Below are positions 1 to 64,000 of a stretch of DNA of 64,000 nucleotides, piece by piece. The stretch lies in the sequence record OR228459.1; one strand, given 5' to 3'. Made by a program: the position numbers and the translations under genes. The notes under the pieces are model-generated. The model was not told where the DNA came from. It did not search any database and saw only the letters and a list, made by a program, of their open reading frames with translations. Position 1 is the stretch's first letter, and every line of letters begins with the position of its first letter.

Positions 1-23
1 TATCTTCTCTGTATAAGAAGATA
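1..23. repeat. Terminal inverted repeat/hairpin TATCTTCT-N7-AGAAGATA
   Basis: 8-bp perfect inverted repeat at the first bases of the window. Confidence 0.7.
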
Positions 24-83
24 GAAAAGTACTAAAAAGTACTACACACCTTTTTTACAAAGTACCATTCAACCTTTTTCCCG

Positions 84-172
84 AAAGTACTCCATCCTAA
101 ATCCCAATCCTAGAAATTTTGGAGTACCCTCCAACCTCCAGCTAAAATCTCAAAAGTACTCCATCCTAAATC
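84..172. repeat. 20-bp direct repeat AAAGTACTCCATCCTAAATC (84-103, 153-172)
   Basis: Two identical copies 69 bp apart in a C-rich non-coding end region. Confidence 0.85.
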
Positions 173-188
173 TGAATCAACAAAATGC

Positions 189-217
189 TGGACAACCATT
201 CAGTACTAAATTATAAT
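189..217 (+). promoter_or_regulatory. sigma70-like promoter
   Basis: TGGACA-17-TATAAT, with AGTACT in the spacer. Confidence 0.55.
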
Positions 218-250
218 GTTATTAGTGGGAATCTACCCTCGTATATATGA

Positions 251-288
251 TGCTGTATATAATATCAGTACTGAACGAATTAACAGTA
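251..288. promoter_or_regulatory. Two overlapping LexA (SOS) boxes
   Basis: tgCTGTATATAATATCAGta (251-270) and taCTGAACGAATTAACAGta (269-288); both fit CTG-N10-CAG. Confidence 0.7.
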
Positions 289-483
289 TTAGTAGATATA
301 CCAGTACTGAAAATATTTTGAAAATAGTTGTTGACACCGTGGGAATATTTTGACATAATACACGGCATGGAAGATGTGGTGAGTTATCATCCTGACTTCT
401 GTCTTGTTTATGAAAATAGATTGAAACAGTACTAACACGTTTATAACAACGTAACAGTACTGATATGAAGTGAAAAGTATTAC

Positions 484-503
484 CCACCAGCTTAAGCTGG
501 TGG
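484..503. other. Perfect palindrome of two inverted Chi sites
   Basis: CCACCAGC-TTAA-GCTGGTGG. Confidence 0.85.
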
Positions 504-686
504 ATGTGGTTAGAATAATAAGAAGGGGAATCCCCAATCATACGATGAACTATATTCAATTCTACCAGTACTGCGAATAGTTACTCCACAAGAATGAGAA
601 GACTGTTGTAGTACTGAACTTTTTATGACGAGAAAATTTGAATAGATTTTGGGTGTACTTATCCTGTACTCTGGACGGATTAAGGG

Positions 687-794
687 CGTGTTTGATTCTC
701 ATTCGCATATAAGAATGATAAACTTTCTCAACATGAGAATGGTTCTCAGTTGCAAATAAGAATAGTTCTCAAATGAGAATAATAATGATTATCG
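687..794. promoter_or_regulatory. Array of about 5 Fur-box-like 7-1-7 inverted repeats, ~23-bp period
   Basis: TGAGAAT-g-GTTCTCA (734-748), TAAGAAT-a-GTTCTCA (757-771), TAATAAT-g-ATTATCG (780-794); partial units at 687 and 710. Confidence 0.7.
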
Positions 795-945
795 TTTTCA
801 GTACTAGACTAATTTTTCCATTGGCTAGCCTACCGCGACGGAATATAATATTCCGGCAGTATCACGAATCAGCTTGTTTTAAATCTGCCGTTATTATCTC
901 AATATCTGGGTAGAATGTCAAGCTAATATTTTAAAAAATAAATGC

Positions 946-974
946 TTGACACGTTGGCAGTACTTTGCTATTAT
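946..974 (+). promoter_or_regulatory. sigma70 promoter of non-coding unit 1, divergent from a minus-strand promoter at about 893-921
   Basis: TTGACA-17-TATTAT; the minus-strand partner reads TTGACA-17-GATAAT. Confidence 0.75.
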
Positions 975-979
975 ATACA

Positions 980-1040
980 CATAGCAAGAACAATGCTCAA
1001 GCCCACAGGGTGCGGAGGTGTATTCGTTAAAAGCTAAATG
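980..1040 (+). ncRNA. Putative small RNA, ACCC-N-GGGTGC family, copy 1
   Basis: Core GCCCACAGGGTGC at 1001-1013; own promoter; no ORF follows; ends approximate. Confidence 0.5.
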
Positions 1041-1056
1041 CGAATGATTATCATTT
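1036..1056. promoter_or_regulatory. Fur box between convergent copies 1 and 2
   Basis: aaaTGCGAAT-g-ATTATCAttt. Confidence 0.65.
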
Positions 1057-1111
1057 CGCTCATATGATACATTTCCGCACCCTCTAGGGTCTCCGCTTTC
1101 TCGCGTCTATA
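1055..1111 (-). ncRNA. Putative small RNA family copy 2
   Basis: Promoter TTGACG(1145-1140)-17-TATAAT(1122-1117); core ACCCTAGAGGGTGC at 1090-1077; ends approximate. Confidence 0.5.
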
Positions 1112-1295
1112 TAGTAATTATACGGTAATGCGGTTTATGCGTCAAGTACTTTTTTAAAGAAAATCGAAAATAATTTAGTACTATATGTATATAAGGAAGG
1201 AAAAAGAATTTTCAAAAAGTACTTGCATTCTAATTTAACCTATTGCATAATAGCTACATCGAAACGAGATACACAAACACATTAAGGAAAACGAT

Positions 1296-1529
1296 ATGAT
1301 TCGCATTGTTCGCATTAATTACTCTACCGGTGAAGCTGATAAAGTAGCGGTTATTGTATCAGAAAAGAATGATGATCATCTACACAATACGCTGATGCGT
1401 TTTGTTAGTGCGGTTGACCGTTGGGCTAGTATTGAGTACTTAGAAACGTTTAAAGTCCCTGCCGTCCAGCTTAACGGGCATGATATTAAAGCAATTTGGA
1501 ATGCTGACGAAATGATCGCGAACATGTAA
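1296..1529 (+). CDS. Hypothetical early protein
   Basis: ORF with TAAGGA RBS and upstream promoter. Confidence 0.8.
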   Translation: MIRIVRINYSTGEADKVAVIVSEKNDDHLHNTLMRFVSAVDRWASIEYLETFKVPAVQLNGHDIKAIWNADEMIANM

Positions 1530-1620
1530 TTATTTCAAGTACTATCAAAATTTACTTGACTTACTTTGATAGTACTTTATAATACTTACATACAAACGAA
1601 GTACTATTAAGGAAAGCATT

Positions 1621-1752
1621 ATGATCACTATCGAGAAAATCCGTTTAGCAGTAGAAGAACTGATCGCGGCTGGCTGGATTGTCGCAGAAAGTGAAGAAGA
1701 AATTAACATTGTAGTAAATGGTATGTATTCAGTTATGACAAACGTGGAGTAA
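1621..1752 (+). CDS. Hypothetical protein (43 aa, MITIEKIRLAVEEL...)
   Basis: Read by hand; TAAGGA RBS and promoter cassette. Confidence 0.75.
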   Translation: MITIEKIRLAVEELIAAGWIVAESEEEINIVVNGMYSVMTNVE

Positions 1753-1834
1753 GTTAGTATTAAAAGTACTTGCATTTACTTAGCGAGTACTTTATAATAC
1801 TTACATACAAACGAAACACTATTAAGGAAATATC

Positions 1835-2452
1835 ATGGAAAACATTATCGACGTTATCAAGTCTGTTTCTTATGCTGATCTGAATGAAGCACAAAAAGAA
1901 AAAGCTATTGAGATCATGCGAGAGTTAGAGAATCAAGAAATGACTCCGTTTTGGTCTGTAGATATTACTGATCAATGGAAAGAAACTTTAGACACTGAAT
2001 ACGGCATTACTGATGCAGTGATTTATTGGTCTGGTTTTTGTTCACAAGGTGACGGTGCATCGATTAGTACTGAATACTATATTGATATTGAGAAGTTTTT
2101 ACGTAAATGTAAAGCGTGGTCAAAATTCCGTGTACTGCACAAAATTATTGACCGTGAAGAAATTCATGCTAAGATTGATCGTAGCTCAAGCCGTTACAAT
2201 CATGAAAACACTGTAAGCGGTAGCGTAGAGCTTGATTATAACATTGATTGGACGGCGAAGCAGGAAAGCGAAGCTGAACGCTTAGAAGAATTTTTGACCG
2301 AAACTATTCGCGAACTTTCTTGTAAGCTGTATAAAGAACTTGATAATGAGAATGATTATCAAAACAGCGATGATGCCCTTTGGTCTACCATTGAAGCAAA
2401 TGAATATGATTTTGCTGTAAACTCAAACGGCGACGTTTTGCGTATCGCCTAA
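1835..2452 (+). CDS. Acidic hypothetical phage protein (YWSGFCSQGDGAS motif)
   Basis: ORF, RBS, promoter; motif recalled from other phage hypothetical proteins. Confidence 0.8.
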   Translation: MENIIDVIKSVSYADLNEAQKEKAIEIMRELENQEMTPFWSVDITDQWKETLDTEYGITDAVIYWSGFCSQGDGASISTEYYIDIEKFLRKCKAWSKFRVLHKIIDREEIHAKIDRSSSRYNHENTVSGSVELDYNIDWTAKQESEAERLEEFLTETIRELSCKLYKELDNENDYQNSDDALWSTIEANEYDFAVNSNGDVLRIA

Positions 2453-2557
2453 AGTACTGACATACTGTAAAACGCTCTATAACGCATTGTAGGGCGTTTT
2501 AAGGAATAGCAGTATCATTTATCATCTTAATTAATTAAACGGCGTAGACGGCGATTT

Positions 2558-2728
2558 ATGAGCAAACAAGATATATTGAAAGGGGATGTTTTATACTGGT
2601 TAGATCCTGATGATGGGATCTGTTCTGGATGGGTAACAGTATTAGACGTTAATACTACAGTACTGGTAAAAGGTGCAACGGCAGAATTTGAAGTGCTACC
2701 CGAAGAACTTTATTCGCATGAAGTTTAA
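2558..2728 (+). CDS. Hypothetical protein (56 aa, MSKQDILKGDVLYWLDPDDG...)
   Basis: Read by hand; fills the gap before the next promoter. Confidence 0.65.
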   Translation: MSKQDILKGDVLYWLDPDDGICSGWVTVLDVNTTVLVKGATAEFEVLPEELYSHEV

Positions 2729-2757
2729 AAAGTACTTGCAAAGTAAATCTAAAAGCG

Positions 2758-2812
2758 TATAATGATTTGCATAGGGGGAAACATCTTCCCCCCACTATTA
2801 AGAGAAACGATT
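2758..2812 (+). repeat. Repeated promoter/5'-stem-loop/RBS cassette (PeSL-like), 10 copies
   Basis: TATAAT-gRtttgc-ata-GGGGGAAacatcTTCCCCC...TAAG(G)A; -10 boxes at 2758, 4715, 5069, 5834, 7903, 9429, 10584, 17305, 18160, 18857. Confidence 0.9.
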
Positions 2813-3253
2813 ATGACTATCTACTATCTGACTTATAAAACCGCCGACAATGTAACTGATGCTAATGTGACCGCAAACACGGTACAGGAAGCAATGGAAG
2901 TACTGAAAGCGGAACTACCTGATATTCAGATCGTTTGTGTAGTTGATACCGAAACGAATCTTAAAACTATTATTGACCACTATGATTATTTCCGTGGGCG
3001 TAAGTTACAGGACTGGTATCATATCGAAATAGAAACACGTGAACTACCAGAAGAACAACAGCACTTTGAGCAGGGTACTAGCATTTGGGTTACTACCGAT
3101 AAACGCATATATTTCTGTTCACGCATACACGTTAACAAGCGTGTTAAAATTGGGGCAGATTCATATAGTGGACTGTTTACAAATAGTAACCTACTAAATG
3201 ACAAGTACATAAAAGTTTATGAGCGTTTTGGAACTGATATTTACGCTTCATAA
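2813..3253 (+). CDS. Hypothetical early protein
   Basis: Start moved to the ATG after the cassette RBS. Confidence 0.8.
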   Translation: MTIYYLTYKTADNVTDANVTANTVQEAMEVLKAELPDIQIVCVVDTETNLKTIIDHYDYFRGRKLQDWYHIEIETRELPEEQQHFEQGTSIWVTTDKRIYFCSRIHVNKRVKIGADSYSGLFTNSNLLNDKYIKVYERFGTDIYAS

Positions 3254-3258
3254 TATCA

Positions 3259-3290
3259 CAAAGGGGAAGCAATTGCTTCCCTGTTTATTT
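3259..3290. terminator. Bidirectional intrinsic terminator
   Basis: GGGAAGC-AATT-GCTTCCC flanked by A and T tracts. Confidence 0.75.
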
Positions 3291-3350
3291 GTACAGTACT
3301 ATAATCTATAGATACAATACCGCACCCCGTGGGCTAATGTGTTTTCATGG
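3259..3350 (-). ncRNA. Putative small RNA family copy 3, about 90 nt
   Basis: TTGACA(3384-3379)-17-CATAAT(3361-3356); core at 3336-3322; ends at bidirectional hairpin 3259-3290; near-duplicate of copy 7. Confidence 0.6.
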
Positions 3351-3782
3351 GTATTATTATGCCAGTACTACAAACATTTGTCAATCATTATTTTCAATTA
3401 ATTTAAACGCACTGTAACACTGTATAAGGCGTTTTGTTATTAAGGTAAGCAAACGTATTGAGTACTATCTAAAAGGCCGTTGTGGGCTTGCTGGTGGCGT
3501 TGTGTTGTAGTATTGAAATATAAGGAAAATATAAAAAAGGCTGTCAATGATTAAAAAAGTACTTGACGGATTGATTTAGTACTGTCATAATGTATCACAT
3601 AGAGCGGCGGGATGGATAAACATTCCTAAGTAGACAGCCAGTAAGTCATACGAAAGACTGGTGCCGAACTGAAAGAAAGATTGAAAAGAGTTTTAAAAAG
3701 TACTTGACAAGCTGGTGGGAAATTGAGATAATGACCCCGTAGACAGCAAACAACCTAATTAAACTTTAAGAGGAAATATACA

Positions 3783-4370
3783 ATGACTACTACTACTGAA
3801 AATGCACGTGTTACCCTGAAATCTGCACTGGAAGCTGGCGACGTTAAAACCCTTGCTGTTATCCTTGCGAAAGTTGGTCATGATAAAGACGGCGTATCTA
3901 AATTGGGCTTGACTTTCTCACTGGCGGTTAAGGAAGCGAAGGAAGTACTTAAAGAGCAAGCCAAAGCAGCAGAAGAAGCTGCACGTCAGGCAGCAGAACG
4001 CCGCGAAGCTAAAAAGGCTGCACGTCAAGCCGAAGAAGAAAAGCGTCAGGCTGAGATCAAGGCAGAAAAAGAAAATATGCTCAAGTTCCTCATGGATACG
4101 GTTAACGGTATGGGCTTAGACCTTGAGGCGGCAGAAGCGGCAGCAGAAGCGGCAATTGTTAAAAAGTACGGCGATGTTAACAAAGTACCTAAGTATACTT
4201 TTAACCGTGTAGCGGTGATTGTAGACGGTAAAGAATACAACATGCCAACTTCTGGGAACATGGTAGAAGTACTTAAAAATGCACTTGAAGCAAGCGGTAA
4301 ATCGCGTAAAGAGTTTATCATCGAACACGCGAAAGACAAGGCAGAAGCGGAAGCGGCATTCGCTGAATAA
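3783..4370 (+). CDS. H-NS/StpA-like protein with altered DNA-binding loop
   Basis: Coiled coil (ERREAKKAA vs H-NS ERREEESAA); C-terminus PKY...G-NMVEVLKNALEASGKSRKEFII vs H-NS AKY...[23 protein letters not shown]; two tandem promoters. Confidence 0.6.
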   Translation: MTTTTENARVTLKSALEAGDVKTLAVILAKVGHDKDGVSKLGLTFSLAVKEAKEVLKEQAKAAEEAARQAAERREAKKAARQAEEEKRQAEIKAEKENMLKFLMDTVNGMGLDLEAAEAAAEAAIVKKYGDVNKVPKYTFNRVAVIVDGKEYNMPTSGNMVEVLKNALEASGKSRKEFIIEHAKDKAEAEAAFAE

Positions 4371-4387
4371 TAACAGTACTAAACTAT

Positions 4388-4414
4388 AGGCGGCCTAAGT
4401 GGTCGCCTTTTTTT
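4388..4414 (+). terminator. Intrinsic terminator
   Basis: AGGCGGCC-taagt-GGTCGCCT plus T tract. Confidence 0.8.
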
Positions 4415-4428
4415 AATTGGGGGATTAT

Positions 4429-4689
4429 ATGGCTGTAGGATTCGCGAAAGACGGGGCAGAACAAGACGAGATTTTAGCGGTCATAAACGCCGCTGTAAGC
4501 CACGCAAGGAATCAGATAGGGGATAGTACTATTACAAGTAGAACGCACTGCCTAGACTGTTCTAGGACTATTCCTGAGCGTAGACGGGAAGTAGTAAAGG
4601 GTGTTAAGTACTGCGTAGAGTGTCAGGCTGATCATGATAGTATATTTAAAAGAGATCCGCGTAATTGTTGGCACAGATCTATGAGATAG
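4429..4689 (+). CDS. TraR/DksA C4-type zinc finger protein (YbiI-like)
   Basis: MAVGFAKDGAEQDEI...CLDC..IPERRREVVKGVKYCVEC. Confidence 0.85.
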   Translation: MAVGFAKDGAEQDEILAVINAAVSHARNQIGDSTITSRTHCLDCSRTIPERRREVVKGVKYCVECQADHDSIFKRDPRNCWHRSMR

Positions 4690-4770
4690 TACTTGACATA
4701 CTTTCTGATTAAAGTATAATGATTTGCATAGAGGGAAACATCTTCCTTCACTAATTAAGGAAATAGAATC

Positions 4771-5043
4771 ATGCGTACACCAATGACCCGCGAAGAAATA
4801 CACACAGTACTGACAACTAACATTCAGGACTGGAAGAAATACGCAGATATTAACGAAGCTCAAGACTTGAACAATGAGCTAGATGGTGAAGATCTGGACG
4901 TAATTTGTTCCCCTGAGTTTTATGATGATATTCATTCCGATGATGATGTTTGGAATGTACTGGAAAAGCATTTCCTCGATACTGATTTAAGTATCTACTC
5001 GCGTGATACTTTTATTTTAATTCACAACATTTATAACAAATAA
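4771..5043 (+). CDS. Acidic hypothetical protein
   Basis: ORF after cassette; D/E-rich. Confidence 0.8.
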   Translation: MRTPMTREEIHTVLTTNIQDWKKYADINEAQDLNNELDGEDLDVICSPEFYDDIHSDDDVWNVLEKHFLDTDLSIYSRDTFILIHNIYNK

Positions 5044-5122
5044 TTGTTGACTTACTTATATAGTACTGTATAATGGTTTGCATAGGGGGAAACATCTTCC
5101 CCCATCAATTAAGGAAAAGAAA

Positions 5123-5332
5123 ATGACTCGATACACTGTAGAAGTACGTACTACTAAAAACATTGCTACTGATGTGATTCGTTATTATAAGATGGTTTGT
5201 GGTGTTGCTCGCCGTATTAGTAAAGCGGATTATGACAAGCTGGATCGCGAAGCTGATGGTATGGATTGTTTTTATACAGTAAACACAAAAACGCATACAA
5301 AGCAATTTAAAACATTGTCTTATTACATGTAA
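5123..5332 (+). CDS. Hypothetical protein
   Basis: Start after cassette RBS. Confidence 0.75.
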   Translation: MTRYTVEVRTTKNIATDVIRYYKMVCGVARRISKADYDKLDREADGMDCFYTVNTKTHTKQFKTLSYYM

Positions 5333-5415
5333 AAAGTTTTACTCCAGTACTTGACAATAGATGCGAGTACTGGCATAATAACTTTATTGAAACGAAATAC
5401 TATTAAGGAAATATC

Positions 5416-5805
5416 ATGGCTAATCTCATTGTTCGATTGTATGAAGATTGTTTCTACTTTTAGTATTGTGGGAAACCTATATCCGTTAAAGAGATGATCG
5501 CATCGGGCTATATGTTATCTAAGCATGATCACACTGGATTCATGGCTGAAATGGTTGCGGCTAGTTATAAGTTTGGTGAAGAATGGGAAGCACAATATTT
5601 TCCGGCTGTCAATGCAATGATTAAGCGGTTGGCAGAACACACTGAGTTTATGGAATTTTGGACTGTTTTAAAAATGGTTGACGTGAATCAGAATGGGGAA
5701 ACGTGTCAGCCATACGCACATTTTGACGCTGGGGAAGATATTAGCACAATTTGGAAATGGTTGGAAGATAAATTTACAACAATTAAAATTGCAGATTACT
5801 TGTAA
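5416..5805 (+). pseudogene. ORF interrupted by in-frame TAG at codon 16 (5461-5463)
   Basis: RBS-backed ATG 5416 is in frame with ORF 5494-5805: MANLIVRLYEDCFYF*YCGKPISVKEM... Confidence 0.65.
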
Positions 5806-5889
5806 AAGTACTTGCATTACTATCTGAAAAGCGTATAATGGTTTGCATAGGGGGAAACATCTTCCCCCACTAACTAAGAGAAGAATATC

Positions 5890-6270
5890 ATGGCTAATCA
5901 AATCACTCCAGCACAGACCTTCAATAAATTCAGTACTGAAATCGTATTGAAAGAGTATGTGCCAGATTATGGTTGGACTGATGCATGTGTATGCACTGAT
6001 GTAGCAGATGCAAAGCAACGCATTAAAGATTATCGTGCGGAGGGTTTACAGGTTAAAACTGCCCGTCGCCGTGTACTTAACAAAGATGCTTTCTTATGTC
6101 AAGCTCTTTTAAACTTCTGCCGTGACTACTATCGCCGTACTGGTGGATTATGGCCTAATGAGGTTGAAGTACTGAAATCTAACGGTAAAGTAAAATTTAC
6201 CTTGACTTTAAAAGAAATTGAGGAAGTACTTGGTGATGATTGTTTTTTAGTAACTTCACAGCCAGCATAA
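5890..6270 (+). CDS. Hypothetical protein
   Basis: ORF after cassette. Confidence 0.8.
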   Translation: MANQITPAQTFNKFSTEIVLKEYVPDYGWTDACVCTDVADAKQRIKDYRAEGLQVKTARRRVLNKDAFLCQALLNFCRDYYRRTGGLWPNEVEVLKSNGKVKFTLTLKEIEEVLGDDCFLVTSQPA

Positions 6271-6339
6271 AAAAGTACTTGACACATAACGGGGATATGA
6301 TACAATATCCCCATATTGAAAAGTAATGGAAGTACTGAA

Positions 6340-6531
6340 ATGAATTATCAAAAGGTTAGCAAGCGAGTAGTTGAACTCTCTAAGAAAGCACGTAAAGAGT
6401 ATACCTTAGAACGTTCAATTAACAACTATCATTTAAAGCAAGGTGATAAGTTTATTGTTATTGACGAACCTTTGGAAATCGTGTATATTGTAGTTAATGC
6501 GATGATTCGTGATAAAACGAGGATTAAGTAA
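6340..6531 (+). CDS. Hypothetical protein
   Basis: ATG after GGAAG; promoter upstream. Confidence 0.7.
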   Translation: MNYQKVSKRVVELSKKARKEYTLERSINNYHLKQGDKFIVIDEPLEIVYIVVNAMIRDKTRIK

Positions 6532-6786
6532 ATGCGTACATTAGACCAACTTATTGACCCTAATACGTCAGCACGTCGATCAATGGTTACTATCGGCGGT
6601 AATGGTAAACAACACTGGAGTGGTTACATTTGCTTTATTGTTGGTGGAAAAATGTATGAGCGGGTAGTATATCACAAAGAGATTAATTATATACTATTCC
6701 GTAAAGAAGTCATAGCAGTCGATCCTACCGCCCTAAAACCGATTGCAGGGGCATGGAACAAAGAATCGCTGTACCTTACAGCTTAA
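6532..6786 (+). CDS. Hypothetical protein
   Basis: Translationally coupled ORF. Confidence 0.75.
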   Translation: MRTLDQLIDPNTSARRSMVTIGGNGKQHWSGYICFIVGGKMYERVVYHKEINYILFRKEVIAVDPTALKPIAGAWNKESLYLTA

Positions 6787-6835
6787 CCAATAAAAGGCCG
6801 CTACGTGCGGCCTATCGCGTTCTAGAGGGTATATT

Positions 6836-7024
6836 ATGAATACTGTACAAGTACTAGATGAGATTGAAAAAATTGTTGACAGTACTAACAAACGTGATAT
6901 ACTGTTATCAAGAAATAAGGCTAACCAGTACGAAAAGAATTGCGTACAATCTGCACTAGGGGGTAACTTTGAATCGCTACACTCAACCATACTTCAAGGG
7001 AATAACAACCGCCCACCAGCGTAA
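6836..7024 (+). CDS. Hypothetical protein
   Basis: GAGGG RBS. Confidence 0.6.
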   Translation: MNTVQVLDEIEKIVDSTNKRDILLSRNKANQYEKNCVQSALGGNFESLHSTILQGNNNRPPA

Positions 7025-7226
7025 AAAGAAACTACACATAGTACAGAAACGAAAGCGTAAAGTACTTAAACTTAAACCAACATATAGTTGGGGATTGTCG
7101 TGGGATGAAATCAATCACGGACTATCATGGAATCAATTATATGTTATTGGCTCAAGTGTTGGACGCTTTCATTTTAGTACTATATCACGACAAGAAACAC
7201 GTGTAAACCCATATAAAAGTACTTGA
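6969..7226 (+). CDS. Basic hypothetical protein
   Basis: TTG start with AGGGGG upstream; overlaps previous ORF. Confidence 0.45.
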   Translation: MNRYTQPYFKGITTAHQRKKKLHIVQKRKRKVLKLKPTYSWGLSWDEINHGLSWNQLYVIGSSVGRFHFSTISRQETRVNPYKST

Positions 7227-7256
7227 CATATATCCGGCTTAGTGAGATAATACTTA

Positions 7257-7310
7257 CAAGCCGGAGAAACGGCGTGACCCATAGGGTGCGAAGAAGTAAT
7301 CAGTACTTGA
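7257..7310 (+). ncRNA. Putative small RNA family copy 4
   Basis: TTGACA(7223)-17-GATAAT(7246); GCCG-gagaaa-CGGC hairpin, then ACCCATAGGGTGC at 7277-7289; ends approximate. Confidence 0.5.
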
Positions 7311-7325
7311 GAATGATAATCATTT
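7306..7325. promoter_or_regulatory. Fur box between convergent copies 4 and 5
   Basis: TGAGAAT-g-ATAATCAttt. Confidence 0.65.
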
Positions 7326-7373
7326 ACAACACTAGACAGATTTATGCACCCGATGGGTTAGATTGTTTTCATG
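7320..7373 (-). ncRNA. Putative small RNA family copy 5
   Basis: TTGACA(7407-7402)-17-TATTAT(7384-7379); core TAACCCATCGGGTGC at 7360-7346; ends approximate. Confidence 0.5.
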
Positions 7374-7500
7374 CATATATAATATCAAAGTACTGTTATA
7401 GTGTCAAGCATTTTTATTTGATAATTATTTTAAAAAAAGTCTTGCATTACTTTCTGAATAACGTATAATACTTACATCAACCACTGAGAGGAAAGAAACA

Positions 7501-7872
7501 ATGTCTATTAAGCGTATTGTATTTGGTCGCGGTGCAAGTGAAGAAGTAGTACCTGTTGAACTGATCGCGATGTTAAATGAAATGATTCGCCGTGGTGATA
7601 TTAATTTTAGTCCTGATGTAATGCCTTATGCGATTTCGTATGAGGTGCGTAAAAGTCCTAAGTACTGGAAGATTGACCGTGTAGAATTGGACAAAGAAAC
7701 CGGAGAGATTCGCGAGTTTGGGCGTAGTTCTGTTGGTGCTGTAGATTTTGAAGGGAACGTGTTTAAATCTGCCAGCTATAAAGCCGTTGCTAAGGGTATC
7801 CGTGGAAACATCTTTGTTAACAATGGTTTTAGTGCAATTACTGGTGACGGATATATTCGTTATTTAAATTAA
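7501..7872 (+). CDS. Conserved phage hypothetical protein (GNVFKSASYKAVAKGIRGNI motif)
   Basis: Resembles a widespread phage family with a GDxYKxASWKAPAK-like motif. Confidence 0.8.
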   Translation: MSIKRIVFGRGASEEVVPVELIAMLNEMIRRGDINFSPDVMPYAISYEVRKSPKYWKIDRVELDKETGEIREFGRSSVGAVDFEGNVFKSASYKAVAKGIRGNIFVNNGFSAITGDGYIRYLN

Positions 7873-7959
7873 AAAGTACTTGCAAAGTAATCTGATTAGC
7901 GTATAATGTTTTACATAGAGAGGGGAAATAGTTTCCCCTCCATATTAAGGAAAAGTATC

Positions 7960-8196
7960 ATGGCACAGAAAATCACTCGCGATAACGTAGAATTTTACAT
8001 TGATATCCTGAATACTAAACTTGAAAAGATGGGTGCTCCACTACGTTACAAAATGATCCCTGTTGCTGGTGGTTATGAGTTGCAAAAGTACAAGGGTGAT
8101 ATTCAGGTTGATTATTGTGTATCTGGTCAAAAACTCCGTGAAGTTTATGAGATTGTACGTTTTGCAGCTAACATGATTTCGGATAACGTGAAGTAA
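7960..8196 (+). CDS. Hypothetical protein
   Basis: Start after cassette RBS. Confidence 0.8.
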   Translation: MAQKITRDNVEFYIDILNTKLEKMGAPLRYKMIPVAGGYELQKYKGDIQVDYCVSGQKLREVYEIVRFAANMISDNVK

Positions 8197-8276
8197 TTAT
8201 TATCAAAAAGTACTATTGACAGAAACATGATAGTACTTTATAATACTTACATCAATTAAGCAAAGAGGAAAACAAA

Positions 8277-8582
8277 ATGCAAATGTCTAACCTGTATGTA
8301 GCTCACATCACTATGCGTCATGGTGAATATGAAACACTGGTTAAACGTCTGATTATTGCTAAGAGTTTAGCAGAGGCAGAATTATACGCCTATGAAGAAG
8401 GGATGGCAACATTTGACGGTAGCGAATTAGAAGATAAATCCAGCTATCAAGAAGCGGATCAACCTCATACGTGGTATTTCTCAGGCGGGGATTGGTGCGT
8501 TACTCTTAATGCAGTTACATGGATTGAGGATCGCGAAACAGCTAAAGTAATTGCTAAATCTGATTTACTGTCTTATCTGTAA
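8277..8582 (+). CDS. Hypothetical protein
   Basis: ORF, GAGG RBS, promoter. Confidence 0.8.
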   Translation: MQMSNLYVAHITMRHGEYETLVKRLIIAKSLAEAELYAYEEGMATFDGSELEDKSSYQEADQPHTWYFSGGDWCVTLNAVTWIEDRETAKVIAKSDLLSYL

Positions 8583-8649
8583 AAGTACTTGACAACCTTT
8601 CGGGGGTAGGATATACTATCCCCATCAATTAAGCAAAGAGAGAAACAAA

Positions 8650-9060
8650 ATGTTTAAAATTACTAGCGTAGAAAAAAGCGGCGATTCCATGATTGTAAGT
8701 GCTTTCTGGAATGATGCTTGTCAAGTATCTATTAGCTTTAATCAAATGGGCGTAGTACAATCCTGTACTTTCGCAGAGGATACCAAAGAGCGAGCACAAT
8801 TAGAAGATCATGCACGTTCGGTAATTAAATTCAATATTCCTATTGAAATGGAACCTAATATCATTTATACTGATGATCAGGTCGAGCAAATGAAACGTTG
8901 GTATGAATCTTTGATTAAAGCGGAAAAGGTCATTGCAGAAATGGATCAATGTATCGTTGAAGCTGATTGGTTATCTGATATGTTCGGGCAAACATCCGGT
9001 AGCATTATTGATGCCCTGTTTAATGTTCGTGCGGCGTTAGATCCTCGCATCAATCAATAA
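8650..9060 (+). CDS. Hypothetical protein
   Basis: ORF, promoter, terminator downstream. Confidence 0.8.
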   Translation: MFKITSVEKSGDSMIVSAFWNDACQVSISFNQMGVVQSCTFAEDTKERAQLEDHARSVIKFNIPIEMEPNIIYTDDQVEQMKRWYESLIKAEKVIAEMDQCIVEADWLSDMFGQTSGSIIDALFNVRAALDPRINQ

Positions 9061-9063
9061 AGA

Positions 9064-9101
9064 AAAAAGGGGTTGACTTCGGTCGCCCCTTTTGTTATTA
9101 T
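9064..9101 (+). terminator. Fused terminator/promoter element (also at 14032, 14966, 16164, 17132)
   Basis: GGGGTTGAC-TTCG-GTCGCCCC-TTTT; TTGACT in the stem lies 17 bp before TATTAT. Confidence 0.75.
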
Positions 9102-9106
9102 ATAGT

Positions 9107-9165
9107 CATTGGCAGATAAGCTACTAACCCATAGGGTGCAATAGTCTGTCTGTAGTATTTTAGTA
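9107..9165 (+). ncRNA. Putative small RNA family copy 6
   Basis: Core TAACCCATAGGGTGC at 9125-9139; shares CATTGGCAGATAAGC with copy 10; ends approximate. Confidence 0.5.
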
Positions 9166-9237
9166 CTGAAAAATAGTTCTTGCTTTTATGTGCTGGTGGT
9201 GTATAATACTTGTATTGAAACAAACGAGGGTTCAATT

Positions 9238-9399
9238 ATGGAACATGATTTTGATTCATCGGATTTTGAGTTGGCTAGTGATTATGCATGGCATCTTATG
9301 CAAAAAGAAGGTAAATCCGAAACTGATGCATTAATGCAGGCGGCTAACCAATATAATATTAATTACGTATCATTACAAGGATATTGGGATCAAGCATAA
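9238..9399 (+). CDS. Small acidic hypothetical protein
   Basis: GAGGG RBS; promoter with Chi in its spacer. Confidence 0.75.
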   Translation: MEHDFDSSDFELASDYAWHLMQKEGKSETDALMQAANQYNINYVSLQGYWDQA

Positions 9400-9483
9400 A
9401 AAGTACTTGCATTACATATTCAGTACTGTATAATGGTTTGCATAGGGAAAAACAACTTCCCCCACTAATTAAGGAAATGAATT

Positions 9484-9948
9484 ATGAATAGCATCCAGTT
9501 CGTAGAAGCCATTGAAAAAGAATTCCTGTCAGTATTTCCTAACGGTTTCTTTATTGCCCGACCTTTACCGTTGGGCGGTGATGTAGGGATCACTATGGGA
9601 CTGACTCGCGAACAGGCCGATTGTCCTCATAATATCCGTGATAATGATCGTATGCGTATGACCTTCGCGATCCACGGTATGAAGTTTGGGGATAGTGAAG
9701 ATTATAACGACAAGTTAATTATGGAACCGTACTATTCAGCGATTAGCACGATTCCACGCAAGCCATACTACGCTATGGGACACGATAAGATCAAGACACG
9801 CAAAACCACTAACACGCCGGAAAAATTGATTGTAACGCTTTCTAAGTACATTAAAACCGCAGGGCAGCAAGTAAAAGAGCTAGCAGAAGTAAACGAGATT
9901 TATCAGCAGGAACAGATTAAACCTCAGTACTTAGAAATTAACGTGTAA
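9484..9948 (+). CDS. Hypothetical protein
   Basis: ORF after cassette. Confidence 0.85.
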   Translation: MNSIQFVEAIEKEFLSVFPNGFFIARPLPLGGDVGITMGLTREQADCPHNIRDNDRMRMTFAIHGMKFGDSEDYNDKLIMEPYYSAISTIPRKPYYAMGHDKIKTRKTTNTPEKLIVTLSKYIKTAGQQVKELAEVNEIYQQEQIKPQYLEINV

Positions 9949-10016
9949 TTATTATCAAAAGTACTTTACAAATACAGTAGAGTACTTTATAATACTTACA
10001 TCAATTAAGCAAAGAG
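9946..10016 (+). repeat. ~70-bp near-identical promoter module (copies at 9946, 10248, 12128; diverged at 8194)
   Basis: taattattatcaaaAGTACTttacaaatayagtagAGTACTtTATAATacttacatcaaytaagcaa. Confidence 0.9.
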
Positions 10017-10025
10017 GGTTACAAA

Positions 10026-10250
10026 ATGGCGGCTAAAACTTTTGAACAGTTAAAATGGGTTGCTGGTCAAATCACTGATGATCTGATGTATTCCCGAATG
10101 AATGAAGCAGTACTAAAAACCGTTTTCAATCGCCGGACTAAATCTACTGAAATGGCTACCTTATGCGGCCTTGTATGTGCTAGTGCAATGGAACGTAAAA
10201 TTAATACAGAAGTAATTGAGCGTTATTTACGCAACGTACATACTGAGTAA
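10026..10250 (+). CDS. Hypothetical protein
   Basis: ORF between two copies of the module. Confidence 0.8.
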   Translation: MAAKTFEQLKWVAGQITDDLMYSRMNEAVLKTVFNRRTKSTEMATLCGLVCASAMERKINTEVIERYLRNVHTE

Positions 10251-10327
10251 TTATTATCAAAAGTACTTTACAAATATAGTAGAGTACTTTATAATACTTA
10301 CATCAATTAAGCAACGGGATTTATACT

Positions 10328-10558
10328 ATGGATAATCGTGAAATCATTGCTCAAGTACTGACACGTATTTTAATGTCAACTCGACTTTCACAGGTACGCA
10401 ACATCACAGCCGCACATGAAAATACATGGCGTGAAGCCTTAAATGGTAGTAATGCAAGTCAGCTAGCGGCGGATAATAAGCTGAAAGAAGTTATCAAGTC
10501 TGCTATGGCAGAATTGAATGATGATGCAGTAAATTATGTTTTAAATTCTTTCAAATAG
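10328..10558 (+). CDS. Hypothetical protein
   Basis: ORF after module. Confidence 0.8.
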   Translation: MDNREIIAQVLTRILMSTRLSQVRNITAAHENTWREALNGSNASQLAADNKLKEVIKSAMAELNDDAVNYVLNSFK

Positions 10559-10638
10559 TAATTGCATTACTTCTGAAATAACGTATAATGGTTTGCATAG
10601 GGGGAAACAACTTCCCCCACTAATTAAGGAAATATAAT

Positions 10639-10947
10639 ATGATTGCTAACGTTCAAGCCAACTTTGAAAACCAATTCATCAATGAAATATTGCGACTGGA
10701 TGATGGGGTCGCACGTATTAACTACGGTTTTAACTCCGGTGGTTATGAAAGTAACGTGTACTTTTATACTGCTGACGGTGGTACACTGGCAATCGATACG
10801 GTAATTGTTGAAATACAAAAAGTAAACTTCAATGATGAAAATGATCCACAGTGGTATATCATCGGCTATGACGTGAACTATGAAGATCAAGATCTTTATG
10901 ACTCACATACAGGCCAGCAAATCATTCCCGCTTATGGGGATGAATAA
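10639..10947 (+). CDS. Acidic conserved phage hypothetical protein (WYIIGYDVNYED...HTG..I.PAYG)
   Basis: ORF after cassette. Confidence 0.8.
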   Translation: MIANVQANFENQFINEILRLDDGVARINYGFNSGGYESNVYFYTADGGTLAIDTVIVEIQKVNFNDENDPQWYIIGYDVNYEDQDLYDSHTGQQIIPAYGDE

Positions 10948-10950
10948 TAA

Positions 10951-11043
10951 CACAAAGGGGAGCTAACACTCCCCTGTTTATTTGTACAGTACTAAATCAT
11001 ATAGATACAATTCCGCACCCTGTGGGTTAGATTGTTTTCATGA
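10951..11043 (-). ncRNA. Putative small RNA family copy 7, about 90 nt
   Basis: TTGACA(11077-11072)-17-TATAAT(11054-11049); core at 11029-11015; terminator 10951-10980. Confidence 0.6.
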
Positions 11044-11162
11044 CAATAATTATACTTAAAATCGGGTGACGTGTCAAGCATTTATTTTATTAAAAACGTA
11101 CTTGCAATTTTTCAGTACTGTAGTATAATACTTGTATTGAAACGAGATAAGGGAAACACAAA

Positions 11163-11702
11163 ATGATTACACAAATCTATCACGGCAGCACCCGTTTTGA
11201 TACTGCTGGTGGATATAAAGGCGGCAAGCCTAACAGCTTTCAATATGGTGTAGGTCTGTATTGTACTAATGCTTACTTGTGGGCTGAGAAGTACGGTCGA
11301 AGTGTTTATGTATTAGATGTGGAACTCAAACCAGAACACCACGCCGACAATGTAGAAATTACAATTGAAAACTTGCAATATTGGGTTAACTGCTATTGCT
11401 CGCAAAAAGTAGCAAAGATCTTTAAAAAGGAATTCAGCCAGCGTAAAACTATGACTGCAAATCGCTTTGAATTGTGGTTGTACTGGAATGTAAGACGCTT
11501 TAAACCAATCGCCGTACAATTAGCTGCTTTCTTTGCTGCACAAGGTGTAACCCATAATAGCGAGGTTGGCAATTATGGTGGTAAACTCATTCGTATCTAT
11601 GACTTTGATATTATCAAAGGTTACACAAAGGATAAAGAAGTACTACAAAAGTTAAACTACAACAATACAGAATTACCTGATTATCTGAAAGAAAAAGTTT
11701 GA
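11163..11702 (+). CDS. ADP-ribosyltransferase-like protein
   Basis: IYHGS...YGVGLYCT...AEKY, the H-Y motifs of the PARP/DT-like ART fold. Confidence 0.55.
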   Translation: MITQIYHGSTRFDTAGGYKGGKPNSFQYGVGLYCTNAYLWAEKYGRSVYVLDVELKPEHHADNVEITIENLQYWVNCYCSQKVAKIFKKEFSQRKTMTANRFELWLYWNVRRFKPIAVQLAAFFAAQGVTHNSEVGNYGGKLIRIYDFDIIKGYTKDKEVLQKLNYNNTELPDYLKEKV

Positions 11703-11759
11703 CAGTACTAAGGGAGTATTATATAATACTCCCATCTTAAGAAAACAAGGAATTACAAA

Positions 11760-11984
11760 ATGTCTTTATACTCACTGGAAGTTGAACATCATAACTTTAG
11801 TACTAAAATGATTGTAAGTACTGATGCAAAAGAGAGAGAAGATCAGTACAATGAAGTTATGACATGGGCTAAAGGTTTCTATCCTGCTGGGACTATTTTA
11901 AAGGCTAAGTGGGTATCACATGAAACTAAACTTGATTTTCATTCAGCTATTGCTGGTGGTTATGAGGGGATTAAACTGTTATGA
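11760..11984 (+). CDS. Hypothetical protein
   Basis: AAGGA RBS, promoter. Confidence 0.75.
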   Translation: MSLYSLEVEHHNFSTKMIVSTDAKEREDQYNEVMTWAKGFYPAGTILKAKWVSHETKLDFHSAIAGGYEGIKLL

Positions 11985-12130
11985 AAAAAGAATTTATCTT
12001 GCGAGTACAAATGAAAGGCGGTGCACAACGTACTTTTCGTGAATGGGGTTGGTCTGCTGGTATGGCCTTTGAACAGCTTAAAAAAGATAATCCCGATGTT
12101 CAATACAAAATAGAATCAAAAGAGGCGTAA
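11981..12130 (+). CDS. Hypothetical protein (49 aa)
   Basis: Read by hand; ATGA overlap; GAGGGG RBS. Confidence 0.7.
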   Translation: MKKEFILRVQMKGGAQRTFREWGWSAGMAFEQLKKDNPDVQYKIESKEA

Positions 12131-12207
12131 TTATTATCAAAAGTACTTTACAAATATAGTAGAGTACTTTATAATACTTACATCAACTAAGCAAAGAGGA
12201 TAGGAAA

Positions 12208-12345
12208 ATGAAAGAATCTCAATACGAAGCAGTACTGGCACAGACTGGTGAAGATCTGACTACTGAGCAGTACGCTAAAATTGAAGAGATGCTTTTAGCT
12301 GGTAAATCTGTTAAAGACACTGTGAAAGCAGTTCGTAAGATGTAA
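12208..12345 (+). CDS. Hypothetical protein (45 aa)
   Basis: Read by hand; follows the promoter module. Confidence 0.75.
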   Translation: MKESQYEAVLAQTGEDLTTEQYAKIEEMLLAGKSVKDTVKAVRKM

Positions 12346-12419
12346 AATAATTAGTCAGTACTCTTGACATTATCATAGAGTACTGCTATAATTACTTTAC
12401 TTAATCAGGAGAACATACG

Positions 12420-12737
12420 ATGGCTTTACATTCAGCAATGCGAAAAACTGTTAATATCTATGCAGATAAAAACATTATGGATTGTACTCTTGGACATACT
12501 GATAATCAATATGCCATTATTGTAAAAAACCCGTTCACTGGTGAAGATTGCATTTACAGTGGACAGTACTTAGAAAGTAATTTATTACCTGCCACAAAAC
12601 GCAGTGAAATGAAAGGGTATATTACCCGGCACAGAGCAGAACGTGACATTGCAACAATCTTTTTACCCGGTCAAAATGCTCGCGTGGTAACGATGGAAGA
12701 AGCAGAGATTTTTCTTGGCAGCCGCTTTAAAGTGTAG
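12420..12737 (+). CDS. Hypothetical protein
   Basis: AGGAG RBS, promoter. Confidence 0.8.
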   Translation: MALHSAMRKTVNIYADKNIMDCTLGHTDNQYAIIVKNPFTGEDCIYSGQYLESNLLPATKRSEMKGYITRHRAERDIATIFLPGQNARVVTMEEAEIFLGSRFKV

Positions 12738-12775
12738 TATAATACTTTTATCAAATCAAGTGGAGTACTAAAAAG

Positions 12776-12916
12776 ATGATTACACCTATTGCACCAATTC
12801 ACAAGACAGTGTATAATACTTATAGTACTCCAAAGCAGCAACATATTATCGAGGAACTGAAAGAACAGAAAAAAGAAGTAAAAAGTACTGGTAACCGAAT
12901 CGATATTAAAGTATAA
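12776..12916 (+). CDS. Hypothetical protein (46 aa)
   Basis: Read by hand; GGAG RBS. Confidence 0.55.
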   Translation: MITPIAPIHKTVYNTYSTPKQQHIIEELKEQKKEVKSTGNRIDIKV

Positions 12917-12948
12917 TACTTACATCAACCACAAAGAGGAATACAAAA

Positions 12949-13287
12949 ATGGCTATTACTTCTATCTTCTGCAACACCCGAAACGAAGCACGTCAGGCTA
13001 AAATCGATTTCAACGGTAAAATTGTTGACAATGGTTCTGATGCACCCAAGGGACAGCGTTGGGAAGTACAATACGAAGTAGCCCCCGTATCTGATGCCAT
13101 CGCGGAACTTGCAGCAATCATGCAAGCGGAAGTACAAGACATGGCACTAGAAGAAGTGTCTCCACGTGAGATTATGGGTCTTCCACGTCCTGTAAGCAAG
13201 AATAAAAAAACCCGTGCTGTGATCATGAAAGATCGCAAAGGTAATTCAGTTACTGTACAGGTTCGTCGTCGCCGCATTACTGCCTAA
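12949..13287 (+). CDS. Hypothetical early protein (KIVDNGSDAPKGQRW motif)
   Basis: ORF, RBS, terminator after. Confidence 0.8.
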   Translation: MAITSIFCNTRNEARQAKIDFNGKIVDNGSDAPKGQRWEVQYEVAPVSDAIAELAAIMQAEVQDMALEEVSPREIMGLPRPVSKNKKTRAVIMKDRKGNSVTVQVRRRRITA

Positions 13288-13327
13288 CCGAAAGGGGGAG
13301 CAATCCCCCAAACTTTTAAGAGGATTT

Positions 13328-13579
13328 ATGAAGAAGCAAGTACAACTAATTAATGGTAATTTCATGCGATTGCATTATAAACCGCAAAAGAAAATCATTG
13401 AGAAAGCTACAAAGGTAGCAAATGATTTTGTTAGTGGGACAGTTCGCCCCCGTAAACTATCTAACGGATTGTTTCAAGTACTGGATATTAGCAGAACAGA
13501 ACGTATCGTAATTGATAAGGAAAAGCAAATACATTTAATGAGTCACGAAAAGTACAATGATTTTGTGAATCAGCGTTGA
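13328..13579 (+). CDS. ParE/RelE-like toxin-fold protein
   Basis: Basic 83 aa ending LMSHEKYN, the C-terminal signature of the ParE-like phage family. Confidence 0.55.
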   Translation: MKKQVQLINGNFMRLHYKPQKKIIEKATKVANDFVSGTVRPRKLSNGLFQVLDISRTERIVIDKEKQIHLMSHEKYNDFVNQR

Positions 13580-13633
13580 CAGACTACCGACAACATAGTA
13601 TAATACTTTCATCAACTAAACGATGGTTCTAAA

Positions 13634-14023
13634 ATGAAAAATATTGTTTCTGCTATCGCTATCGCTGTTATGTTTTCTTCAACTCCAGTTATGGCATACA
13701 CTGTTAATCTGAATGAATTGACAGATTGGGGAAATCAAATGCGTGATCGCTTTGCAGTACCAGACCATATCCAGCCGCAGCAAAAACAAGGTAGTGAAAT
13801 GTTATGCCGTGGGGTAATGACTAACGAGCAAACCGGACAACAAATCCGCGAACAATTCAGTACTAGTGGTGAACGTTCGGTATCGGGTAATGATATCATC
13901 TATCATGATGAAGATGAAACCGGAAGCACTACATTGCAAATTAATGCAAAAACTGGTAAAGGCTTTATTACGATGATGGACACTGAAAAAGTTATCGTAA
14001 CTGGTAATGTAGTTTGCAAATAA
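13634..14023 (+). CDS. Exported hypothetical protein
   Basis: N-terminal signal peptide MKNIVSAIAIAVMFSSTPVMA. Confidence 0.75.
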   Translation: MKNIVSAIAIAVMFSSTPVMAYTVNLNELTDWGNQMRDRFAVPDHIQPQQKQGSEMLCRGVMTNEQTGQQIREQFSTSGERSVSGNDIIYHDEDETGSTTLQINAKTGKGFITMMDTEKVIVTGNVVCK

Positions 14024-14072
14024 AGTACTAAAAAGGGGTTGACTTCGGTCGGCCCTTTTGCTATTATATATC

Positions 14073-14125
14073 CCATAGAAACAAGTTAACCCACAGGGTG
14101 GCGTAGTCCGTCCAAAATTTATTAA
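14073..14125 (+). ncRNA. Putative small RNA/leader, family copy 8
   Basis: TTGACT(14039)-17-TATTAT(14062); core TAACCCACAGGGTG at 14087-14100; the only copy directly followed by an ORF. Confidence 0.45.
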
Positions 14126-14136
14126 AAGTATAATAT

Positions 14137-14391
14137 ATGGAAATATGGAAAACAATCACTGATTCCCCTAATTATGAAGTAAGTAATTTAGGAAATATAC
14201 GAAAAATACGTGATAATAAAGGTATGGCACAAACTAATAGTAAACTTTCAGATGATGATATTAAATTCATCCGAGCTAATTTTAAAAAATGTGATCCTGT
14301 ATATGGTGGAATACCACTAGCAAAGCGATTTGGTGTATATAAAAGTACTATATACAAAATTGTACAAGGACGTGCATGGAAGCATATATAA
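14137..14391 (+). CDS. NUMOD4-HTH mini-protein (HNH homing endonuclease lacking its HNH core)
   Basis: EIWKTI...YEVSNLGNIR joined directly to SKLSDDDIKFIR...LAKRFGVYKSTIYKIVQGRAWKH. Confidence 0.7.
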   Translation: MEIWKTITDSPNYEVSNLGNIRKIRDNKGMAQTNSKLSDDDIKFIRANFKKCDPVYGGIPLAKRFGVYKSTIYKIVQGRAWKHI

Positions 14392-14394
14392 ATA
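14387..14394 (+). promoter_or_regulatory. T4-type late promoter-like TATAAATA
   Basis: Exact octamer 35 bp upstream of ATG 14429. Confidence 0.35.
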
Positions 14395-14428
14395 TATTCA
14401 TAATACCATTTTATATAAGGAGTATATT

Positions 14429-14962
14429 ATGCCGGGTAAATTTCAAGATAAAAATGGTGGGTTAATTGCAGGACATAGTGATCGCTGGTCTGATGAAAAC
14501 CGCCGTAAAAATAGTTTTAATGCTGGTGCTGGAAGTCGAGCTAGTCGAAATCAAGGACTAGGACAAAAAGGACTCGACAATACTAAAACAGATACCATTG
14601 TAGATACTTCTAGGATGAAACCAGAAGAAAAACTAAAGTACTTCCAATCTTTGGGATTACTTGGTCATCAAGAGAAAGGTTCTAAAGAGCCTCCAAAAGC
14701 AGCACCACAAAAACCAATGCCTACCGATAGTAAATCACTTATTAGTACTTTACAAGATCAATGGAAAGATGCGTTTAAAGGCGATGTACGCCATTCTAAG
14801 CGACTTATTGCAGAACTTAAGGACGTTGCCCCAGCTAAGATTAAAAAAGCTCTACAAGCTGCTTACAGGGCCACACAAGAGGTTACCGCACGTGAAGACG
14901 ACCCTCTAACAATCGTTGAATATATCAGTGATGCTATTGTTCCATTTACATATGAAGATTGA
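14429..14962 (+). CDS. Basic, low-complexity hypothetical protein
   Basis: TAAGGAG RBS at the internal ATG (MPGKFQDKNGG). Confidence 0.8.
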   Translation: MPGKFQDKNGGLIAGHSDRWSDENRRKNSFNAGAGSRASRNQGLGQKGLDNTKTDTIVDTSRMKPEEKLKYFQSLGLLGHQEKGSKEPPKAAPQKPMPTDSKSLISTLQDQWKDAFKGDVRHSKRLIAELKDVAPAKIKKALQAAYRATQEVTAREDDPLTIVEYISDAIVPFTYED

Positions 14963-15028
14963 AATAAAAGGTTGACATGAGTCAGCCTTTTTTGCTATCA
15001 TAGTCCTACACCAATAGGAGATAGTAAC

Positions 15029-15292
15029 ATGAAATACTTACTAATCATCGCCGCATTATTCAGTACTCAAGCAATGGCAACAGATATGGTTTGTAGTGCT
15101 GATGGTTTCCAAACTGTATTCAAGGTAGATGGCAACACGCTTATTGACACAAACGAACACGTAGTAGCTGAAGAAATCAGTACTGGTAAGTTTATGGCAC
15201 AAGATCAGTTCGGTGAAGTAGTTTATACTATTCACGGAAATAAGATTGTAATGCAATTCAGTGGCGTTATCAAAGAGTACAATTGCAAATGA
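15029..15292 (+). CDS. Exported hypothetical protein
   Basis: Signal peptide MKYLLIIAALFSTQAMA. Confidence 0.75.
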   Translation: MKYLLIIAALFSTQAMATDMVCSADGFQTVFKVDGNTLIDTNEHVVAEEISTGKFMAQDQFGEVVYTIHGNKIVMQFSGVIKEYNCK

Positions 15293-15483
15293 TTGTACAA
15301 GTAACACTAAAAGGATTGAAGCCCGGAGAAGATGACTACGAAACACATGTAGCCACTATTTCCGGGTTGACAATGGATGAGATTGATGGTAATATACTGT
15401 CATACATCTACGAATGGCGTAATGCAAACGGGTATTACAAAATGAAATATATTCATAAAGAGGTAATCTCATGCGATAACTAA
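15289..15483 (+). CDS. Hypothetical protein
   Basis: Coupled ORF. Confidence 0.65.
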   Translation: MIVQVTLKGLKPGEDDYETHVATISGLTMDEIDGNILSYIYEWRNANGYYKMKYIHKEVISCDN

Positions 15484-15499
15484 CACAGGAGATTACACA

Positions 15500-15715
15500 A
15501 TGCCAACTCATTCACTAGTACTTAATGGGATTCGATTCAAAATGACTGAGGGTGCATTGCAAAGTACTAACACGCAATTAGTACTTGATAAACTCACAAA
15601 AGAACAATGTGATGGTATCCTTCGCGAAGCAAATCGCATTAAGTCAACTGTATCAAATCACCCGGTTAAGCGTCAATTACTTCAGGGGATCATTATGGGA
15701 TGTTTGCGTAAATGA
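15500..15715 (+). CDS. Hypothetical protein
   Basis: AGGAG RBS. Confidence 0.75.
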   Translation: MPTHSLVLNGIRFKMTEGALQSTNTQLVLDKLTKEQCDGILREANRIKSTVSNHPVKRQLLQGIIMGCLRK

Positions 15716-15864
15716 TTTATCAACAAATTATTGCAGTACTGAAAACACTTGACTACGGAAATGCAATCCGTTATGCTAGTGCTAACGCCTTTGAACTCGC
15801 TCAAATGTATGAGCAAGGTAGTACCATTGATGAGCTGGTGGAGGTTTGTCTCAGTCATAAATAA
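15712..15864 (+). CDS. Hypothetical protein (50 aa, MIYQQIIAVLKTLDYG...)
   Basis: Read by hand; ATGA-type coupling. Confidence 0.6.
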   Translation: MIYQQIIAVLKTLDYGNAIRYASANAFELAQMYEQGSTIDELVEVCLSHK

Positions 15865-15890
15865 TCTTGTAATTATTACAGGAGATCATT

Positions 15891-16163
15891 ATGACAGACT
15901 TAAACGCAATCAAGCAATGGAGTACTATCCCATTAAACGAACTACCGCAACTACTAAAGCAACAAGGTTTTCAATTCGTACCACGTTTTAGTACTGAAGA
16001 TCATCGTATCTTCGTATCTCAAGACGGACAATATTTGATTAATATTATCCGTAATACTGGAAAAGTATACAGTACTAAAAATCAGAAATCACCTTTGCAT
16101 ATTTTTGGTATTCGTAATGGTGAGATCCCAAAAGGTGCAGATAAAGCATTCAGAACTGAATAA
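15891..16163 (+). CDS. Hypothetical protein
   Basis: AGGAG RBS. Confidence 0.75.
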   Translation: MTDLNAIKQWSTIPLNELPQLLKQQGFQFVPRFSTEDHRIFVSQDGQYLINIIRNTGKVYSTKNQKSPLHIFGIRNGEIPKGADKAFRTE

Positions 16164-16232
16164 TAAAAAAAGGGTTGACTTAGGTCGGCCCTTTTTGTTA
16201 TTATATACTTATTGAAGCGAAGGAGATAGAAC

Positions 16233-16823
16233 ATGTACGTCACTAAAGCAGCAAAGAAACACTTAAAAGAACTTGACAAGTTACCAACTAATAAACAAAT
16301 GTTAAAGTACTGTCGAGAAAATTTAACACGTTTGGGTAAGGGATCAAGTCGTGAAGTTTTTGCATTATCTGATACATTAGTAATCAAGATCGCTTTAGGT
16401 GGTGTAGGTGTAAAACAGAATGAAAATGAGATTCGTATCTGGAATCTAGTTAGTTATTCATTTACTGGATTTAAGAGATCATTCGCTAAAGTACTGGTAA
16501 ATTCATGCCACTGGAAAGAATTCTATATCGTCATGGAGCGTTTAAATACACAAACCGTGTCGCGGTCAATCTTTAATACAAGTACTGTTAGAGCGTGGCG
16601 TATGGATCGTACCGCAATGCATCCAATTGCTAAACGTATATTCAAAGATGTACAAGCCACTGATGATAATGCTTTTACTAATAACATAGCAGATATAACT
16701 CCACGAAATATGGGAACATCAAAAACAGGTGTTGTCAAGATGTTGGATTATGGTTTTAGTACTCCTATATGGAATGGACTCGCTAACGGTACATTAAAGA
16801 ATAGAGAATTACTTATAAAATAG
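16233..16823 (+). CDS. Ser/Thr protein kinase-like protein
   Basis: LGKGSSREV, VIK, NENE, VMERL, DITPRN, DYG kinase motifs. Confidence 0.8.
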   Translation: MYVTKAAKKHLKELDKLPTNKQMLKYCRENLTRLGKGSSREVFALSDTLVIKIALGGVGVKQNENEIRIWNLVSYSFTGFKRSFAKVLVNSCHWKEFYIVMERLNTQTVSRSIFNTSTVRAWRMDRTAMHPIAKRIFKDVQATDDNAFTNNIADITPRNMGTSKTGVVKMLDYGFSTPIWNGLANGTLKNRELLIK

Positions 16824-16885
16824 TGCTTGACTACTTTATGCTGGTGGGATATACTTATCCCATCAACAACAAAGAGGAATACAAA

Positions 16886-17131
16886 ATGTTTAAAGTACGT
16901 AAATGGTCTGACTCTAACTCCCGCCCATATGATGTTGTTTATGTAGATGATATTCGAAACAATATCCACTATCAACCCGGCGTAGAATTTAGTACGATTG
17001 AAGGTGCTTATAAACATAAAGAAGTACTAATCAAAAGTACTGATGAAGATAGTATAGAATTTATCCGTAATCATTGGCCCACTGATGGTGCCGCTGATGA
17101 GGATAATTCAGAAGAACCAAAAATAGATTAA
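16886..17131 (+). CDS. Hypothetical protein
   Basis: Start after GAGG RBS. Confidence 0.75.
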   Translation: MFKVRKWSDSNSRPYDVVYVDDIRNNIHYQPGVEFSTIEGAYKHKEVLIKSTDEDSIEFIRNHWPTDGAADEDNSEEPKID

Positions 17132-17175
17132 TAAAAAGAGGTTGACTTCGGTCAGCCTTTTTTGTATTATATATA

Positions 17176-17225
17176 TCAAGAAAACAGCTAACCCACAGGG
17201 TGCATAAATCCGTCTTTCAAATGTA
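17176..17225 (+). ncRNA. Putative small RNA family copy 9
   Basis: TTGACT(17142)-17-TATTAT(17165); core TAACCCACAGGGTGC at 17189-17203; ends approximate. Confidence 0.5.
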
Positions 17226-17363
17226 TATTTTTTCATCGAAGTACTAAAACGAATACGAAACAAATAAATTTCAAAAAGTACTTGACCACTATTACCGATT
17301 GTCGTATAATGTTTTACATCGAGAGGGGAAATGGTTCTACTCTCTAACTTAAGGAATTAAATC

Positions 17364-17885
17364 ATGATTACTACTCCAGTACGCGATATGTTTAACGTTA
17401 ACCCCAACACTGGTATTGCTTATGGATACATCAACGCGAACAACGTAAACAGTGAAGTACTGAATGAAATTTTCTGCAATGGTATTGATGTAGCTCGACT
17501 TGAAGCAGATATTGACTTCGCCAAACGTTATGATTTCGTAGTACCTGATCAAAAGGAATCAGAAGATTATACTGCTTATCTTGAGCGTGTACAATCCGAT
17601 ATGCTTGACTTCCTTAACAATCTGGGCGATGATGTGATGGAAGAAGTGGAAGCACATGATCGCGAATATGAAGAGTTTACAGGTCATGTACACGCCGCCA
17701 CAGTAGATAAGACTACAGTACTTTATAACACTGATAACAATACTATCTGTGTTATGGATGGCATCAATGTTGGTTTTTTCTATGCTTGCTCTCCATGCTG
17801 CCCGAATGCTGGTGATCTTGATAGTGCTGGTGGAAGTGTAGAAACTTACGATGTACCTGTAAGCTGGCGTGAACTGGATTACTAA
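17364..17885 (+). CDS. Acidic conserved phage hypothetical protein (NTGIAYGYI; ACSPCCP)
   Basis: ORF after cassette. Confidence 0.8.
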   Translation: MITTPVRDMFNVNPNTGIAYGYINANNVNSEVLNEIFCNGIDVARLEADIDFAKRYDFVVPDQKESEDYTAYLERVQSDMLDFLNNLGDDVMEEVEAHDREYEEFTGHVHAATVDKTTVLYNTDNNTICVMDGINVGFFYACSPCCPNAGDLDSAGGSVETYDVPVSWRELDY

Positions 17886-17944
17886 TTGACAACAACAAAG
17901 GGATAGTATATACTATCCCTAACTTAAGAAAAGAGGAAATCAAA

Positions 17945-18124
17945 ATGGTTCACGTTGATCTTGAAGTACTGAAAAAAGTATGGTACGACATTGGCTATAA
18001 AAATATTAGCTGGACGGATAACCAGTACATCGAGCTTAAGGCACTGGATAACTGGCAGCGTAATGAAGTACTGAAAGCACACAAAAAAGGTGTAGATGAT
18101 CGCTTTAACTTTCCTGTACTTTAA
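17945..18124 (+). CDS. Hypothetical protein (59 aa)
   Basis: Read by hand; GAGG RBS, promoter. Confidence 0.75.
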   Translation: MVHVDLEVLKKVWYDIGYKNISWTDNQYIELKALDNWQRNEVLKAHKKGVDDRFNFPVL

Positions 18125-18216
18125 TAGAAAAAAGTACTTGCATAGTATTCTGATTACTGTATAATGTTTTTCATAGAGAGGGGAATGGTTCTTCTCTCTA
18201 AATTAAGGAAAACATT

Positions 18217-18399
18217 ATGACTAACAAATATCGTACTCAGTTCTTCATGGTTGATGGTGCTCGATTAACTGCTGCTGACGTACACGAGTACTACGGAGTG
18301 AGCATTGATGATCTTCTGGTGATGCATGAAGATGAAACACAATTCTTCCATGCTCATGGGTACGAGGTTAAAGTAACACGCTGCCCAGCATACAATTAA
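18217..18399 (+). CDS. Hypothetical protein
   Basis: ORF after cassette. Confidence 0.75.
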   Translation: MTNKYRTQFFMVDGARLTAADVHEYYGVSIDDLLVMHEDETQFFHAHGYEVKVTRCPAYN

Positions 18400-18444
18400 T
18401 CATTTGGGGAGAGAGGTAATACTCTCCCATATTAAGGAACGTCC

Positions 18445-18711
18445 ATGAAACTGATTAACACACTAACGCGATTGTTTGGCACTGATAATGTTGACGATTG
18501 GAACGATGTTAACGATGAAGATAATGTGATTGATTACATCGTTATCTACCACAACAATGATGGTGATAATGAGTGTGAGCCTGATTACTTCCTACGCCAC
18601 TACGACAACGGATCATACCAGCTTAATGATCTCAGTGGCAACGTAATTCACACTGGTAATGATCTGGCAGTACTAAAGAAAGTACTAAAGAATTTACCAA
18701 AAAGTAATTGA
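18445..18711 (+). CDS. Asp/Asn-rich hypothetical protein
   Basis: TAAGGA RBS. Confidence 0.75.
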   Translation: MKLINTLTRLFGTDNVDDWNDVNDEDNVIDYIVIYHNNDGDNECEPDYFLRHYDNGSYQLNDLSGNVIHTGNDLAVLKKVLKNLPKSN

Positions 18712-18741
18712 CTATAATCTGCTGGTGGAGTATTATATATC

Positions 18742-18800
18742 CATTGGCAGATAAGCCACTAACCCACGGGGTGCATAGATCCATCTATTGGATTTAAGTA
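18742..18800 (+). ncRNA. Putative small RNA family copy 10
   Basis: TTGACT(18708)-17-TATTAT(18731), Chi in spacer; core TAACCCACGGGGTGC at 18760-18774; ends approximate. Confidence 0.5.
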
Positions 18801-18918
18801 CTAAAACCTTTTAAAAAAAGAATAAAGAAAGTACTTGCATTACTATCTCAGTACTGTATAATGTTTTACATCGAGAGGGGGAAATGGTTCTCCCTCCTAA
18901 TCCAAAAGGATACGCACT

Positions 18919-19320
18919 ATGTTCACATTAAACCATTTCTCCGATGTTGTTGCTGTTGCTAAAACCTTCGGCGTTGATGCACTTCGATACGCGATGGATA
19001 ACAGCACCGTATCCGTTGGTGCATGTCACACTATCCGTGACTGCATGAAGTGGGCTGCTAACAAAGTTGTTAGTATTGATAACTTCAACGATGGTAACAA
19101 TGAGTATAGCATTGATGCTGTATTCTCTACCGAGAACGTAGCTGGTCTGTACATCACTGGCCTCGATGATATTCGTATCTCTCGTACTGGTTTCGGTTCC
19201 TTCTACGGCGATGCACGTGAAGCAATGGAGAAGGGTATTATCAATGCCGAGCAGTTAGGCAAAGTACTAAAAGAGATTGCATTACGCAATGAAGCAGCTA
19301 AAGCCTTTGGTTTGCTGTAA
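18919..19320 (+). CDS. Hypothetical protein
   Basis: ORF after cassette. Confidence 0.8.
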   Translation: MFTLNHFSDVVAVAKTFGVDALRYAMDNSTVSVGACHTIRDCMKWAANKVVSIDNFNDGNNEYSIDAVFSTENVAGLYITGLDDIRISRTGFGSFYGDAREAMEKGIINAEQLGKVLKEIALRNEAAKAFGLL

Positions 19321-19384
19321 TACATAACACACTATACAAGGCCACTGGTTAACGCTGGTGGCCTTTTACTATGGAGGTAATATC

Positions 19385-19591
19385 ATGACAACATATAGGG
19401 TAGAGGGTTGCTTAGGCGTGACTATAGGCAGCGTGAGCACCATAGATGATGCAACGGCTTTAGTACTAAAGCAAATACCTATCAGTGCTAAGACTACAGC
19501 ACAGTTAGCGGGTAAGCTATCCCGTAAGGCAGTAGGTGGGAAGGTATACGTAGACTATGGCGGTACTGGCTGTACTGTATTTGTGGAATAA
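19385..19591 (+). CDS. Hypothetical protein
   Basis: GGAGG RBS. Confidence 0.75.
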   Translation: MTTYRVEGCLGVTIGSVSTIDDATALVLKQIPISAKTTAQLAGKLSRKAVGGKVYVDYGGTGCTVFVE

Positions 19592-19821
19592 GGAATTTTT
19601 ACCTAAGTCAGATTTTATCTAACTCATTTTTAAAATAAGTCAAGAAAAAAATGAGTAAGGTATTGGTTGACTTTTCTATAAAAAATATTGATTGGACTAT
19701 GAAAAATTTTTACCTTAGTGAAGGCCAGTCATGCCTTAGCCACCCGTAAAACTGATATGTGTATTTGACATATCGGTTTTTTTCTGCTATACTGTTTTTT
19801 ATTAATTGTATTGGGGGAAGC

Positions 19822-20307
19822 ATGTCTTTATCTAAAGATATTGAATTCGCGTATCAGGTTCTGCGTATTCGTAATGAAATGATTAGCGATGAAATCTGCA
19901 ATAAACTTCCGGTGGGATGGACGTTCGGGGCAAACTTTCAAATTAAATCTTATTTCTATAGATTTAAAAATTATCGTGGTCATAGACTTTTCGGGGATGT
20001 TAATTCTCTTCATTATAACATTGATTCACAAACTTCTTTCATAAGCAATATGTCATTTTTGTATATAGCCGATAGCAATGTTGTTTCGTTTGCATATAAA
20101 GAGAAAGATATTCCCATCGTGGAATTTACTGAAGAATTATACTTTCAATATAGTTTGTTGTACTCAGATAAAGAACTTCGCTGGTTAGTTGTTGCAAGCA
20201 TACTTTATAATAATCCAATTAAAAATTGTAAGCGTTTTAAGATTCGTTTAGATTATATTCAAATATTAACAAAACTTTTGAGGTATTCAGACTATGGCAT
20301 CATATGA
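19822..20307 (+). CDS. FQxS-motif paralog family protein
   Basis: TEELYFQYSLLY. Confidence 0.75.
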   Translation: MSLSKDIEFAYQVLRIRNEMISDEICNKLPVGWTFGANFQIKSYFYRFKNYRGHRLFGDVNSLHYNIDSQTSFISNMSFLYIADSNVVSFAYKEKDIPIVEFTEELYFQYSLLYSDKELRWLVVASILYNNPIKNCKRFKIRLDYIQILTKLLRYSDYGII

Positions 20308-20857
20308 TGATGATTTACAATATGCAAAAGATATACTTCGCATTCGTCAAGCACTTTATGACGGGACTCTTGTTTCTGGGGAATCATCAATTATTACTTC
20401 TTCCCAAACGGTGACGATGCACGATATAACTTACGAAATAGATACAATAACTCAACAAAAACTCGCGAACCATAATGGATTTAACTATTATATTCATCTT
20501 GCGAAACATAAAGAGGATCGTCATCGCCATGTTTTTGGACACATTCGCGAAGAAACAACAGATGCCGCAAGCGTTCTTACTTCTAAGTCTATACGGTTGA
20601 TTACTTCTAAACCACAGATGTTACTAGGTGATGTAATGAGTGCGTTGCTTGGAAAAGGTGTAGAGATGGACTTATCCGAAGATTACACGGAAGAAAGACA
20701 CTTTCAAGACAGCTTGTTGTACTCAATCGAACAAGTTAAAGGTATCGTGGTTGCTCATTACTTATACAAACACCCACTACCAGAATACAATTGCTTTAAG
20801 ATTTTCTTCCATCATATTCCAACTATCTTGAAGATACTTGACGAAAAGGAAAAATAA
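20294..20857 (+). CDS. FQxS-motif paralog family protein
   Basis: TEERHFQDSLLY. Confidence 0.75.
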   Translation: MASYDDDLQYAKDILRIRQALYDGTLVSGESSIITSSQTVTMHDITYEIDTITQQKLANHNGFNYYIHLAKHKEDRHRHVFGHIREETTDAASVLTSKSIRLITSKPQMLLGDVMSALLGKGVEMDLSEDYTEERHFQDSLLYSIEQVKGIVVAHYLYKHPLPEYNCFKIFFHHIPTILKILDEKEK

Positions 20858-20860
20858 TAA

Positions 20861-21394
20861 ATGAACGATTTCAAAAAACTTGCACATGATATTGTTGAAA
20901 CTGTGTTGTACTTACGTGAATGTCACAAAAATCGCGTTGTTAATTTTGTGACTATTGATTCCATGTGTTATCTCATTGAGCGGCAGATATCACCACATAG
21001 GCGTGGGATGGTATTTGCAGCAGATGATGGCATGGAAATCTATTTCGACTTCGAGCCAGCAGGTGAGATTGATTTACCATCTAAACCATATGAAGAACAA
21101 CATTCAAGTAGATTCTTTACTGAACATGGGTTCCTATATTATCACCCATCATTACCGTACTTTAATGCAGTTCCTTCACTAGAAGATGAAACTAAAAATT
21201 TAGTTGTTCCCTTGCCTTCACGGTTACTAAACGAAGATGAAATTTTTCAATATATGACAATACTCTCCCCAGATGAAATCTTTGCATTACAATTAACTAA
21301 CTATATGAAACACATTACCGCCCCCGCAGTTGGGATTACTTTTAGGAACCTAAATGAGAGTCGGAGAATGATGAACTTTAAAAAGGTATTATAA
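20861..21394 (+). CDS. FQxS-motif paralog family protein
   Basis: NEDEIFQYMTIL. Confidence 0.75.
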   Translation: MNDFKKLAHDIVETVLYLRECHKNRVVNFVTIDSMCYLIERQISPHRRGMVFAADDGMEIYFDFEPAGEIDLPSKPYEEQHSSRFFTEHGFLYYHPSLPYFNAVPSLEDETKNLVVPLPSRLLNEDEIFQYMTILSPDEIFALQLTNYMKHITAPAVGITFRNLNESRRMMNFKKVL

Positions 21395-21991
21395 ATGTTT
21401 GATATGAAAAATGAAACTAATATGGTTGAAGGATGTAAACAGATTGAACGCATCTTGAAATTCATGTTGACTTTCGATAATGCTGTATATAATCTAGAAT
21501 TTATCGGCACTGATGGTTCTGGTATGAAATATAAAATCAATGATGACTTTATTATTTGGAATAGTTTAAATGAAGTTAACATACTCTATAATGATAATAA
21601 AGATGATACATATGGTGGTGGATTTTGCTACAGTATTCGTTCATTTAAGAAAGATGATATCACATCAATGCGTTCATTTTACAATGACGATTATTATGTA
21701 GAATTCATATACTTCAATTCGGAATATAACGGAGAAATAGAAATTCAAATTGAAGGTAAGGATGAAATCGTGTTTTCATACCCAGAATACGATTTAGAAA
21801 CTGATGACGGAGCATTCCAATACTCCTGTTTGTACTCTAATGATATAGTGAACATCCAAACTATCAATCAATATTTCTATAAACGTAAAGCGAAACCTTT
21901 TAGTGTTTGGCTCTCATTACCTATCACTAAACTATATAGGATACTAGATGAACAATTTAACATTTCCAGAGAAGATAGTACTACTAATTGA
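21395..21991 (+). CDS. FQxS-motif paralog family protein
   Basis: TDDGAFQYSCLY. Confidence 0.75.
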   Translation: MFDMKNETNMVEGCKQIERILKFMLTFDNAVYNLEFIGTDGSGMKYKINDDFIIWNSLNEVNILYNDNKDDTYGGGFCYSIRSFKKDDITSMRSFYNDDYYVEFIYFNSEYNGEIEIQIEGKDEIVFSYPEYDLETDDGAFQYSCLYSNDIVNIQTINQYFYKRKAKPFSVWLSLPITKLYRILDEQFNISREDSTTN

Positions 21992-22469
21992 GTACTTCTA
22001 CAATGATCCAGAAAAATTAGCTCATTCTCTAGGGACTAAAGTATATTCACACTTAAATCAAGATCAAGATTCAGCATATGACCAGACTGAAAGGGAATTC
22101 TATGAGATATGCCAAAACGGTACTTACCTTCTTATAGCTGGAGAGTATAATAACGCATGGGTTAATGAAAGATACATTGATGATGGTAACTACCCATGTG
22201 ATTTAGTATTCTATGCACCAAACCCAGACAATGGTACTAGTAATATTCTATATATGACAAATCATAAATTGGGTCTTGTCCAAGAAGAGTTCGGTACTAA
22301 AAACATGGATATCTATACTGAAGAGAAGTTATTTCAGTACAGTACAATATACCCAGAGTTCGTTACAGAATCATTGGAATGGTGGAAGGTATTTGTAAAA
22401 TCTAAAATACCCTTCAGGATAAATTTAACGTTACTAGACATAGATAAATCCCTAGAGGTGTACTTATGA
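21948..22469 (+). CDS. FQxS-motif paralog family protein
   Basis: TEEKLFQYSTIY. Confidence 0.75.
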   Translation: MNNLTFPEKIVLLIEYFYNDPEKLAHSLGTKVYSHLNQDQDSAYDQTEREFYEICQNGTYLLIAGEYNNAWVNERYIDDGNYPCDLVFYAPNPDNGTSNILYMTNHKLGLVQEEFGTKNMDIYTEEKLFQYSTIYPEFVTESLEWWKVFVKSKIPFRINLTLLDIDKSLEVYL

Positions 22470-23005
22470 CGTATACTTACGAATATACAATGAACTATAC
22501 TGAATCTTTATTTGAATTAGCTGAGTACTTAATGATGCTATCTAAAAGATCAGGAATGATTAGTTTATCACAAGTGAGAAGAAAATCTACGGCAGTGTTG
22601 CATATAGAAAGAAATGTATTTGATTATGGTGATATTGAGACACGCTTTTGGTATCATGGTCAAGAGATACTAAATGATTTTACAATGGCTAAGTCTAATG
22701 AAAATTCTTTTACTGTATATTACTCACAAAATAACGTTTCGTATTGTAGTACATTAGTGGATGATACAATGGAATTCAGTGATGCTAACACAGTACAAGA
22801 TACTCGTATCAATATTCTCAGTACTGGAGAACTAACAGAAGAAATGTATGAACAATTACAATTTATTCATAAACCAGAACTTGTTCATTCATTATTTGTG
22901 ATATCTAAGATGCATAATGATTGTAAGATGCTTGCATACTCACAAAATGAAGAGAGTGGTTCTCCTTCTGAGATATTAGAAGCACTAAGGAAGATATATG
23001 ATTAA
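22466..23005 (+). CDS. FQxS-motif family protein (variant)
   Basis: TEEMYEQLQFIH. Confidence 0.65.
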   Translation: MTYTYEYTMNYTESLFELAEYLMMLSKRSGMISLSQVRRKSTAVLHIERNVFDYGDIETRFWYHGQEILNDFTMAKSNENSFTVYYSQNNVSYCSTLVDDTMEFSDANTVQDTRINILSTGELTEEMYEQLQFIHKPELVHSLFVISKMHNDCKMLAYSQNEESGSPSEILEALRKIYD

Positions 23006-23501
23006 AGAGAATGAGTTTGAAGAAGCGTATTCAGTACTGTTATCTATCTTTGAGATTACTGATAGAGTGCAGAAATGTAGATACAGACATAAGATGCCTA
23101 GATGTTTTGCATTTGAGAGTGCATGGAGTTTATTATATGTTACTTCTGGCAATGAAGAAAATAGAGTGAAGTTGCGTTCTTTGACTAACAAGTATTCATT
23201 TATTATGTATGAAGGACACCGCAAAGCAAATGTCTCTTTGAAATTCTGTTATGACAATGGAAATAGTATTCGTATTGGTCATGAGTACTTTGAGCTATCA
23301 GACTTCACAGAGGAAGCAATATTTCAGTACAGTACAATGTGGGATGCTGAAATGATAACCGATTTGTACTTTTACTTATTTTTGAAGTCAAAGGGTTTAA
23401 AGCAGAATTTTAGTTTAAGAGAGGGTGCATACAGTCTTTCAGGATTAAAAGAAATATTAGAACATATTCAAGAGTGTGAGGCTCATATAATTTATGATTG
23501 A
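22998..23501 (+). CDS. FQxS-motif paralog family protein
   Basis: TEEAIFQYSTMW. Confidence 0.75.
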   Translation: MIKENEFEEAYSVLLSIFEITDRVQKCRYRHKMPRCFAFESAWSLLYVTSGNEENRVKLRSLTNKYSFIMYEGHRKANVSLKFCYDNGNSIRIGHEYFELSDFTEEAIFQYSTMWDAEMITDLYFYLFLKSKGLKQNFSLREGAYSLSGLKEILEHIQECEAHIIYD

Positions 23502-24018
23502 AGAAAAACATTACGAATACGCAAGGTCATTGATTTGGATAGAGAAACTATTTCAAGAGTTACAAACGAAGATGCCCGGTAAATTCTTGAAGTACTCACC
23601 TTTGATGTTCTCATTAGAACTCGATAAGACGGATTGTATATGGTATAACGATACCCCTGTTATCGATTTTAAGGTTGCTTGGGGAGAAGATTCTTTTAAT
23701 ACAAATTATTTGTGGGCCGCTGAGAACGACAGTCGCGAGCGTAGTATAATTATTATTGCACCGAATACAAAGGTATACATGGCGAATGTCGATAGAAATA
23801 CAAATGGCACGGAGTACATTTTAGATTTCGATGATAGTGAATCCTTTGTATTTCAGATGCAGTTAGTACAGAAAAGTATGTGGGATGAATTTTGTATATT
23901 ATACGCATTGCATGAATTAGGATTTAGTCGTCCTGCATTTATACACGTTTGGAGTCAGCAAGTATTAGATATCATCATTAACAAAATGGAGGATATTATT
24001 AGATATGACGTTATCTGA
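23494..24018 (+). CDS. FQxS-motif paralog family protein
   Basis: SESFVFQMQLVQ. Confidence 0.7.
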   Translation: MIEEKHYEYARSLIWIEKLFQELQTKMPGKFLKYSPLMFSLELDKTDCIWYNDTPVIDFKVAWGEDSFNTNYLWAAENDSRERSIIIIAPNTKVYMANVDRNTNGTEYILDFDDSESFVFQMQLVQKSMWDEFCILYALHELGFSRPAFIHVWSQQVLDIIINKMEDIIRYDVI

Positions 24019-24565
24019 ACAATACGACAATCGTAGGGTATATGATTATTGTACTATGATGATGGAAATAATTTCGAATCTTATTACGTGCTCATTGATG
24101 GATACCGAAAAAATGAGGTTCACCCGTTACCCATCAGGTCGAGTATATTACAAGAATAAAATACGGAACGCAGAAAACAAGTTATTCAATTTTGGTACAG
24201 TTCTAGAAGGTTCGTATCCAGAATATAGAAGTCAAGTTTCGATGAGTAAAGACCCGGATAATCATTATTTTAAAATAGAATATTTTGATAATAATGTAAC
24301 GACCTTACCAGTACAAGTAGAGGTGGACGGAATATATCAAGATATACAAATGTACACACCAGAAGAATTAGTTAATGATGCTTATATGTTTCAGCAGTCA
24401 TTAGTGCTTGACGAACCGATGCTGTTTGGGTTATTATGTTTATCAATTTTGCGGTTCATTGGTGTACGTAATATGCACATTATATGTGAATTTACAGTAC
24501 AAGATATGACCGCAGTATATGAGGATTATTTAAATGCCAAACGAAAGTGTGTTAACATACAATGA
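24005..24565 (+). CDS. FQxS-motif paralog family protein
   Basis: NDAYMFQQSLVL. Confidence 0.75.
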   Translation: MTLSEQYDNRRVYDYCTMMMEIISNLITCSLMDTEKMRFTRYPSGRVYYKNKIRNAENKLFNFGTVLEGSYPEYRSQVSMSKDPDNHYFKIEYFDNNVTTLPVQVEVDGIYQDIQMYTPEELVNDAYMFQQSLVLDEPMLFGLLCLSILRFIGVRNMHIICEFTVQDMTAVYEDYLNAKRKCVNIQ

Positions 24566-25151
24566 GATACAAGAGTGTGCTGATTACATTGAAGAATCTT
24601 TGGGATTAATCAAAGACACCCATAATAAGATATTAGAAAGAAGTACAGAACCTATGGTATTACGAGTACCAGCATGGGATTTTGACAGTGAAGCCATTTT
24701 GAGTTTCAATTATGATACGATTGATAGTTGGCAAGGGGAGTATGGTAGATTTCACATTTCATTAGAGCAATTACAAAAAACTATTATTAGATTTAAATGG
24801 GATTTTAAACCTTTCCATACACATAATGTAGTAATAGTAACAAAGGATAATTTGAATACAAATATGTCTCTTAATACAATGCATAAAGATATCACATTCA
24901 AGCGTTGGCTTGGTGGTGATGTTTTTTGTACATATGAAATGCTTGATATAACGAAAGAAGAGACGGAAGGATTTTTATTCCAAGAGAGTTTAGTACAAGA
25001 ACCTATTATCATCAATACATTAATGTTCATGTACGAGTGGCACAGGCGTAAGGGTATTAATATGCAATTACGTTTCAGTACAGATCCGTTGAAGGAATGT
25101 AAGGGTATATTAAACATTGTTAAATTAGCGAGAGAGATGCATGGATATTAG
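24534..25151 (+). CDS. FQxS-motif paralog family protein
   Basis: TEGFLFQESLVQ. Confidence 0.75.
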   Translation: MPNESVLTYNEIQECADYIEESLGLIKDTHNKILERSTEPMVLRVPAWDFDSEAILSFNYDTIDSWQGEYGRFHISLEQLQKTIIRFKWDFKPFHTHNVVIVTKDNLNTNMSLNTMHKDITFKRWLGGDVFCTYEMLDITKEETEGFLFQESLVQEPIIINTLMFMYEWHRRKGINMQLRFSTDPLKECKGILNIVKLAREMHGY

Positions 25152-25803
25152 TACATTACATCGTTTAATACAGGCATACAAAGCATTGCCTAATATGGAT
25201 AAAGTAAATGTGGGTAATTTCATTAATGAGGGTGTACCGTATGGTATTCGCATCATTAAGCGTAGATTCAATTCCGAGTACAGTCAGGAGTTAGAATTTG
25301 GTGCAATACAGATTGAGATGCCATCATTGAGTGGTAAATTGTATGTACCTATTATGGATTTCAGGGTAAATCATCCGAGTAAATTCAAGAGTGTATCTCC
25401 TATATTGAACATTGACCCGCATTGGATTGGTATACAGTTCAGTCAGGAGTGCATAGAAGAGTTTGCTGATAATGTAATAGTGCTTGCTAACACGAGGTTC
25501 GAGGGTAAGTCGATTACATTTGAGTTGAGTGGTACAGAAGAAGAGTGTTTTGATACGTTAGAAAGTTCATTGTTCCAGCACAATGTATCCTGTCCAGAGA
25601 ATGAGGTATTAGATTCCGATATTGTATTGAGTCGTTTTAATTTAGGCAATCAGTACATTAAAAGTACATTAGGATTTGAGGGTGAATGTGTTAATAGTTT
25701 AGAGATAATGACGCCAACCTTGACAGTACGAAGAGGATATGATATGATTTTGCCTTACGATGAAATTGCAGAAGTCTTAGAGAATTTTGTGTCACAAAAT
25801 TGA
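25141..25803 (+). CDS. FQxS-motif paralog family protein
   Basis: LESSLFQHNVSC. Confidence 0.7.
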   Translation: MDISTLHRLIQAYKALPNMDKVNVGNFINEGVPYGIRIIKRRFNSEYSQELEFGAIQIEMPSLSGKLYVPIMDFRVNHPSKFKSVSPILNIDPHWIGIQFSQECIEEFADNVIVLANTRFEGKSITFELSGTEEECFDTLESSLFQHNVSCPENEVLDSDIVLSRFNLGNQYIKSTLGFEGECVNSLEIMTPTLTVRRGYDMILPYDEIAEVLENFVSQN

Positions 25804-25966
25804 GGTTTTGGAAATAATAAATAAATGTTTTACATCGGGGAATAGGCGTCCCGGTATGCTAAAAAAATTTTCGCTTCACAAAGTGAAAAATAAAGTATAA
25901 AATAAGGTGCAAACGGGGGCCACCGGGCGACGGTGTGTAGAGATTGATTTTATATTGGAGTTTATT

Positions 25967-26527
25967 TTGTCATTCAAAGATAGATTTAAAGATTTTTCCA
26001 GATTAGAACTTATTGAGTACTGCAAAAAGATTCTTGGTCTATCTAAGTTTCTTCAAGATAACTACACCGAATGTGTAGAGTACTTCGACATTGATACTAA
26101 TAATGGAGATCATGTTCGTATTCGAGATGTATATCATGGTGATGTATGGTTTTCCTTCTATTCTGATTATAGATATCGTTTAGTACAAAACACTTTAGTA
26201 CAGATGCAATTGACTGCTAATATTTCATCATCTTCAGTACTATATGATAGATCAGAAGCCCATCCTAGTGGGGAGACCGGTTTTGAGTTTTCGCGAATTA
26301 TGAATATAACAATACCTTGTTGGTCACATATTTGTACTGAAGAATTATTCTTTCAAGAATCGCTATTATTAGATACGTATACATTTAATATTAATTTTGT
26401 GTACTCATTTTTAAAAGAATTTGGTAATGGGGCATTTACTATTGAGTTGGATGAAGTTGAAGAGAAGCATGATATTTTAATGCAGCACAACAAATATAAG
26501 GATTTCTATGAATCTATCAGACTATAG
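25967..26527 (+). CDS. FQxS-motif paralog family protein
   Basis: TEELFFQESLLL; TTG start after GGAG. Confidence 0.7.
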   Translation: MSFKDRFKDFSRLELIEYCKKILGLSKFLQDNYTECVEYFDIDTNNGDHVRIRDVYHGDVWFSFYSDYRYRLVQNTLVQMQLTANISSSSVLYDRSEAHPSGETGFEFSRIMNITIPCWSHICTEELFFQESLLLDTYTFNINFVYSFLKEFGNGAFTIELDEVEEKHDILMQHNKYKDFYESIRL

Positions 26528-27116
26528 ATATGAAGACTGGATGAACATTAAGGCAGTGGCTTTAGTACTAAGAGACATTTCGGATCACTATGCCTATTCA
26601 GTCACTGGTTCAATTGATAAAGTACTATACGATAATGGTCACTTTAAGATTTCACTGTACACCAGTAGTATTGTTATTCAGAAAAATGTCGAGGATGTAT
26701 TAAGAGAAAGATCATTTATCCTAGGTGTTAATACTGAAGAAGGTGATGACAAACGTCCGTACAGTGCTCGCTTACACAAAGAATCAGATAGATTTACTGT
26801 TCGCAATTCGGACAGTAATAGTATTTTGCACGTTGATAATAATAACTGGTGGTTCCGTGATGTTCGCGGTGATGAAGTGTATCTTGATGTACTTGAAAGT
26901 ACTGATAAAGAATCTTTAGAGCTTGAAGTATTTCAGAAGAGTTTAATATATACTGAACCCGAAATGAATGCTATGATCATGAACTATCTATTACGTAACA
27001 CACTAATAAGTAATGAAAGTAGTAAAATATACCTAGGCTATACTAATACATTGCATCATATTTTAGATGCATATCAGTACTTAGAGGATATCCAAAAAAA
27101 ATGTTTGAAAGATTAG
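26508..27116 (+). CDS. FQxS-motif paralog family protein
   Basis: LELEVFQKSLIY. Confidence 0.75.
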   Translation: MNLSDYRYEDWMNIKAVALVLRDISDHYAYSVTGSIDKVLYDNGHFKISLYTSSIVIQKNVEDVLRERSFILGVNTEEGDDKRPYSARLHKESDRFTVRNSDSNSILHVDNNNWWFRDVRGDEVYLDVLESTDKESLELEVFQKSLIYTEPEMNAMIMNYLLRNTLISNESSKIYLGYTNTLHHILDAYQYLEDIQKKCLKD

Positions 27117-27640
27117 AGTACATTAAAAAGTTGATAGATATGATGATTTACATTCATAGTAATCACATACATCTTACCAGACCATTATCTAAAAATGTTA
27201 GCATATCATCGAAGCTAGATGATAATGCACTTGCGACAACAATTATTGATAAATTAGATCAGTGGTTTGTTATGGCCTGTCATGATTATGTTGGACAGCC
27301 TATAACAGAAAATACGATATTCTACTGTGATAATAGTTTTGGTAGTGGACACGTTCAGTGCACTATGCATTCATCATATATAGCAGATCAACGAGGTATT
27401 GCACACACAGAAAGTGAGATTACATTACCAGTACTTGATTTTCTTGAAGAATCATCATTATTTCAGTACAGTACAATGTACAATGATTATCATCTATTCT
27501 TTATGTGGGTTGAATGTGCATATCATGATGTACTTCCTAAGAACTTTTATATGTCATTGAACGCCACAAAGTTGCTTGGTATGAGTGTAGAGTACTTGAA
27601 GGAATCGGTAAACATCATTGAACAAGAGTTGAATTATTGA
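27101..27640 (+). CDS. FQxS-motif paralog family protein
   Basis: EESSLFQYSTMY. Confidence 0.75.
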   Translation: MFERLEYIKKLIDMMIYIHSNHIHLTRPLSKNVSISSKLDDNALATTIIDKLDQWFVMACHDYVGQPITENTIFYCDNSFGSGHVQCTMHSSYIADQRGIAHTESEITLPVLDFLEESSLFQYSTMYNDYHLFFMWVECAYHDVLPKNFYMSLNATKLLGMSVEYLKESVNIIEQELNY

Positions 27641-27696
27641 TTGACAAGGGCGGTGTATAATGTTACACTGCCCTTTCTTATTATTAGGAGGGTTCT

Positions 27697-28251
27697 ATGG
27701 ACAACCGAGTTTTTAATGAAATGAAGCGTTTCGCGGTGATGATTGATAATGAGTGGGATGAATTACAGTTCAGGAAAGAGACAGTCATAGATATTGGTAA
27801 TGATTATGTTCTGACGAAGTGTGTTCATTCTGATGTGGAAAAGATTATACTTCAAAAGAAACGTCCGTACACTGTTATTAATTTAAATGTTATAACATTT
27901 TGTCGTGCACCGATGTTTTTACCTAAAGAGCCGAACAGGTTAGATCGTGGTGAGTTTATATCACTTACAAGTGATTCACCAATATGTGAAATGTTTTTAT
28001 CGGACTCGGTAAGTATTCCATACGACAGAACATGTTCCGTAGATGAGCGTAAAATGTCGGTGGACTTAACGGTTGATGATGATATCATGCGTCAATTCAT
28101 GCATGTGGTCATTGACTATCAGGAACATAATTTCAAGAATCTCACGCACTGCGTTTATAAATTTGATTATTCAGTTGACTTTGCATCAGGTTGCGTGTAT
28201 GATATTATTACATCCAGACCATTATTCAGAAAATATGGAGTACTGAAATGA
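27697..28251 (+). CDS. Hypothetical protein (no clear FQ motif)
   Basis: AGGAGG RBS, own promoter. Confidence 0.75.
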   Translation: MDNRVFNEMKRFAVMIDNEWDELQFRKETVIDIGNDYVLTKCVHSDVEKIILQKKRPYTVINLNVITFCRAPMFLPKEPNRLDRGEFISLTSDSPICEMFLSDSVSIPYDRTCSVDERKMSVDLTVDDDIMRQFMHVVIDYQEHNFKNLTHCVYKFDYSVDFASGCVYDIITSRPLFRKYGVLK

Positions 28252-28895
28252 ATCACAACACACTTTTCAAACACTATCGTATCCTCAAGCACTTAGTAGA
28301 ATGTAGTAAAAAGCTAGATCAATCTGCTGGTAATCCTGAAATCAAATTCAAGATGATGTGGGAACTAGGTGAATTTGATGAAAAGGTTATTCGGTTACAT
28401 TACGCTAAAGATAATGCATCAATCCAAATGGCAATAATCGATCCGATTAAGCATGATATAAAAAGAATTGTTAAAATTCGCATGGCCCACAACAACCATT
28501 ACTATGATAAGAAGAATTATCTTTCGTACAATGGTAATGGTTTTACAATTAACGGTTCGGACAAAATTCGTTATACTGAATTGAATGCACATGAACACAT
28601 TTTACTTGATCCCCTACCACTAGAGACTGCTGGTTCATTAGTACTTCGCGATTCGTTAGAAGAGATTGATTTCCAGTACAACACACTATACAACTTCACT
28701 GGTAATGCATTTCAGATGTACTGTATCTTTAGTATGTTGTTCCATATTGATAATATTACGAAACCTTTTTACATGAATTCTGGAGAAGAAGCATTGATGA
28801 ATGTAGAATTATCAATGAATATTCCAGAAAATATTATTGATGACCTTGCAGTACGTGTTGAAGAATTCCATAAGAAACTACATGAGGATTTGTAA
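28248..28895 (+). CDS. FQxS-motif paralog family protein
   Basis: LEEIDFQYNTLY. Confidence 0.75.
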   Translation: MNHNTLFKHYRILKHLVECSKKLDQSAGNPEIKFKMMWELGEFDEKVIRLHYAKDNASIQMAIIDPIKHDIKRIVKIRMAHNNHYYDKKNYLSYNGNGFTINGSDKIRYTELNAHEHILLDPLPLETAGSLVLRDSLEEIDFQYNTLYNFTGNAFQMYCIFSMLFHIDNITKPFYMNSGEEALMNVELSMNIPENIIDDLAVRVEEFHKKLHEDL

Positions 28896-29401
28896 TGAAT
28901 AAGCACTTGCACGTAATCAAAGAATTAGAAAAGATAATGGATGCATGTCATTTTGAATCCAAAACCTTCAATAAGAGGTATCCTTCTGATTTTTGTATTA
29001 CAGTTGATTGCAGAGAAGAATACCCACGTGCAAGTATTTTTACTATGCCTAATATAGAAACAATCTATTACATTAGTAAAGTACCTACTAAGAATAGTCT
29101 TTGCTATTGTCATCCCAAAAAAGCATCGTGTTTATCTTTAAACAGTGTTGATGTATTACAAATCGGCAGTGATACTGTTATCGATTTGGAGCCTATCAAT
29201 TTACTTGAAGATAATTCAGATAAGCTATTCCAGATGAGTACTTTATTCCCTAACTTCATAGTTGAGTCATGGGCGGTTATTTCTCATTTACGTTTCGGTG
29301 ATTCAGACATTGAAGGTTTAGTCATTAGTGATATTAGTGATGAACATTATAATAATGTACTAGAACTTCTAGAACAAGCAAAAGGTGATATACATGAGTG
29401 A
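28895..29401 (+). CDS. FQxS-motif paralog family protein
   Basis: NSDKLFQMSTLF. Confidence 0.75.
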   Translation: MNKHLHVIKELEKIMDACHFESKTFNKRYPSDFCITVDCREEYPRASIFTMPNIETIYYISKVPTKNSLCYCHPKKASCLSLNSVDVLQIGSDTVIDLEPINLLEDNSDKLFQMSTLFPNFIVESWAVISHLRFGDSDIEGLVISDISDEHYNNVLELLEQAKGDIHE

Positions 29402-29930
29402 AATCAATCCAGTATTTGAATTGGTTTGTAAAATTAAAACAATTCGCGATTATCAACGTTGTGCTACACACTATAAGTACTTTCCAAAATTTGAAAAAGG
29501 TGACTTTGCAATTCATGCATTTGAACTCGATGCTCTTGAGATAAAACAGATAAGTGCTAACTTCCCAATCATGTGTATAAATGATATCAATACAGTACTT
29601 GAATACGAAAACAACCATCGTGATCAAAATAATGAACACAGATATACTTTCTTTTGGCGGAGGTCAAGTGGGGATGATATCGAAAGGGCTGATACTTCTA
29701 AATTTTCATTACCTTTGTTTGATGGTACTAACTATGACGAAGTAGAATTCAATGCTGATATGCTTGTAGTTAATTCATTACCTGTAGTACTTTGCACTCT
29801 ATTAAAAGAGTACAGTAAGGAAACTAATACCATATATTTGGGTCGTTTTACGTATGATGATGTACCTACAATTAATAATCTATTAGATGAGGCAATAGAA
29901 TGGATCAACAAAAGTACACAAGCATCTTAA
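29385..29930 (+). CDS. FQxS-motif family protein (variant)
   Basis: YDEVEFNADMLV. Confidence 0.6.
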   Translation: MIYMSEINPVFELVCKIKTIRDYQRCATHYKYFPKFEKGDFAIHAFELDALEIKQISANFPIMCINDINTVLEYENNHRDQNNEHRYTFFWRRSSGDDIERADTSKFSLPLFDGTNYDEVEFNADMLVVNSLPVVLCTLLKEYSKETNTIYLGRFTYDDVPTINNLLDEAIEWINKSTQAS

Positions 29931-30493
29931 TGGCGTTATTACATTTATTGAAGAAACATGATGAAATGAACACTTATTTCGATTCTGAAATTTCTTTTAT
30001 GCACAATTCAGAATGTATTACAGTGCAATTAAATTGTGATGAATATGCTACTGCTATGTCAGTTAAATTCGATTCGAAAAATCTCATCCGAATTCGTCTT
30101 GTTAATTGGTGCAGATTACATAATAGTACTGAATCAGAGGCATTGGATGATTTTAGTAATATCAATATGTCTTCTAGAGAATCAAGCGATTCCAGTTCGT
30201 TAAATTGCATTACACTCAATCCAGAAAAGATTAAGTTGTACATTCAAGGTTTCAAGAATCATTTAGTAGATTATAATAATATAGAGAGTGAACATTTCCA
30301 GATTAGTACAATAGAAGATATTCCAGATTTGGAACAATATCAGTACATGAGAAAAATGTATGATTTTTATAGTTCTTTATTGCCACAATTTGTTGGTTTG
30401 AATATTCAGTACATTAAAGATGAAAAATATAATAATTGTGATTTTATAGATTTCATAACTAAGAAAATTTGGGGGTTGATTGCATTATCATGA
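29900..30493 (+). CDS. FQxS-motif paralog family protein
   Basis: IESEHFQISTIE. Confidence 0.75.
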   Translation: MDQQKYTSILMALLHLLKKHDEMNTYFDSEISFMHNSECITVQLNCDEYATAMSVKFDSKNLIRIRLVNWCRLHNSTESEALDDFSNINMSSRESSDSSSLNCITLNPEKIKLYIQGFKNHLVDYNNIESEHFQISTIEDIPDLEQYQYMRKMYDFYSSLLPQFVGLNIQYIKDEKYNNCDFIDFITKKIWGLIALS

Positions 30494-31134
30494 AAACGAT
30501 TTACGAAAAGGCAGAGAAGTTTTGTGGATATCTTAAAGATATTGTGTACATGATGCGTTTCTATCAGGATCATTATGTTAGATTGAATAATTATAAAAAT
30601 ACATATAACAATACAATGATTCTAGGAAATGCAAATGAAAAAATGCGGTCGTATTATTTTAACTTCATGCATGAAGAATTTGGTATCATGAATGCAATCA
30701 CGACAAATGATATGTACGATAGACTTATCACGATAACCAACTCTAAAAGTCATATAGATAATAATATTAAAGGTGATAGACCGAAATATAATTTTGTTAT
30801 GTACTACTATGACAAGGTTGAGGATGACATGTGGCCTTTATTTGACATGTTGACTAACGGTATTGAATCTGATACAATCAAAGAAACTGAATTTCAAGCA
30901 CTGATGTTACATAATGAAGATACTTTACAAAAATACTATATTGCTATTATCATGATGGAGACATTAGGTTTATTCAGTGATCTTGATATGCCAGTACCAA
31001 TATTGGCATTGGGTAGTACTGATATACTGCGGTTCATCCCTGCAAGAAAAGCAATGATTGATATGATGACAAAGAAGGTTGGAGATGATTGGAAAACAAA
31101 ACTTGAAAAGCGTTATGGACATGTTATTAAATGA
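30469..31134 (+). CDS. FQxS-motif paralog family protein
   Basis: IKETEFQALMLH. Confidence 0.7.
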   Translation: MGVDCIIMKTIYEKAEKFCGYLKDIVYMMRFYQDHYVRLNNYKNTYNNTMILGNANEKMRSYYFNFMHEEFGIMNAITTNDMYDRLITITNSKSHIDNNIKGDRPKYNFVMYYYDKVEDDMWPLFDMLTNGIESDTIKETEFQALMLHNEDTLQKYYIAIIMMETLGLFSDLDMPVPILALGSTDILRFIPARKAMIDMMTKKVGDDWKTKLEKRYGHVIK

Positions 31135-31672
31135 TGAAGTTTACTTTTCATTATTCAATCTAATTGAGCGTTACAGGAACTTTCAAAGTACTTGTACACC
31201 TGATTTGTTACGTAATATGTCTGAGAGACTTGAAAATATTACAGCAGATTATTGGAAAGAATATTTTGGTATTTCATTCAGAAGTCATTCACATAGTTCG
31301 ATGGATAATATACTTACACTAAGTGAGTATGTTTCTACACATACCACAAATTTCATTTCAGTAAATGGTCTTGTTGTTCATGGGAATATTATTGGTACAG
31401 AAATTTGTCCATTAAAAGATACCAATCTTGATGAAATAGAATATGACTTCTATTTTTATTTGAATAACTGTAGTCTTTCTAGTAATAATGATGCTGAACT
31501 ATTCCAACAAAGTACACTGTATAATGTTTATAGCCCTTCTGAACTTCAGGAAATGGTTATTCGTTTAACCAACTTACCACTTCATCAAAATGAACGATTG
31601 ACACTGGAACCCGAAGTGTGTTATTATCAGTGCTATAAATTTTTTGACGAATTACTACGGGGATATTCATGA
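31079..31672 (+). CDS. FQxS-motif paralog family protein
   Basis: NDAELFQQSTLY. Confidence 0.75.
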   Translation: MEMIGKQNLKSVMDMLLNDEVYFSLFNLIERYRNFQSTCTPDLLRNMSERLENITADYWKEYFGISFRSHSHSSMDNILTLSEYVSTHTTNFISVNGLVVHGNIIGTEICPLKDTNLDEIEYDFYFYLNNCSLSSNNDAELFQQSTLYNVYSPSELQEMVIRLTNLPLHQNERLTLEPEVCYYQCYKFFDELLRGYS

Positions 31673-32073
31673 TTCTATATCATGCTAGTACTGTTAAAAT
31701 TGATAAATTCTATGTTCCATATGGTGGTCTACATGTGGGAGGTATCCATAGTGCTCTTGAGGCTGCTTTACGCAAGGTTCGTCAATATGATGGCCCCGAT
31801 GTATTGGATATATATTTACATCGTGTAGAGGTCAATACAGGACGTTCTATGCTATATGAAGACATGGGTGATGATCATGGTTGGAGGGCTGCAATCATTT
31901 GCAACAGAGACAACTATGATAGTATTGAGTACAAGAACAAATTCGAACCTGATGTAGTCAATTCTTTTGTACTATGGCAGCCTGAGCGTGTAAAAATACT
32001 TTCAGTTGACGTAATGAGTCAAGATGAAGCAGAGGATATTGTAAATGAGTTTTATGAAACGTACAATTTTTAA
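31669..32073 (+). CDS. ADP-ribosyltransferase-like protein (ART-PolyVal-like)
   Basis: LYHAS...GLHVG...YDSIEYKNKFE...SFVLWQPERVK. Confidence 0.6.
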   Translation: MILYHASTVKIDKFYVPYGGLHVGGIHSALEAALRKVRQYDGPDVLDIYLHRVEVNTGRSMLYEDMGDDHGWRAAIICNRDNYDSIEYKNKFEPDVVNSFVLWQPERVKILSVDVMSQDEAEDIVNEFYETYNF

Positions 32074-32677
32074 GGATGATGCCGATAGAGATATCTATCT
32101 ATATCATCTTATGCTAGATTTAGGTGAACGCTTTTCCGACGTTTTTTATCATGAATTTAAGCACACTATGGAACTATCTGATGGAAAAATTGCAACTTTC
32201 AGTACTAGTACATATTCAATGTGTTTAGAAGTTGATACGGGAAAATATAATGAACAGGGTGAACGTGAAGTATTTGAACTATGTGAAATAGGCACAGAAC
32301 ACTCAATGTACATTATGAATTTCAGAACTTACAGGGCATGGGGTCGTAACTTCATTGAGAATGATTCAAGAGGAAGAGAATATACATTCTTTGATAGTGA
32401 TGGATTAATGGATGATGATGAATTAGATATGAAGTTCTACGATGGAAAGATTGGTATGCAAGAAGATGAGTACTTTCAGATTTCTTTAATTCGTCCAGAT
32501 GTAGTTTTGAAATATGAAGATTTAGAACGTTATATGGAAGCATTAACTTGCAAATCAGAAAAATTGAAGAACCTTTGTTTTTATTATCGTCATGATGCTC
32601 CAATTTCAGTGCAGGATTATCATTACTTATATGATGAAGTACTAAGATATATTGAGGAATTTGTACCATGTCAGTAG
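32045..32677 (+). CDS. FQxS-motif paralog family protein
   Basis: QEDEYFQISLIR. Confidence 0.75.
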   Translation: MSFMKRTIFKDDADRDIYLYHLMLDLGERFSDVFYHEFKHTMELSDGKIATFSTSTYSMCLEVDTGKYNEQGEREVFELCEIGTEHSMYIMNFRTYRAWGRNFIENDSRGREYTFFDSDGLMDDDELDMKFYDGKIGMQEDEYFQISLIRPDVVLKYEDLERYMEALTCKSEKLKNLCFYYRHDAPISVQDYHYLYDEVLRYIEEFVPCQ

Positions 32678-33249
32678 AAAAAGATATTGAGTACTTCAAG
32701 GTGGTGCAGGATATTGCAATTAAACTATTAGAGTATCAAATTAGTCGTGGTATCCATTTTAGTAGTGAATTTAAATTCGATTCACATTCGTATTTAAAGT
32801 TGACTAGTTCAGAAAAAATGATTTCATTACGGTGGAGTTATCAAAATGATGTAGAACAAATATTTAACCTTTCAAGGGTAAATGAAGGTTTGAGTCTATA
32901 CACTCCACACTCATGGAATGTGAATTATATCAATGAAGATTACAAAAATCGTTTTAGTTTTGTTAATACACAAGATGATACAAATACAGAATTAGTAGAA
33001 GCTGAAGAGTACATTGACAGTTTTTTCACTAATGGTTTGTGTTCTGAAGATGACCATTTTCAGTTATCTTTACTGCACCCGGAGTTACCAGAGTATTCCG
33101 ATATTCAAAAAGCATACGATGAAGTACTAATGGTGGATTGTCCAGAATTAAAAGGTTATATGCTTTTTGTTGGAATGGGATTAAATATGAGGACTGTTCG
33201 TAAGATTCGTAGGATGATTATTCATAGATACAGTCTATATAATGATTGA
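32668..33249 (+). CDS. FQxS-motif paralog family protein
   Basis: SEDDHFQLSLLH. Confidence 0.75.
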   Translation: MSVEKDIEYFKVVQDIAIKLLEYQISRGIHFSSEFKFDSHSYLKLTSSEKMISLRWSYQNDVEQIFNLSRVNEGLSLYTPHSWNVNYINEDYKNRFSFVNTQDDTNTELVEAEEYIDSFFTNGLCSEDDHFQLSLLHPELPEYSDIQKAYDEVLMVDCPELKGYMLFVGMGLNMRTVRKIRRMIIHRYSLYND

Positions 33250-33266
33250 AAAGTAAGTGAGGATAT

Positions 33267-33731
33267 ATGAGTGTAATTTCAGTACTTGAGAATATTGACA
33301 CTATCAATTATATTATTCAACATTGCGTACAATTAAGTACTGGTAAAGAGCTAGTTCCACGTAATTCATTTGTTCATGGTGAAGGTTATGCAATGGATGT
33401 TCGGTCAGCGGGTACACGTAGTCATTTGAATTTGCACGTAAGAACTGATTATCTTCAAGATTTATGTCGTATCATGTTGACACCCAAGAAAATGGTTGTA
33501 AGATACAGTGCAGCATTTATGTTTGTGTACAATCCAAAGACTGCGTTGTTCACGACGAATTTATTTGATGAGCCATTTACACTCGATGACTTAGAGGCAG
33601 TATTCTTTACACAAAATTGTGTTCAGGGATGGGGCTTGCAAGTTGAATTTGATTATGATACAATGGTTAAAACATTAACAATGTGTAGAGGAATTTACGA
33701 TGCTTTTCTTGAAGATGCTAAAAAACCATAG
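33267..33731 (+). CDS. FQxS-motif family protein (variant)
   Basis: LEAVFFTQNCVQ. Confidence 0.6.
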   Translation: MSVISVLENIDTINYIIQHCVQLSTGKELVPRNSFVHGEGYAMDVRSAGTRSHLNLHVRTDYLQDLCRIMLTPKKMVVRYSAAFMFVYNPKTALFTTNLFDEPFTLDDLEAVFFTQNCVQGWGLQVEFDYDTMVKTLTMCRGIYDAFLEDAKKP

Positions 33732-34143
33732 TTGTGTTACGACTGAAGATGATCTTATTCATACCCTGTTATTACACCGTGATTTGATGTTCAAAGAAGG
33801 TACTACTAATATTGGTGGTATTCCTTTTTATCACTTCCAAAATGACAGTGGTGCGGCTGAATTCAGTTATGGTACTCATTCATTAACTATTGAAAAAAAT
33901 AGGTCTATGGGTGATTGTGATTTAATTATCACAATAAATCCTGATAAGCGTAATTGCTTTCAATTTTTCATCCGTTCACATGATGATTCTGTACATATTC
34001 CAGATAAAAGTATGACATATCATAGTATACCGTTAAATGCATTTAATGAGTTTGATTTCTTCCAGTACACCCTATTGAACTTATCTCATGCTTGCAGTGA
34101 TGATAATCTAATTAACTTAGTAAACTTACTAAAGGAGTTTTAA
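33700..34143 (+). CDS. FQxS-motif paralog family protein
   Basis: NEFDFFQYTLLN. Confidence 0.7.
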   Translation: MLFLKMLKNHSCVTTEDDLIHTLLLHRDLMFKEGTTNIGGIPFYHFQNDSGAAEFSYGTHSLTIEKNRSMGDCDLIITINPDKRNCFQFFIRSHDDSVHIPDKSMTYHSIPLNAFNEFDFFQYTLLNLSHACSDDNLINLVNLLKEF

Positions 34144-34629
34144 ATGTCAGAACTAAATGTAGTTTTTCAAAAACTAACTGACTATTTTTCTAATAAAGAT
34201 TACACTTCAAATGGTGTAATGCGTAGTGCTGACATTTTCACAGTATCTTCGAAATATAAAACTGTAACATTCGGTATTAATACACTACGTTTTGTATTTG
34301 GTGATGATGAAAAGAATGCAACAATTTCAATCAATCCACTACAAGTTGAAATCGGTTCGTATGTTCGTGACGTTGAGTTAGTACTACAAGTACTTTCATC
34401 TGGTTTTACTAGTAAGTACAATCGTCTACATGTAGATGGTGGTGAGCTATTTCAGTTCAGTACTGTACATGATTTTGACTTTGGAATCCTCCCAGAATTG
34501 ATGACTAAATACTTAGAGCTTCTAAAGGTATTGAAAGACTCACCACGTTCAATTGCAAAAGATAATGTTGATCAAGCAATTGAAAACGTCACGAAAGCGG
34601 TTGAGGCTTATCACCTAGAAGGAAAATAA
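34144..34629 (+). CDS. FQxS-motif paralog family protein
   Basis: GGELFQFSTVHD. Confidence 0.75.
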   Translation: MSELNVVFQKLTDYFSNKDYTSNGVMRSADIFTVSSKYKTVTFGINTLRFVFGDDEKNATISINPLQVEIGSYVRDVELVLQVLSSGFTSKYNRLHVDGGELFQFSTVHDFDFGILPELMTKYLELLKVLKDSPRSIAKDNVDQAIENVTKAVEAYHLEGK

Positions 34630-34675
34630 GATAGAGTACAAGGATTGTACTAGAAATAGGTTCAAGGAGTGAACT

Positions 34676-35149
34676 ATGATCGAATTAAAAGAGAGTGGCC
34701 CCGTACAAGATATAATCACTCACGATGCCTTTAAAATACATGATTTAATGTTTAACTTTCATGATGTGATTCAATGTTTATTTTTGTGCAGTAAGTCAAT
34801 GTATGATTGCTTCCACTCGGATAAATGTAATATTTTTATTGTTACGGTGAGTACTAAAGATTCTTGGGTAATGGGTATGCCTATGTATACTAATCAGGAT
34901 TTTAATGAACGTGTGTGCCGTAATACAGATGAAGAAACCGCACAAAGTAATGTACAAAATCGTCGTAATACATACTTGACAAAAGATGACGATAAGTATA
35001 TGCTATTCCTCACAAAAGGGTTTATTCTCGATAATTTTATTGTGAAGGATAGTTATCACGACTTTAAGGTATCAGAAGACAAACCGCATGTAATGATCTA
35101 TGCTTCCGATATAGAGAGTCTATCAGTAAAAAATCCTGATTTGGAGTAA
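34676..35149 (+). CDS. Hypothetical protein
   Basis: AAGGAG RBS. Confidence 0.75.
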   Translation: MIELKESGPVQDIITHDAFKIHDLMFNFHDVIQCLFLCSKSMYDCFHSDKCNIFIVTVSTKDSWVMGMPMYTNQDFNERVCRNTDEETAQSNVQNRRNTYLTKDDDKYMLFLTKGFILDNFIVKDSYHDFKVSEDKPHVMIYASDIESLSVKNPDLE

Positions 35150-35151
35150 TT

Positions 35152-35304
35152 ATGGCAAAGAAAAGTAAATCCGTTGTTGTCATCAATCCAGTTGCTAAAC
35201 ACATGGAGACCTTCAACAAACCTAAAACTTTTGTTGATCAGAAAAAAGAAACCAAGAATGGTAAAATTAAACATAAAGGACGTGGCTGGGACACGTCCTT
35301 TTAA
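35152..35304 (+). CDS. Small basic protein (50 aa, NPVAKH..FNKP..DQKKE..GKIKHK)
   Basis: Read by hand; GGAG RBS; resembles a widespread NPVAK...KHK family. Confidence 0.7.
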   Translation: MAKKSKSVVVINPVAKHMETFNKPKTFVDQKKETKNGKIKHKGRGWDTSF

Positions 35305-35319
35305 CATTTGTGGGGTACT

Positions 35320-36195
35320 ATGAATAACATTTTCGACTACAAGACTTACACAGTACAAGAGTACAATGACATGCTATCTGAACTTTATCATGGTAAACGT
35401 GATACTGTTCCTTTTAATTGTGAAATTAAAGAGATTACCCGTAAACCGGGAGTAGTACTAGTAATCTTGTCAGATAATTCGTGGTTATCACTTGGTTCAT
35501 CAGGATGGACTGCTAAAACTTATGATCCAGATATTCAAGATGTAATTTATGAAAATCAGTTCTACAGCAAAGATAGAACTAGTGAAAGTATTGGTTTGAA
35601 ACATGTATCATATGTACATCGTCCCGCTAAAGGTATTACCTACAAGACGTATCACATGCGTGGCGTAGAGATTTCTCGCCATGATAATGATCGCGTGTAT
35701 GTAGGTCAACATCGGTACTATGCGTACCGTTTTAACAAATACAAAAAATATTCAGAACATCATCTAACTACTCATGAAGGATTGACTTTATATGAGAAAG
35801 TGAATAACAATGGGAGAGTACTACAAACGTCTATTCGGGTAGAAGGTAACAACAAGACTACGTATTCTATGCATATTAAATGCATTTCTAAAAAAGAAAT
35901 TGAAATAAGTATGCACCGGAACTTTGAACGTGAACAGCGTATGCACAGATTTAAGTACCGTGATGCTAGTATTGATTTCGTTTATAATAAGTATGTTACA
36001 TTTGATTTTGATATGTTAGCGAATCCAGAAGAATATGAAGTATTTGATGGAGTTCGTACTTTCTTCAAAAGTAATATCTTATGTACCTATAATAGACTCA
36101 AGGATGATGGAAAGAATGTAACACTATTCAGCAAATTCGTTAAGGCGATTGAGGTAATGGAAGATGATCAATCTCAAATTCAAAAACGGCCCTAA
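35320..36195 (+). CDS. Hypothetical protein
   Basis: Long ORF. Confidence 0.8.
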   Translation: MNNIFDYKTYTVQEYNDMLSELYHGKRDTVPFNCEIKEITRKPGVVLVILSDNSWLSLGSSGWTAKTYDPDIQDVIYENQFYSKDRTSESIGLKHVSYVHRPAKGITYKTYHMRGVEISRHDNDRVYVGQHRYYAYRFNKYKKYSEHHLTTHEGLTLYEKVNNNGRVLQTSIRVEGNNKTTYSMHIKCISKKEIEISMHRNFEREQRMHRFKYRDASIDFVYNKYVTFDFDMLANPEEYEVFDGVRTFFKSNILCTYNRLKDDGKNVTLFSKFVKAIEVMEDDQSQIQKRP

Positions 36196-36490
36196 AATCC
36201 CCAACTTGGGGCGACGCATGAAACCTAAAAATGCAGAAATTATTATACACCCTGACGGTACTGAATTGTACTTACTCAATACACCGACTGAAAAAAGTGC
36301 GATTGATACTTTAATCATTTCATCTAGGTTCAATAAGAGTAAGGCAGATGTACCGTACTTAACTTATCTTTATTCAGAACACATATTAGACTTCGATGAT
36401 CCATGTGAAAAGACATTCTTTATGCTAATGGATGACTTTAATAACTGGTGGAAACACATTGAAGAAAAACTTGGGACAGACGACAACTAA
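36164..36490 (+). CDS. Hypothetical protein
   Basis: Coupled ORF. Confidence 0.7.
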   Translation: MINLKFKNGPKIPNLGRRMKPKNAEIIIHPDGTELYLLNTPTEKSAIDTLIISSRFNKSKADVPYLTYLYSEHILDFDDPCEKTFFMLMDDFNNWWKHIEEKLGTDDN

Positions 36491-36535
36491 TGTGATATAA
36501 TAAATCATCATAAAATTTCGTAAGGAGACGACATT

Positions 36536-36919
36536 ATGAAGACTAATCATTCAGAAAACTTAAAGACAATTGGTGGTGTAGTTCTAATTAACCATGAAGG
36601 TAGTGAAAAACTATGTTGTCTTGAAGATATGCAGCACACCAAATTCTTTACCATTGGTCAACTATTCAATGCGATTCGTGTTTATCACGGAAAAGACGTA
36701 TCTGATTATGGTGACTTGTGGCCTTCCTACCGCAATCGCAAAACTGGAGAAGTTTCTAGCGATTGGGAAACTCTAAAAGCGGTATTAGAAAATTGCGAAT
36801 CAGATTACGACTTCATGGTTGAAGCGTGTGCTCAACTAAATGAAGAAGTTCCTGAAGTACTAGAACGCAAGACAGTACTAGAAAGACTAGAACTCTTCCG
36901 TAATGGTCAACTAAACTAA
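36536..36919 (+). CDS. Hypothetical protein
   Basis: TAAGGAG RBS. Confidence 0.8.
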   Translation: MKTNHSENLKTIGGVVLINHEGSEKLCCLEDMQHTKFFTIGQLFNAIRVYHGKDVSDYGDLWPSYRNRKTGEVSSDWETLKAVLENCESDYDFMVEACAQLNEEVPEVLERKTVLERLELFRNGQLN

Positions 36920-36954
36920 TACACAATAACATATAACATAAAGGGAATTATAAA

Positions 36955-37257
36955 ATGGAAAACGGAATTAAATTTGATATGTTTGCAAGCCTAGAAGAAC
37001 GAGACTTCAACGCAATTGAAAATGAAGAAGTCGAAGTAGTTAGTGTTACTGCTAAATCTGATACCAAGAAAAAGTACAGTACCGTTACTTCTAGAACTAA
37101 AGAAGAATACGAAACTTTCATTGAAAGTATTCACTACGAAACACTAACTCATCCAACTACTGGTGAGGAATATCAGGTTAAAGTTACAGTACTAAAACCT
37201 GAAGTAAACCCATTAGAAAATATGCGTCCAGTGTTTGCGTACTCAACTAATCACTAA
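36955..37257 (+). CDS. Acidic hypothetical protein
   Basis: RBS; terminator after. Confidence 0.8.
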   Translation: MENGIKFDMFASLEERDFNAIENEEVEVVSVTAKSDTKKKYSTVTSRTKEEYETFIESIHYETLTHPTTGEEYQVKVTVLKPEVNPLENMRPVFAYSTNH

Positions 37258-37301
37258 TACAAAGGCAGGGGATAATTCCCCTGCTCTTTTTTTGGAGAAC
37301 T

Positions 37302-38063
37302 ATGCTAAGTATTAAAGAAATATGTGAATATCAAGAAAGAAGATTCTTGGAAATACATGCAATAGCTGAAAAAATTCATCCAAAACTACTCCGTAGGATC
37401 AACGTACTTGATTTATTCAATCCAGAATTTGATGCTAGTACATATAATGCTAAATTCAAAGAATGCATTGAACCCCTCATTATTGAATACAAATCTAAAG
37501 TCAAGGATATGTTTTCCTCGCACACAAGAGACTTTCTTGAAGGTTGGATGCTTATACATCCTGATAATCATATCGGTACGGATTTGAGTACTGGTCTTCA
37601 TATAACACAAGTTCCAAAATTTCCATTTGATGATTGTGATATAATGTATGATTTAGAAATCGAACCTTATATTATTACAATAGAAGAAAAGTTGAACGAA
37701 TACAATATAAAACCTTTTTGGGAAATGGAATATAACACAGTATACGAAGGTCACCGGGCGTGGATGTCTCGTTCTAATAACGCTGAAGACTATATTAGAA
37801 AGAATCGTAATATGTTCAATGGTGTCAAGAATACATATGAACAACTAATTGAAATTGCCACTGATATCAATGCATTACCTAGTGTTAACCTACCACCAGT
37901 ATCAAGAGAAATTTCAAACATGGTACATGATAGTCAATTGAAAAATATTGTCAAACATCATAAAGTATTAAATCAATTCTTTGATGAGTTTGGACAAGAT
38001 GCGGTGGGTGAATATTATACTTCCAAAGATTCCAAAGGTAATATAAAATTCAATAAGATATAG
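37302..38063 (+). CDS. Hypothetical protein
   Basis: GGAG RBS. Confidence 0.8.
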   Translation: MLSIKEICEYQERRFLEIHAIAEKIHPKLLRRINVLDLFNPEFDASTYNAKFKECIEPLIIEYKSKVKDMFSSHTRDFLEGWMLIHPDNHIGTDLSTGLHITQVPKFPFDDCDIMYDLEIEPYIITIEEKLNEYNIKPFWEMEYNTVYEGHRAWMSRSNNAEDYIRKNRNMFNGVKNTYEQLIEIATDINALPSVNLPPVSREISNMVHDSQLKNIVKHHKVLNQFFDEFGQDAVGEYYTSKDSKGNIKFNKI

Positions 38064-38070
38064 GAGTGTT

Positions 38071-38934
38071 ATGAAACTACAACTAATATATGATTTCTAT
38101 GACAGGGATGATGGTGAGGATGTATGTTGTGATGGTGAATATTATGGATATGCAACAGATGTTCACACAAATTCGAAACTTCCTCATGAGAACAAAACGT
38201 TTAATGAAGAAGTTCATAGAAAAATGAGCAAGTACTTTAAACATTCTGCTAGGACTGATAATATGACTTTGGTGGAAATCCCAGATGATATAATGTTCCA
38301 GTTCATGATAGATGGGGTATATGATTATGATTATATTGCATATAACATGATTGACGGTCGTATTTGTATCTCCAATACCAAACAAGGTGCATGTCGTTAT
38401 GGTAATGATGAATACGGATATGGTTGTTCAAATAATGCAGATGGAGATGATGAAAAATTCTTTAAATTCAATCTTGATAATTCATCTAAGTTGGATAAAG
38501 AACGTGATAGTAGAAATAGCTATATGATTGTTCCAGATGGGGAGCACTATAAGAATATTCATGAAGTACTAATGCCTTACATTGTGTATCGTTTTGTTCA
38601 ACATTTCAAAATGGGTGTTGATTGTATTTCACAGACTCAAGTTCTTAATAGTGTACGAATTGAATACGAATATGAAACTGAAGAAATTTGTTATGAAGTT
38701 CATAGCAATGGTGAATACATATTCTCAGGTAGTCAATTGTTTGATGATGACGAGACAAACTGCCGTAGGACTTGGGATATGCGTTCTGATACATTTGTAT
38801 TGTGTTTATACTTCTGGGTTGAGGATCATCCAATCTTTTTAGCAGCAAAGGACTTTATTTCGGATAGAGACGTAGAAATTTATAAATTATTTTATAATAA
38901 AATTATGTCGAAAATAACTGAGACAAAGTGCTGA
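38071..38934 (+). CDS. Hypothetical protein
   Basis: AGGAG RBS. Confidence 0.8.
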   Translation: MKLQLIYDFYDRDDGEDVCCDGEYYGYATDVHTNSKLPHENKTFNEEVHRKMSKYFKHSARTDNMTLVEIPDDIMFQFMIDGVYDYDYIAYNMIDGRICISNTKQGACRYGNDEYGYGCSNNADGDDEKFFKFNLDNSSKLDKERDSRNSYMIVPDGEHYKNIHEVLMPYIVYRFVQHFKMGVDCISQTQVLNSVRIEYEYETEEICYEVHSNGEYIFSGSQLFDDDETNCRRTWDMRSDTFVLCLYFWVEDHPIFLAAKDFISDRDVEIYKLFYNKIMSKITETKC

Positions 38935-38950
38935 AAATGTGATATAATAT

Positions 38951-38982
38951 AAGGGTAAAGGCGTGTGTCCTTTACCCTTTTT
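38951..38982 (+). terminator. Intrinsic terminator
   Basis: AAGGGTAAAGG-N7-CCTTTACCCTT plus T tract. Confidence 0.8.
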
Positions 38983-38984
38983 CA

Positions 38985-39600
38985 ATTCTGAATGACCCGA
39001 AAGGGATTAAGAAAAACCTGATTCACTCGAAAATGTAGAGGACAGATGAGTAGTTCATTCAGTACGATAGCAGATGAGACCCGTTAGGAGATGGCATAGT
39101 TAGTACCACCCACGGCAATGCGGCTATTAAAACCAAGACAGTACTACATAAGCTCTTGGCGTGTACACGGCACGATAGACATATAGGATTCGCACCTACC
39201 AAATGTATAAGGGAATTACCTTATTTTGGGGCGATGTTTTAGGGTATACCCTTATTGCGTCCAAAATTTGAGTAATAAGTACAGTAACAGTTCATGTTGT
39301 TATTGTATTAAGCGTACTAAGACTACGACCGTTGCATAGAACCGCGATAGGGAGAAACAGGGCAACCCGCTTCCGCTCAACTATATGAAATTCGTGACAT
39401 GAAAGGATGATGACTACCAGCGTCAAATATATTTTTTTTCTCCCTCCCCTGTGGGGGGATGAAAGTGAATCAAACAAACCTCGTCAATAATTAAAGTACA
39501 ATACTAAATGAGTAAGAATATTCAAGAACGAACGCTAGTGAGTAATTGAATATTCTTACTCTGAATCATTGAACGTTAGTGAAATGATTCGTTGTTTAGT
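38985..39600. other. Large structured intergenic region (candidate ncRNA or replication origin)
   Basis: No convincing ORF; GC-richer; GNRA-capped hairpins; 16-bp inverted repeat 39510-39561. Confidence 0.45.
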
Positions 39601-39623
39601 GAATAGAAAAAGAGAAAAACAGA

Positions 39624-40154
39624 ATGAATGAAGTGACATATAAGCAGAAAGATGGTACATTGATCAAAAATTCAAATGAATTACCGCAGTACTTTACTGG
39701 ATATAAAATCTCAAAAGACTATAATAAACTTAGTTCAATTACTGAATTTGATAAAGGAACTGAGATTGGTAGAATCAGTTTCAGACCAACACAACAGCCT
39801 GTCATTTTTTCTGTGAAATATGGAGGTTATAGTGAAGAACGCTATAACAATGGAAATGTAAATTCTGTATATTATACTGATCATAACGCAAGAATTTATG
39901 GTGAGTACAGGAAATATACAATTAACGGTGAACTAAAAACTGTCAAGTACTTCAGTGATAGTTCTGATGTAACAGAAGATATTAAATCTTTTATTGGTTT
40001 TACTGGTGATAATGATTCATTTAAAACATACAAATTCGCAGAAGATGAGGTTTTTAACTTGTACATGATGTACGGTAGTAAATTTAAATTTCACGATGAA
40101 TACAGAATCGATAGTTCAAAATTTGATGATATCATGAGATTCTGTTTAAAATAG
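39624..40154 (+). CDS. Hypothetical protein with MORN-variant-like repeats
   Basis: RYNNGNVNSV...YGEYRKYTINGELKTVKYF. Confidence 0.65.
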   Translation: MNEVTYKQKDGTLIKNSNELPQYFTGYKISKDYNKLSSITEFDKGTEIGRISFRPTQQPVIFSVKYGGYSEERYNNGNVNSVYYTDHNARIYGEYRKYTINGELKTVKYFSDSSDVTEDIKSFIGFTGDNDSFKTYKFAEDEVFNLYMMYGSKFKFHDEYRIDSSKFDDIMRFCLK

Positions 40155-40161
40155 GATTTAT

Positions 40162-40692
40162 ATGAGTAGCAAAGGAAATGCTAAGAAGAGAGATATGGGA
40201 GTACATTACTCATCCAAATCTCAAACATGGAACACACCTAGGGACTTTTTCAAGCCTCTAAATGATATCTGGAAGTTCACACTAGATGTTGCTTGTTTAC
40301 CAGATAGTGCTTTATGTTCTAAGTACTTCACTCCTGAAGATAATAGTCTTATACAAGATTGGGGTACTGAAATATGCTGGTTAAACCCACCATATAATGA
40401 TTTAAAAACGTGGCTCGCTAAAGCGGTTGATGCCTATAATAAGGGAGCCACGGTAGTAATTTTAGTACCGTCAAGAACAGATACTATTGCTTTTCAGTCT
40501 TACGCAGCTAAAGATTGTTCGTGTATATGTTTTATAAAAGGTAGATTGAAGTTCTTTGACCCCAACAAGAATGAAAACGAAAAACAAGATCCAGCCCCTT
40601 TCCCTTCCTGTCTTATCGTACTTGACGATAATTTAACAGATGAAAAGATTCAACATTTAAAAACTTTAGGATTGGTAATGAAGAATGTCTAA
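40162..40692 (+). CDS. Phage DNA N6-adenine methyltransferase (T1/lambdoid Dam family)
   Basis: WNTP..FF, FTLDVAC, WLNPPY, LVPSRTDT. Confidence 0.9.
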   Translation: MSSKGNAKKRDMGVHYSSKSQTWNTPRDFFKPLNDIWKFTLDVACLPDSALCSKYFTPEDNSLIQDWGTEICWLNPPYNDLKTWLAKAVDAYNKGATVVILVPSRTDTIAFQSYAAKDCSCICFIKGRLKFFDPNKNENEKQDPAPFPSCLIVLDDNLTDEKIQHLKTLGLVMKNV

Positions 40693-41221
40693 AACATGTG
40701 TTTTTATATATGGTAGAATGAATCCAGTACATCTAGGTCATGGTAAAGTATTCCATACTGCATTGGATATGAAGAATAGAAGTACTGATGTAAAATTATT
40801 TCTAAGTTCATCCTTTGATGGTATAAAGAATCCACTACCAAGAGAACTTAAGCAATATTATATTTCTGAATTTTTCCCCGAAATTTCTGAACATATTCAG
40901 GATAGAGATATTGCAAACTTGTTCGACATAATGGAATCACTCGACGGTGAATATGATGAGGTTATATTTGTTGGTGGTTCTGATAGGACTGCTGGGTTTC
41001 AAAAAACTCTTGACAAATATAACGGAGTGCGTTATAATTTCAACTCAATAAAGACAGTACTTGCTGGTGAAGACAGGACTGGATGCATATACAGTAGTAC
41101 ATTAATGCGAAAATCTGTCTTAGAAAATGACTTCCAGACATTTAAATTATGTTTACCGGGAGACAATGAGTACTTAAAATACGATATGTTTTGCGGCGTA
41201 CAAAACTACATGAGGAAATGA
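40685..41221 (+). CDS. Cytidyltransferase-like (HxGH) nucleotidyltransferase
   Basis: GRMNPVHLGH, KNPL, VGGSDR, SSTLMRK. Confidence 0.85.
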   Translation: MSKTCVFIYGRMNPVHLGHGKVFHTALDMKNRSTDVKLFLSSSFDGIKNPLPRELKQYYISEFFPEISEHIQDRDIANLFDIMESLDGEYDEVIFVGGSDRTAGFQKTLDKYNGVRYNFNSIKTVLAGEDRTGCIYSSTLMRKSVLENDFQTFKLCLPGDNEYLKYDMFCGVQNYMRK

Positions 41222-41222
41222 T

Positions 41223-41510
41223 ATGGAATTAGAACTAAGACCAGCACCAGCATTTGCTTGGGCTGAAAATGAAAAAACTGGCTATCGTCATGTTAGTGTG
41301 ATGAATGGTTCAGTGAAAATCTTTGCTTGCATTTCTAATAAAACTATGGGAAAATGGGAATCTAAAGTTGTTCCTATGGGATATACGTACTCAAAGTTTG
41401 AAGTACAGGAATTGGCTGAATTGTTCAGTGACTTGGATGATTTAATGCAATATCTAGAACGTGATGAAGAAACAACTCACGATAATATTTTAGAATTCTT
41501 AGGTTACTAA
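41223..41510 (+). CDS. Hypothetical protein
   Basis: Coupled ORF. Confidence 0.75.
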   Translation: MELELRPAPAFAWAENEKTGYRHVSVMNGSVKIFACISNKTMGKWESKVVPMGYTYSKFEVQELAELFSDLDDLMQYLERDEETTHDNILEFLGY

Positions 41511-41511
41511 A

Positions 41512-41754
41512 ATGATTCAAATTAACGGGATAGAACTTCCAGAACAATGCACAGTACTTGAAGGATTAACATACATTCATGTGTATTTTAAGAACCTAAG
41601 CATCAGTACTAAAAAGTTACTTGAGTCCCTTCAGGACGAAGAAGTTTCTTTTACATTCAGTGAAGATGACTTGATTCACGAGTATCCTTGTGCTACAATC
41701 ATCTACTTAGGTAACAACACTTTATATGTATGCAGCAGTATGACTAAGGAGTAA
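41512..41754 (+). CDS. Hypothetical protein
   Basis: Coupled ORF. Confidence 0.7.
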   Translation: MIQINGIELPEQCTVLEGLTYIHVYFKNLSISTKKLLESLQDEEVSFTFSEDDLIHEYPCATIIYLGNNTLYVCSSMTKE

Positions 41755-41756
41755 CA

Positions 41757-42368
41757 GTGTTTTCAACTAATACATTTATGCGTTATCATCGTATGGGTTT
41801 CTCACCTCGTCCTGTACGTGGTAAAGGCCCAGACCAAGATTTAGCAGTATCATATTACTTTGATAATGTACAATATGTTTTCAATGACTACGGTGAATAT
41901 GAAGAAACCGGAAATATTGAAGACATGAACATGGCAGTACTTAATCTTGAGTACATCATGAATAGTGATCGCCATGACAAGATTAAAAAGATTGTAGAAT
42001 TCATCCAACGTCAAATGCGTGTACCTATTTGGGCTGAGGTTGCAGTTGATACCCAACTCGGTATTTCATTCGGATGTTCAGAAGGTATGATTGCACAACT
42101 CATCATGGATTTCCCAACTAAAGAGAAATTCGAAGAGTACAAAGGTAAACTTCTAGAACAACTAAAAAATCTAGGTGCTGACATTGATAATCTACCACCA
42201 ATCGAAGACGTTGAAGAATTCATTCTTATCCCTTGTGAAGATAAGTACGATGTACTCTTTAAAGACATGAAAATTGACGGCGTTGTTGTTGAGATTATTG
42301 ATGATGATGACTTGTTCATTGAAATCGATATGGATGATGGCGGGGATGACGACGACGAGGATGATTAA
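41757..42368 (+). CDS. Hypothetical protein with very acidic C-terminal tail
   Basis: GTG start after TAAGGAG; ends DDGGDDDDEDD. Confidence 0.8.
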   Translation: MFSTNTFMRYHRMGFSPRPVRGKGPDQDLAVSYYFDNVQYVFNDYGEYEETGNIEDMNMAVLNLEYIMNSDRHDKIKKIVEFIQRQMRVPIWAEVAVDTQLGISFGCSEGMIAQLIMDFPTKEKFEEYKGKLLEQLKNLGADIDNLPPIEDVEEFILIPCEDKYDVLFKDMKIDGVVVEIIDDDDLFIEIDMDDGGDDDDEDD

Positions 42369-42979
42369 TGCCTAAAACTGATTATAACAAACTACGTACT
42401 AAAGTACTCGGTATCATCGAAGGGTTGGCATTGTCCGACCCAAACTATAACGATTTACGCCGCCTACTCGTGTTCTGTGAAACTATCCACCAGAACACAC
42501 GTAAAGATGGTTCACGTGAGTTCAGCCACCAGCTAGAAATGATTGCATTTGCTCTCACGTATCACAACCAACTAACAAAACCACTAGACGTTTATAAAGC
42601 AATTCTAGTACACGATGTTATTGAAGACTATCCTGAGCACCGCAAGGAACTATTGGAAAACTATCCTTCAGTACTAATGTACAGTGACCGTCTAGCTAAG
42701 TATAAAGATAACGAATGCTGTTACCGCACGTACTTCAATAATTTGAGTTCATGTGATGTTTGTAGTATTGTCAAACTAATTGACCGTGTTCACAATCTAA
42801 GTACTGCACCGGGTGTGTTTAGTAAAGAAAAACTTCAAGAATATTGTTCAGAAACGGAAGATTATTACTTTGACATGATTCGTCTATGCAAAGAGAACTT
42901 CCCGAATCGTTCAGTATACGAGAACTTGAAATTCATTCTTACTACGCAAGTTAATACTATTCAGGCTTTGAATGTATGA
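42368..42979 (+). CDS. SpoT/Mesh1-type HD-domain phosphohydrolase
   Basis: HQNTRKDG..FSHQLE, LVHDVIED, VKLIDRVHNL. Confidence 0.85.
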   Translation: MPKTDYNKLRTKVLGIIEGLALSDPNYNDLRRLLVFCETIHQNTRKDGSREFSHQLEMIAFALTYHNQLTKPLDVYKAILVHDVIEDYPEHRKELLENYPSVLMYSDRLAKYKDNECCYRTYFNNLSSCDVCSIVKLIDRVHNLSTAPGVFSKEKLQEYCSETEDYYFDMIRLCKENFPNRSVYENLKFILTTQVNTIQALNV

Positions 42980-43182
42980 TTTTCTGGTATAAACTCGTAC
43001 AGATGGTCATATTTTTTATTCTCATATTCATTGGGGCTGGACTATCGCTAGTCCCTGTGAGTACTTTATATGTTCTATTGACAATCTGCTATATTCTTGT
43101 TATAGTAGGTGCTGCATATATTTGTACTTTGATAGATGAACAAATACAGAGGATACGTGATGAACGAAAAAATAGAGACTGA
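42976..43182 (+). CDS. Membrane protein
   Basis: Two hydrophobic segments. Confidence 0.7.
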   Translation: MIFWYKLVQMVIFFILIFIGAGLSLVPVSTLYVLLTICYILVIVGAAYICTLIDEQIQRIRDERKNRD

Positions 43183-43330
43183 ACATTGTCCGTACTGTCA
43201 GGTTGAAGTCCAAATTTGGACTGAATGTAGCTACGGAGTAGGTCAAGCTGGTGGTATTGTCATTGCAAAGACGTATTGTTCTGTATGTGAAGAAAAAATA
43301 CGTGAAAGAGTTATTGACAAAGATATCTAA
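43160..43330 (+). CDS. Small zinc-finger-like protein
   Basis: CPYC...CSVC. Confidence 0.65.
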   Translation: MNEKIETEHCPYCQVEVQIWTECSYGVGQAGGIVIAKTYCSVCEEKIRERVIDKDI

Positions 43331-43376
43331 GTCCACTATAATGTGGACTTTCTTTTTAATCAAATAAAGGTGTTCT

Positions 43377-44003
43377 ATGACGAGAGAAGAAGCAGCACTG
43401 ATAAACTTTATGAATATGATCAACTCCATTGCGTTTATGGCTGAAGCATACAAGAATGATGATGATTTGAGTTCTTTAGATTTCAAGTTGAGGCGTTACC
43501 CTCTTAATTTAATGAATACAAGTGGTGGTTATTCTTTAAAGACAACTCATTTTCTAGATGATGAAGATGATAAACCATCACACGAAAACTTCTATGTTTA
43601 TAGTGATATGCCTCGCATCGGATCATACATGTATCCGAAAACAGAACATCTAGCTAGTATTAATACTTATAATATAACACTACAAAATGGTAAACCAGAA
43701 AATATCATTAGTATTGGATTTTGGGAACCTAATAATTGGATTATTCGCATAGAACATTGTAGTACTGAATTCATTATCAAAAATGAACGTGGTCAAAGTG
43801 AAATAATTGATATTACTGATGAAGCACAACTATTTCAGTACTCTCTAATGAATCCAACCTATCCAGATTTTCTAACGAAGATTGCATATGAGGGAATTGG
43901 ACTCATACTGCTTAGTGAGAAATATAATAAAATAATTATGAAAAGTTCTGGGTGTATTGTAGATTTGGGAATTAAAGATTTTACAAACGAGTTTAAGGAG
44001 TAG
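43377..44003 (+). CDS. FQxS-motif paralog family protein
   Basis: DEAQLFQYSLMN. Confidence 0.75.
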   Translation: MTREEAALINFMNMINSIAFMAEAYKNDDDLSSLDFKLRRYPLNLMNTSGGYSLKTTHFLDDEDDKPSHENFYVYSDMPRIGSYMYPKTEHLASINTYNITLQNGKPENIISIGFWEPNNWIIRIEHCSTEFIIKNERGQSEIIDITDEAQLFQYSLMNPTYPDFLTKIAYEGIGLILLSEKYNKIIMKSSGCIVDLGIKDFTNEFKE

Positions 44004-44035
44004 TAAAGCAGATTTATTCGCAAGGAGTGTGAGCG

Positions 44036-44767
44036 ATGTTAGATCGAATTAAATTTGCACAAGAGTTAGCCAACGAATTGAACATGGCTAGTTTTCAATC
44101 ATTAAACCCAATCATGGCAGAGTATGCAACTGCGGCAGCTTCGTCTGGGGTTCAATGTGGACAAGCTAACCTATTGGCTGATGTGTTTAGTGAAGTACAG
44201 GGTATGCAATATTCTGTTAAATCATATAAAGACAAGTTCGTTGGTATGTATATGAATGGGGAAGTTGAAGAAGAACGCAGATATACTGATTTTATAATTG
44301 AAAGACGTGTGTCTGGTGTATCTAATCCAAATGCTGAACCTGATCTTGTTTTACAAGAAGTACTACAAGATATTATGGAAAATGAACAGAAAAGTAAAGA
44401 GAAGTACAACGTTAGTAGTACTGAAACTGTTCTTCTAGGTTATTCGGAAGATGAAAACTATTTTTACTTCAGATTAACAGAAGTTCCATACGTATACGAT
44501 TTCCCTGCAACTGTTTGCGAGAAGACTTTTACTGAACGTAGTAAGAACTTCCACAAACACGAAGGGAACAGAAGAAGTATTGATGGGTACAATGAGGATG
44601 GTGTACAAATTTACGAATGGGTGCATCCAAACAATTCCACATATACTCGTTGCTTGAAGAAGCGTTACGATTTACAAGAAGCTGATTCATTTTACTTCAA
44701 AATAGAAAAACAAAAATATCAAAGACCCGATGATAGTACTTTACTAGGTATGGTATCATTGATGTAA
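44036..44767 (+). CDS. Hypothetical protein
   Basis: AAGGAG RBS. Confidence 0.8.
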   Translation: MLDRIKFAQELANELNMASFQSLNPIMAEYATAAASSGVQCGQANLLADVFSEVQGMQYSVKSYKDKFVGMYMNGEVEEERRYTDFIIERRVSGVSNPNAEPDLVLQEVLQDIMENEQKSKEKYNVSSTETVLLGYSEDENYFYFRLTEVPYVYDFPATVCEKTFTERSKNFHKHEGNRRSIDGYNEDGVQIYEWVHPNNSTYTRCLKKRYDLQEADSFYFKIEKQKYQRPDDSTLLGMVSLM

Positions 44768-44818
44768 TTATATGTACACGGTAAATGCCGTGTACTCTTT
44801 TTAATATAAGGGTATCCT

Positions 44819-45118
44819 ATGAGCTATAATATCCGAATGGTTCCTAATGAAGTATGGTTCCAAATTCAAGCAAAGTATGTAGAACATAACACAACAGTGT
44901 ATAAAAAGCCTGATGGCAAACAATATACTTTACTTGACCATGTTACTGTTGGTGAAAGTACAATACAATGCACTCAAGAAACTAAGTTTTTGTATAGTGG
45001 AATGCACAAATATGAAAGTATATCTGGTGATACTGTATTTTGGATAAAGGCAACCTTAGATGATATCCATGATATTGTTGAAGAAATAGATTCTATGGGA
45101 AGTGATTGGAATAAGTGA
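44819..45118 (+). CDS. Hypothetical protein
   Basis: ORF with RBS. Confidence 0.75.
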   Translation: MSYNIRMVPNEVWFQIQAKYVEHNTTVYKKPDGKQYTLLDHVTVGESTIQCTQETKFLYSGMHKYESISGDTVFWIKATLDDIHDIVEEIDSMGSDWNK

Positions 45119-45124
45119 GTTGAT

Positions 45125-45649
45125 ATGCATTATCTTGATAACATTAGAACCTTGATTAACTTTTATAAAGTACTGAGGGGTATACAACAACATGAACCAT
45201 TTAATGTAAAACATTATGGTATTGAATGGAAATGGGATGGATCGTATGAATTAGAAATAAACAATTCAGGATTTATGTCTACAATTCATCTTCTTGAACC
45301 ATATAAAAGTAGTACATCAAACACGATATCAGTACTGACTCGTCGTTTGTATATTTGTAAGAATAGTAAAAACTTCATGACTGCTATGGGTGGTAATCCT
45401 TCAGTACCGACGCATGAACTCACTACCGAAGAAATGCATTTTCAACATAGTTTAATGTGTGAGTTGCCTGAACTGGAAGAGATTCAACAAGTTTATCAAG
45501 GTGCACTAGAATTAGTTGAGAATGGTATATTCTACCGAGGCTCGTATAATGGGAAGAAATTAAATCCAATTCCTGTTATTAAAAAGATGTTACTTGAAAT
45601 TGATAATAAGAAAATTGAATCTCACTGGAGACAATATTATGAATTTTGA
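45125..45649 (+). CDS. FQxS-motif paralog family protein
   Basis: TEEMHFQHSLMC. Confidence 0.75.
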   Translation: MHYLDNIRTLINFYKVLRGIQQHEPFNVKHYGIEWKWDGSYELEINNSGFMSTIHLLEPYKSSTSNTISVLTRRLYICKNSKNFMTAMGGNPSVPTHELTTEEMHFQHSLMCELPELEEIQQVYQGALELVENGIFYRGSYNGKKLNPIPVIKKMLLEIDNKKIESHWRQYYEF

Positions 45650-46223
45650 GTTATTCTTCAACGATGTGAAAGAGGCATTTGATGCATTAGATCATTACCG
45701 TAATATTGAAAAACAACTTCACCGGATGTGTATTGATGAAAATGGTATACGTCATAGTCATTCACTTGAGTACGATTGGAGTACAAAAGAACCTTATTAT
45801 GAAGGTTACCAATATTCAGCATTTATTGATTCATCTGATGCAAGTATTCAACATGTATACAACTACAGAATAAGAACAGTAAATCAAGAAAATTTACCAC
45901 ATTCTCAAATATATGTTAGTCCTTCAGGAAAAATCTATTCGTATAGATTTATTCCACAGAATATGGATGACTTTATAATTCGTTTTAAAATACAAGCTGG
46001 TATACCCGCTGAAGAATATAAAATATCAGAAGTACTAAAAGAAGAAGTATATTTTATGTTAAGTACTATAATGGATATACCAAGTATTGAAGATTTTAAA
46101 AATTTGTATATTTTTTCACAAAAAGTTCGCCCATTACTTATGCGTGATAAGATGGTGATGGAAGGTAGTTTTCCATCAATATTCATACAAAATCATTGCA
46201 AAGCTGTCTTAGGTGGTGTATAA
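45639..46223 (+). CDS. FQxS-motif family protein (variant)
   Basis: KEEVYFMLSTIM. Confidence 0.7.
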   Translation: MNFELFFNDVKEAFDALDHYRNIEKQLHRMCIDENGIRHSHSLEYDWSTKEPYYEGYQYSAFIDSSDASIQHVYNYRIRTVNQENLPHSQIYVSPSGKIYSYRFIPQNMDDFIIRFKIQAGIPAEEYKISEVLKEEVYFMLSTIMDIPSIEDFKNLYIFSQKVRPLLMRDKMVMEGSFPSIFIQNHCKAVLGGV

Positions 46224-46762
46224 TGACTCTTCTAGAAATTATAGAATGCATGGAATCATTGTATATTCGTAATCAATCTGAACCAGATTATTTTGATTAT
46301 GAAAATGAAAGATTCCGAGTATTCACAACGACTTATAAAGTAGGTGTATTTGATAAGAAATGTATGGATGAAATCATTACAATTTTCGATACTTGTAGGT
46401 CATCCATCAAAGAATCTTTTCCTTATATGAATACTTTTGATGGATGTGCATCTCCAAGATTTTCTATTTCATCATCATTTGAAAGCGATTCATTAGTACT
46501 TGATAGATTTGTCAAAGTATCAAACAAACACTTTTATGAAAGTGCTGGTGATGTTACTATTTTGAAACTTAAAGAACTTAGTGATGAATATGTATTCCAA
46601 TTGAGTACTATGTATAATTTGGGGGATATTGAAAACTTCAAGAAACTACCTAAAATACTTCCAGTACTTGGAACATATTGTGATGTGAAGCAACGAAGAT
46701 TGTTTATTATGAATCGTTATGATTTTGATAATATGCCATTTACCGAGGACATGTTTAAATGA
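46223..46762 (+). CDS. FQxS-motif paralog family protein
   Basis: SDEYVFQLSTMY. Confidence 0.75.
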   Translation: MTLLEIIECMESLYIRNQSEPDYFDYENERFRVFTTTYKVGVFDKKCMDEIITIFDTCRSSIKESFPYMNTFDGCASPRFSISSSFESDSLVLDRFVKVSNKHFYESAGDVTILKLKELSDEYVFQLSTMYNLGDIENFKKLPKILPVLGTYCDVKQRRLFIMNRYDFDNMPFTEDMFK

Positions 46763-47397
46763 AAAATATACAACCTTTATTATTCTTTTTTGAATTAGTT
46801 AATCAGTGGCGGTTCAATTATGCAGTGGATGTATTCAACTTAAAGCCAACTACAAAGTACTCAAAAATGTTTGGAGAAATCTATGTTGGACTTTCTCATC
46901 CACAAAGTCAATTTGAAATGTACTACACTAGTAAGAAGAGAACTGGTGCTATTGGTTTGTTAGTTGAAGATAAAAGTATAGGACAACCTGTGCTCTTTGG
47001 TGATCTTCAAGCATTTGGGTATAGAACGGTAATGCATCATGATTGGATGTACTTACCAATGGGAACAAATAAAATTGTTTATGCTAATGCTGAAGATATT
47101 GAAGTAAATCCAGATATTATGGAAGATGAACATTTTCAGCTAATGATGTTACATACATTACCTGAGTTTGAACACATTAAACCTGCAATTGAAGTACACG
47201 ATTATTTGAAACCAATTGTCCAGAAGCATGATATTGGTTTTGATATTTCATATGAACACTTGAAAACTGATTTTAGCGGTTTTGTTCCGAGTGCTCATGC
47301 ACTAGATACCATTGATTCTATATATGCAAATGCATTAGAACTATATTACGAGGCAGAAGAACATGGCAACCCATTCAGTAATTACATTGTATCATAA
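46759..47397 (+). CDS. FQxS-motif paralog family protein
   Basis: EDEHFQLMMLH. Confidence 0.75.
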   Translation: MKNIQPLLFFFELVNQWRFNYAVDVFNLKPTTKYSKMFGEIYVGLSHPQSQFEMYYTSKKRTGAIGLLVEDKSIGQPVLFGDLQAFGYRTVMHHDWMYLPMGTNKIVYANAEDIEVNPDIMEDEHFQLMMLHTLPEFEHIKPAIEVHDYLKPIVQKHDIGFDISYEHLKTDFSGFVPSAHALDTIDSIYANALELYYEAEEHGNPFSNYIVS

Positions 47398-48514
47398 CTT
47401 GATGAAATTATGCGAAAAGAATGAAGCATTTTATTGGAAAGATAGTACTTCCATCGGTGGTGGTATCTTCCGTACATTTGCATATCGTTTAGCATCGTAT
47501 AGTGATTTTTTAGAACCAGACGCATTAGAGTGTCGTGGAATTATGTTTGAAGTACGTCCTGATGGCTCAATGATCCGTGTAGCGTGTCGTACTCCACATA
47601 AATTCTTCAATGCTTATGAAAACCCATTTGTGATGTTTCCTAAAGACATGTTAAGTACTGAAATCGTGCTTGCTATGGATAAGCGTGATGGTTCGATTAT
47701 CAGTACTTTTCGTGACAATGATGAATTTATCCGTACAAAGTCCCATACATCCATGCACAGCGACCATGCAATCAATTCTACGGCGTTAATTCACGCAGAT
47801 GATGAATTGCATCAGGCAATTATTGAAGCTGATACAGCGATGTACACGGTGAATTTGGAGTATACTTCCCCTGAGTTCAGGATTGTGTTACCATATCAGA
47901 AAGACGAATTGACTGTACTAAACTTACGTCATCGTCAGACTGGTGATTTACTAGTTGGTGAAGCGTTGAAGAAACGTTTTCCAGTACTGTACAAAAAATC
48001 AGTATTTTCTATGAACGGGAATATTGACAAATCCTTCCCGATGTGTCATACTTTAAAGGATTCGATTAATGCGGTCTATGGTATGACTGACATTGAAGGT
48101 TTTGTTGTGCAATTAAAAGATGGGACTATGTTTAAGATTAAGACTGAGTGGTATTGTGCATTGCACTTCACGAAGGATAGTATCAACGTAGATTCTCGTT
48201 TATACGAAGCAGTACTTCAAGGTGGTTCTGATGACTTAAAACAGTTGTTTGCTACTGATCAGTACTGTCTAGATAAGATTGCACGTATGGAGCAATTAGT
48301 ATTTTCAACATACAATCATTTACAGACTGAGGTACAGGAGTTTGTAGATGCGAATAAACATCTTGATCGTAAAGAGTTTGCATTAACGGTACAGAGGGAC
48401 TTACCGAACGAACTCAATCGTCAGGGACTTGCTTTTTCGTTGTATAACAATAAGGCAGTTGATTATAAAGAAGTAATGTTGAAATACATGAAGAATGTAT
48501 TAGAGAACTTCTAA
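47363..48514 (+). CDS. rnlA: RNA ligase 1 (T4 Rnl1-like)
   Basis: ALECRGIMF, KFFN, KRDGS (motif I), NLEY, EGFV, KIKTEWY. Confidence 0.9.
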   Translation: MATHSVITLYHNLMKLCEKNEAFYWKDSTSIGGGIFRTFAYRLASYSDFLEPDALECRGIMFEVRPDGSMIRVACRTPHKFFNAYENPFVMFPKDMLSTEIVLAMDKRDGSIISTFRDNDEFIRTKSHTSMHSDHAINSTALIHADDELHQAIIEADTAMYTVNLEYTSPEFRIVLPYQKDELTVLNLRHRQTGDLLVGEALKKRFPVLYKKSVFSMNGNIDKSFPMCHTLKDSINAVYGMTDIEGFVVQLKDGTMFKIKTEWYCALHFTKDSINVDSRLYEAVLQGGSDDLKQLFATDQYCLDKIARMEQLVFSTYNHLQTEVQEFVDANKHLDRKEFALTVQRDLPNELNRQGLAFSLYNNKAVDYKEVMLKYMKNVLENF

Positions 48515-48542
48515 TGCATAGAAGCCAAGACATGGAGAAGTT

Positions 48543-48806
48543 ATGGCTAATACAAAATATAAATTGAAAAAGGGAGAAACCCGGACTCCAGAAGAACATA
48601 GAAAAATACTTCAAGAGATTGACGCTTTGCAGTCCAAACGCTCCCATGCGGGGGTGAAGAAGAGTAAGAAGCGGATTGCCAATACATTTGGTATCAGTAG
48701 CACTATGTATAAGAAGGAGCACAAACCCAAGAAACCTAAGAAAGAGCGTATCTATGATCAAAATAGATACATTCAGAATATGGGGAGAACGGATTATCGT
48801 GACTAA
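48543..48806 (+). CDS. Small basic hypothetical protein
   Basis: GGAG RBS; K/R-rich. Confidence 0.7.
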   Translation: MANTKYKLKKGETRTPEEHRKILQEIDALQSKRSHAGVKKSKKRIANTFGISSTMYKKEHKPKKPKKERIYDQNRYIQNMGRTDYRD

Positions 48807-49026
48807 TCGACGCATTGATGTACTTTCTATAAAGTACTATGATGAGGTTTGGTATTGCATTGAAGCGAAATCTGGTATATCATCGAGTGACATTGATGAT
48901 ATTTTTCAACACTGTCAGGGTATCGGCAATAAGATTTATAAAATTGACGGTAGCTTGTATTTTGATTCAGAATCGTTATTCAATATAGATTTGATGTTCA
49001 ACAAATATGATTTTATTAACGCATAG
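48754..49026 (+). CDS. Hypothetical protein
   Basis: Overlapping ORF. Confidence 0.6.
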   Translation: MIKIDTFRIWGERIIVTNRRIDVLSIKYYDEVWYCIEAKSGISSSDIDDIFQHCQGIGNKIYKIDGSLYFDSESLFNIDLMFNKYDFINA

Positions 49027-49035
49027 GAGAATACC

Positions 49036-49290
49036 ATGAAAGTAGAAGTTACTCATAGCATTGTTCAGGACATGTCTGTAGTTAAATTTTTCTCACTTGG
49101 TGACTACCGTCGTTGTATATCATTTCTACAAACATCTAAGCTATCGTGGACGCCACTCAAATATAGTTCCGCAAAAGATACTGCAAGTATTCGTGTAGAT
49201 GAGCATGTCTTGAACATTATTACTGATAAATTTGGAGTAAACAAAAATGCCAACACTAACATTAACGGTGGGACTTCCGGGGTGCGGTAA
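49036..49290 (+). CDS. Hypothetical protein
   Basis: AGGAG RBS. Confidence 0.75.
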   Translation: MKVEVTHSIVQDMSVVKFFSLGDYRRCISFLQTSKLSWTPLKYSSAKDTASIRVDEHVLNIITDKFGVNKNANTNINGGTSGVR

Positions 49291-50176
49291 AAGTACTTGG
49301 GCTAATGAACAAGTTCGTACTACAAAGTCCAAAACAGTGAACGTCAACCTTGATGATGTTCGCCAAACAATGGCTGGTACACACCAAAACTACAAGTTCC
49401 GCAAAGATAACGAACAGTACGTACAATCTGTACAGTGCAGTGCAGCGGAACATGCAGTTCAAAACAAATGGAACGTCATCGTTTCTGATACCAACCTAAA
49501 CCCAACAGTACGGGCAAAATGGAAAGCATTTGCTAAAGAACATGGCTATACATATAAAGAACAAAACTTCTTCACCGAATTCAAGAAGGATAAAACGTTT
49601 GAGCATGAATTCTTTGCTGTTAAGGCATTCGTAAAACAATGCAAAGAGCGTAACATCCTTCGTTCGAAAGTAGTACCAGAAGAAGTTATCAATGATATGG
49701 CTATGAAGTACTTCTTTACTTTCCAGAAAGTACATAATACTCCTGAAGTACTAGCTAGTTCAGAAGAGTATATCATCGTTGATATCGACGGAACACTTGC
49801 ACACATGGGTTCTCGTAACCCATTTGATGAGTCACGTGTAATCGAAGATTCTCCAGACCCGGAAGTAATTCTTTCTGTACTTGCAGAAGCACAATTTCTA
49901 GGTCGTAAAGTTATCATCATGAGTGGTCGTCATGAAACTTGTAAGGAAGATACTATCAAGTGGTTGAAGATGCATAATGTCCCATTTGATCATATTTTCA
50001 TGCGGGGTGAAAACGACAACCGTAGCGATGACATTGTGAAATATGAGTTGTATATGACTCATGTTTATGGTAAGATGAATGTAGTCAAAGTGTTCGATGA
50101 CCGTTCAAAAGTTGTTGACATGTGGCGTAACCTAATTGGTCTAAAAGTCTTTGCCGTTGCTGATGGTAATTTCTAA
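49247..50176 (+). CDS. pseT: Polynucleotide 5'-kinase/3'-phosphatase (T4 PseT-like)
   Basis: GLPGCGKST P-loop, then HAD motifs DIDGTLA, SGR and FDDR. Confidence 0.92.
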   Translation: MPTLTLTVGLPGCGKSTWANEQVRTTKSKTVNVNLDDVRQTMAGTHQNYKFRKDNEQYVQSVQCSAAEHAVQNKWNVIVSDTNLNPTVRAKWKAFAKEHGYTYKEQNFFTEFKKDKTFEHEFFAVKAFVKQCKERNILRSKVVPEEVINDMAMKYFFTFQKVHNTPEVLASSEEYIIVDIDGTLAHMGSRNPFDESRVIEDSPDPEVILSVLAEAQFLGRKVIIMSGRHETCKEDTIKWLKMHNVPFDHIFMRGENDNRSDDIVKYELYMTHVYGKMNVVKVFDDRSKVVDMWRNLIGLKVFAVADGNF

Positions 50177-50217
50177 TCTTATGGTAGTGTTCGCACTACC
50201 ATTTTTAAGGAGTACAT

Positions 50218-50607
50218 ATGGAATATTCATTTTTTATGGGTAGGCGTGGTGAAGAAGGTCTAGGTGAAGTAGTTAGAATGATTCGTTTCGACCAAACTAT
50301 CGAAGTCTTTATGGTAGTAGTTGAAATGAATGACGATGGTACTTTCAATACAATAGATGAACTCGGATGTGTTAAAGCAACATATCACCTAACTCGTAAA
50401 GTACATTTAGGTAATGGAATCAGTGCTGATGTATATTATTCTGAAGATACTGATATTTCATACGTAAACATTGCACAAGCTGCACCTGCCTTTAGAAAAA
50501 GAACTTCTTCCTTTATTGGTCAGCAATTTGAAAATAACTATAAAGGATATTTCTATATTGCACATGTGGGTGGTAAGAATCGTGTTGTAAAAGTACTAAC
50601 AGAATAG
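50218..50607 (+). CDS. Hypothetical protein
   Basis: TAAGGAG RBS. Confidence 0.75.
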   Translation: MEYSFFMGRRGEEGLGEVVRMIRFDQTIEVFMVVVEMNDDGTFNTIDELGCVKATYHLTRKVHLGNGISADVYYSEDTDISYVNIAQAAPAFRKRTSSFIGQQFENNYKGYFYIAHVGGKNRVVKVLTE

Positions 50608-50615
50608 GAGTTACG

Positions 50616-50885
50616 ATGATTAGAATTTCTATTACTTGTGATCAGGTAGGTCGCGGAAAAACATTAATGTCTATGAAATTAGCCAAACTTCTGAGTGAGA
50701 ATGGTTTTGATGTAACTGTACTAACTGAACCTGCAAGTGAAAGTGTGTTAAACTATATGTTAGATTCTCCTTTTGAAAACTTCATGAGGATTGATCGTGA
50801 TGTGGTTATTCATGATACCAATGGTACAAAATATAATCCTAATCTTCATATAGATTATCGTTTCAACAAAGGAAAATCAGAGTGA
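50616..50885 (+). CDS. Hypothetical protein with P-loop-like GRGKT
   Basis: AGGAG RBS. Confidence 0.7.
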   Translation: MIRISITCDQVGRGKTLMSMKLAKLLSENGFDVTVLTEPASESVLNYMLDSPFENFMRIDRDVVIHDTNGTKYNPNLHIDYRFNKGKSE

Positions 50886-51085
50886 TGATATTATTAACAA
50901 TCTATCTAACTGTTATGATGGTAATTCTAGTATTGGGAATTATCGCGGAAATGTGTGTTTCTAATGATAAATTCTTCCTTCTGATTGGCGGTGTCTGTGT
51001 ATTAATTGGGTCAGTACTTTGGCCTTTATTATTAATACTTCTAATGTATGATTTTATTAAACATATTTGGTGGAAATTTAGGTGA
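50882..51085 (+). CDS. Membrane protein
   Basis: Hydrophobic; LWP motif. Confidence 0.7.
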   Translation: MMILLTIYLTVMMVILVLGIIAEMCVSNDKFFLLIGGVCVLIGSVLWPLLLILLMYDFIKHIWWKFR

Positions 51086-51336
51086 GTATTATAACAATTG
51101 CAGTTGTAGTATGGCTGACTGGATTCATCGGCGGCATGGGTGTATTACTATACGACTATCGAGATTATGGAAGGACTGTATATTTGCCAGAGTTTCTTAA
51201 AGATACTCTATTGACATTTGTACTTTGGCCTTGTATAGTACACCATATCATTTGGTATTCAATTCGTGGGTTTTTACGCCTGATCGGTGTTGATATAGAA
51301 AAATTAAAAAATATTAAAATAACAAAAGGAGAATGA
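51082..51336 (+). CDS. Membrane protein
   Basis: Hydrophobic; LWP motif. Confidence 0.7.
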   Translation: MSIITIAVVVWLTGFIGGMGVLLYDYRDYGRTVYLPEFLKDTLLTFVLWPCIVHHIIWYSIRGFLRLIGVDIEKLKNIKITKGE

Positions 51337-51337
51337 C

Positions 51338-51565
51338 ATGGGCGAGAAGTCTATTGTTGAGCAAGAAATTGAAGTACGTATCGAAGAAATCACTATCAAA
51401 ATTAAAGAGCTAATGGATCTCGCTGACCGCAACAACGTTAACTTTAACCTTGATATTGTCAATAAAGATTTCTATTGTGAAAAATACATTGAAGATGATG
51501 AATGGCTAAATGATTACCACGGCGGTAATGGTGGTGCATGGTTATCTAGTTCTGATTTCTGCTAA
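51338..51565 (+). CDS. Hypothetical protein
   Basis: AGGAG RBS; ends WLSSSDFC. Confidence 0.75.
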   Translation: MGEKSIVEQEIEVRIEEITIKIKELMDLADRNNVNFNLDIVNKDFYCEKYIEDDEWLNDYHGGNGGAWLSSSDFC

Positions 51566-51602
51566 TAATTATTGGGGATATTGATATCCCCATTTAAGTG
51601 AG

Positions 51603-52178
51603 GTGTATATGAATTATGAAATAATGTCGGATGAAGAATTGCAAACATCTTTAGAATCTGTGAATTTTATTGTTCAAACACAACAAGAACGTATAAAACA
51701 TATCGAAAACACCTTAAAAGAACACATTAATATTTCAAATGAAATTAATGTGGAAATCGATAAGAGAAAAATTTCTAAAATTATATATGCATCACTGGAA
51801 GAACAATTTAAATTCTTCAGTACTGAAATATCATCTTATAATACAACATATATGTATCATAAATGTAAACAGTTCTTTAATGTAATGAAACTGGAAAAAA
51901 CCGAATATAACTTCAGATGGTATGCTAGTTGCGATTACATTAAAAATAAAAGAGATGACATTAAACAATATTTGAATTATGCATTTTTAAATTGTAACCC
52001 AATTCTAGTAATGGAAAGTTTTGAAGGTTATCATATTGAAGTTGTTGGTGACCACCGTGTGCATAAAATAATGTATTATCCTTCTAAGAATCTATATTGT
52101 GCAGAAGGTACATACTTACGTCAATACAAAACAATTGATGAATTGTTAGATTATATGTTGGAGAACACCGTATGTTAG
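51603..52178 (+). CDS. Hypothetical protein
   Basis: GAGG RBS. Confidence 0.75.
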   Translation: MYMNYEIMSDEELQTSLESVNFIVQTQQERIKHIENTLKEHINISNEINVEIDKRKISKIIYASLEEQFKFFSTEISSYNTTYMYHKCKQFFNVMKLEKTEYNFRWYASCDYIKNKRDDIKQYLNYAFLNCNPILVMESFEGYHIEVVGDHRVHKIMYYPSKNLYCAEGTYLRQYKTIDELLDYMLENTVC

Positions 52179-53062
52179 TTATTGGTTCACAAGCATTCAG
52201 AAAATTTAAACCTAATATTGTTCCAAAAGATTTGGATTACATGTGCACGAATGATGAACTGGATGAACAAATAAAGTACTTTAGTACTTATAAAAATTTC
52301 GAATTGGTAACAAGAACTGAAACATACTGTCATTTAAAATTCAATAATATGAATTACGAGTTCTATATTGCTAAAGATAATAACAGTACTGAACAATTAC
52401 TTCGTTATTGCAATGCTATTGGTACTGATGTTTATGCACCACTAGATGTATTATATGCAATTAAACTATCTCATCGTTATCTACGTAATAGTCCTCATTT
52501 CATTAAGACACGAACTGACATTCGTGATATGGAGCGAATGGGTGCTAATGTTTTCGATCCAGATTTGAAACGTATTCTTGAATTACGTGAGAAAGAAACA
52601 TATAATTATAGTCATCCAGTACTTGACCAATCAAAAGAAACCTTCTTCCAAGATGAAGTAGGATACATTTACGATCATGATACTATTCATGAAGCGATTG
52701 CTATTATGGATAAGCCAGCATATAAGAACTATATGAAAGATGGTGCAGAAGTAATGGTAGATAAAAAGAAATTCTTTGATTGCAGCGAGCATATTCAGCT
52801 TCTAGGTGTGTATGAGGAAACTTGTGTACTAGCACTAGAACGCTGTTTAGTTCCATATCCTGATGTACGCCCAAAGGATGCATTCATTACTGCCTTGATT
52901 AAGGTTTGTACTAGTATTACGAGTGGTTGGTTCCGTGAATTTGCATATAACAATTTCTACAAAGTAATTCAAATGTATCGTGAATTCGGTGAAGATGACT
53001 TTGTAAAACGTTTTAATGCAAATCAGCACATGATTAAACCATTCAAAGAGGAAGTAAAATGA
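52172..53062 (+). CDS. Putative Pol-beta-superfamily nucleotidyltransferase
   Basis: IGSQA...KDLDY (hG[GS]x9-13DhD); YDHDTIH. Confidence 0.55.
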   Translation: MLVIGSQAFRKFKPNIVPKDLDYMCTNDELDEQIKYFSTYKNFELVTRTETYCHLKFNNMNYEFYIAKDNNSTEQLLRYCNAIGTDVYAPLDVLYAIKLSHRYLRNSPHFIKTRTDIRDMERMGANVFDPDLKRILELREKETYNYSHPVLDQSKETFFQDEVGYIYDHDTIHEAIAIMDKPAYKNYMKDGAEVMVDKKKFFDCSEHIQLLGVYEETCVLALERCLVPYPDVRPKDAFITALIKVCTSITSGWFREFAYNNFYKVIQMYREFGEDDFVKRFNANQHMIKPFKEEVK

Positions 53063-53388
53063 GAGAAGAGAAAATTTATTACTCGGATTCAGGTGAGCAG
53101 TTTTATGATATTGACGAAGCCTGTATCAATGACCGTGTTCAGGAATTGAAAAAACAAGCCGCTGCAATTTATCAAAAACTTGAAAAGATTACTGATAATT
53201 GTAATCATAATCACATGACGATTAAAGCCTATTCTGATACTGGAAACTATTGCAGAAGTGATGATTCTTATTGGTACGAAGCTAAATGTCGTGCATGTGG
53301 TAAAACATGGAACGTAGACCAAGATGAAGATAGTATAGTTAAAGAACGGCATCGTAGTGGTGATCGCAGAGTGATTATACAAAAATGA
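53059..53388 (+). CDS. Hypothetical protein with Cys/His cluster
   Basis: CNH...CRACGK. Confidence 0.75.
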   Translation: MREEKIYYSDSGEQFYDIDEACINDRVQELKKQAAAIYQKLEKITDNCNHNHMTIKAYSDTGNYCRSDDSYWYEAKCRACGKTWNVDQDEDSIVKERHRSGDRRVIIQK

Positions 53389-54074
53389 CCGTACAGGAAT
53401 ATATACATATTCTTACAGACCGATATGATAGAAAAACAGAAATTACAAAAATAATTAACGAGTTATCTATTAGATTGTATCCATTATACGATGAAAAACG
53501 TAGGCTGTATAGTGAGTATCTAGATTTACAGTACTCATTAGGCTCATCACATGCTGATACATATTCTAAAAATAAAGAAGTTGAAGAAATATCAAAAGAA
53601 ATTCTTGAAGAAGAAAAATCTCTTGGTATTACTGAATTGAATAAGGAATATGACGAATTAGAAATTGAAATTGAACGTATTTGTGATAATGCAGAAGTTG
53701 AACTTACTGAATACGAGTACCATAGTAATATAATAATATGCGGTACTTCAAAACAAAACACATTTTTTTCTGATAATGGTTTTAGATCATTTAGTGTATA
53801 TGTATCACACTATACAAGAGCACAACTTTATGTATTAAAGAAATCGTTTGATTACGAAAATGGTCATATATTTTTAGAAAATATGAGTCCTTTTTTGAAG
53901 TTTAATGCGATGATTAATGGTATTGATTGTATTGAGATTGGTTCATTTGAAAATGAAAGTGATTATACTATAATTCATTACAATGATGTGTGGGCGATAA
54001 GAATAGAATCGGATATAGTATTCGAGCATTCTGAATGTAAGGAAGTGCTTCAATATTATAATTTTATAAGGTAA
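53385..54074 (+). CDS. Hypothetical protein
   Basis: Coupled ORF. Confidence 0.75.
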   Translation: MTVQEYIHILTDRYDRKTEITKIINELSIRLYPLYDEKRRLYSEYLDLQYSLGSSHADTYSKNKEVEEISKEILEEEKSLGITELNKEYDELEIEIERICDNAEVELTEYEYHSNIIICGTSKQNTFFSDNGFRSFSVYVSHYTRAQLYVLKKSFDYENGHIFLENMSPFLKFNAMINGIDCIEIGSFENESDYTIIHYNDVWAIRIESDIVFEHSECKEVLQYYNFIR

Positions 54075-54077
54075 AAT

Positions 54078-54821
54078 ATGAATCATTATCAAAAAATAGT
54101 AGTACCTGATGACAAAGAATTGTTTATTGTCGGAGACTTACATGGTAATGCTGATCTTTATGACAGGACTCTTCACGAGTTCGGTATTACTGATAAAGAT
54201 TATGTATTCAGTGTAGGTGATGTAATTGATCGTGGTGAACGTAGTGCACGATTACTTTTTGAATTTTTATTCAAACCTAATCGTTATATGATTCTTGGAA
54301 ACCATGAACATGCATGTTTATATGGTGAAACTCGTCGTGATTTTTATCATTGCTGGCAGCAAAACGGTGGAGATAAATTCCTTGACGAAGTGGGGGAAAG
54401 TGGTATACAATTCTTCCGTCAGTACTTAGATCAACTCCCACTCATCATCGAAATCCACCACCGAGGCATGAAAATCGGTCTCGTACACGGCGGAGTTCCT
54501 TTACGCTATACAGACTGGAGTACTTTCGTTAATGATGTTAAGCCTATGCGTTGGGATTTGATTGAGGAAATTATTTGGGATCGTAAAGTATTTGACCAGT
54601 GCAATAACAATAAAACCCCAAATGCTCCAAAAATCAATGGTATTGATTATGTCATTTCGGGCCACACTGGAGTTGTTGATCCACTAATGTACGGTAACCG
54701 TATTTGGATTGATAGCCAGTTCCTAAGTGGTGATCTAACATTTACTATGTTCAGTGGTAATACTCCACGTCACTTCCGTAGAGAACGTGATGAGCATAGC
54801 TTCAATCGTTACAAGAGGTAA
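54078..54821 (+). CDS. Ser/Thr protein phosphatase (lambda NinI/PrpA-like)
   Basis: GDLHG, VGDVIDRG, LGNHE, HGG, GHT. Confidence 0.9.
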   Translation: MNHYQKIVVPDDKELFIVGDLHGNADLYDRTLHEFGITDKDYVFSVGDVIDRGERSARLLFEFLFKPNRYMILGNHEHACLYGETRRDFYHCWQQNGGDKFLDEVGESGIQFFRQYLDQLPLIIEIHHRGMKIGLVHGGVPLRYTDWSTFVNDVKPMRWDLIEEIIWDRKVFDQCNNNKTPNAPKINGIDYVISGHTGVVDPLMYGNRIWIDSQFLSGDLTFTMFSGNTPRHFRRERDEHSFNRYKR

Positions 54822-54822
54822 T

Positions 54823-55278
54823 ATGAAATTATATCTACTAACTAACACATATTGTGGTGGTCAACATTCTGGTATCCAAGGTGTTCATTCTGCAACTCGT
54901 TTACTTGGAAAGTACACGTTTGATGACCGTGATTGGAAAGATGAATCTACTGCAATCTATGATTGGTACAATAACCACGAAACTGTAGTACTATTAAATA
55001 GTGGTCGTGACCATTTTTCTATGCTAGAACTTGAAAAAGAACTAGAAGAATTCGAACGCGAAGAAAAACCAACCTTTAAAAAACTTCCATTTGCTGTATT
55101 CCGTGAACCGGGAATGAATAATTCCATTAGTAGTATTGCTGTACTATGCAGTACTGAAATGGTTACGGATATGGGTTCGATGCGTTCGAGTCTTATGGAT
55201 TCCTTAAACATGATTCATAAGTATGGGAATATTCTAGGAAATATTCTAATCGATATTACTTATATGAGAACCATGTAA
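54823..55278 (+). CDS. Peptidyl-tRNA hydrolase II (PTH2)-like protein
   Basis: GQHSGIQGVHS, W.NNHETVVLL, FREPG...SSIA. Confidence 0.6.
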   Translation: MKLYLLTNTYCGGQHSGIQGVHSATRLLGKYTFDDRDWKDESTAIYDWYNNHETVVLLNSGRDHFSMLELEKELEEFEREEKPTFKKLPFAVFREPGMNNSISSIAVLCSTEMVTDMGSMRSSLMDSLNMIHKYGNILGNILIDITYMRTM

Positions 55279-55511
55279 TGAAGATAATTACTGAAGTGAA
55301 AACTATATACAAATATCAGGCCGACGATGGTACAATATTTGATAATAGAAAAGACGCTGAACATCGTGACAAAGTTTTAAAAGGTCTTATCAGGTTTTGT
55401 GATAATTGTGGTGGTCTTGGTGAAATACCCGACGAAGAATTTCGTAGATATTATAAATGTAGTTCTTGTGCAGGAAAAGGATGGCAAGAAAAAGTGGAGG
55501 TGTGGAAATGA
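55278..55511 (+). CDS. DnaJ-type zinc-finger-like protein
   Basis: CDNCGGLG...CSSCAGKG. Confidence 0.7.
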   Translation: MKIITEVKTIYKYQADDGTIFDNRKDAEHRDKVLKGLIRFCDNCGGLGEIPDEEFRRYYKCSSCAGKGWQEKVEVWK

Positions 55512-56716
55512 GTTTACCTAAGAAGTTTTATGTAGCACGTTGCTATCGTAGCACAGAAGAAGTATTAGGCTTTATGGTTGTTGCTGATGCAGAACACACC
55601 AAAGCATTCCAAAAGAAAAAAGAAACTGCCGACCGCTGGGCGAGAGGAAGTGGTATTGACCCATTTTATGTTGAGAATACCCCACAAACGGGTTTTCAAA
55701 TGGTTACCAACGTATCACGTTATAGTACTTCAAATGTTGTTTGGCGTGTTCGTCACCCTGAAGGTTTTGAGTTTGAAATCACTTCAGATAACTTCATGGA
55801 TCTAATTGAGACCAGTACTATTATCGAAGGTGTAATTCAAGAAGAATTATTCTTCACTGAAAATCGTAAACTCGTAAGTGAGAAAACCAAACTCTTTGCT
55901 GATATGATTAAGAAGGAAGAGAAGAAAGAACAGCAAGCACAATTGCTTTCTGATTTCAAAGAAGGTGATCTATTCCAGTTCGATGACGATAATTATCGCA
56001 ATACTTTCTCAGATACATACCAGTACTGTGGAAAATATCACGTGCTTGTTATGAACAAAAACAAACCACTATGTATTCCTGATAAATCTTCTAAGAAAGA
56101 AGTAGTTCTTAATACTAAAACTGGTAAGTATTACATCCGTACTAAAATTGCTTCTCAAGCAATCAAAAAGGTTGGTCATCAAGCTATTGACCGTGAATCT
56201 GTGGTGAAAGCACTAAACACTACATTACGTGATCCATTTAAAAGTTACAAAAGTGGTGGTTGGGATGTAATGGATGATCATTATAAACTTGTGGTGGCTG
56301 GCAATGAGAAACCATTCAAACTAGCAGATTGCACGGTTGAATATACTGATATTGATCCTAAAGCAATCCGTACATACATCGACCAGTATTTTGCATACTT
56401 TGAACATAATGGTAAAATTATGCGTGTACTTGGTGCATGTAGTAATTATACTGGTTATTATTCTACAAGGAATAAAAAAAATCTTCAAGAAAGTTGGTCA
56501 TCAGCAGATGAAATGTTCTCATATAATGCAGAACTATTAGAAAATGGTCAGTTGCATATGCCAGAAGTTGATCTAACTACTCACCAAGGATTTAGTGGCT
56601 ACCGCAGTGAATCACCATTTTATGGTTTCAGCAATTATGGTACACGTGAACATAATTTGTGCTTCACACGGATTCCAGAAACAATCAAGTTCGGAACAGT
56701 AAAAATCGGGAAGTAA
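55508..56716 (+). CDS. Hypothetical protein
   Basis: Long ORF, GGAGG RBS. Confidence 0.85.
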   Translation: MSLPKKFYVARCYRSTEEVLGFMVVADAEHTKAFQKKKETADRWARGSGIDPFYVENTPQTGFQMVTNVSRYSTSNVVWRVRHPEGFEFEITSDNFMDLIETSTIIEGVIQEELFFTENRKLVSEKTKLFADMIKKEEKKEQQAQLLSDFKEGDLFQFDDDNYRNTFSDTYQYCGKYHVLVMNKNKPLCIPDKSSKKEVVLNTKTGKYYIRTKIASQAIKKVGHQAIDRESVVKALNTTLRDPFKSYKSGGWDVMDDHYKLVVAGNEKPFKLADCTVEYTDIDPKAIRTYIDQYFAYFEHNGKIMRVLGACSNYTGYYSTRNKKNLQESWSSADEMFSYNAELLENGQLHMPEVDLTTHQGFSGYRSESPFYGFSNYGTREHNLCFTRIPETIKFGTVKIGK

Positions 56717-56744
56717 TACTTCCCTTTTACATCATGGAGGATGT

Positions 56745-58175
56745 ATGTCAATTCTATCAATTCTAAATGAAATTAAAGACAATTCTAGTACACTAGCTAA
56801 GAAAGCTATTCTAGAAAGTCATAAAAATAATAAAGTACTTAAACAAGTACTTAAACTAACTCTAGATCCAAGTATTGTTAGTGGTTATAAGAAACTTCCT
56901 TCTGCAATTGAAAATGAAGAGAAGTATGACCTCCAGACTGCCCTTGATAAGTTAGATGCAATCTATACTCGTCTTTATACTGGTCATGCTGGTCGTGATT
57001 ATATTGCTAATATTCTTGGTTCTGTATCAGAAGAAGACGCTGATGTAATTAGTCGAGTACTAACAAAAGACTTGGCATGTGGTATTCAAGAAAAGAATGT
57101 CAATGATGTATTTGGTAAAGGCTTTATCAAAGACGAACCATATATGCGTTGTTCACTAATTGATACTAAAACTGCTGCTAACATTGAATTTGATACATAC
57201 GGCTATGCGGTATCAGAAGTTAAAATGGATGGACAGTACTTAAACCATACTGTTATTAATGGTGCACTAACCTGTACTTCTCGTAATGGTAAAGTATATG
57301 ACTTCCTAGGTAGTCGTGATGAACTAATGGCTAAACTCGCTTCTCGAATTCAAGAACGTGATCCACGTTTTGCTAGTGGTGTAGTATTCAATGGTGAATG
57401 TCTCGTGATGGATGAATTTGGTCAAATTCTACCACGTGAAACGGGCAATGGCATCGTTCAGAAAGCAGGTAAGGGGTCTATGACCGTTGCGGAATCCATG
57501 CGTGTGGTGTTCGTTCTATGGGACGTATTACCCTTTGATGCATTCCGTGAAGGTATCTGGAATGTTAAGCGTGTTGAACGCCGTACTATCCTAGAAGAAG
57601 CTATTTGCTTTGTTGATTCTGAATTCATCCGTATGGTTGAGTACGAAAAAGTACTAAACATTGAGGAAGCATTTGAATACAACAAATACCTAATGGATCG
57701 TGGTGAAGAAGGTTCGGTACTAAAATGTGAAGGTGGGATTTGGAAATCTCATACTTCTCCTAAACAACTTAAAATGAAACTAAAAATGCAAATTGATTTG
57801 CGTGTTGTTGGTTTCTTGCCCGGTGAAGGTAAACGTAAAGGTGTTCTAGGTTCTTTAGTACTTGAATCCGAAGATGGTATTTTGACCACAAACTGTGGTA
57901 CTGGTATCAAAGAGAAAGATGCTGAATGGACATTCAAAAGCATTTGGGAAAAGCAGGATGAGTTACTAGGTAAAGTTGTTACTGTCGAGTGTAATGAATT
58001 AACACAAGATAAGAAAACTTTAATACCTAAAGTGTTCCTACCTGTATTCGTGGAATTCCGTTTCGATAAAGATACATGCGATACACATGAACGTATTCTA
58101 GAAATCCGCGAATCAGCCGTGGAAGTGTTTACTCGTTCGATTACAGAAGCACTAAAGAAAGGTAAAAAGAAATAA
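56745..58175 (+). CDS. ATP-dependent DNA ligase (T4 gp30-like)
   Basis: EVKMDG, FNGE, WD, EGSVLK, KMK and OB-fold GSLVL. Confidence 0.92.
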   Translation: MSILSILNEIKDNSSTLAKKAILESHKNNKVLKQVLKLTLDPSIVSGYKKLPSAIENEEKYDLQTALDKLDAIYTRLYTGHAGRDYIANILGSVSEEDADVISRVLTKDLACGIQEKNVNDVFGKGFIKDEPYMRCSLIDTKTAANIEFDTYGYAVSEVKMDGQYLNHTVINGALTCTSRNGKVYDFLGSRDELMAKLASRIQERDPRFASGVVFNGECLVMDEFGQILPRETGNGIVQKAGKGSMTVAESMRVVFVLWDVLPFDAFREGIWNVKRVERRTILEEAICFVDSEFIRMVEYEKVLNIEEAFEYNKYLMDRGEEGSVLKCEGGIWKSHTSPKQLKMKLKMQIDLRVVGFLPGEGKRKGVLGSLVLESEDGILTTNCGTGIKEKDAEWTFKSIWEKQDELLGKVVTVECNELTQDKKTLIPKVFLPVFVEFRFDKDTCDTHERILEIRESAVEVFTRSITEALKKGKKK

Positions 58176-58600
58176 TGTCGAATTCATTCATGATATATAT
58201 AATTCCAGAACATATTAGATTGGATGGCAAAACTGGAAATCTAGCGATTATTTCTACACCATCAACAGATGTTGACAAATATGGTGTACCAATCATTTCC
58301 GGCTATACACGTTTATTGTACTTATCTGAAGCTGTTTATGAATATAACATTGATACAGATTCATATTTTGTATTAAAAAATAGAATGGGAAATGTTAATT
58401 CAGAAATGTATTGTTCATTTCGTGATTTAGTTGATAGTACTGAATTATTATTCATGAATGAAAGCATTGGTACTGAACCTTTATCTAATTTTGTTGTTAA
58501 TGTCAGAACACCGACGATTGCTAAAAATTACAAATGTACAAAAATAAATGTTGACAAAATGACTCATCCTGAGATATACTTGTCAGCATTGATTGGATAG
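58175..58600 (+). CDS. Hypothetical protein
   Basis: Coupled ORF. Confidence 0.7.
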   Translation: MSNSFMIYIIPEHIRLDGKTGNLAIISTPSTDVDKYGVPIISGYTRLLYLSEAVYEYNIDTDSYFVLKNRMGNVNSEMYCSFRDLVDSTELLFMNESIGTEPLSNFVVNVRTPTIAKNYKCTKINVDKMTHPEIYLSALIG

Positions 58601-58609
58601 GAGATAGTC

Positions 58610-59401
58610 ATGAAATTTGTAGTCTTTTCAGATATACATGGTGGAAGTAATTATCTTCATGATGATGATTATACTGATACCGTACTAATAATTGCTGGGG
58701 ACTACGATGAGACTAAGCGTAGTCGTTACCGTGAAGGAATTGAACAGCATTGTAAACAATTCAAGAAAGTAATATTAGTCCCCGGTAATCATGAGTACTA
58801 TGGTTCAAATATACATAAAACACATAAAGTACTACAAGAGATGGATGATGAAATATCTAATTTTATCTTTCTCCAGAATAATTATGTATGGATTGACGAT
58901 GTACTAATTATTGGTAGTACTTTGTGGACAGACTTTGACAGGGGTAATCCTCTAGTGAAGTTTGATGCCAAAATGAAGATGAATGATTATAAACACATTC
59001 GTCACGGGCCAGAAAGTGAACCTTGGCGTAAGAAACTCACGGTTGAAGACGTTGAGTTCATGCACCACGTTTCTAAAAAATATATAAAAGAAACGGTTGA
59101 CATGGAACGAAATTTGGTTCATAATGATTTCAAGATTGTGGTGGTAACACATCACGCCCCAAGTTATCAAAGTGTGTCTCCAAGATATAACAATGATTCA
59201 TTGAATGGTTGTTACTGTTCAGATATGGATCAATACATTGAAGAACTCCAAGCTGACGTGTGGATTCATGGACACGTGCACAGCAATTTTGATTATCAAA
59301 TTGGTAAAACCCGTATCATTTGCAATCCAAAAGGATATGAATCTTTTTCTGGAGCAAATGAAAACTTTGATTACAGTCCTAAATTTATTTTTGAAGTATA
59401 A
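58610..59401 (+). CDS. Calcineurin-like metallophosphoesterase
   Basis: SDIH, AGD, GNHE, THHAP, HGHVH. Confidence 0.9.
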   Translation: MKFVVFSDIHGGSNYLHDDDYTDTVLIIAGDYDETKRSRYREGIEQHCKQFKKVILVPGNHEYYGSNIHKTHKVLQEMDDEISNFIFLQNNYVWIDDVLIIGSTLWTDFDRGNPLVKFDAKMKMNDYKHIRHGPESEPWRKKLTVEDVEFMHHVSKKYIKETVDMERNLVHNDFKIVVVTHHAPSYQSVSPRYNNDSLNGCYCSDMDQYIEELQADVWIHGHVHSNFDYQIGKTRIICNPKGYESFSGANENFDYSPKFIFEV

Positions 59402-59416
59402 AAGAGGAATGAGAAT

Positions 59417-60094
59417 ATGAATAACAACATTATTGCAGCACCTTCCAACCTATCTGTTCCAATGGTAATTGAGCGTAGTAATGGTACAGAACGTGCTTAT
59501 GATCTAGGTTCTCGTCTACTCCAAGACCGTGTTATCATGCTAGACGCTGGGTTTGATGACAGCATGGCACATATTGTAAAACAGTCCCTACTATGGCTAG
59601 AATCCCAAAGTAATGATCCTATCACACTTTATATCACCTCACCCGGTGGTTCAGTACACGCAGGTCTAGGGATTGCTGATATTGTATCTTGTATGCGTAC
59701 TCCAATTCGTACAGTAGTTCTAGGTATGGCTGCTTCTATGGGTTGCTACATGCAAAGTACTATGGGTACTCCCGGAATGCGTCTAGCTGGTAAACGTGCT
59801 CAAATTATGGCACACCAAGTATCATCTGGTACACAAGGTACACTAGCTGACCAGAAAATCTCACTAGCACACAGCGAACTACTAGATGAAATGCTAGCAC
59901 GTGAAATCGCAGAAGCTGTAGGGGTATCCTATGAGCAGTACAAACTAGATACTGCTCGTGATATGTGGATGACTGCTGAACAAGCACTAAACTATGGTGA
60001 GAAGGGTTTCATTGATGGTATTATCATCGGTGATAAGAACGAAGATGGTAAACTACTTGTTAAACGCCGTGGTGGTGTTGAGGAATGGGTATAA
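59417..60094 (+). CDS. clpP: ClpP protease proteolytic subunit
   Basis: YDLGSRLLQDRVI, ITSPGGSV, GMAASMG, MAHQ, RDMWMTAEQAL.YG.ID. Confidence 0.92.
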   Translation: MNNNIIAAPSNLSVPMVIERSNGTERAYDLGSRLLQDRVIMLDAGFDDSMAHIVKQSLLWLESQSNDPITLYITSPGGSVHAGLGIADIVSCMRTPIRTVVLGMAASMGCYMQSTMGTPGMRLAGKRAQIMAHQVSSGTQGTLADQKISLAHSELLDEMLAREIAEAVGVSYEQYKLDTARDMWMTAEQALNYGEKGFIDGIIIGDKNEDGKLLVKRRGGVEEWV

Positions 60095-60387
60095 TGGACA
60101 AACTACTAGTGCGGGGCGTAAATGCCCCACAAGATGCAGAAGTTGTCAGTACTGAAGAGTTTATTACTCTAGCATTTGATCAAATTTCTGCAATTAGCTT
60201 GGATCTATCTTTTAGTAAAGAAAGTGGTGAAGTACTAGAAGGTATGAGTGATATGCTTGAACTAATGAAAGCAATTCTTATCGCTAAGAATATCAATCCT
60301 ATCAATTTATTTGTTACAGCAGAAAAACTACGTTCTGAAGAAGGAACTTTTTCAGACAAGAAAGCAGTACAACAGGAGCAAGAGTAA
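60094..60387 (+). CDS. Degenerate MazG-like (all-alpha NTP pyrophosphohydrolase) protein
   Basis: DKLLVR...EGMSDMLELMKAI...EEGTF matches the family layout, but the EExxE helix is eroded. Confidence 0.5.
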   Translation: MDKLLVRGVNAPQDAEVVSTEEFITLAFDQISAISLDLSFSKESGEVLEGMSDMLELMKAILIAKNINPINLFVTAEKLRSEEGTFSDKKAVQQEQE

Positions 60388-60830
60388 TGAGTACTAATCA
60401 GCAATACAACGAAGGTTATCAATATTTCAAAGAAAACGGTGCAATGGATCTAGATCTACTAAAACAACGTAGTCCTCTATTCCGTAGTGGTTACCGTAGT
60501 GCACAAGAAGAAGCTGCTAAGAAAAACAATGGCACCTTCCCAACTACGCTATATGATATTCCTCGGCGTCCAGAAAACTTTGTTCCTACTTGGAATGATA
60601 TTCTAGCAGCAACTCGTCGTCCACGTATGCGTAAGCTACACGCAGATCATATGATTCCTCTACTAAATCTACTCATTCGTGAAGTAGAAAAGAATTGTAC
60701 TGACGTTACTCGCTATTCTGATGTACTTAAAAAAGTTGACACAGCTTTCGATATCATGCTACAATATGGTTATGATGAAGGCATTCTAGACGAACGTGAT
60801 CTAAAGCAATACGATTACGTTCCTAAGTAA
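60387..60830 (+). CDS. Hypothetical protein
   Basis: Coupled ORF; terminator after. Confidence 0.8.
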   Translation: MSTNQQYNEGYQYFKENGAMDLDLLKQRSPLFRSGYRSAQEEAAKKNNGTFPTTLYDIPRRPENFVPTWNDILAATRRPRMRKLHADHMIPLLNLLIREVEKNCTDVTRYSDVLKKVDTAFDIMLQYGYDEGILDERDLKQYDYVPK

Positions 60831-60874
60831 ACACAAAAGGCCGCTTCATGCGGCCTATATTGTTCGAGGTGAAT

Positions 60875-61396
60875 ATGAAACTTAAAGTCTTTACAATGGA
60901 AGAAACTAAACAATTAATTGATGACCTGAATAAGTACTGGAAATTTTGTGCTGAAGTTACTAGTATTGCAAGGTTCCGTATTACTGAGGGTTTTGAATCT
61001 CATGTTCGTGATTACAAATGGGATTGGCGTTCGCCATTCACTCGCCGTGTTAAGTCTGTTGAAGATATGACTTATAAGATTTGTGGTGGACAGTTTCGTA
61101 GTACGTATTATGAATTCATGGAAAGTAAGGGATTTTCCGAATACCTTTCTTGCTGGTTTGGTGATTCAGATCCAAAATATTATTTTGTCCAAAAGCCATA
61201 CAATGATATTGTAGAGGCTGCGGCACGTATTGGTTATTGGAAACAAGAACATATTGCAACATTCCACGAATTACTAGAATTGTATGCCGAACATCCTCTA
61301 GTGCCGGAAGATAAAGATATTGAAATTATCAAGACTGTTCGTTCCCGTCTTGAAATTCTTGAACACATGATGGAAGAATATAATAATGCAATATAA
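60875..61396 (+). CDS. Hypothetical protein
   Basis: GAGG RBS. Confidence 0.75.
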   Translation: MKLKVFTMEETKQLIDDLNKYWKFCAEVTSIARFRITEGFESHVRDYKWDWRSPFTRRVKSVEDMTYKICGGQFRSTYYEFMESKGFSEYLSCWFGDSDPKYYFVQKPYNDIVEAAARIGYWKQEHIATFHELLELYAEHPLVPEDKDIEIIKTVRSRLEILEHMMEEYNNAI

Positions 61397-61910
61397 TTTA
61401 ACAGAAGAACAAAGTACTAAATTCTATGAAGAATTGGTAGATGCAATCGAAACAATCGATACTCTAAATGAACTTGCTATTGATACATTCAATAATTGGC
61501 ATATTCAATACTTGGCTAATCACAAAAGTATTTTTGGATTTAAACCTTATAGTATTGAAAAGTTCGGTAAGAAGATTACAATCGGTAAGGGTATTGAAAT
61601 TGGTCAAAATCAAAAAAGACGTGTAATCTATAATGCTGATGGTTGGGGTGCTAATCTCCGTACTACAAAGATTGCCAAACTAACCGGACGTTCATTCTTG
61701 GATGTATTGGGTGAAGTCAATCTAGTAAGTGCTGCATGTACATCATTTGTTTATAAAAGCTATGAATATGATGAGTGGTGTGAAATCCGTGAAAAAATGG
61801 AAAAATATATGCAAATTCCATATACCATTGATAATGAATGGTTGGAAGTACTCGAAAGTCTACCAACCAAGATGTACTACTATAAACATGTACTAGGGGA
61901 TATTGAATGA
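61386..61910 (+). CDS. Hypothetical protein
   Basis: Coupled ORF. Confidence 0.75.
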   Translation: MQYNLTEEQSTKFYEELVDAIETIDTLNELAIDTFNNWHIQYLANHKSIFGFKPYSIEKFGKKITIGKGIEIGQNQKRRVIYNADGWGANLRTTKIAKLTGRSFLDVLGEVNLVSAACTSFVYKSYEYDEWCEIREKMEKYMQIPYTIDNEWLEVLESLPTKMYYYKHVLGDIE

Positions 61911-62407
61911 TTTTAAAAACATTAACACCTAAACAAACAGGCATTTGGATAAAAAATCTCCAAAAACTATTGTCATTGCGTAATGCCGTTAAAAAGTATC
62001 ATAATTCTGAATATGATCGTGCAGAAAAATTATTCAATGAATCATATGGGTGGTTATATAAGGCATGGCATAGTATTGATGGATATGAAGATTTACATCT
62101 AATGTGGAATGGTACGTATCATGTTCCAATGTCAATGATTTGTAGCCATGTTAAAAAACTTGAAACTGTTCCACCACATATGGTTGAATACAGAAAGCGT
62201 CTTATCTATGAATATCGTGACACCCGCGACACGCTACTAAAACGTTTACAACAGAAATGGGAACGTTATGCCGAGCAACCTTTCCAAATTCAGGAAGGTG
62301 ATTTGGAAATGTATGAGAACTTAAAAGTATGGCATCAAGAACTTAAAAATGTACTCGTAGAGGGGGGCGTATACGATGAAACACTCGACTTGGATGAAGA
62401 TTGCTAA
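61907..62407 (+). CDS. Hypothetical protein
   Basis: Coupled ORF. Confidence 0.75.
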   Translation: MILKTLTPKQTGIWIKNLQKLLSLRNAVKKYHNSEYDRAEKLFNESYGWLYKAWHSIDGYEDLHLMWNGTYHVPMSMICSHVKKLETVPPHMVEYRKRLIYEYRDTRDTLLKRLQQKWERYAEQPFQIQEGDLEMYENLKVWHQELKNVLVEGGVYDETLDLDEDC

Positions 62408-62849
62408 AGATGTAGCTGATGAGAGTAAATGTATCTCTCATCACGTAGGAGCAGTAATTGTACAGAATGATCGCATTGTCAGTACTGGATACAATGGCAC
62501 ACCAACGAAGCAGGTAAATTGTTGTGATGCAAATGCACATTTAGTACACAATGGTGAATTACAAAATTGGGTATCAGATGAAGCTAAAGTAGAACATCAT
62601 AACTGGAGTCTAATGCATGAAATTCATGCTGAAATGAATGCATTGCTTTATAGTTCACCAAAAGACCGTATTGGTGCAACTCTTTACAGTACTCTTCAAC
62701 CATGCTATACTTGTTCTCTATTGATTGCTGGAAGTGGCATTACGAAAGTAATCTACGAGAAAGAATATCCACGTACACCAGAACAAGCGATTAATGTTCT
62801 ACGTAATGCTGGTATTCAAGTTCATAAATTATCAGATTTGGGAGAATAA
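62376..62849 (+). CDS. cd: dCMP deaminase
   Basis: VGAVIV, STGYNG, HAEMNAL, PCYTC. Confidence 0.92.
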   Translation: MKHSTWMKIAKDVADESKCISHHVGAVIVQNDRIVSTGYNGTPTKQVNCCDANAHLVHNGELQNWVSDEAKVEHHNWSLMHEIHAEMNALLYSSPKDRIGATLYSTLQPCYTCSLLIAGSGITKVIYEKEYPRTPEQAINVLRNAGIQVHKLSDLGE

Positions 62850-62852
62850 TAT

Positions 62853-63128
62853 ATGTATCTATTGTTTTCAGTACTTGTTATGATTGGAATATCTTTTGCT
62901 ACATATATTATAATGAAAATTATCAATTATAGCGTAAATGTTGATATGAATGGTAATTCACGTAACTTTAAAGTTCGTTATAATCCATCAAACCATAAGT
63001 ACTACTTAACAAATGCATCACGCTTTGGTGATATTGATGTATGCAGATTTGGCCCATTCTTCCGTGTATATTACAAAAGTAAGATTGATGCTGATTTAGT
63101 AATGCAAAAATTAAATGATTATCAATAA
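62853..63128 (+). CDS. Membrane-anchored hypothetical protein
   Basis: N-terminal hydrophobic helix. Confidence 0.7.
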   Translation: MYLLFSVLVMIGISFATYIIMKIINYSVNVDMNGNSRNFKVRYNPSNHKYYLTNASRFGDIDVCRFGPFFRVYYKSKIDADLVMQKLNDYQ

Positions 63129-63152
63129 AAAGGAGGCCACTTGGCCTCCTTT
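63128..63152. terminator. Bidirectional terminator between convergent genes
   Basis: AAAGGAGGCC-actt-GGCCTCCTTT. Confidence 0.8.
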
Positions 63153-63260
63153 AATGTATACACTAATTAATTGGAAAAAATCTGTATTTCATTAATTATA
63201 TGTTTTTAGAGTAAATTAATATATGTAAAAATTCACCAATATATGAGTATTTTTTATATA

Positions 63261-63935
63261 TTATGATACGGTTACAGCAGCAATAGCTTGTTTTGCACCA
63301 TCAGTAGTTACTACAGTGATATTAGCAGTTCCGGTAGAGATGAATTTCACTAATCCGGTACTACTTATAGTAGCAACTTCAACATTATCCGATTCCCATG
63401 ATACTGATTTATCAGTTGCATTTTCTGGTAATATAGTAGCAACTAATTGTACATCAGGGTCACCGACTGCCCCAGAAACTGTACTTGGTTCAACTGAAAC
63501 ACTTTCAACATTCACAACGGTTGGTTCAGGTGGAACTGCTTCTGTGGTTTGTGCATTATAATCCACTATATCTACTTCTAAACCATTTGACAAAATGATT
63601 TTATGAGTGAAGAATTTGTATGCATAACCAAGTACATCACCAGATTCAAGATCATATACTTTCACGACATATTGATTCTTTCCAATAGATTGTTTAATTT
63701 CTTCCGCAGTAGCTGATAATGGTAGATCTTTGAAATTCTTATCTTTACTAACCATTTTCATGAAAGAATAGATTTTATCAGTTCCTTCATTAACTAGATC
63801 AAAAATACGGGTAGAACGTTCATTAATGATGAATAATTTATCATCAATTGGGTTTGCTTCATTATCTACTGCTGCAAATACATTAATGCCACCTACATTA
63901 AATGGCAATTCTCCAAATTTAGCGATAGGCTTCAT
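63261..63935 (-). CDS. Ig-like (Big_2) domain protein, probably a virion surface protein
   Basis: C-terminal VESVSV...ATILPENATDKSVSWES...VATISSTGLV...GTANITV; AGGAG RBS at MKPIAK. Confidence 0.85.
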   Translation of the reverse strand: MKPIAKFGELPFNVGGINVFAAVDNEANPIDDKLFIINERSTRIFDLVNEGTDKIYSFMKMVSKDKNFKDLPLSATAEEIKQSIGKNQYVVKVYDLESGDVLGYAYKFFTHKIILSNGLEVDIVDYNAQTTEAVPPEPTVVNVESVSVEPSTVSGAVGDPDVQLVATILPENATDKSVSWESDNVEVATISSTGLVKFISTGTANITVVTTDGAKQAIAAVTVS

Positions 63936-64000
63936 TGGCTTTCTCCTATTATTAAAGTACTTTATAATATTTACCAAAAAAGTCTTGACATATGGAACAA

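Follow-up and report, generated by a model that had tools for sequence, protein, structure and literature searches.

The DNA of a whole lineage of giant bacteriophages, the Rak2-like jumbo phages, is filled with the six-letter palindrome AGTACT, at a density about 40 times that in E. coli DNA, and in the early region the word is built into about half of the promoters, while most other such palindromes are purged. This points to a phage-encoded system that marks or reads the word, for which we found no published description. The window analysed here consists of bases 1-64,000 of Klebsiella jumbo phage fENko-Kae01 (OR228459.1).

Enrichment of AGTACT in the window and the genome

The over-representation of AGTACT put forward in the original prediction is real, and all 22 coordinates that it listed for bases 1-2000 are exact. 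The window holds 241 sites, against 18.4 +/- 3.8 (maximum 27) in dinucleotide-preserving shuffles; this is 11.3x the zero-order expectation and makes AGTACT the most over-represented hexamer. The density amounts to 6.2/kb in the 19,736-bp direct terminal repeat (DTR) and 2.7/kb beyond it. Coding DNA has 3.1/kb and the non-coding DNA of the DTR 11.9/kb, but intergenic DNA outside the DTR is not enriched (1.1/kb). The regions concerned are:

28..63961 (unstranded): 241 dispersed AGTACT sites, 177 fully inside genes, 63 fully intergenic and 1 straddling a gene boundary.
1..19736 (+): direct terminal repeat (early-gene region) with 122 sites.
1..772 (unstranded): gene-free terminal DNA with 11 sites, most of them in the extended context (T/A)(A/C)(C/T)CAGTACTGA.

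A codon-aware null, named beforehand as a possible refutation, does not remove the excess: 178 sites were observed against 49.6 +/- 5.7 under within-gene synonymous shuffling (z = 22.6), with all three reading frames 3-4x enriched. The same holds for every 50-kb segment of the rest of the genome (z = 14-19); the genome as a whole carries 819 sites in 340 kb. There is a cost at the level of the proteome, with 115 Ser-Thr dipeptides against 66 expected and 162 Val-Leu dipeptides against 91, and the phage encodes a tRNA-Ser with anticodon ACT, matching the AGT codon. Outside the repeat the spacing of the sites is random, and they are spread evenly along genes. In contrast, 24 of the 64 six-base palindromes, and GCGC, are absent, so that the genome is under heavy restriction selection; a tolerated 6-bp palindrome is therefore most simply one that is protected.

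Density is maintained but positions are not. Compared with phage KP13-7, 6 of 27 sites are conserved, versus 17% for any hexamer, while the densities are 27 and 30 sites in the same 19 kb. Turnover of positions at the neutral rate could suggest that the excess has no function and is a by-product of biased mutation or repair (very-short-patch-like conversion), or of codon and dipeptide usage. This we consider very unlikely, since one-mismatch neighbours of AGTACT are not depleted (1.0-2.8x), the excess survives the synonymous-codon null in all frames, and both the exact, conserved promoter placement and the symmetric flanks in non-coding DNA (see below) speak against it.

Distribution among related phages

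Enrichment of 8-14x was found in six further Rak2-like groups, including two Xanthomonas phages: G17 13.8x, KP13-7 8.2x, CBB 8.4x, GAP32 8.9x, XaC1 10.5x, XbC2 13.4x, and Yen9-04 14.2x. The word and its flank rule (C favoured and G disfavoured at -1) are the same in every lineage. A scan of viral contigs found dispersed enrichment only in Rak2-like contigs. The Pseudomonas relative PA5oct is depleted (0.18x), and T5 (0.73x) and T4 (1.5x; 8 sites vs 5.2 expected) show no enrichment. E. coli DNA, sampled as a stand-in host, contains 6 sites in 100 kb (0.06 sites/kb). The enrichment follows the phage lineage rather than the host, since it is also present in the Xanthomonas phages.

We also considered a host factor of Enterobacterales as the reader, for example SlmA, whose binding site has an AGTACT core. 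The lack of enrichment in the Pseudomonas relative, and the enrichment of host-specific Chi sites in the repeat, would agree with such a factor. However, the enrichment is equally strong in the two Xanthomonas phages, full SlmA-type sites are absent, GAGTACTC is the least-favoured flank (8 vs 26 expected), and T5 and T4, which infect the same hosts, are not enriched. This possibility is largely refuted.

Early promoters and the wider palindrome

The original prediction held that most early promoters carry AGTACT at the -35 and often a second copy just before the -10; about half is nearer to what we found. About 19 DTR promoters read AGTAC|TTG(A/C)(C/A)A, and between 9 and 14 carry a second site 1-2 nt 5' of the -10. 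A site lies within 150 nt upstream of 37 of 50 DTR genes, against 17 of 80 genes outside the DTR. Examples are:

3558..3591 (+): early promoter upstream of ENKO_007 with two sites, AGTACT abutting the -35 (TTGACG) and AGTACT at 3578, 2 nt 5' of the -10 (CATAAT).
5346..5379 (+): early promoter with two sites (5346 abutting TTGACA; 5366 before CATAAT).
9402..9434 (+): early promoter AGTACTTGCAT..AGTACTgTATAAT, sites 20 bp apart; G17 has the same design.
9960..9993 (+): early promoter with two sites 21 bp apart; near-identical copies start at 10262 and 12142.
18830..18862 (+): early promoter AGTACTTGCAT..AGTACTgTATAAT with two sites 20 bp apart.

Both fENko-Kae01 and G17 place sites abutting the -35 and just 5' of the -10, about 20 bp apart, and G17 has a further position about 23 bp upstream. 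The two- or three-site layout is conserved, with site pairs 19-23 bp apart at 4x the background rate in these two phages, although their early regions share almost no sequence. In the unconstrained terminal DNA of two genera (bases 1-772 together with the equivalent region of G17) the half-site is T-T-C|AGT, giving a wider palindrome, TTCAGTACTGAA.

That the word is simply part of the promoter for host RNA polymerase, or for the phage sigma-70-like factor ENKO_467, with intragenic copies being cryptic or spurious, appears very unlikely. The position at the -35 flank is exact in the ca. 19 promoters mentioned, and ENKO_467 is absent from PA5oct. Yet 697 sites outside the DTR have no accompanying -35 or -10, sit in all three frames and are even along genes, intergenic DNA outside the DTR is not enriched, and a palindrome is not what a sigma factor reads.

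Candidate proteins

Of immediate interest are the following genes:

40162..40692 (+): ENKO_087, orphan PF05869 (phage Dam family) adenine methyltransferase, the leading candidate writer of a mark at AGTACT.
39624..40154 (+): ENKO_086, conserved 176-aa protein of unknown function, directly upstream of the methyltransferase in the four lineages checked, absent from PA5oct, and detected in the virion proteome.
40685..41221 (+): ENKO_088, cytidylyltransferase-like neighbour of the methyltransferase, retained in PA5oct and so not linked to the motif.
3783..4370 (+): ENKO_007, early DTR protein with a coiled coil and an H-NS-like C-terminal domain whose invariant loop PTSGNM replaces TGQGRTP, a secondary candidate reader.

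The original prediction named the gene at 40162 as a Dam-family methyltransferase and that at 3783 as an H-NS-like protein. The former is a genuine PF05869 member. Its orthologues were found, in synteny, in every AGTACT-rich lineage tested and are missing from PA5oct, which keeps the neighbouring gene, and no other DNA methyltransferase was detected in fENko-Kae01. RaK2 DNA is reported to be cut only by methylation-insensitive enzymes (PMC3622015). Several observations weigh against the enzyme, however. Its nearest relatives in unrelated phages, PF05869 members at 42-45% identity in Acinetobacter and Staphylococcus phages, are not accompanied by any enriched palindrome, and the characterised members of this family (T1 and VT2 Dam) are GATC-specific. 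Methylation alone gives no reason for enrichment, and a symmetric preference of 10-12 bp is wider than a type II methyltransferase normally needs. The phyletic contrast, moreover, rests on a single AGTACT-poor lineage, which also lacks topoisomerase II, a sigma-70-like factor, endonuclease VII and ENKO_086, and which uses a different anti-restriction strategy, with 7-deazaguanine genes. These other DNA-acting genes show the same presence/absence pattern as the methyltransferase.

We also considered the word as the preferred site of the phage's T4-type topoisomerase II, which is symmetric and cuts with a 4-bp stagger (A|GTAC|T); dense sites would let it act selectively on the 360-kb phage chromosome. 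Both subunits of the enzyme (ENKO_353 and ENKO_354) are absent from PA5oct. Its symmetry and wide footprint fit a hexamer core with weak symmetric flanks, and the DTR encodes a ParE-like domain protein, ENKO_034, of a toxin family that targets host gyrase. Nevertheless this reading is improbable: T4 carries the same enzyme family without enrichment, the consensus sites of type II topoisomerases are degenerate, so that an exact hexamer at 8-14x is not expected, and the fixed positions at the -35 and -10 are left unexplained.

The H-NS-like assignment of ENKO_007 is moderately supported: hhalign against E. coli H-NS gives E = 3e-4 over residues 80-181, and the predicted fold has the topology of the H-NS C-terminal domain. 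In one alternative view the word is purely a protein-binding site, with an early or virion-borne dimeric DNA-binding protein (repressor or nucleoid-type, for example ENKO_007 or an unrecognised small DTR protein) binding TTCAGTACTGAA, shutting off early promoters and coating phage DNA, without any part for methylation. The extended symmetric half-site, the sites about two helical turns apart at fixed promoter positions in two genera, the selection on density with turnover of individual sites, and the conservation of ENKO_007 in several genera, including G17, argue for it. However, the ENKO_007 family is too narrowly distributed, as it was not detected in Alcyoneusvirus or Mimasvirus records, which are also AGTACT-rich, nor beyond three viral contigs. 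The protein lacks the H-NS QGR hook, and H-NS domains read the minor groove with low specificity. No recognisable HTH or RHH repressor was found among the DTR proteins, and a genome this intolerant of palindromes would be exposed to ScaI-type restriction at 819 sites if these were unprotected. We therefore regard this alternative as doubtful, although it ranks next after the explanation given below.

Interpretation

Our preferred, but tentative, explanation is that AGTACT (optimum about TTCAGTACTGAA) is the recognition word of a two-fold-symmetric DNA-recognition system encoded by the Rak2-like lineage, with selection acting on how many copies the genome carries and not on where each one sits. 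In this view the word has two uses. In the early region of the terminal repeat it sits at fixed positions in sigma-70-type promoters, about two helical turns apart, so that occupancy or modification there would gate early transcription. About 820 further copies, one per roughly 415 bp, would mark the whole chromosome as phage DNA. The most likely enzyme acting on the word is ENKO_087, which would make it safe from ScaI-type restriction in a genome that otherwise relies on site avoidance, and would give parental and newly replicated DNA different methylation states. A separate reader protein, as yet unidentified, probably binds the longer palindrome. The enrichment, the selection at the DNA level, the lineage distribution, the promoter geometry, the extended symmetric context and the matching distribution of the methyltransferase are demonstrated by our analysis; that a protein binds and reads the word, that ENKO_087 methylates it, and what the mark is used for, are inferences from sequence alone. 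The earlier interpretation, a genome-wide self-mark that could be the target of a phage methyltransferase or nucleoid protein, letting the phage tell its DNA from host DNA or switch early promoters off, is partly supported.

Comparison with known systems

Chi sites (GCTGGTGG), read by RecBCD in enterobacteria, are likewise a short word several-fold over-represented across a genome, maintained by density rather than position and acting as a self signal for a DNA-processing machine; this phage also carries canonical Chi, enriched in its terminal repeat. Chi, however, is asymmetric and orientation-dependent, occurs about once per 4-5 kb, belongs to the cell and has a known reader, whereas AGTACT is palindromic, about ten times denser, belongs to a virus, also sits in promoters and has no known reader. 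The DNA uptake sequences (DUS/USS) of Neisseria and Haemophilus occur at about one copy per kb, including inside genes, are strong enough to bias coding, and serve as a species-identity tag read by a dedicated protein; they are asymmetric 9-12-mers read at the cell surface for DNA uptake, while here the core is a 6-mer in a phage, with no known transport role. Among dispersed phage operators (cluster A mycobacteriophage stoperators, P1 C1 operators, phiC31 conserved inverted repeats), one phage-encoded regulator has many sites spread over the genome, some overlapping promoters. Those number tens per genome, are 13-17 bp long and mostly intergenic, and have an identified repressor, compared to about 820 mostly intragenic sites here, without an identified repressor. 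In Dam/GATC epigenetic control (IS10 pIN, the P1 pac site, SeqA sequestration) a palindromic methylation site is placed in -35/-10 regions or clustered at a packaging end, so that fully methylated and hemimethylated DNA behave differently, which matches the promoter placement and the terminal cluster found here; GATC, however, is not globally over-represented in those genomes (0.7x here), and methylation at AGTACT remains inferred. Finally, TF1 of Bacillus phage SPO1 is a phage-encoded histone-like protein that prefers phage over host DNA and binds at early promoters, but it tells phage DNA apart by a modified base (hydroxymethyluracil), whereas here the discriminator would be a sequence word, possibly methylated.

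Abundance of AGTACT in the fENko-Kae01 genome

The window corresponds to bases 1-64,000 of Klebsiella phage fENko-Kae01 (OR228459.1, 360,105 bp; 100% identity), of which bases 1-19,736 are the left copy of a direct terminal repeat (DTR) carrying 50 small genes. Almost all genes lie on the + strand. The paper describing this phage does not mention promoters, motifs or methylation. The original prediction, that the 6-bp palindrome AGTACT is massively over-represented, holds, and every coordinate listed for it is correct. The window contains 241 AGTACT sites, whereas dinucleotide-preserving shuffles yield 18.4 +/- 3.8; this amounts to 11.3x the zero-order expectation and makes AGTACT the most over-represented hexamer, the next-ranked words being its own overlaps (CAGTAC, GTACTG, AAGTAC). 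Of these sites 177 lie inside genes (3.1/kb), while the non-coding DNA of the DTR has 11.9/kb. A codon-aware null, which had been named beforehand as the refuting test, does not remove the signal: shuffling synonymous codons within each gene gives 49.6 +/- 5.7 sites against 178 observed (z = 22.6), and all three frames are enriched 3-4x. The pressure distorts the proteins: Ser-Thr occurs 115 times against 66 expected (Thr-Ser 55) and Val-Leu 162 times against 91 (Leu-Val 78), and 56% of the Ser-Thr dipeptides are written AGTACT. The phage also carries a tRNA-Ser with anticodon ACT (A at position 34; fENko-Kae01 268454-268544, or 4454-4544 of genome segment L007), the exact partner of the AGT codon. 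This is unusual for bacteria and fits the motif-driven rise of AGT to 34% of Ser codons. A tRNA-Thr(TGT) and a tRNA-Tyr(GTA) are also encoded.

The over-representation is genome-wide. The unique 340 kb holds 819 sites, 8.6x a first-order Markov expectation, with AGTACT again the top hexamer and a density of 1.5-2.9/kb everywhere, including the late structural genes on both strands. Every 50-kb segment beats the synonymous null (z = 14-19), sites are spread evenly along genes, and spacing outside the DTR is indistinguishable from random (CV 0.95, P = 0.11), so that neither regular spacing nor helical periodicity was found outside promoters. In the same 340 kb (segments L001-L008), 24 of the 64 six-base palindromes have no copy at all and GCGC has 0 copies against 241 expected, whereas TCGCGA and CACGTG are mildly over-represented in the window (2-3x). 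This is a genome under intense restriction-site avoidance that makes one exception. The only clearly AGTACT-poor stretch of the window (0-5 sites per 2 kb) is 19.5-26 kb, the first part of a run of about 26 consecutive genes of similar size (150-215 aa; 19822-34143) with no Pfam match, which may be a more recent acquisition or an expanding paralogue array. Pfam searches of this run and of other window genes were uninformative.

Distribution among related and unrelated genomes

The enrichment belongs to the phage lineage and not to the host, as shown by the comparison of the following genomes.

Table. AGTACT relative to expectation in phage and bacterial genomes.
Genome (group, host): AGTACT versus expectation
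G17 (Asteriusvirus, E. coli): 13.8x
KP13-7 (Alcyoneusvirus, Klebsiella): 8.2x
CBB (Mimasvirus, Pectobacterium): 8.4x
GAP32 (Mimasvirus, Cronobacter): 8.9x
fHe-Yen9-04 (Eneladusvirus, Yersinia): 14.2x
XaC1 (unclassified, Xanthomonas): 10.5x
XbC2 (Mimasvirus, Xanthomonas): 13.4x
PA5oct (Pseudomonas relative, 270 kb): 0.18x (15 vs 83)
T5: 0.73x
T4: 1.5x (8 vs 5.2)
E. coli K-12 (100 kb sampled): 6 sites, 0.06/kb

All seven enriched genomes also have zero GCGC in the region sampled, and the palindrome purge of fENko-Kae01 is seen in all AGTACT-rich relatives (sequences L009-L013 and L137-L139) but not in PA5oct. In the latter, AGTACT is the second most depleted of 2,304 common hexamers. PA5oct encodes GTP cyclohydrolase I, QueD and QueE of the 7-deazaguanine pathway (L141:38449-39724 and L142:47441-48313, both PA5oct sequences) and shows little palindrome avoidance; the two sister lineages therefore seem to use different anti-restriction strategies. 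We considered whether PA5oct has swapped AGTACT for CTGCAG, but the latter is only 2.6x over expectation overall and absent from the PA5oct repeat, and is thus not an equivalent. A partial scan of the viral contig collection for tight triplets of the site found dispersed enrichment only in Rak2-like contigs; every other dense hit was a tandem coding repeat.

A host protein was also considered. The SlmA-binding site is a 12-bp palindrome with an AGTACT core flanked by GTG...CAC, but there are 0 full sites of this type, GT.AG..CT.AC occurs 4 times, and GAGTACTC is found 8 times against 26 expected, so the SlmA-type flank is disfavoured. Together with the Xanthomonas result and the T4 and T5 controls, this makes an enterobacterial host factor unlikely.

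Site turnover and sequence context

In 19 kb of alignment between fENko-Kae01 and KP13-7, at 70% identity, 6 of 27 sites are conserved (22%), the figure for any hexamer being 17%, yet the two genomes keep 27 and 30 sites in that stretch. Density is therefore maintained while individual sites turn over, as with Chi or uptake sequences; the over-representation in coding DNA beyond codon-aware nulls is likewise a property of such genome identity words (Chi, DUS/USS). One-mismatch neighbours are mildly enriched (1.0-2.8x) and not depleted, which argues against a conversion-type drive of the very-short-patch kind.

The word is wider than six bases. All lineages share one flank rule, in which C is favoured at -1 (1.6-3x) and G disfavoured (0.4-0.6x), with the mirror image on the other side. 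In gene-free terminal DNA, where coding does not constrain the flanks (fENko-Kae01 bases 1-760 together with the equivalent G17 region), the half-site is T-T-C|AGT, with C at -1 in 66% of half-sites, T at -2 in 59% and T at -3 in 52%. The optimum is therefore about TTCAGTACTGAA. A conserved, symmetric footprint of 10-12 bp, inferred from sequence alone, points to a single dimeric reader.

Early promoters

In the DTR about 19 sigma-70-type promoters read AGTAC|TTG(A/C)(C/A)A, so that the last T of the word is the first T of the -35. Between 9 and 14 promoters carry a second site 1-2 nt 5' of the -10, examples being:
3558-3591, early promoter with two sites
5346-5379, early promoter with two sites
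9402-9434, early promoter with two sites
9960-9993, early promoter with two sites
18830-18862, early promoter with two sites

Thirty-seven of 50 DTR genes have a site within 150 nt upstream, compared to 17 of 80 genes outside the DTR. The early region of G17 shares almost no nucleotide similarity with that of fENko-Kae01 and still has the same design (AGTACTTGCAA..AGTACTgTATAAT), often with a third site about 23 bp further upstream. In both phages, site pairs 19-23 bp apart are four times more frequent than neighbouring distance classes. Sites about two helical turns apart that overlap the -35 and the spacer are the classic layout of cooperative operators, and this overlap with promoter elements is shared with dispersed phage operator arrays (stoperator or C1-operator type). 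With regard to a cognate repressor, Pfam searches of 47 of the 50 DTR proteins found no HTH or RHH protein or other classic small repressor fold, although small novel folds cannot be excluded. Outside the DTR, intergenic DNA is not enriched (1.1/kb), so the dispersed copies are not promoters.

Candidate DNA methyltransferase ENKO_087

The original prediction named two candidate proteins:
40162-40692, ENKO_087, Dam-family DNA methyltransferase
3783-4370, ENKO_007, H-NS-like protein

ENKO_087 is a bona fide member of the PF05869 phage Dam family (100.7 bits against a cut-off of 28.1, E = 9e-29, model positions 8-150 of 169) and matches the phrog_111 DNA methyltransferase. Hia5-type non-specific methyltransferases were considered as relatives but form a different, larger family, and a sequence search of ENKO_087 against solved structures gave no significant match. 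Its orthologues are found in all AGTACT-rich lineages, with identities of 85% (Hallingskeid), 74% (EJP2), 65-67% (Asteriusvirus), 56-61% (Alcyoneusvirus), 54.5% (XaC1), 44.8% (XbC2) and 43% (Yen9-04). They sit in a conserved block: in the four lineages checked, a gene resembling ENKO_086 lies directly upstream, and a cytidylyltransferase gene is adjacent or lies within about 2 kb downstream. PA5oct keeps the cytidylyltransferase (E = 4e-21) but has neither the methyltransferase (best E = 2.3) nor ENKO_086. No other DNA methyltransferase, of the Yen9-04 g080 type or the T4 Dam type, was detected in fENko-Kae01. A short palindromic word and a co-distributed methyltransferase in the same genome are what would be expected of the target of a type II-like orphan enzyme. 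In addition, a genome this averse to palindromes could hardly carry 819 ScaI-type sites unless they were protected, and RaK2 DNA is reported to be digested only by methylation-insensitive enzymes (PMC3622015). However, methylation alone does not explain enrichment, the footprint is wide for a methyltransferase, and carrying this enzyme family does not go with enrichment in other genomes: Acinetobacter phage Herod and Staphylococcus phage Sazerac, whose enzymes are 42-45% identical, have AGTACT at 0.61x and 0.12x and no enriched palindrome.

ENKO_007 and other candidate proteins

For ENKO_007, no H-NS family was reported by Pfam at E <= 0.01, and sequence searches against solved structures found nothing. 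A family profile aligns residues 80-181 to E. coli H-NS 46-136 with E = 3.2e-4 and a probability of 39% (hhalign). The predicted C-terminal domain (a beta-hairpin, loop and two helices) has the H-NS topology, and the Salmonella H-NS C-terminal domain (2l93) is the second-ranked Foldseek match, with a TM of 0.46 normalised to the target, although this match is not significant (E = 0.73). The conserved Q/RGR minor-groove hook is absent: in 18 of 18 family members the invariant loop PTSGNM replaces TGQGRTP. The family occurs in the DTR of several genera including G17, but was not detected in Alcyoneusvirus or Mimasvirus records or beyond three viral contigs. ENKO_007 is a plausible early DNA-binding or H-NS-interfering protein, but a weak candidate for the universal reader.

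The distribution of ENKO_087 is not unique. Topoisomerase II, a sigma-70-like factor (ENKO_467), endonuclease VII (ENKO_276c) and ENKO_086 are also absent from PA5oct. For ENKO_086, a sequence search against solved structures gave no significant match, and its confident predicted model (pLDDT 92.7) returned only generic beta-hairpin repeat matches, with no nuclease or winged-helix fold.

A lineage-wide word and its possible use

The interpretation in the original prediction, a genome-wide self-mark that could be the target of a phage methyltransferase or nucleoid protein, is supported only in part. Our analysis firmly establishes a lineage-wide word that is maintained by selection with a symmetric extended context, that has a conserved operator-like placement in early promoters, and that shows a roughly 40-fold contrast with the E. 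coli DNA sampled. What we infer from this, and only tentatively, is that a phage-encoded symmetric recognition system uses the word as an early-promoter switch and a chromosome-wide self-mark, with ENKO_087 the most likely enzyme acting on it; the specificity of ENKO_087 for AGTACT, modification of the site in virion DNA, and the existence of a machine that reads the word are all part of this inference, and ENKO_087, ENKO_086, topoisomerase II and ENKO_467 are candidates for the latter by matching distribution only. The main rival, which we consider less likely but possible, is a binding protein (with TTCAGTACTGAA and AAAGTACTTG as the duplexes on which to probe it) without a role for methylation. 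The two are not exclusive.

A more far-reaching reading, speculative and rather unlikely on present evidence, is that Rak2-like jumbo phages tell their own chromosome from that of the host by the density of a sequence word rather than by a hypermodified base. In this view, a phage-encoded writer/reader set (the PF05869 methyltransferase, perhaps with ENKO_086 or another partner) would recognise AGTACT roughly every 400 bp, and would use it to direct or spare DNA transactions such as early-promoter switching between parental and replicated genomes, protection from a host-DNA-degrading or shut-off activity, or selective packaging. This would be a viral counterpart of Chi or DUS.

No paper in the literature searched mentions AGTACT for these phages. 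The closest known phenomena are Chi, DUS/USS, dispersed phage operators and Dam-controlled promoters, relative to which the new element is a very dense palindrome carried by a virus. Rak2-like phages have genomes of about 350 kb, of which most genes and all regulation are unknown, infect Klebsiella, E. coli, Salmonella, Yersinia, Erwinia and Xanthomonas, and are being considered for therapy. A single word that accounts for about 820 sites, shapes codon and dipeptide usage, comes with a matching phage tRNA and is wired into the early promoters is a direct handle on how they time early transcription. It may also show how a phage without hypermodified bases distinguishes self from host DNA, it offers a simple sequence diagnostic for the lineage, and it predicts an easily tested methylation motif for an orphan methyltransferase family whose specificity in these phages is unknown.

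Chi sites and other features of the window

Canonical Chi (GCTGGTGG) is strongly enriched and oriented in the terminal repeat, with 12 copies on the + strand and 2 on the - strand where about 0.1 is expected for each (window positions 484-503, 3490, 3711, 8065, 9192, 11205, 11952, 15834, 16840, 17826, 18721 and 19354). A back-to-back Chi pair (CCACCAGCTTAAGCTGGTGG) lies 0.5 kb from the left end, and several Chi sites sit in promoter spacers. The early region of G17 has 8:0 in the direction of transcription (L009:1-20000), while the repeat of PA5oct has none. This looks like RecBCD protection of the linear ends.

Other features of the window are:
4429-4689, ENKO_008, a DksA/TraR-type zinc-finger protein (E = 3e-8) next to the H-NS-like gene; its gene is the longest stretch of the first 8 kb of the repeat with nucleotide similarity to Asteriusvirus-type E. 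coli phages, it has a homologue in PA5oct, and it is probably an RNA-polymerase secondary-channel modulator
9073-9110, 14039-14075, 16175-16212 and 17142-17178, composite elements in which a GC-rich hairpin (GGGG..TTGACT..tcggtc..CCCC) overlaps the -35 and spacer of a TATTAT promoter; these look like terminator-promoter units between early genes
13328-13579 and 12949-13287, ENKO_034 with a ParE-like toxin domain (E = 1.4e-12) and the gene just upstream, which could be its partner; a possible early gyrase-directed host take-over or toxin-antitoxin pair inside the repeat
14137-14391, ENKO_036 with a NUMOD4 DNA-binding module (E = 2.5e-8); the right-hand repeat copy is annotated as an HNH endonuclease, so this is a homing-endonuclease remnant inside the repeat
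49247-50176, ENKO_106, annotated as a kinase, a T4 Pnk-type polynucleotide kinase/phosphatase (PNKP phosphatase domain, E = 4e-44, plus an AAA_33 kinase domain) that lies next to an RNA ligase, forming an RNA-repair module

What the first reader, a model, noticed from the sequence alone, without database searches (positions are those of the whole stretch)
484..19361. Strong, polar enrichment of RecBCD Chi sites confined to the first 19.4 kb
Seen: GCTGGTGG on the + strand at 496, 3490, 3711, 8065, 9192, 11205, 11952, 15834, 16840, 17826, 18721 and 19354 (12 sites). The - strand has only 484 and 7013. In the remaining ~44 kb I found only 43247(+) and 42526(-). Four sites sit in promoter spacers. 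My rough random expectation is below 0.1 per 20 kb per strand. Established: RecBCD recognises Chi only when approaching from its 3' side, then loads RecA; Chi also limits CRISPR spacer acquisition. Inference: if this block is a direct terminal repeat, the + strand sites face RecBCD entering the right-end copy, while the - site of the 484-503 palindrome guards the left end. The phage would then co-opt RecBCD to protect its ends and to recombine the repeats.
Basis: partly seen in the sequence, partly recalled or inferred. Interest (0 to 1): 0.72.

Follow-up and report, generated by a model that had tools for sequence, protein, structure and literature searches.

The report
Chi-site array in phage terminal repeat
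The 19.7-kb repeat at each end of a giant Klebsiella phage genome carries many correctly oriented copies of the host RecBCD "Chi" signal, most likely so that the nuclease attacking DNA ends stops degrading and starts recombining inside redundant DNA; such Chi clusters are known in phage P1 and some lambda-like phages, but I found no report of them in jumbo phages.

Summary

- **Source.** The window is the left end of Klebsiella phage fENko-Kae01 (360 kb).
- **Enrichment.** + strand Chi is 16 times denser in the DTR than in the 320-kb unique region. It beats low-order Markov, synonymous-codon and same-composition nulls.
- **Specificity.** One-mismatch variants are not enriched. Seven of the 12 + sites lie in the 26% of the DTR that is non-coding: promoter spacers, hairpin stems and other spacer DNA.
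- **Conservation.** Four other genus-level lineages (Asteriusvirus, Alcyoneusvirus, Eneladusvirus, Mimasvirus) show the same polar, repeat-confined array, mostly at positions that do not align between lineages. This points to continuing selection.
- **Best reading.** RecBCD entering the right end meets Chi after 375 bp and switches to RecA loading inside redundant DNA. The - strand Chi at 484 does the same, more weakly, for the left end.
- **Status.** The function is inferred, not shown. Precedents exist (P1, lambdoid phage LLS), so this is a new variant of a known kind.

The parts
1..19736 (.). Left copy of the direct terminal repeat (DTR). It holds 50 small + strand genes, nearly every one with its own sigma-70-type promoter. 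The second copy is at 340370-360105 of the genome, outside the window.
   Evidence: Record annotation and paper. The two copies are identical in the record, but depositors usually add the second copy themselves, so this is not independent proof.
484..503 (.). Inverted Chi pair CCACCAGC-TTAA-GCTGGTGG. The - strand Chi (484-491) is the first site active against RecBCD entering the left end. The + strand Chi (496-503) is the innermost site of the right-end copy.
   Evidence: The hairpin folds at -16.2 kcal/mol, z = -3.6, and is scored as a - strand terminator-like site. Both arms are invariant in Asteriusvirus relatives although the loop (TTGT) and the flanks differ.
3490..3497 (+). Chi, intergenic, with no evident structure.
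   Evidence: Munch has GCTAGTGG at this position.
3704..3732 (+). Promoter TTGACA-N17-GATAAT with Chi (3711-3718) in its spacer.
7013..7020 (-). Second - strand Chi, inside the overlapping + strand genes ENKO_015/016.
   Evidence: Present in Munch, absent in 7t3.
8065..8072 (+). Chi in ENKO_019, read as GCT GGT GG (Ala-Gly-Gly).
9180..9207 (+). Promoter-like TTGCTT-N16-TATAAT with Chi (9192-9199) in its spacer, upstream of ENKO_022.
   Evidence: Munch has ACTGGTGG here.
11205..11212 (+). Chi in ENKO_027, Ala-Gly-Gly frame.
11952..11959 (+). Chi in ENKO_028, Ala-Gly-Gly frame.
15834..15841 (+). Chi in ENKO_041, CTG GTG (Leu-Val) frame.
16827..16855 (+). Promoter TTGACT-N17-TATACT with Chi (16840-16847) in its spacer.
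17826..17833 (+). Chi in ENKO_045, Ala-Gly-Gly frame.
18708..18736 (+). Promoter TTGACT-N17-TATTAT with Chi (18721-18728) in its spacer.
19338..19368 (+). Terminator-like hairpin followed by TTTT, with Chi (19354-19361) forming its 3' arm. In the right-end copy this is the first Chi met by RecBCD, 375 bp from the terminus.
   Evidence: Fold -18.3 kcal/mol, z = -4.35. The same hairpin with its Chi occurs at a different place in fEgEco12.

Best explanation
The terminal repeat is a Chi-armoured, recombinogenic end.

Host RecBCD loads on a free duplex end and degrades DNA until it meets 5'-GCTGGTGG-3' on the strand whose 3' end lies at the end where the enzyme entered. At the genome's right end that strand is the + strand.

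RecBCD entering the right end therefore meets up to 12 active Chi sites within the 19.7-kb repeat. The first lies 375 bp in, and the sites are denser towards that end. At an assumed 20-40% recognition per site, 93-99.8% of enzymes would be switched before leaving the repeat.

After Chi, degradation of the 3' strand stops and RecA is loaded on a 3' tail. That tail is homologous to the other repeat copy. It can invade or anneal with it, to circularise or concatemerise the genome, or to prime recombination-dependent replication.

Whatever is chewed off before Chi is recognised is still present in the other repeat copy, so no information is lost.

The - strand Chi at 484, with 7013 behind it, does the same for the left end but more weakly.

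Shown: the sites, their statistics, their confinement to the repeat, their polarity and their conservation. Inferred: that RecBCD is the selective agent, which end or ends are exposed, and whether this happens on injected DNA or on ends made during concatemer processing (as in lambda and LLS).
For: 1. The exact sites and their excess over all nulls are established. Chi ranks 3rd among over-represented octamers in the DTR. The other top octamers are pieces of the repeated promoter/-10/RBS cassette.
2. Selection is on the exact octamer. There are only 6 one-mismatch variants on the + strand, 0.30/kb in the DTR against 0.41/kb in the unique region.
3. The array is confined to the repeat. The DTR has 12 + and 2 - sites; the 320.6-kb unique region has 12 + and 6 - (P = 2e-9).
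4. Seven of the 12 + sites lie in the 26% of the DTR that is non-coding. Most sit where the sequence is free to vary: promoter spacers and hairpin stems. The 34 strong promoters have otherwise unrelated spacers, so Chi is not part of a promoter consensus.
5. All 4 Ala-Gly-Gly tripeptides in DTR proteins are spelled GCTGGTGG.
6. The same array occurs in relatives.
   - Munch: 11 + / 2 -.
   - 7t3: 14 + / 1 -.
   - EC22.5-2: 9 + / 2 - in the equivalent 20 kb, against 7 + / 10 - in the other 331 kb.
   - fEgEco12: 10 + / 2 - within its 20,993-bp DTR and none in the next 29 kb.
   - Muenster: 7 + / 1 - within its 20,030-bp DTR.
   - Serratia BF: 6 + / 0 -.
   - XbC2: 7 + / 2 -.
   - Pooled over five lineages: 42 + against 7 - (P = 2e-7), with 29 of 42 in the right half (P = 0.01).
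7. Almost none of these sites are alignable between lineages, which suggests independent gain or maintenance.
8. Precedents exist. P1's 50 Chi sites cluster at its terminal redundancy, and P1 needs RecA and RecBCD. Phage LLS has 20 of 23 Chi sites oriented for right-end entry and grows best with RecBCD. All tested enteric bacteria use this Chi.
9. fEgEco12 DNA is cut as predicted by all restriction enzymes tried, so the DNA is probably not heavily modified.
10. No T4 gp2-like end protector was found by tblastn (best E = 1.7).
Against: - Nothing functional was tested here.
- The phage encodes a UvsX-like RecA, UvsY and several exonucleases. In lambdoid phages, genomes with their own Rec module mostly lack Chi.
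- The left end has only 2 active sites; Muenster and BF have none near theirs. If the left end enters first, the array would not protect it.
- In every genome with mapped ends, the DTR coincides with the early-gene block, so 'repeat' and 'early region' cannot be separated.
- All DTR genes are on the + strand, so some of the coding-site polarity could come from transcription-strand or G-skew bias. The intergenic sites are nonetheless 7 + to 1 -.
- Unknown virion proteins could cap the ends.
- Unknown DTR genes could inhibit RecBCD. Twenty were scanned and none matched a family annotated as a RecBCD inhibitor; most had no annotated function.
Confidence: 0.55

Rival explanations
1. Protection only (RecBCD sink). 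The Chi array merely switches off or disassembles the few RecBCD molecules that attack the first exposed end, so that the unique DNA survives. Joining of the repeats and recombination-dependent replication are carried out by the phage's own UvsX/UvsY and nucleases, not by RecBCD-loaded host RecA.
For: The phage encodes a UvsX-like RecA, UvsY and exonucleases. Chi is rare in the unique 320 kb, so the phage does not rely on Chi genome-wide.
Against: RecA loading is mechanistically coupled to Chi recognition, so a recombinogenic tail forms in any case. Placing the sites inside a repeat, where the tail has a homologous partner, is what a recombination role predicts. P1 and LLS use Chi for recombination-dependent growth.
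Confidence: 0.22
2. Limiting CRISPR adaptation. RecBCD degradation products from a free end feed Cas1-Cas2 until the first Chi. A Chi a few hundred bp from each end, with a dense array behind it, would be selected mainly because it shortens the stretch from which hosts acquire spacers.
For: The first active Chi lies 375 bp from the right end and 484 bp from the left end.
Against: One or two end-proximal sites would be enough, yet 12 are spread over 19 kb. Muenster and BF lack an end-proximal left site. Many hosts of these phages lack active adaptation. This effect would add to end protection rather than replace it.
Confidence: 0.08
3. Not a RecBCD signal. The octamer is over-represented for another reason: it belongs to a phage regulatory or packaging motif, it follows from codon and G-skew bias, or it spread with a repeated intergenic cassette.
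For: The DTR holds repeated promoter/RBS cassettes and other strongly over-represented words. All its genes are on the G-rich + strand. One Chi-bearing hairpin is shared at different places in two lineages.
Against: The flanks of the 12 sites are unrelated and the promoter spacers differ. The codon-aware and composition-matched nulls both fail to explain the count. One-mismatch variants are not enriched. The motif is exactly the host's Chi, and it recurs at non-homologous positions in five lineages that infect (or, for XbC2, are related to phages that infect) Enterobacterales.
Confidence: 0.05

Closest known systems
Phage P1 and relatives P7, D6 and NGUA22 (Subramaniam and Smith, bioRxiv 10.1101/2021.07.08.451572)
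   Same: Chi is far denser than in the host chromosome and is concentrated in the DNA that forms the terminal repeats. It is about as frequent in non-coding as in coding DNA. It is proposed to drive RecBCD/RecA recombination between the repeats.
   Different: P1 is temperate and packages by headful, so its terminal redundancy is variable. Its Chi sites lie on both strands (31 of 50 on top). Here the ends are fixed, the 19.7-kb repeats are exact, the phage is a 360-kb myovirus with no integrase annotated in the regions listed, the polarity is 12:2, and the phage has its own UvsX and UvsY.
Lambdoid phage LLS and the 'no Rec module, high Chi' class (Genome Res 2025, PMC12315714)
   Same: The Chi sites are strongly polar (20 of 23), cluster towards the right end, and are oriented for RecBCD entering at the right end. 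Chi density runs against local G+C content, and selection on Chi is inferred. The octamer TGCTGGTG is also frequent.
   Different: LLS has cos ends and no terminal repeat, and it lacks recombination genes. fENko-Kae01 has recombination genes, which breaks the 'Rec module or Chi' dichotomy. Its Chi sites are confined to the repeat rather than graded along the genome.
Chi polarity on the E. coli chromosome
   Same: Same octamer, with a strand bias that faces the direction from which RecBCD would arrive.
   Different: E. coli has one Chi per 4.6 kb, mostly in ORFs in the CTG-GTG frame. The DTR has one per 1.4 kb at 37% G+C. Half of these are non-coding, and 4 of the 5 coding sites use the GCT-GGT-GG frame.
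Phage T5 long terminal repeat (first-step-transfer DNA)
   Same: A long exact DTR (10.2 kb) that carries pre-early genes expressed from host-type promoters. The main T5 pre-early genes point towards the terminus that enters first, as the fENko-Kae01 genes do in the right-end copy.
   Different: The T5 DTR has only 2 + Chi sites and none on the - strand, so there is no comparable array. T5 handles host nucleases by other means.
Protein-based anti-RecBCD strategies (T4 gp2 end cap, lambda Gam, T7 gp5.9, P22 Abc2)
   Same: They solve the same problem: a linear phage genome exposed to RecBCD.
   Different: Those strategies block or modify the enzyme. This one would use the enzyme's own regulatory signal in cis. 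No gp2 homologue was detected here. The other inhibitors were not searched for across the genome.

Membership tests
Enterobacterial Chi site (RecBCD regulatory sequence) | Exact octamer 5'-GCTGGTGG-3' | tested here: met
   There are 14 exact copies in 1-19736. One-mismatch variants are not enriched.
Enterobacterial Chi site (RecBCD regulatory sequence) | Oriented so that RecBCD coming from a duplex end meets its 3' side | tested here: met
   This follows from geometry. The + strand ends 3' at the right terminus, so the 12 + sites are active for right-end entry and the - sites at 484 and 7013 for left-end entry. The rule is as stated in PMC12315714.
Enterobacterial Chi site (RecBCD regulatory sequence) | The host enzyme recognises this octamer | not tested
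   The RecBCD of K. aerogenes was not examined. The literature says all tested enteric species use this Chi.
Enterobacterial Chi site (RecBCD regulatory sequence) | Hotspot or nuclease-attenuation activity | not testable with these tools
   This needs genetic crosses or RecBCD assays on phage DNA.
Phage genomes with selected, terminally clustered Chi (P1 / LLS kind) | Chi among the most over-represented octamers | tested here: met
   Chi ranks 3rd in the DTR by order-3 Markov z-score (14.9); the octamers around it are promoter/RBS cassette pieces. It ranks 1st of 168 same-composition octamers. It is not the most frequent octamer outright: AAAGTACT occurs 35 times.
Phage genomes with selected, terminally clustered Chi (P1 / LLS kind) | Concentrated at the genome ends or terminal repeats | tested here: met
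   The + strand density is 0.61/kb in the DTR and 0.037/kb in the unique 320 kb. The same holds in three relatives with mapped DTRs or a whole genome in hand.
Phage genomes with selected, terminally clustered Chi (P1 / LLS kind) | Present in non-coding DNA at least as densely as in coding DNA | tested here: met
   Seven of the 12 + sites lie in the 26% of the DTR that is intergenic.
Phage genomes with selected, terminally clustered Chi (P1 / LLS kind) | No phage recombination module (LLS class only) | tested here: not met
   The record annotates RecA (ENKO_307) and UvsY (ENKO_308), both detected by mass spectrometry, plus exonucleases. The phage is therefore not a member of the LLS 'no Rec module' class.
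Phage genomes with selected, terminally clustered Chi (P1 / LLS kind) | Growth depends on, or is helped by, host RecBCD/RecA | not testable with these tools
   No data were found for any phage of this group.
Fixed direct terminal repeat | The same sequence at both physical ends of virion DNA | tested here: inconclusive
   The record's two copies are identical, but that may be by construction. The real evidence is the published PhageTerm result, which I could not re-run because no reads were available. For the relative fEgEco12 the DTR was also confirmed by restriction digests.

The most novel reading that the evidence does not exclude
The Chi array is a directional start signal, not only a shield. 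By making the right end, and hardly the left, produce a RecA-coated + strand 3' tail, it would make host RecBCD launch recombination-dependent replication from the left repeat copy rightwards. That direction is the same as transcription of most of the genome. This would happen before any phage recombinase exists.

The array's polarity would then reveal which genome end is exposed first in a whole group of virulent jumbo phages (RaK2-like: Asteriusvirus, Alcyoneusvirus, Eneladusvirus, Mimasvirus and the Munch group). It would also show that lytic phages with their own recombination systems still depend on the host Chi-RecBCD pathway.
Probability: 0.25. Interest if true: 0.75.

Novelty: new variant of a known kind. 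Interest (0 to 1): 0.6.

Why it matters
If the array works as proposed, it extends the idea that phages select Chi for their own benefit. So far that idea rests on P1 and on Rec-less lambdoid phages. This case would extend it to large virulent phages with fixed long terminal repeats and their own recombinases.

It bears on the long debate over whether Chi marks 'self' or is simply a recombination and repair signal that anyone can use.

It gives a sequence-only clue to which genome end is exposed in a phage group whose early infection steps are unknown.

It also predicts a host dependency (recA, recBCD, Chi recognition by RecC) that is relevant to host range and to the use of these phages in therapy. 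Relatives that infect E. coli K-12 make this directly testable.

Tried and rejected
- **High-order Markov models.** Orders 5-6 give expectations of 3.8-9.1, but only because the 12 sites themselves supply the sub-words. They are not informative.
- **Scan for the 20-nt Chi palindrome.** A scan of viral metagenome contigs returned a single 1.9-kb contig and was no use for comparison.
- **T5 as a general test of long DTRs.** Its DTR has only 2 + sites and no - sites, so the array is not a general property of long-DTR coliphages.
- **PHROG scans of the 20 largest DTR proteins.** They gave a DksA-like zinc finger, a virion structural protein, the annotated kinase (an unnamed family) and otherwise unknowns. 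None matched a family annotated as a RecBCD inhibitor.
- **Search for a T4 gp2 end-protector homologue.** There was no tblastn hit (best E = 1.7). The gene next to the gp4-like head-closure gene belongs to an unknown-function family. This is weak negative evidence only.
- **Chi as part of the promoter consensus.** Rejected: the 34 strong promoters have unrelated spacers.
- **Conservation among the close relatives Munch and 7t3.** It is too weak a test on its own, because local identity is 90-100%. The distant lineages carry the argument.
- **Rolling-circle tail protection as the reason for the polarity.** Considered by reasoning only. It would need leftward forks, and I did not pursue it.

Full report
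**1. The observation**

An exact search finds GCTGGTGG on the + strand at 496, 3490, 3711, 8065, 9192, 11205, 11952, 15834, 16840, 17826, 18721 and 19354. On the - strand it is at 484 and 7013. The rest of the window has only 43247 (+) and 42526 (-). Dinucleotide shuffles of the window expect 0.54 sites in all, and none of 100 reaches 16.

**2. Where the window comes from**

The first 20 kb are 100% identical to bases 1-20000 of Klebsiella phage fENko-Kae01 (OR228459.1), a 360,105-bp linear genome. The record and its paper (PMC11218385) report a 19,736-bp direct terminal repeat (DTR) found with PhageTerm, holding 50 genes.

The paper does not mention Chi or RecBCD.

The two copies are identical in the record. 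Depositors usually add the second copy themselves, so the PhageTerm result is the actual evidence.

**3. Is it more than chance?**

- For the + strand of the DTR, Markov models of order 0 to 3 expect 0.10, 0.16, 0.22 and 0.59 sites, against 12 observed. Higher orders are uninformative because the sites themselves feed the model.
- Five sites are coding. Shuffling synonymous codons among the 50 DTR genes gives 0.74 on average and never 5 in 5000 trials. All four Ala-Gly-Gly tripeptides in DTR proteins are spelled GCTGGTGG.
- The other seven + sites lie in the 5.2 kb (26%) of intergenic DNA.
- Of the 168 octamers with the same base composition, the mean count is 0.2 and the runner-up has 2.
- Chi ranks third among over-represented octamers in the DTR. 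The words around it in the ranking are pieces of the repeated -10/leader/RBS cassette.
- One-mismatch variants are not enriched: 6 on the + strand, 0.30/kb against 0.41/kb in the unique region. Selection is therefore on the exact octamer.

**4. Whole genome**

I fetched the remaining pieces of the record. The 320.6-kb unique region has 12 + and 6 - sites. The + strand density is 0.61/kb in the DTR and 0.037/kb outside, a 16-fold difference (P = 2e-9).

The DTR has one Chi per 1.4 kb at 37% G+C. This is denser than E. coli (one per 4.6 kb), P1 (one per 1.90 kb) or LLS (one per 1.86 kb).

**5. Anatomy of the sites**

- 484/496 is a perfect inverted pair, CCACCAGC-TTAA-GCTGGTGG. It forms a stable hairpin (-16.2 kcal/mol, z = -3.6) and is scored as a - strand terminator-like site.
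- 3711, 16840 and 18721 lie in the spacers of strong sigma-70-type promoters. 9192 lies in one with a weaker -35.
- The DTR has 34 such promoters, and their spacers are otherwise unrelated. Chi is therefore not a promoter element; it has been placed where the sequence is free to vary.
- 19354 is the 3' arm of a terminator-like hairpin followed by TTTT (-18.3 kcal/mol, z = -4.35).
- 3490 is intergenic with no evident structure.
- The coding sites are 8065, 11205, 11952 and 17826 (GCT-GGT-GG frame) and 15834 (CTG-GTG frame). In E. coli it is the CTG-GTG frame that predominates.

**6. Orientation**

Chi acts only when RecBCD reaches it from its 3' side, on the strand that ends 3' at the entry point (rule as restated).

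- At the right genome end that strand is the + strand. The right DTR copy therefore presents 12 active sites, the first 375 bp from the terminus.
- At the left end it is the - strand, with active sites at 484 and 7013 only.

Assuming 20-40% recognition per site, 12 sites would convert 93-99.8% of enzymes and 2 sites would convert 36-64%. The per-site figure is an assumption, not a measurement from this work.

**7. Relatives**

*Close relatives* (97-99% identical in parts). Munch has 11 + and 2 - sites in its first 21 kb and none in the next 20 kb. 7t3 has 14 + and 1 -. Most sites are shared, with some turnover:

- GCTAGTGG and ACTGGTGG in Munch at two positions;
- a new site in 7t3 arising from TCGGGTGA;
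- a site in a gene that fENko-Kae01 lacks.

*Distant lineages.*

- **EC22.5-2** (E. coli phage, whole genome): 9 + and 2 - in the 20 kb equivalent to the DTR, against 7 + and 10 - in the other 331 kb.
- **fEgEco12**: DTR of 20,993 bp confirmed by PhageTerm and restriction digests. It has 10 + and 2 - sites inside and none in the next 29 kb.
- **Muenster** (Klebsiella phage): DTR of 20,030 bp with 7 + and 1 - sites.
- **Serratia phage BF**: 6 + and 0 - in its first 20 kb.
- **XbC2** (Mimasvirus): 7 + and 2 - in its first 17.5 kb.

*Pooled over five lineages.*

| Region | Length | + sites | - sites |
|---|---|---|---|
| Terminal blocks | 98 kb | 42 | 7 |
| Control DNA | 414 kb | 13 | 9 |

The polarity gives P = 2e-7. 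Of the 42 + sites, 29 lie in the right half of the block (P = 0.01).

Only three elements are alignable between lineages and share Chi: the left-terminal inverted pair, the Chi-bearing terminator hairpin, and one BF/XbC2 site. The other roughly 40 sites lie in DNA that does not align, or where the homologous position lacks Chi.

The inverted pair keeps both arms intact in Asteriusvirus while its loop (TTGT) and its flanks differ.

This pattern is what continuing selection for the octamer predicts. Shared descent does not predict it.

**8. Mechanism**

The best-supported reading is that the repeat is a Chi-armoured, recombinogenic end.

- RecBCD entering at the right end is switched inside redundant DNA.
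- Degradation stops.
- RecA is loaded on a + strand 3' tail homologous to the left copy.
- The genome can then circularise, concatemerise or start recombination-dependent replication.
- DNA lost before Chi is recognised is still present in the other copy.

If the left end is also processed from 484, the two tails are complementary over about 18.9 kb.

What is shown: the sites, their statistics, their confinement to the repeat, their polarity and their conservation.

What is inferred:
- that RecBCD is the agent;
- which end is exposed;
- whether the relevant ends are those of injected DNA or those made during packaging. In lambda and LLS, terminase covers the left end and leaves the right end open.

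In T5, the repeat copy that enters first has its main pre-early genes pointing at the terminus. In fENko-Kae01 that description fits the right copy. This is an analogy only.

**9. Difficulties**

- The phage encodes a UvsX-like RecA, UvsY and exonucleases. Lambdoid phages with their own Rec module mostly lack Chi. Chi may therefore matter only before phage proteins exist, or only for protection.
- The left end is weakly guarded, and in Muenster and BF hardly at all.
- The DTR and the early-gene block coincide, so I cannot say which of the two the array tracks.
- I found no gp2-like end protector and no family annotated as a RecBCD inhibitor among the 20 DTR proteins scanned. Both negatives are weak.

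**10. Comparison with what is known**

Subramaniam and Smith describe P1's 50 Chi sites, concentrated in the DNA that forms its terminal redundancy, and argue for direct selection.

The 2025 Genome Research paper describes LLS and 62 other Rec-less lambdoid phages with many right-end-oriented Chi sites.

Searches for Chi together with 'jumbo' or 'direct terminal repeats' found nothing relevant. The fEgEco12 paper proposes circularisation through the repeats without noticing Chi.

T5, the classic long-DTR coliphage, has no such array.

I therefore rate this a new variant of a known kind. It has the same logic as P1 and LLS, but in virulent jumbo myoviruses with fixed exact repeats, strict confinement to the repeat, strong polarity, a conserved inverted Chi pair near the left terminus, and a phage-encoded recombinase.

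**11. Verdict**

The function is untested. Interest 0.6.

Noticed in passing
window 1-19736 and the whole genome; 16 copies in 28-1218: The palindromic hexamer AGTACT is very strongly over-represented. The DTR has 122 copies (6.2/kb, against a dinucleotide-model expectation of 6.3) and the unique 320 kb has 697 (expectation 89). It sits just upstream of the -35 hexamer (AAAAGTACTTGACA) and just before the -10 hexamer of many early promoters. Half the DTR copies are inside genes. The AACAGTACT copies flanking the Chi palindrome are conserved in Asteriusvirus.
   Followed up: partly
window 9064-9101, 14032-14067, 14963-15001, 16167-16204, 17134-17170: Five compact terminator-promoter units. A G+C-rich hairpin of the form AAAAGGGG-TTGACT-TCGGTC-(G)CCCCTTTT contains the -35 hexamer of the next promoter, and the T-run leads into TATTAT.
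   Followed up: no
genome 335913, 335973 and 336150 (outside the window; L007 21913-22157): Three - strand Chi sites lie within one - strand gene, ENKO_525c. This gene belongs to a run of about 1.1-kb - strand genes just left of the right repeat. The three sites are conserved in phage 7t3.
   Followed up: no
L019 1-17500 (phage XbC2, OP292654.1): XbC2 is deposited as a Xanthomonas vesicatoria phage (Mimasvirus, 38% G+C). It nonetheless carries the enterobacterial Chi array (7 + sites in its first 17 kb). Its usual host may be an enterobacterium, or Xanthomonas may not be the host that shaped it.
   Followed up: no
L020 6619-6688 (fEgEco12) and L010 37309-37378 (EC22.5-2): Asteriusvirus relatives have a second, looser inverted Chi pair: a - site and a + site 54 bp apart in an intergenic region about 6.6 kb into the repeat. 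fENko-Kae01 has only a lone - site, at 7013.
   Followed up: no
window 19338-19368 and L020 about 10853-10880: The Chi-bearing terminator hairpin is 93% identical between fENko-Kae01 and fEgEco12 but lies at different places in the two repeats. It behaves like a small shuffled intergenic module.
   Followed up: no

Follow-up and report, generated by a model that had tools for sequence, protein, structure and literature searches.

The 64,000-nt stretch analysed here (hereafter the window) is the left end of Klebsiella phage fENko-Kae01 (OR228459.1; 360,105 bp, linear), with window 1–1300 identical to positions 1–1300 of the record. The Salmonella phages Munch, 7t3, SE_PL and PHA46 are 99.3–99.4% identical over this part. 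The record annotates direct terminal repeats at 1–19736, determined with PhageTerm (PMC11218385). Close to the left terminus, about 0.7 kb inside the repeat, lies a cluster of sequences resembling the binding sites of the host ferric uptake regulator Fur (Table 1), which recurs in the right-hand repeat, so that each genome carries it twice. The paper describing the phage mentions neither iron nor promoters, and the string "fur" occurs in it only in "further" and "furthermore" (PMC11218385).

The first 1295 bases contain no convincing gene. The 46-aa ORF annotated as ENKO_001 has no Pfam match, is not called in the 99.4%-identical phage Munch and lies on DNA that aligns across genera with frame-breaking indels; we therefore rejected it as a real gene, and the first convincing one starts at 1296. 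No promoter-like site lies within 680–800, the nearest being at 821–849 (+) and 921–893 (−), and no credible gene lies downstream of the array on either strand. The minus-strand promoter is near consensus and points into the array. Together with a terminator-like hairpin made of two inverted Chi octamers, it would bracket a leftward RNA of roughly 400 nt (about 886 to 482).

Table 1. Features in and around the array, in window coordinates
Position	Strand	Feature	Basis
482..505	−	Terminator-like hairpin made of two inverted Chi octamers (CCACCAGC at 484, GCTGGTGG at 496); likely 3′ end of the leftward transcript	Terminator and Chi searches; the same inverted Chi pair is at 588/600 in vB_Ec-M-J
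645..690	.	Two copies of a GATTTTGGGYGTA-like motif on the left flank of the array	Read from the sequences; also next to the arrays of vB_Ec-M-J and CBB
688..799	.	Array of nine overlapping Fur-box-like 19-mers, about five 23-nt units; starts at 688, 705, 711, 729, 735, 752, 769, 775 and 781	Matrix scan, shuffles, permuted matrices, leave-one-out comparison, repeat search
773..913	+	Annotated 46-aa ORF ENKO_001, probably not a gene	Record of Munch, six-phage alignment, Pfam
805..925	.	Conserved non-coding segment on the right flank; defines the orthologous slot across genera	Six-phage alignment
893..921	−	Sigma-70-like promoter (TTGACA, 17 nt, GATAAT, TG before the −10) pointing leftward; the array would lie at about +90 to +200	Promoter search; hexamers also recognisable in vB_Ec-M-J, less well in Hallingskeid, poorly in Muenster
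1040..1058	.	Isolated strong Fur-like box (17.6 bits) at the apex of an 87-nt inverted-repeat element (1002–1088), between convergent promoters at 946–974 (+) and 1145–1117 (−)	Matrix scan, promoter search
2342..2414	.	Two Fur-like boxes (2342–2360, 19.7 bits; 2396–2414, 14.2 bits) inside the coding sequence 1835–2452, of unknown function and without Pfam match	Matrix scan
7309..7327	.	Strongest Fur-like box of the window (19.9 bits) at the apex of an 80-nt element (7278–7357), between convergent promoters at 7223–7251 (+) and 7407–7379 (−)	Matrix scan, promoter search
253..268		LexA-box-like: CTG, ten A/T bases, CAG	Motif match
3281..3296; 10974..10989		LexA-box-like: CTGT-N8-ACAG, next to bidirectional terminators	Motif match
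4429..4689		86-aa ORF with a DksA/TraR C4 zinc finger; likely early modulator of RNA polymerase	Pfam (E = 3e-8)

Fur likeness of the array

We first verified the repeats. A repeat search gave a 23-nt direct-repeat family at 733, 756 and 779, a related pair at 693–716 and 740–763, and inverted repeats through the same stretch, for example 734–752/753–771. The first-pass annotation, made from the sequence alone, had described about five Fur boxes starting at 687, 710, 734, 757 and 780 with no gene nearby. These starts lie within 1–6 nt of the repeats found here, and its observation is confirmed, with the single qualification of the annotated ORF discussed above.

To test the likeness to Fur sites, we built a symmetric 19-column matrix from E. 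coli K-12 MG1655, taking the best site in each of 15 upstream regions of classical Fur-repressed operons (fepA/fes, fepD/entS, fepB/entC, fhuA, fecI, fecA, tonB, cirA, exbB, fiu, fhuF, ryhB, fhuE, sufA and feoA) by iterative refinement. Note that the matrix was seeded with the textbook consensus and trained on these 15 sites only. With the base composition of the window as background, the array holds nine hits of at least 6 bits, the best reaching 18.0 and 17.8 bits. None of 5000 dinucleotide-preserving shuffles of 680–800 reached the observed maximum, hit count or log-sum, and the next densest 121-bp stretch of the window has three hits. None of 2000 column-permuted versions of the matrix reached the observed top-four sum, on this array or on five related ones (0 of 2000 each), indicating that the match is not merely AT-rich palindromy. 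When scored leave-one-out, the 15 E. coli sites range from 7.0 to 18.4 bits with a median of 14.8, against 10–21.6 bits on a uniform background for the array; boxes 775 and 781 outscore all 15, and boxes 688, 711, 735 and 752 fall within their range. We counted 6–8 hits of at least 10 bits per 121 bp (8 for this array) against 1–5 in the 15 natural operators. Clustered natural Fur sites are offset by 3 or 6 nt (Chen et al, 2007; PMC2189734), and here the pairs 705/711 and 729/735 and the run 769/775/781/787 are offset by 6 nt. Although the genome has 35% G+C and Fur boxes are AT-rich, chance is effectively refuted by these statistics, together with the recurrence of such arrays in at least seven lineages with unalignable DNA (see below). 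The array thus also passes the refutation test named in the first-pass annotation, as its matrix scores are far above those of shuffled AT-rich DNA.

Strong boxes are not confined to the array. Five hits of at least 17.5 bits occur in the window against 0.02 expected, and nine of the twelve hits of at least 12 bits lie in the first 7.4 kb. Ten copies of the CCCAYAGGGTGCG motif lie in the window, all in the terminal repeat, each 20–30 nt downstream of a sigma-70-like −10 hexamer, with two inverted pairs forming the 80–87-nt elements of the apex boxes and single arms at 3321, 9128, 11014, 14090, 17192 and 18763. Positions 964–1023 are about 90% conserved in RaK2, K64-1 and GAP32. These elements have no Rfam match, and their 15-bp basal stem is almost invariant, so that covariation does not distinguish an RNA structure from a DNA inverted repeat. 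Scans with Rfam, at gathering and E-value thresholds, and with ARAGORN found nothing relevant.

Two further motifs are over-represented. AGTACT occurs 241 times in the window against about 21 expected from composition, often as CAGTACTGA or just upstream of −35 or −10 hexamers, and is also dense in Muenster, vB_Ec-M-J and Hallingskeid. Chi octamers (GCTGGTGG) are about 50-fold enriched and strongly strand-biased within the terminal repeat, with twelve on the plus strand (496, 3490, 3711, 8065, 9192, 11205, 11952, 15834, 16840, 17826, 18721 and 19354) and two on the minus strand (484 and 7013), several of them in promoter spacers; only one per strand occurs in the other 44 kb (expected 0.27 per strand for the whole window). 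Muenster shows a 7:1 bias.

Fur-like and met-box-like arrays in other phages

We then asked whether the array is kept in relatives. Klebsiella phage Muenster (Alcyoneusvirus, terminal repeat 1–20030) is not alignable to this region by megablast, yet has a Fur-like array at 785–906, with boxes at 787/793, 819, 842, 865 and 888, plus apex boxes at 1079, 1306 and 2422. KP13-7, Erwinia phage Hallingskeid and three IMG/VR contigs also carry four to six strong boxes in the same place. Divergent relatives (Muenster/RaK2, Hallingskeid and metagenomic contigs) keep a Fur-like array in the same non-coding slot although the DNA is not alignable. Orthology of the slot is shown by the homologous right flank in a six-phage alignment, and by the Chi hairpin and a GATTTTGGGYGTA-like motif on the left. 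The spacing between boxes varies from 23 to 41 nt between lineages, so it is the boxes that are kept and not the period. A frequency matrix made from 38 phage boxes correlates at 0.94 with the E. coli matrix, although the boxes were chosen with that matrix; the phage boxes prefer GAGAAT...ATTCTC where E. coli sites prefer GATAAT...ATTATC. An identity profile of Muenster against KP13-7 was uninformative on purifying selection, as the left flank is just as conserved as the array.

The E. coli Asteriusvirus phages vB_Ec-M-J and fEgEco12 have the same end architecture but no Fur-like box in their first 5 kb. In the slot they carry a run of 8-nt tandem repeats resembling the met boxes of the methionine repressor MetJ. 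Using a matrix built from 22 boxes of six E. coli K-12 MetJ operators (metJ/B, metF, metR/E, metA, metN and metC), we found 18 consecutive in-register boxes in vB_Ec-M-J (773–916), all with positive score, with a mean of about 7 bits per box that matches natural boxes and is reached by none of 3000 shuffles. GAP32 has 15 such boxes (24333–24452) and CBB has 12 (7308–7403), again in the orthologous slot; a further relative locus (L019) carries its run at ~811. The window, Muenster and Hallingskeid have none. The apex elements differ in step with this, being 80 or 87 nt with a Fur-like box in Fur-type phages and 69 nt without one in met-box-type phages. Met-box-like arrays hit 87 phage records, including other RaK2-like phages, T5-like phages of Vibrio, Aeromonas and Providencia, and phiKT-like podophages, mostly near record ends. 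One of these, the 368-kb Xanthomonas phage XbC2 (OP292654.1; 647–756), is a possible counter-example to a host-MetJ reading, as Xanthomonas is not known to have MetJ.

Fur-like arrays also occur beyond the jumbo phages. Klebsiella phage phi1_175008 (Stephanstirmvirinae, 149 kb) has a four-unit array at 304–404 of its record, in non-coding DNA, and a blastn search with it hits 663 phage records, including many T5-like phages in their left terminal repeats. In T5 (NC_005859.1), about six Fur-like boxes of up to 19.4 bits lie at 9567–9718 with a 23–29-nt period, inside the annotated injection stop signal (9140–10149) of the repeat 1–10219. Pectobacterium phage My1 has five units at 12202–12342 of its repeat 1–12854. 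None of 2000 shuffles reached any of these three arrays. A comparison of 25 T5-like phages calls the T5 region highly conserved and puts the shear point near 9618, which the array spans, although its coordinates come from another T5 record and may differ slightly; it stresses DnaA boxes and describes the other repeats only as palindromes and direct repeats (Davison, bioRxiv 10.1101/866236). Beside the Fur-like boxes of T5 lie a perfect LexA-box-like palindrome (1781–1800 of the extracted locus), DnaA-like boxes and nine GTCGGATTTGCACA repeats. The latter and the GACGGATTTTGGGCGT motif of the jumbo phages resemble each other too weakly to count as a shared motif. Overall, every array lies 0.04–0.9 kb from a terminal-repeat boundary or a record end.

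Candidate binders were searched for in these phages. With E. coli Fur and MetJ as queries, tblastn found no homologue. The T5 transfer proteins A1 and A2 gave no hit better than E = 0.2 in the window or the related loci, and the listed A2 hits are all genomes of about 108–120 kb. Among ten terminal-repeat ORFs, Pfam found no DNA-binding domain, only the DksA/TraR zinc finger and DUFs. The one obvious factor shared by three unrelated phage groups is the host protein. It remains possible, though unlikely in our view, that the sites are bound by a phage-encoded protein, such as a small terminase subunit or an early DNA-binding protein, with the likeness to Fur boxes arising by convergence or mimicry. 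Phased repeats next to genome ends are typical of packaging recognition sites (established for lambda cosB, SPP1 pac and P1 pac), all arrays found here are near termini, the phage boxes have their own base preference, and XbC2 would fit. However, the same 19-mer motif, at 18–20 bits on a matrix built only from E. coli promoters, recurs in RaK2-like phages, T5-like phages and Stephanstirmvirinae and is thus not specific to one phage lineage and its own terminase; these unrelated groups share no detectable candidate binder, and the alternative array copies the very unusual in-register tandem 8-mer architecture of a second host repressor. Only 64 kb of the 360 kb was examined, and only by BLAST and Pfam; a phage protein of unrelated fold encoded elsewhere in the 360 kb cannot be excluded.

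Possible roles of the array and comparison with known systems

The sequence analysis shows that 688–799 is a cluster of operators of the type bound by host Fur, in a conserved non-coding slot and doubled by the terminal repeat; its identification as a host-Fur operator array is well supported, whereas the binding of Fur itself and any function are inferred. Since the array overlaps no promoter and has no gene downstream, classical repression is excluded, which leaves a decoy or a cis-acting nucleoprotein. The interpretation of the first-pass annotation is partly supported: the Fur-box array holds, and the minus-strand promoter that it inferred exists as a consensus match, while its two proposed functions, a Fur sponge and an iron-sensing switch on the minus-strand transcript, stay hypothetical. 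The met-box arrays in related phages, which cannot be seen from the window alone, reframe the feature as one of a class of host-repressor operator arrays.

We tentatively favour a role in cis. In this view, Fe2+-Fur dimers in an iron-replete cell would load co-operatively and coat about 110 bp, forming a reversible, metabolite-dependent block or landmark at the terminal-repeat boundary. Lying 90–200 bp downstream of a strong leftward promoter and 180 bp upstream of a Chi-bearing terminator hairpin, the array could stall RNA polymerase heading for the genome end, or mark the boundary for a terminus-linked step such as DNA entry or packaging. It would be the counterpart of the palindromic repeats in the T5 injection-stop region, sister phages would get the same effect with SAM-MetJ on a met-box array, and some titration of Fur would be a by-product as the DNA is amplified. 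The position of every array near a boundary or record end, the location of the T5 array across the shear point, and the further Fur-like boxes sitting exactly between convergent promoters in Fur-type phages are in line with this reading. Nevertheless, the roadblock is only inferred, the leftward promoter is poorly conserved in Muenster, and Fur and MetJ are dispensable host proteins, which fits poorly with an essential cis site.

A decoy, as first proposed, appears less likely. The array and the other strong boxes of the repeat would soak up Fe-Fur as phage DNA is replicated, derepressing, should host transcription keep running, host iron uptake, RyhB and the Fur-repressed alternative ribonucleotide reductase to feed a very large DNA synthesis; met-box arrays would likewise derepress methionine and SAM synthesis. 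The sites are far more numerous and stronger than in any natural operator, with no regulated gene, are doubled by the repeat and extend even into a coding sequence, and the two kinds of array swap in one slot as if the payload were the identity of the repressor. The arithmetic is plausible, with about 16 strong boxes per genome times hundreds of copies against a few thousand Fur dimers per cell. However, T5 destroys host DNA within minutes, so a decoy for host genes cannot explain its array, yet T5 and My1 keep such arrays, and more FhuA would harm T5. Moreover, a decoy does not require proximity to terminal-repeat boundaries, and a single infecting genome cannot titrate Fur early in infection.

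The iron-sensing switch is also unlikely. Here the leftward RNA would be the functional product, truncated by Fur bound at +90 to +200 when iron is plentiful. The promoter and terminator bracket the array, the RNA folds somewhat better than shuffles (z = −2.5), and Fur-like boxes lie in the middle of two short convergent transcription units. However, the palindromes alone explain the fold, the RNA has no good or conserved ORF and no Rfam match, the stretch between array and terminator is conserved neither in length nor in sequence (about 45 nt in Hallingskeid against 180 nt here), and the promoter is weak or absent in Muenster.

A more far-reaching but improbable reading is that the boundary regions of the long terminal repeats of large virulent enterobacterial phages (RaK2-like jumbo phages, T5-like phages and phi92-like phages) are built from operator arrays for host metabolite-sensing repressors, Fe-Fur or SAM-MetJ, which would gate a terminus-linked step by the metabolic state of the host. 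The most interesting candidate step is the pause between first-step and second-step DNA transfer, unexplained in T5 for over 50 years. By the polarity of Chi recognition, the Chi bias protects against RecBCD entering from the right end; on this reading it would mark the right end as the first to enter and the 19.7-kb repeat as first-step DNA. The right-hand copy of the array would then lie at the inner end of the first-entering repeat, as in T5, but this is inference only, and the T5 repeat, with only two Chi sites, is uninformative as a control.

If Fur really loads these arrays, virulent phages use host nutrient-sensing repressors directly on their own DNA, either to read the iron or SAM status of the host or to disarm the repressor. 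Neither use has been described for a lytic phage in the literature that could be searched, subscription literature excepted: full-text searches found no paper linking Fur boxes or met boxes to phage terminal regions and none describing natural phage decoys for host repressors, and the CBB paper does not mention such arrays. The finding would open the T5 injection-stop region to a concrete and cheap test, suggests that the host-repressor operator array is a recognisable class of non-coding module that can be annotated in hundreds of phage genomes, and implies that phage performance, including that of therapy candidates such as fENko-Kae01, may depend on host iron or methionine status.

Among known systems, the T5 injection stop signal (Repeat Region 3 of the left terminal repeat; Davison, bioRxiv 10.1101/866236) is likewise a gene-less, repeat-rich region inside a long direct terminal repeat, close to a repeat boundary, and holds Fur-like palindromes, which the papers we could read do not describe as Fur boxes. 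The T5 array is at the inner boundary, however, while here it is near the outer left boundary, so that the analogy rests on either right-end-first entry or a boundary-related function, both inferred. The DnaA-box pairs and GTCGGATTTGCACA repeats flanking the T5 array are absent here, with no match to TTWTNCACA on either strand within 1–19736 and matches only at 27.8–56 kb; no A1 or A2 homologue was found, and two-step injection is not known for this phage. Fur titration by multicopy Fur boxes (FURTA) and repeated decoy sites for transcription factors (e.g. PMC3322331) share many high-affinity sites without a target gene on DNA that reaches high copy number, but are laboratory or eukaryotic cases. 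IHF site I1 in lambda cosB offers a precedent for a host DNA-binding protein recruited next to a genome terminus; here the protein would be different, metabolite-dependent and bound as an array, with a link to packaging by inference only. Natural Fur operator clusters of Enterobacteriaceae (e.g. fhuF, fiu and fepB-entC; Chen et al, 2007; PMC2189734) have the same 19-bp motif and overlapping sites offset by 6 nt, with scores that the array equals or exceeds, but the present array has a 23-nt unit repeat, overlaps no promoter, has no downstream gene, lies on a virulent phage and is about twice as dense as any of the 15 natural operators. Finally, the sister arrays in vB_Ec-M-J, fEgEco12, GAP32 and CBB have the same 8-nt register and box variants as the MetJ operators of metA, metF and metE/R, with 12–18 boxes instead of 2–5 and no met gene.
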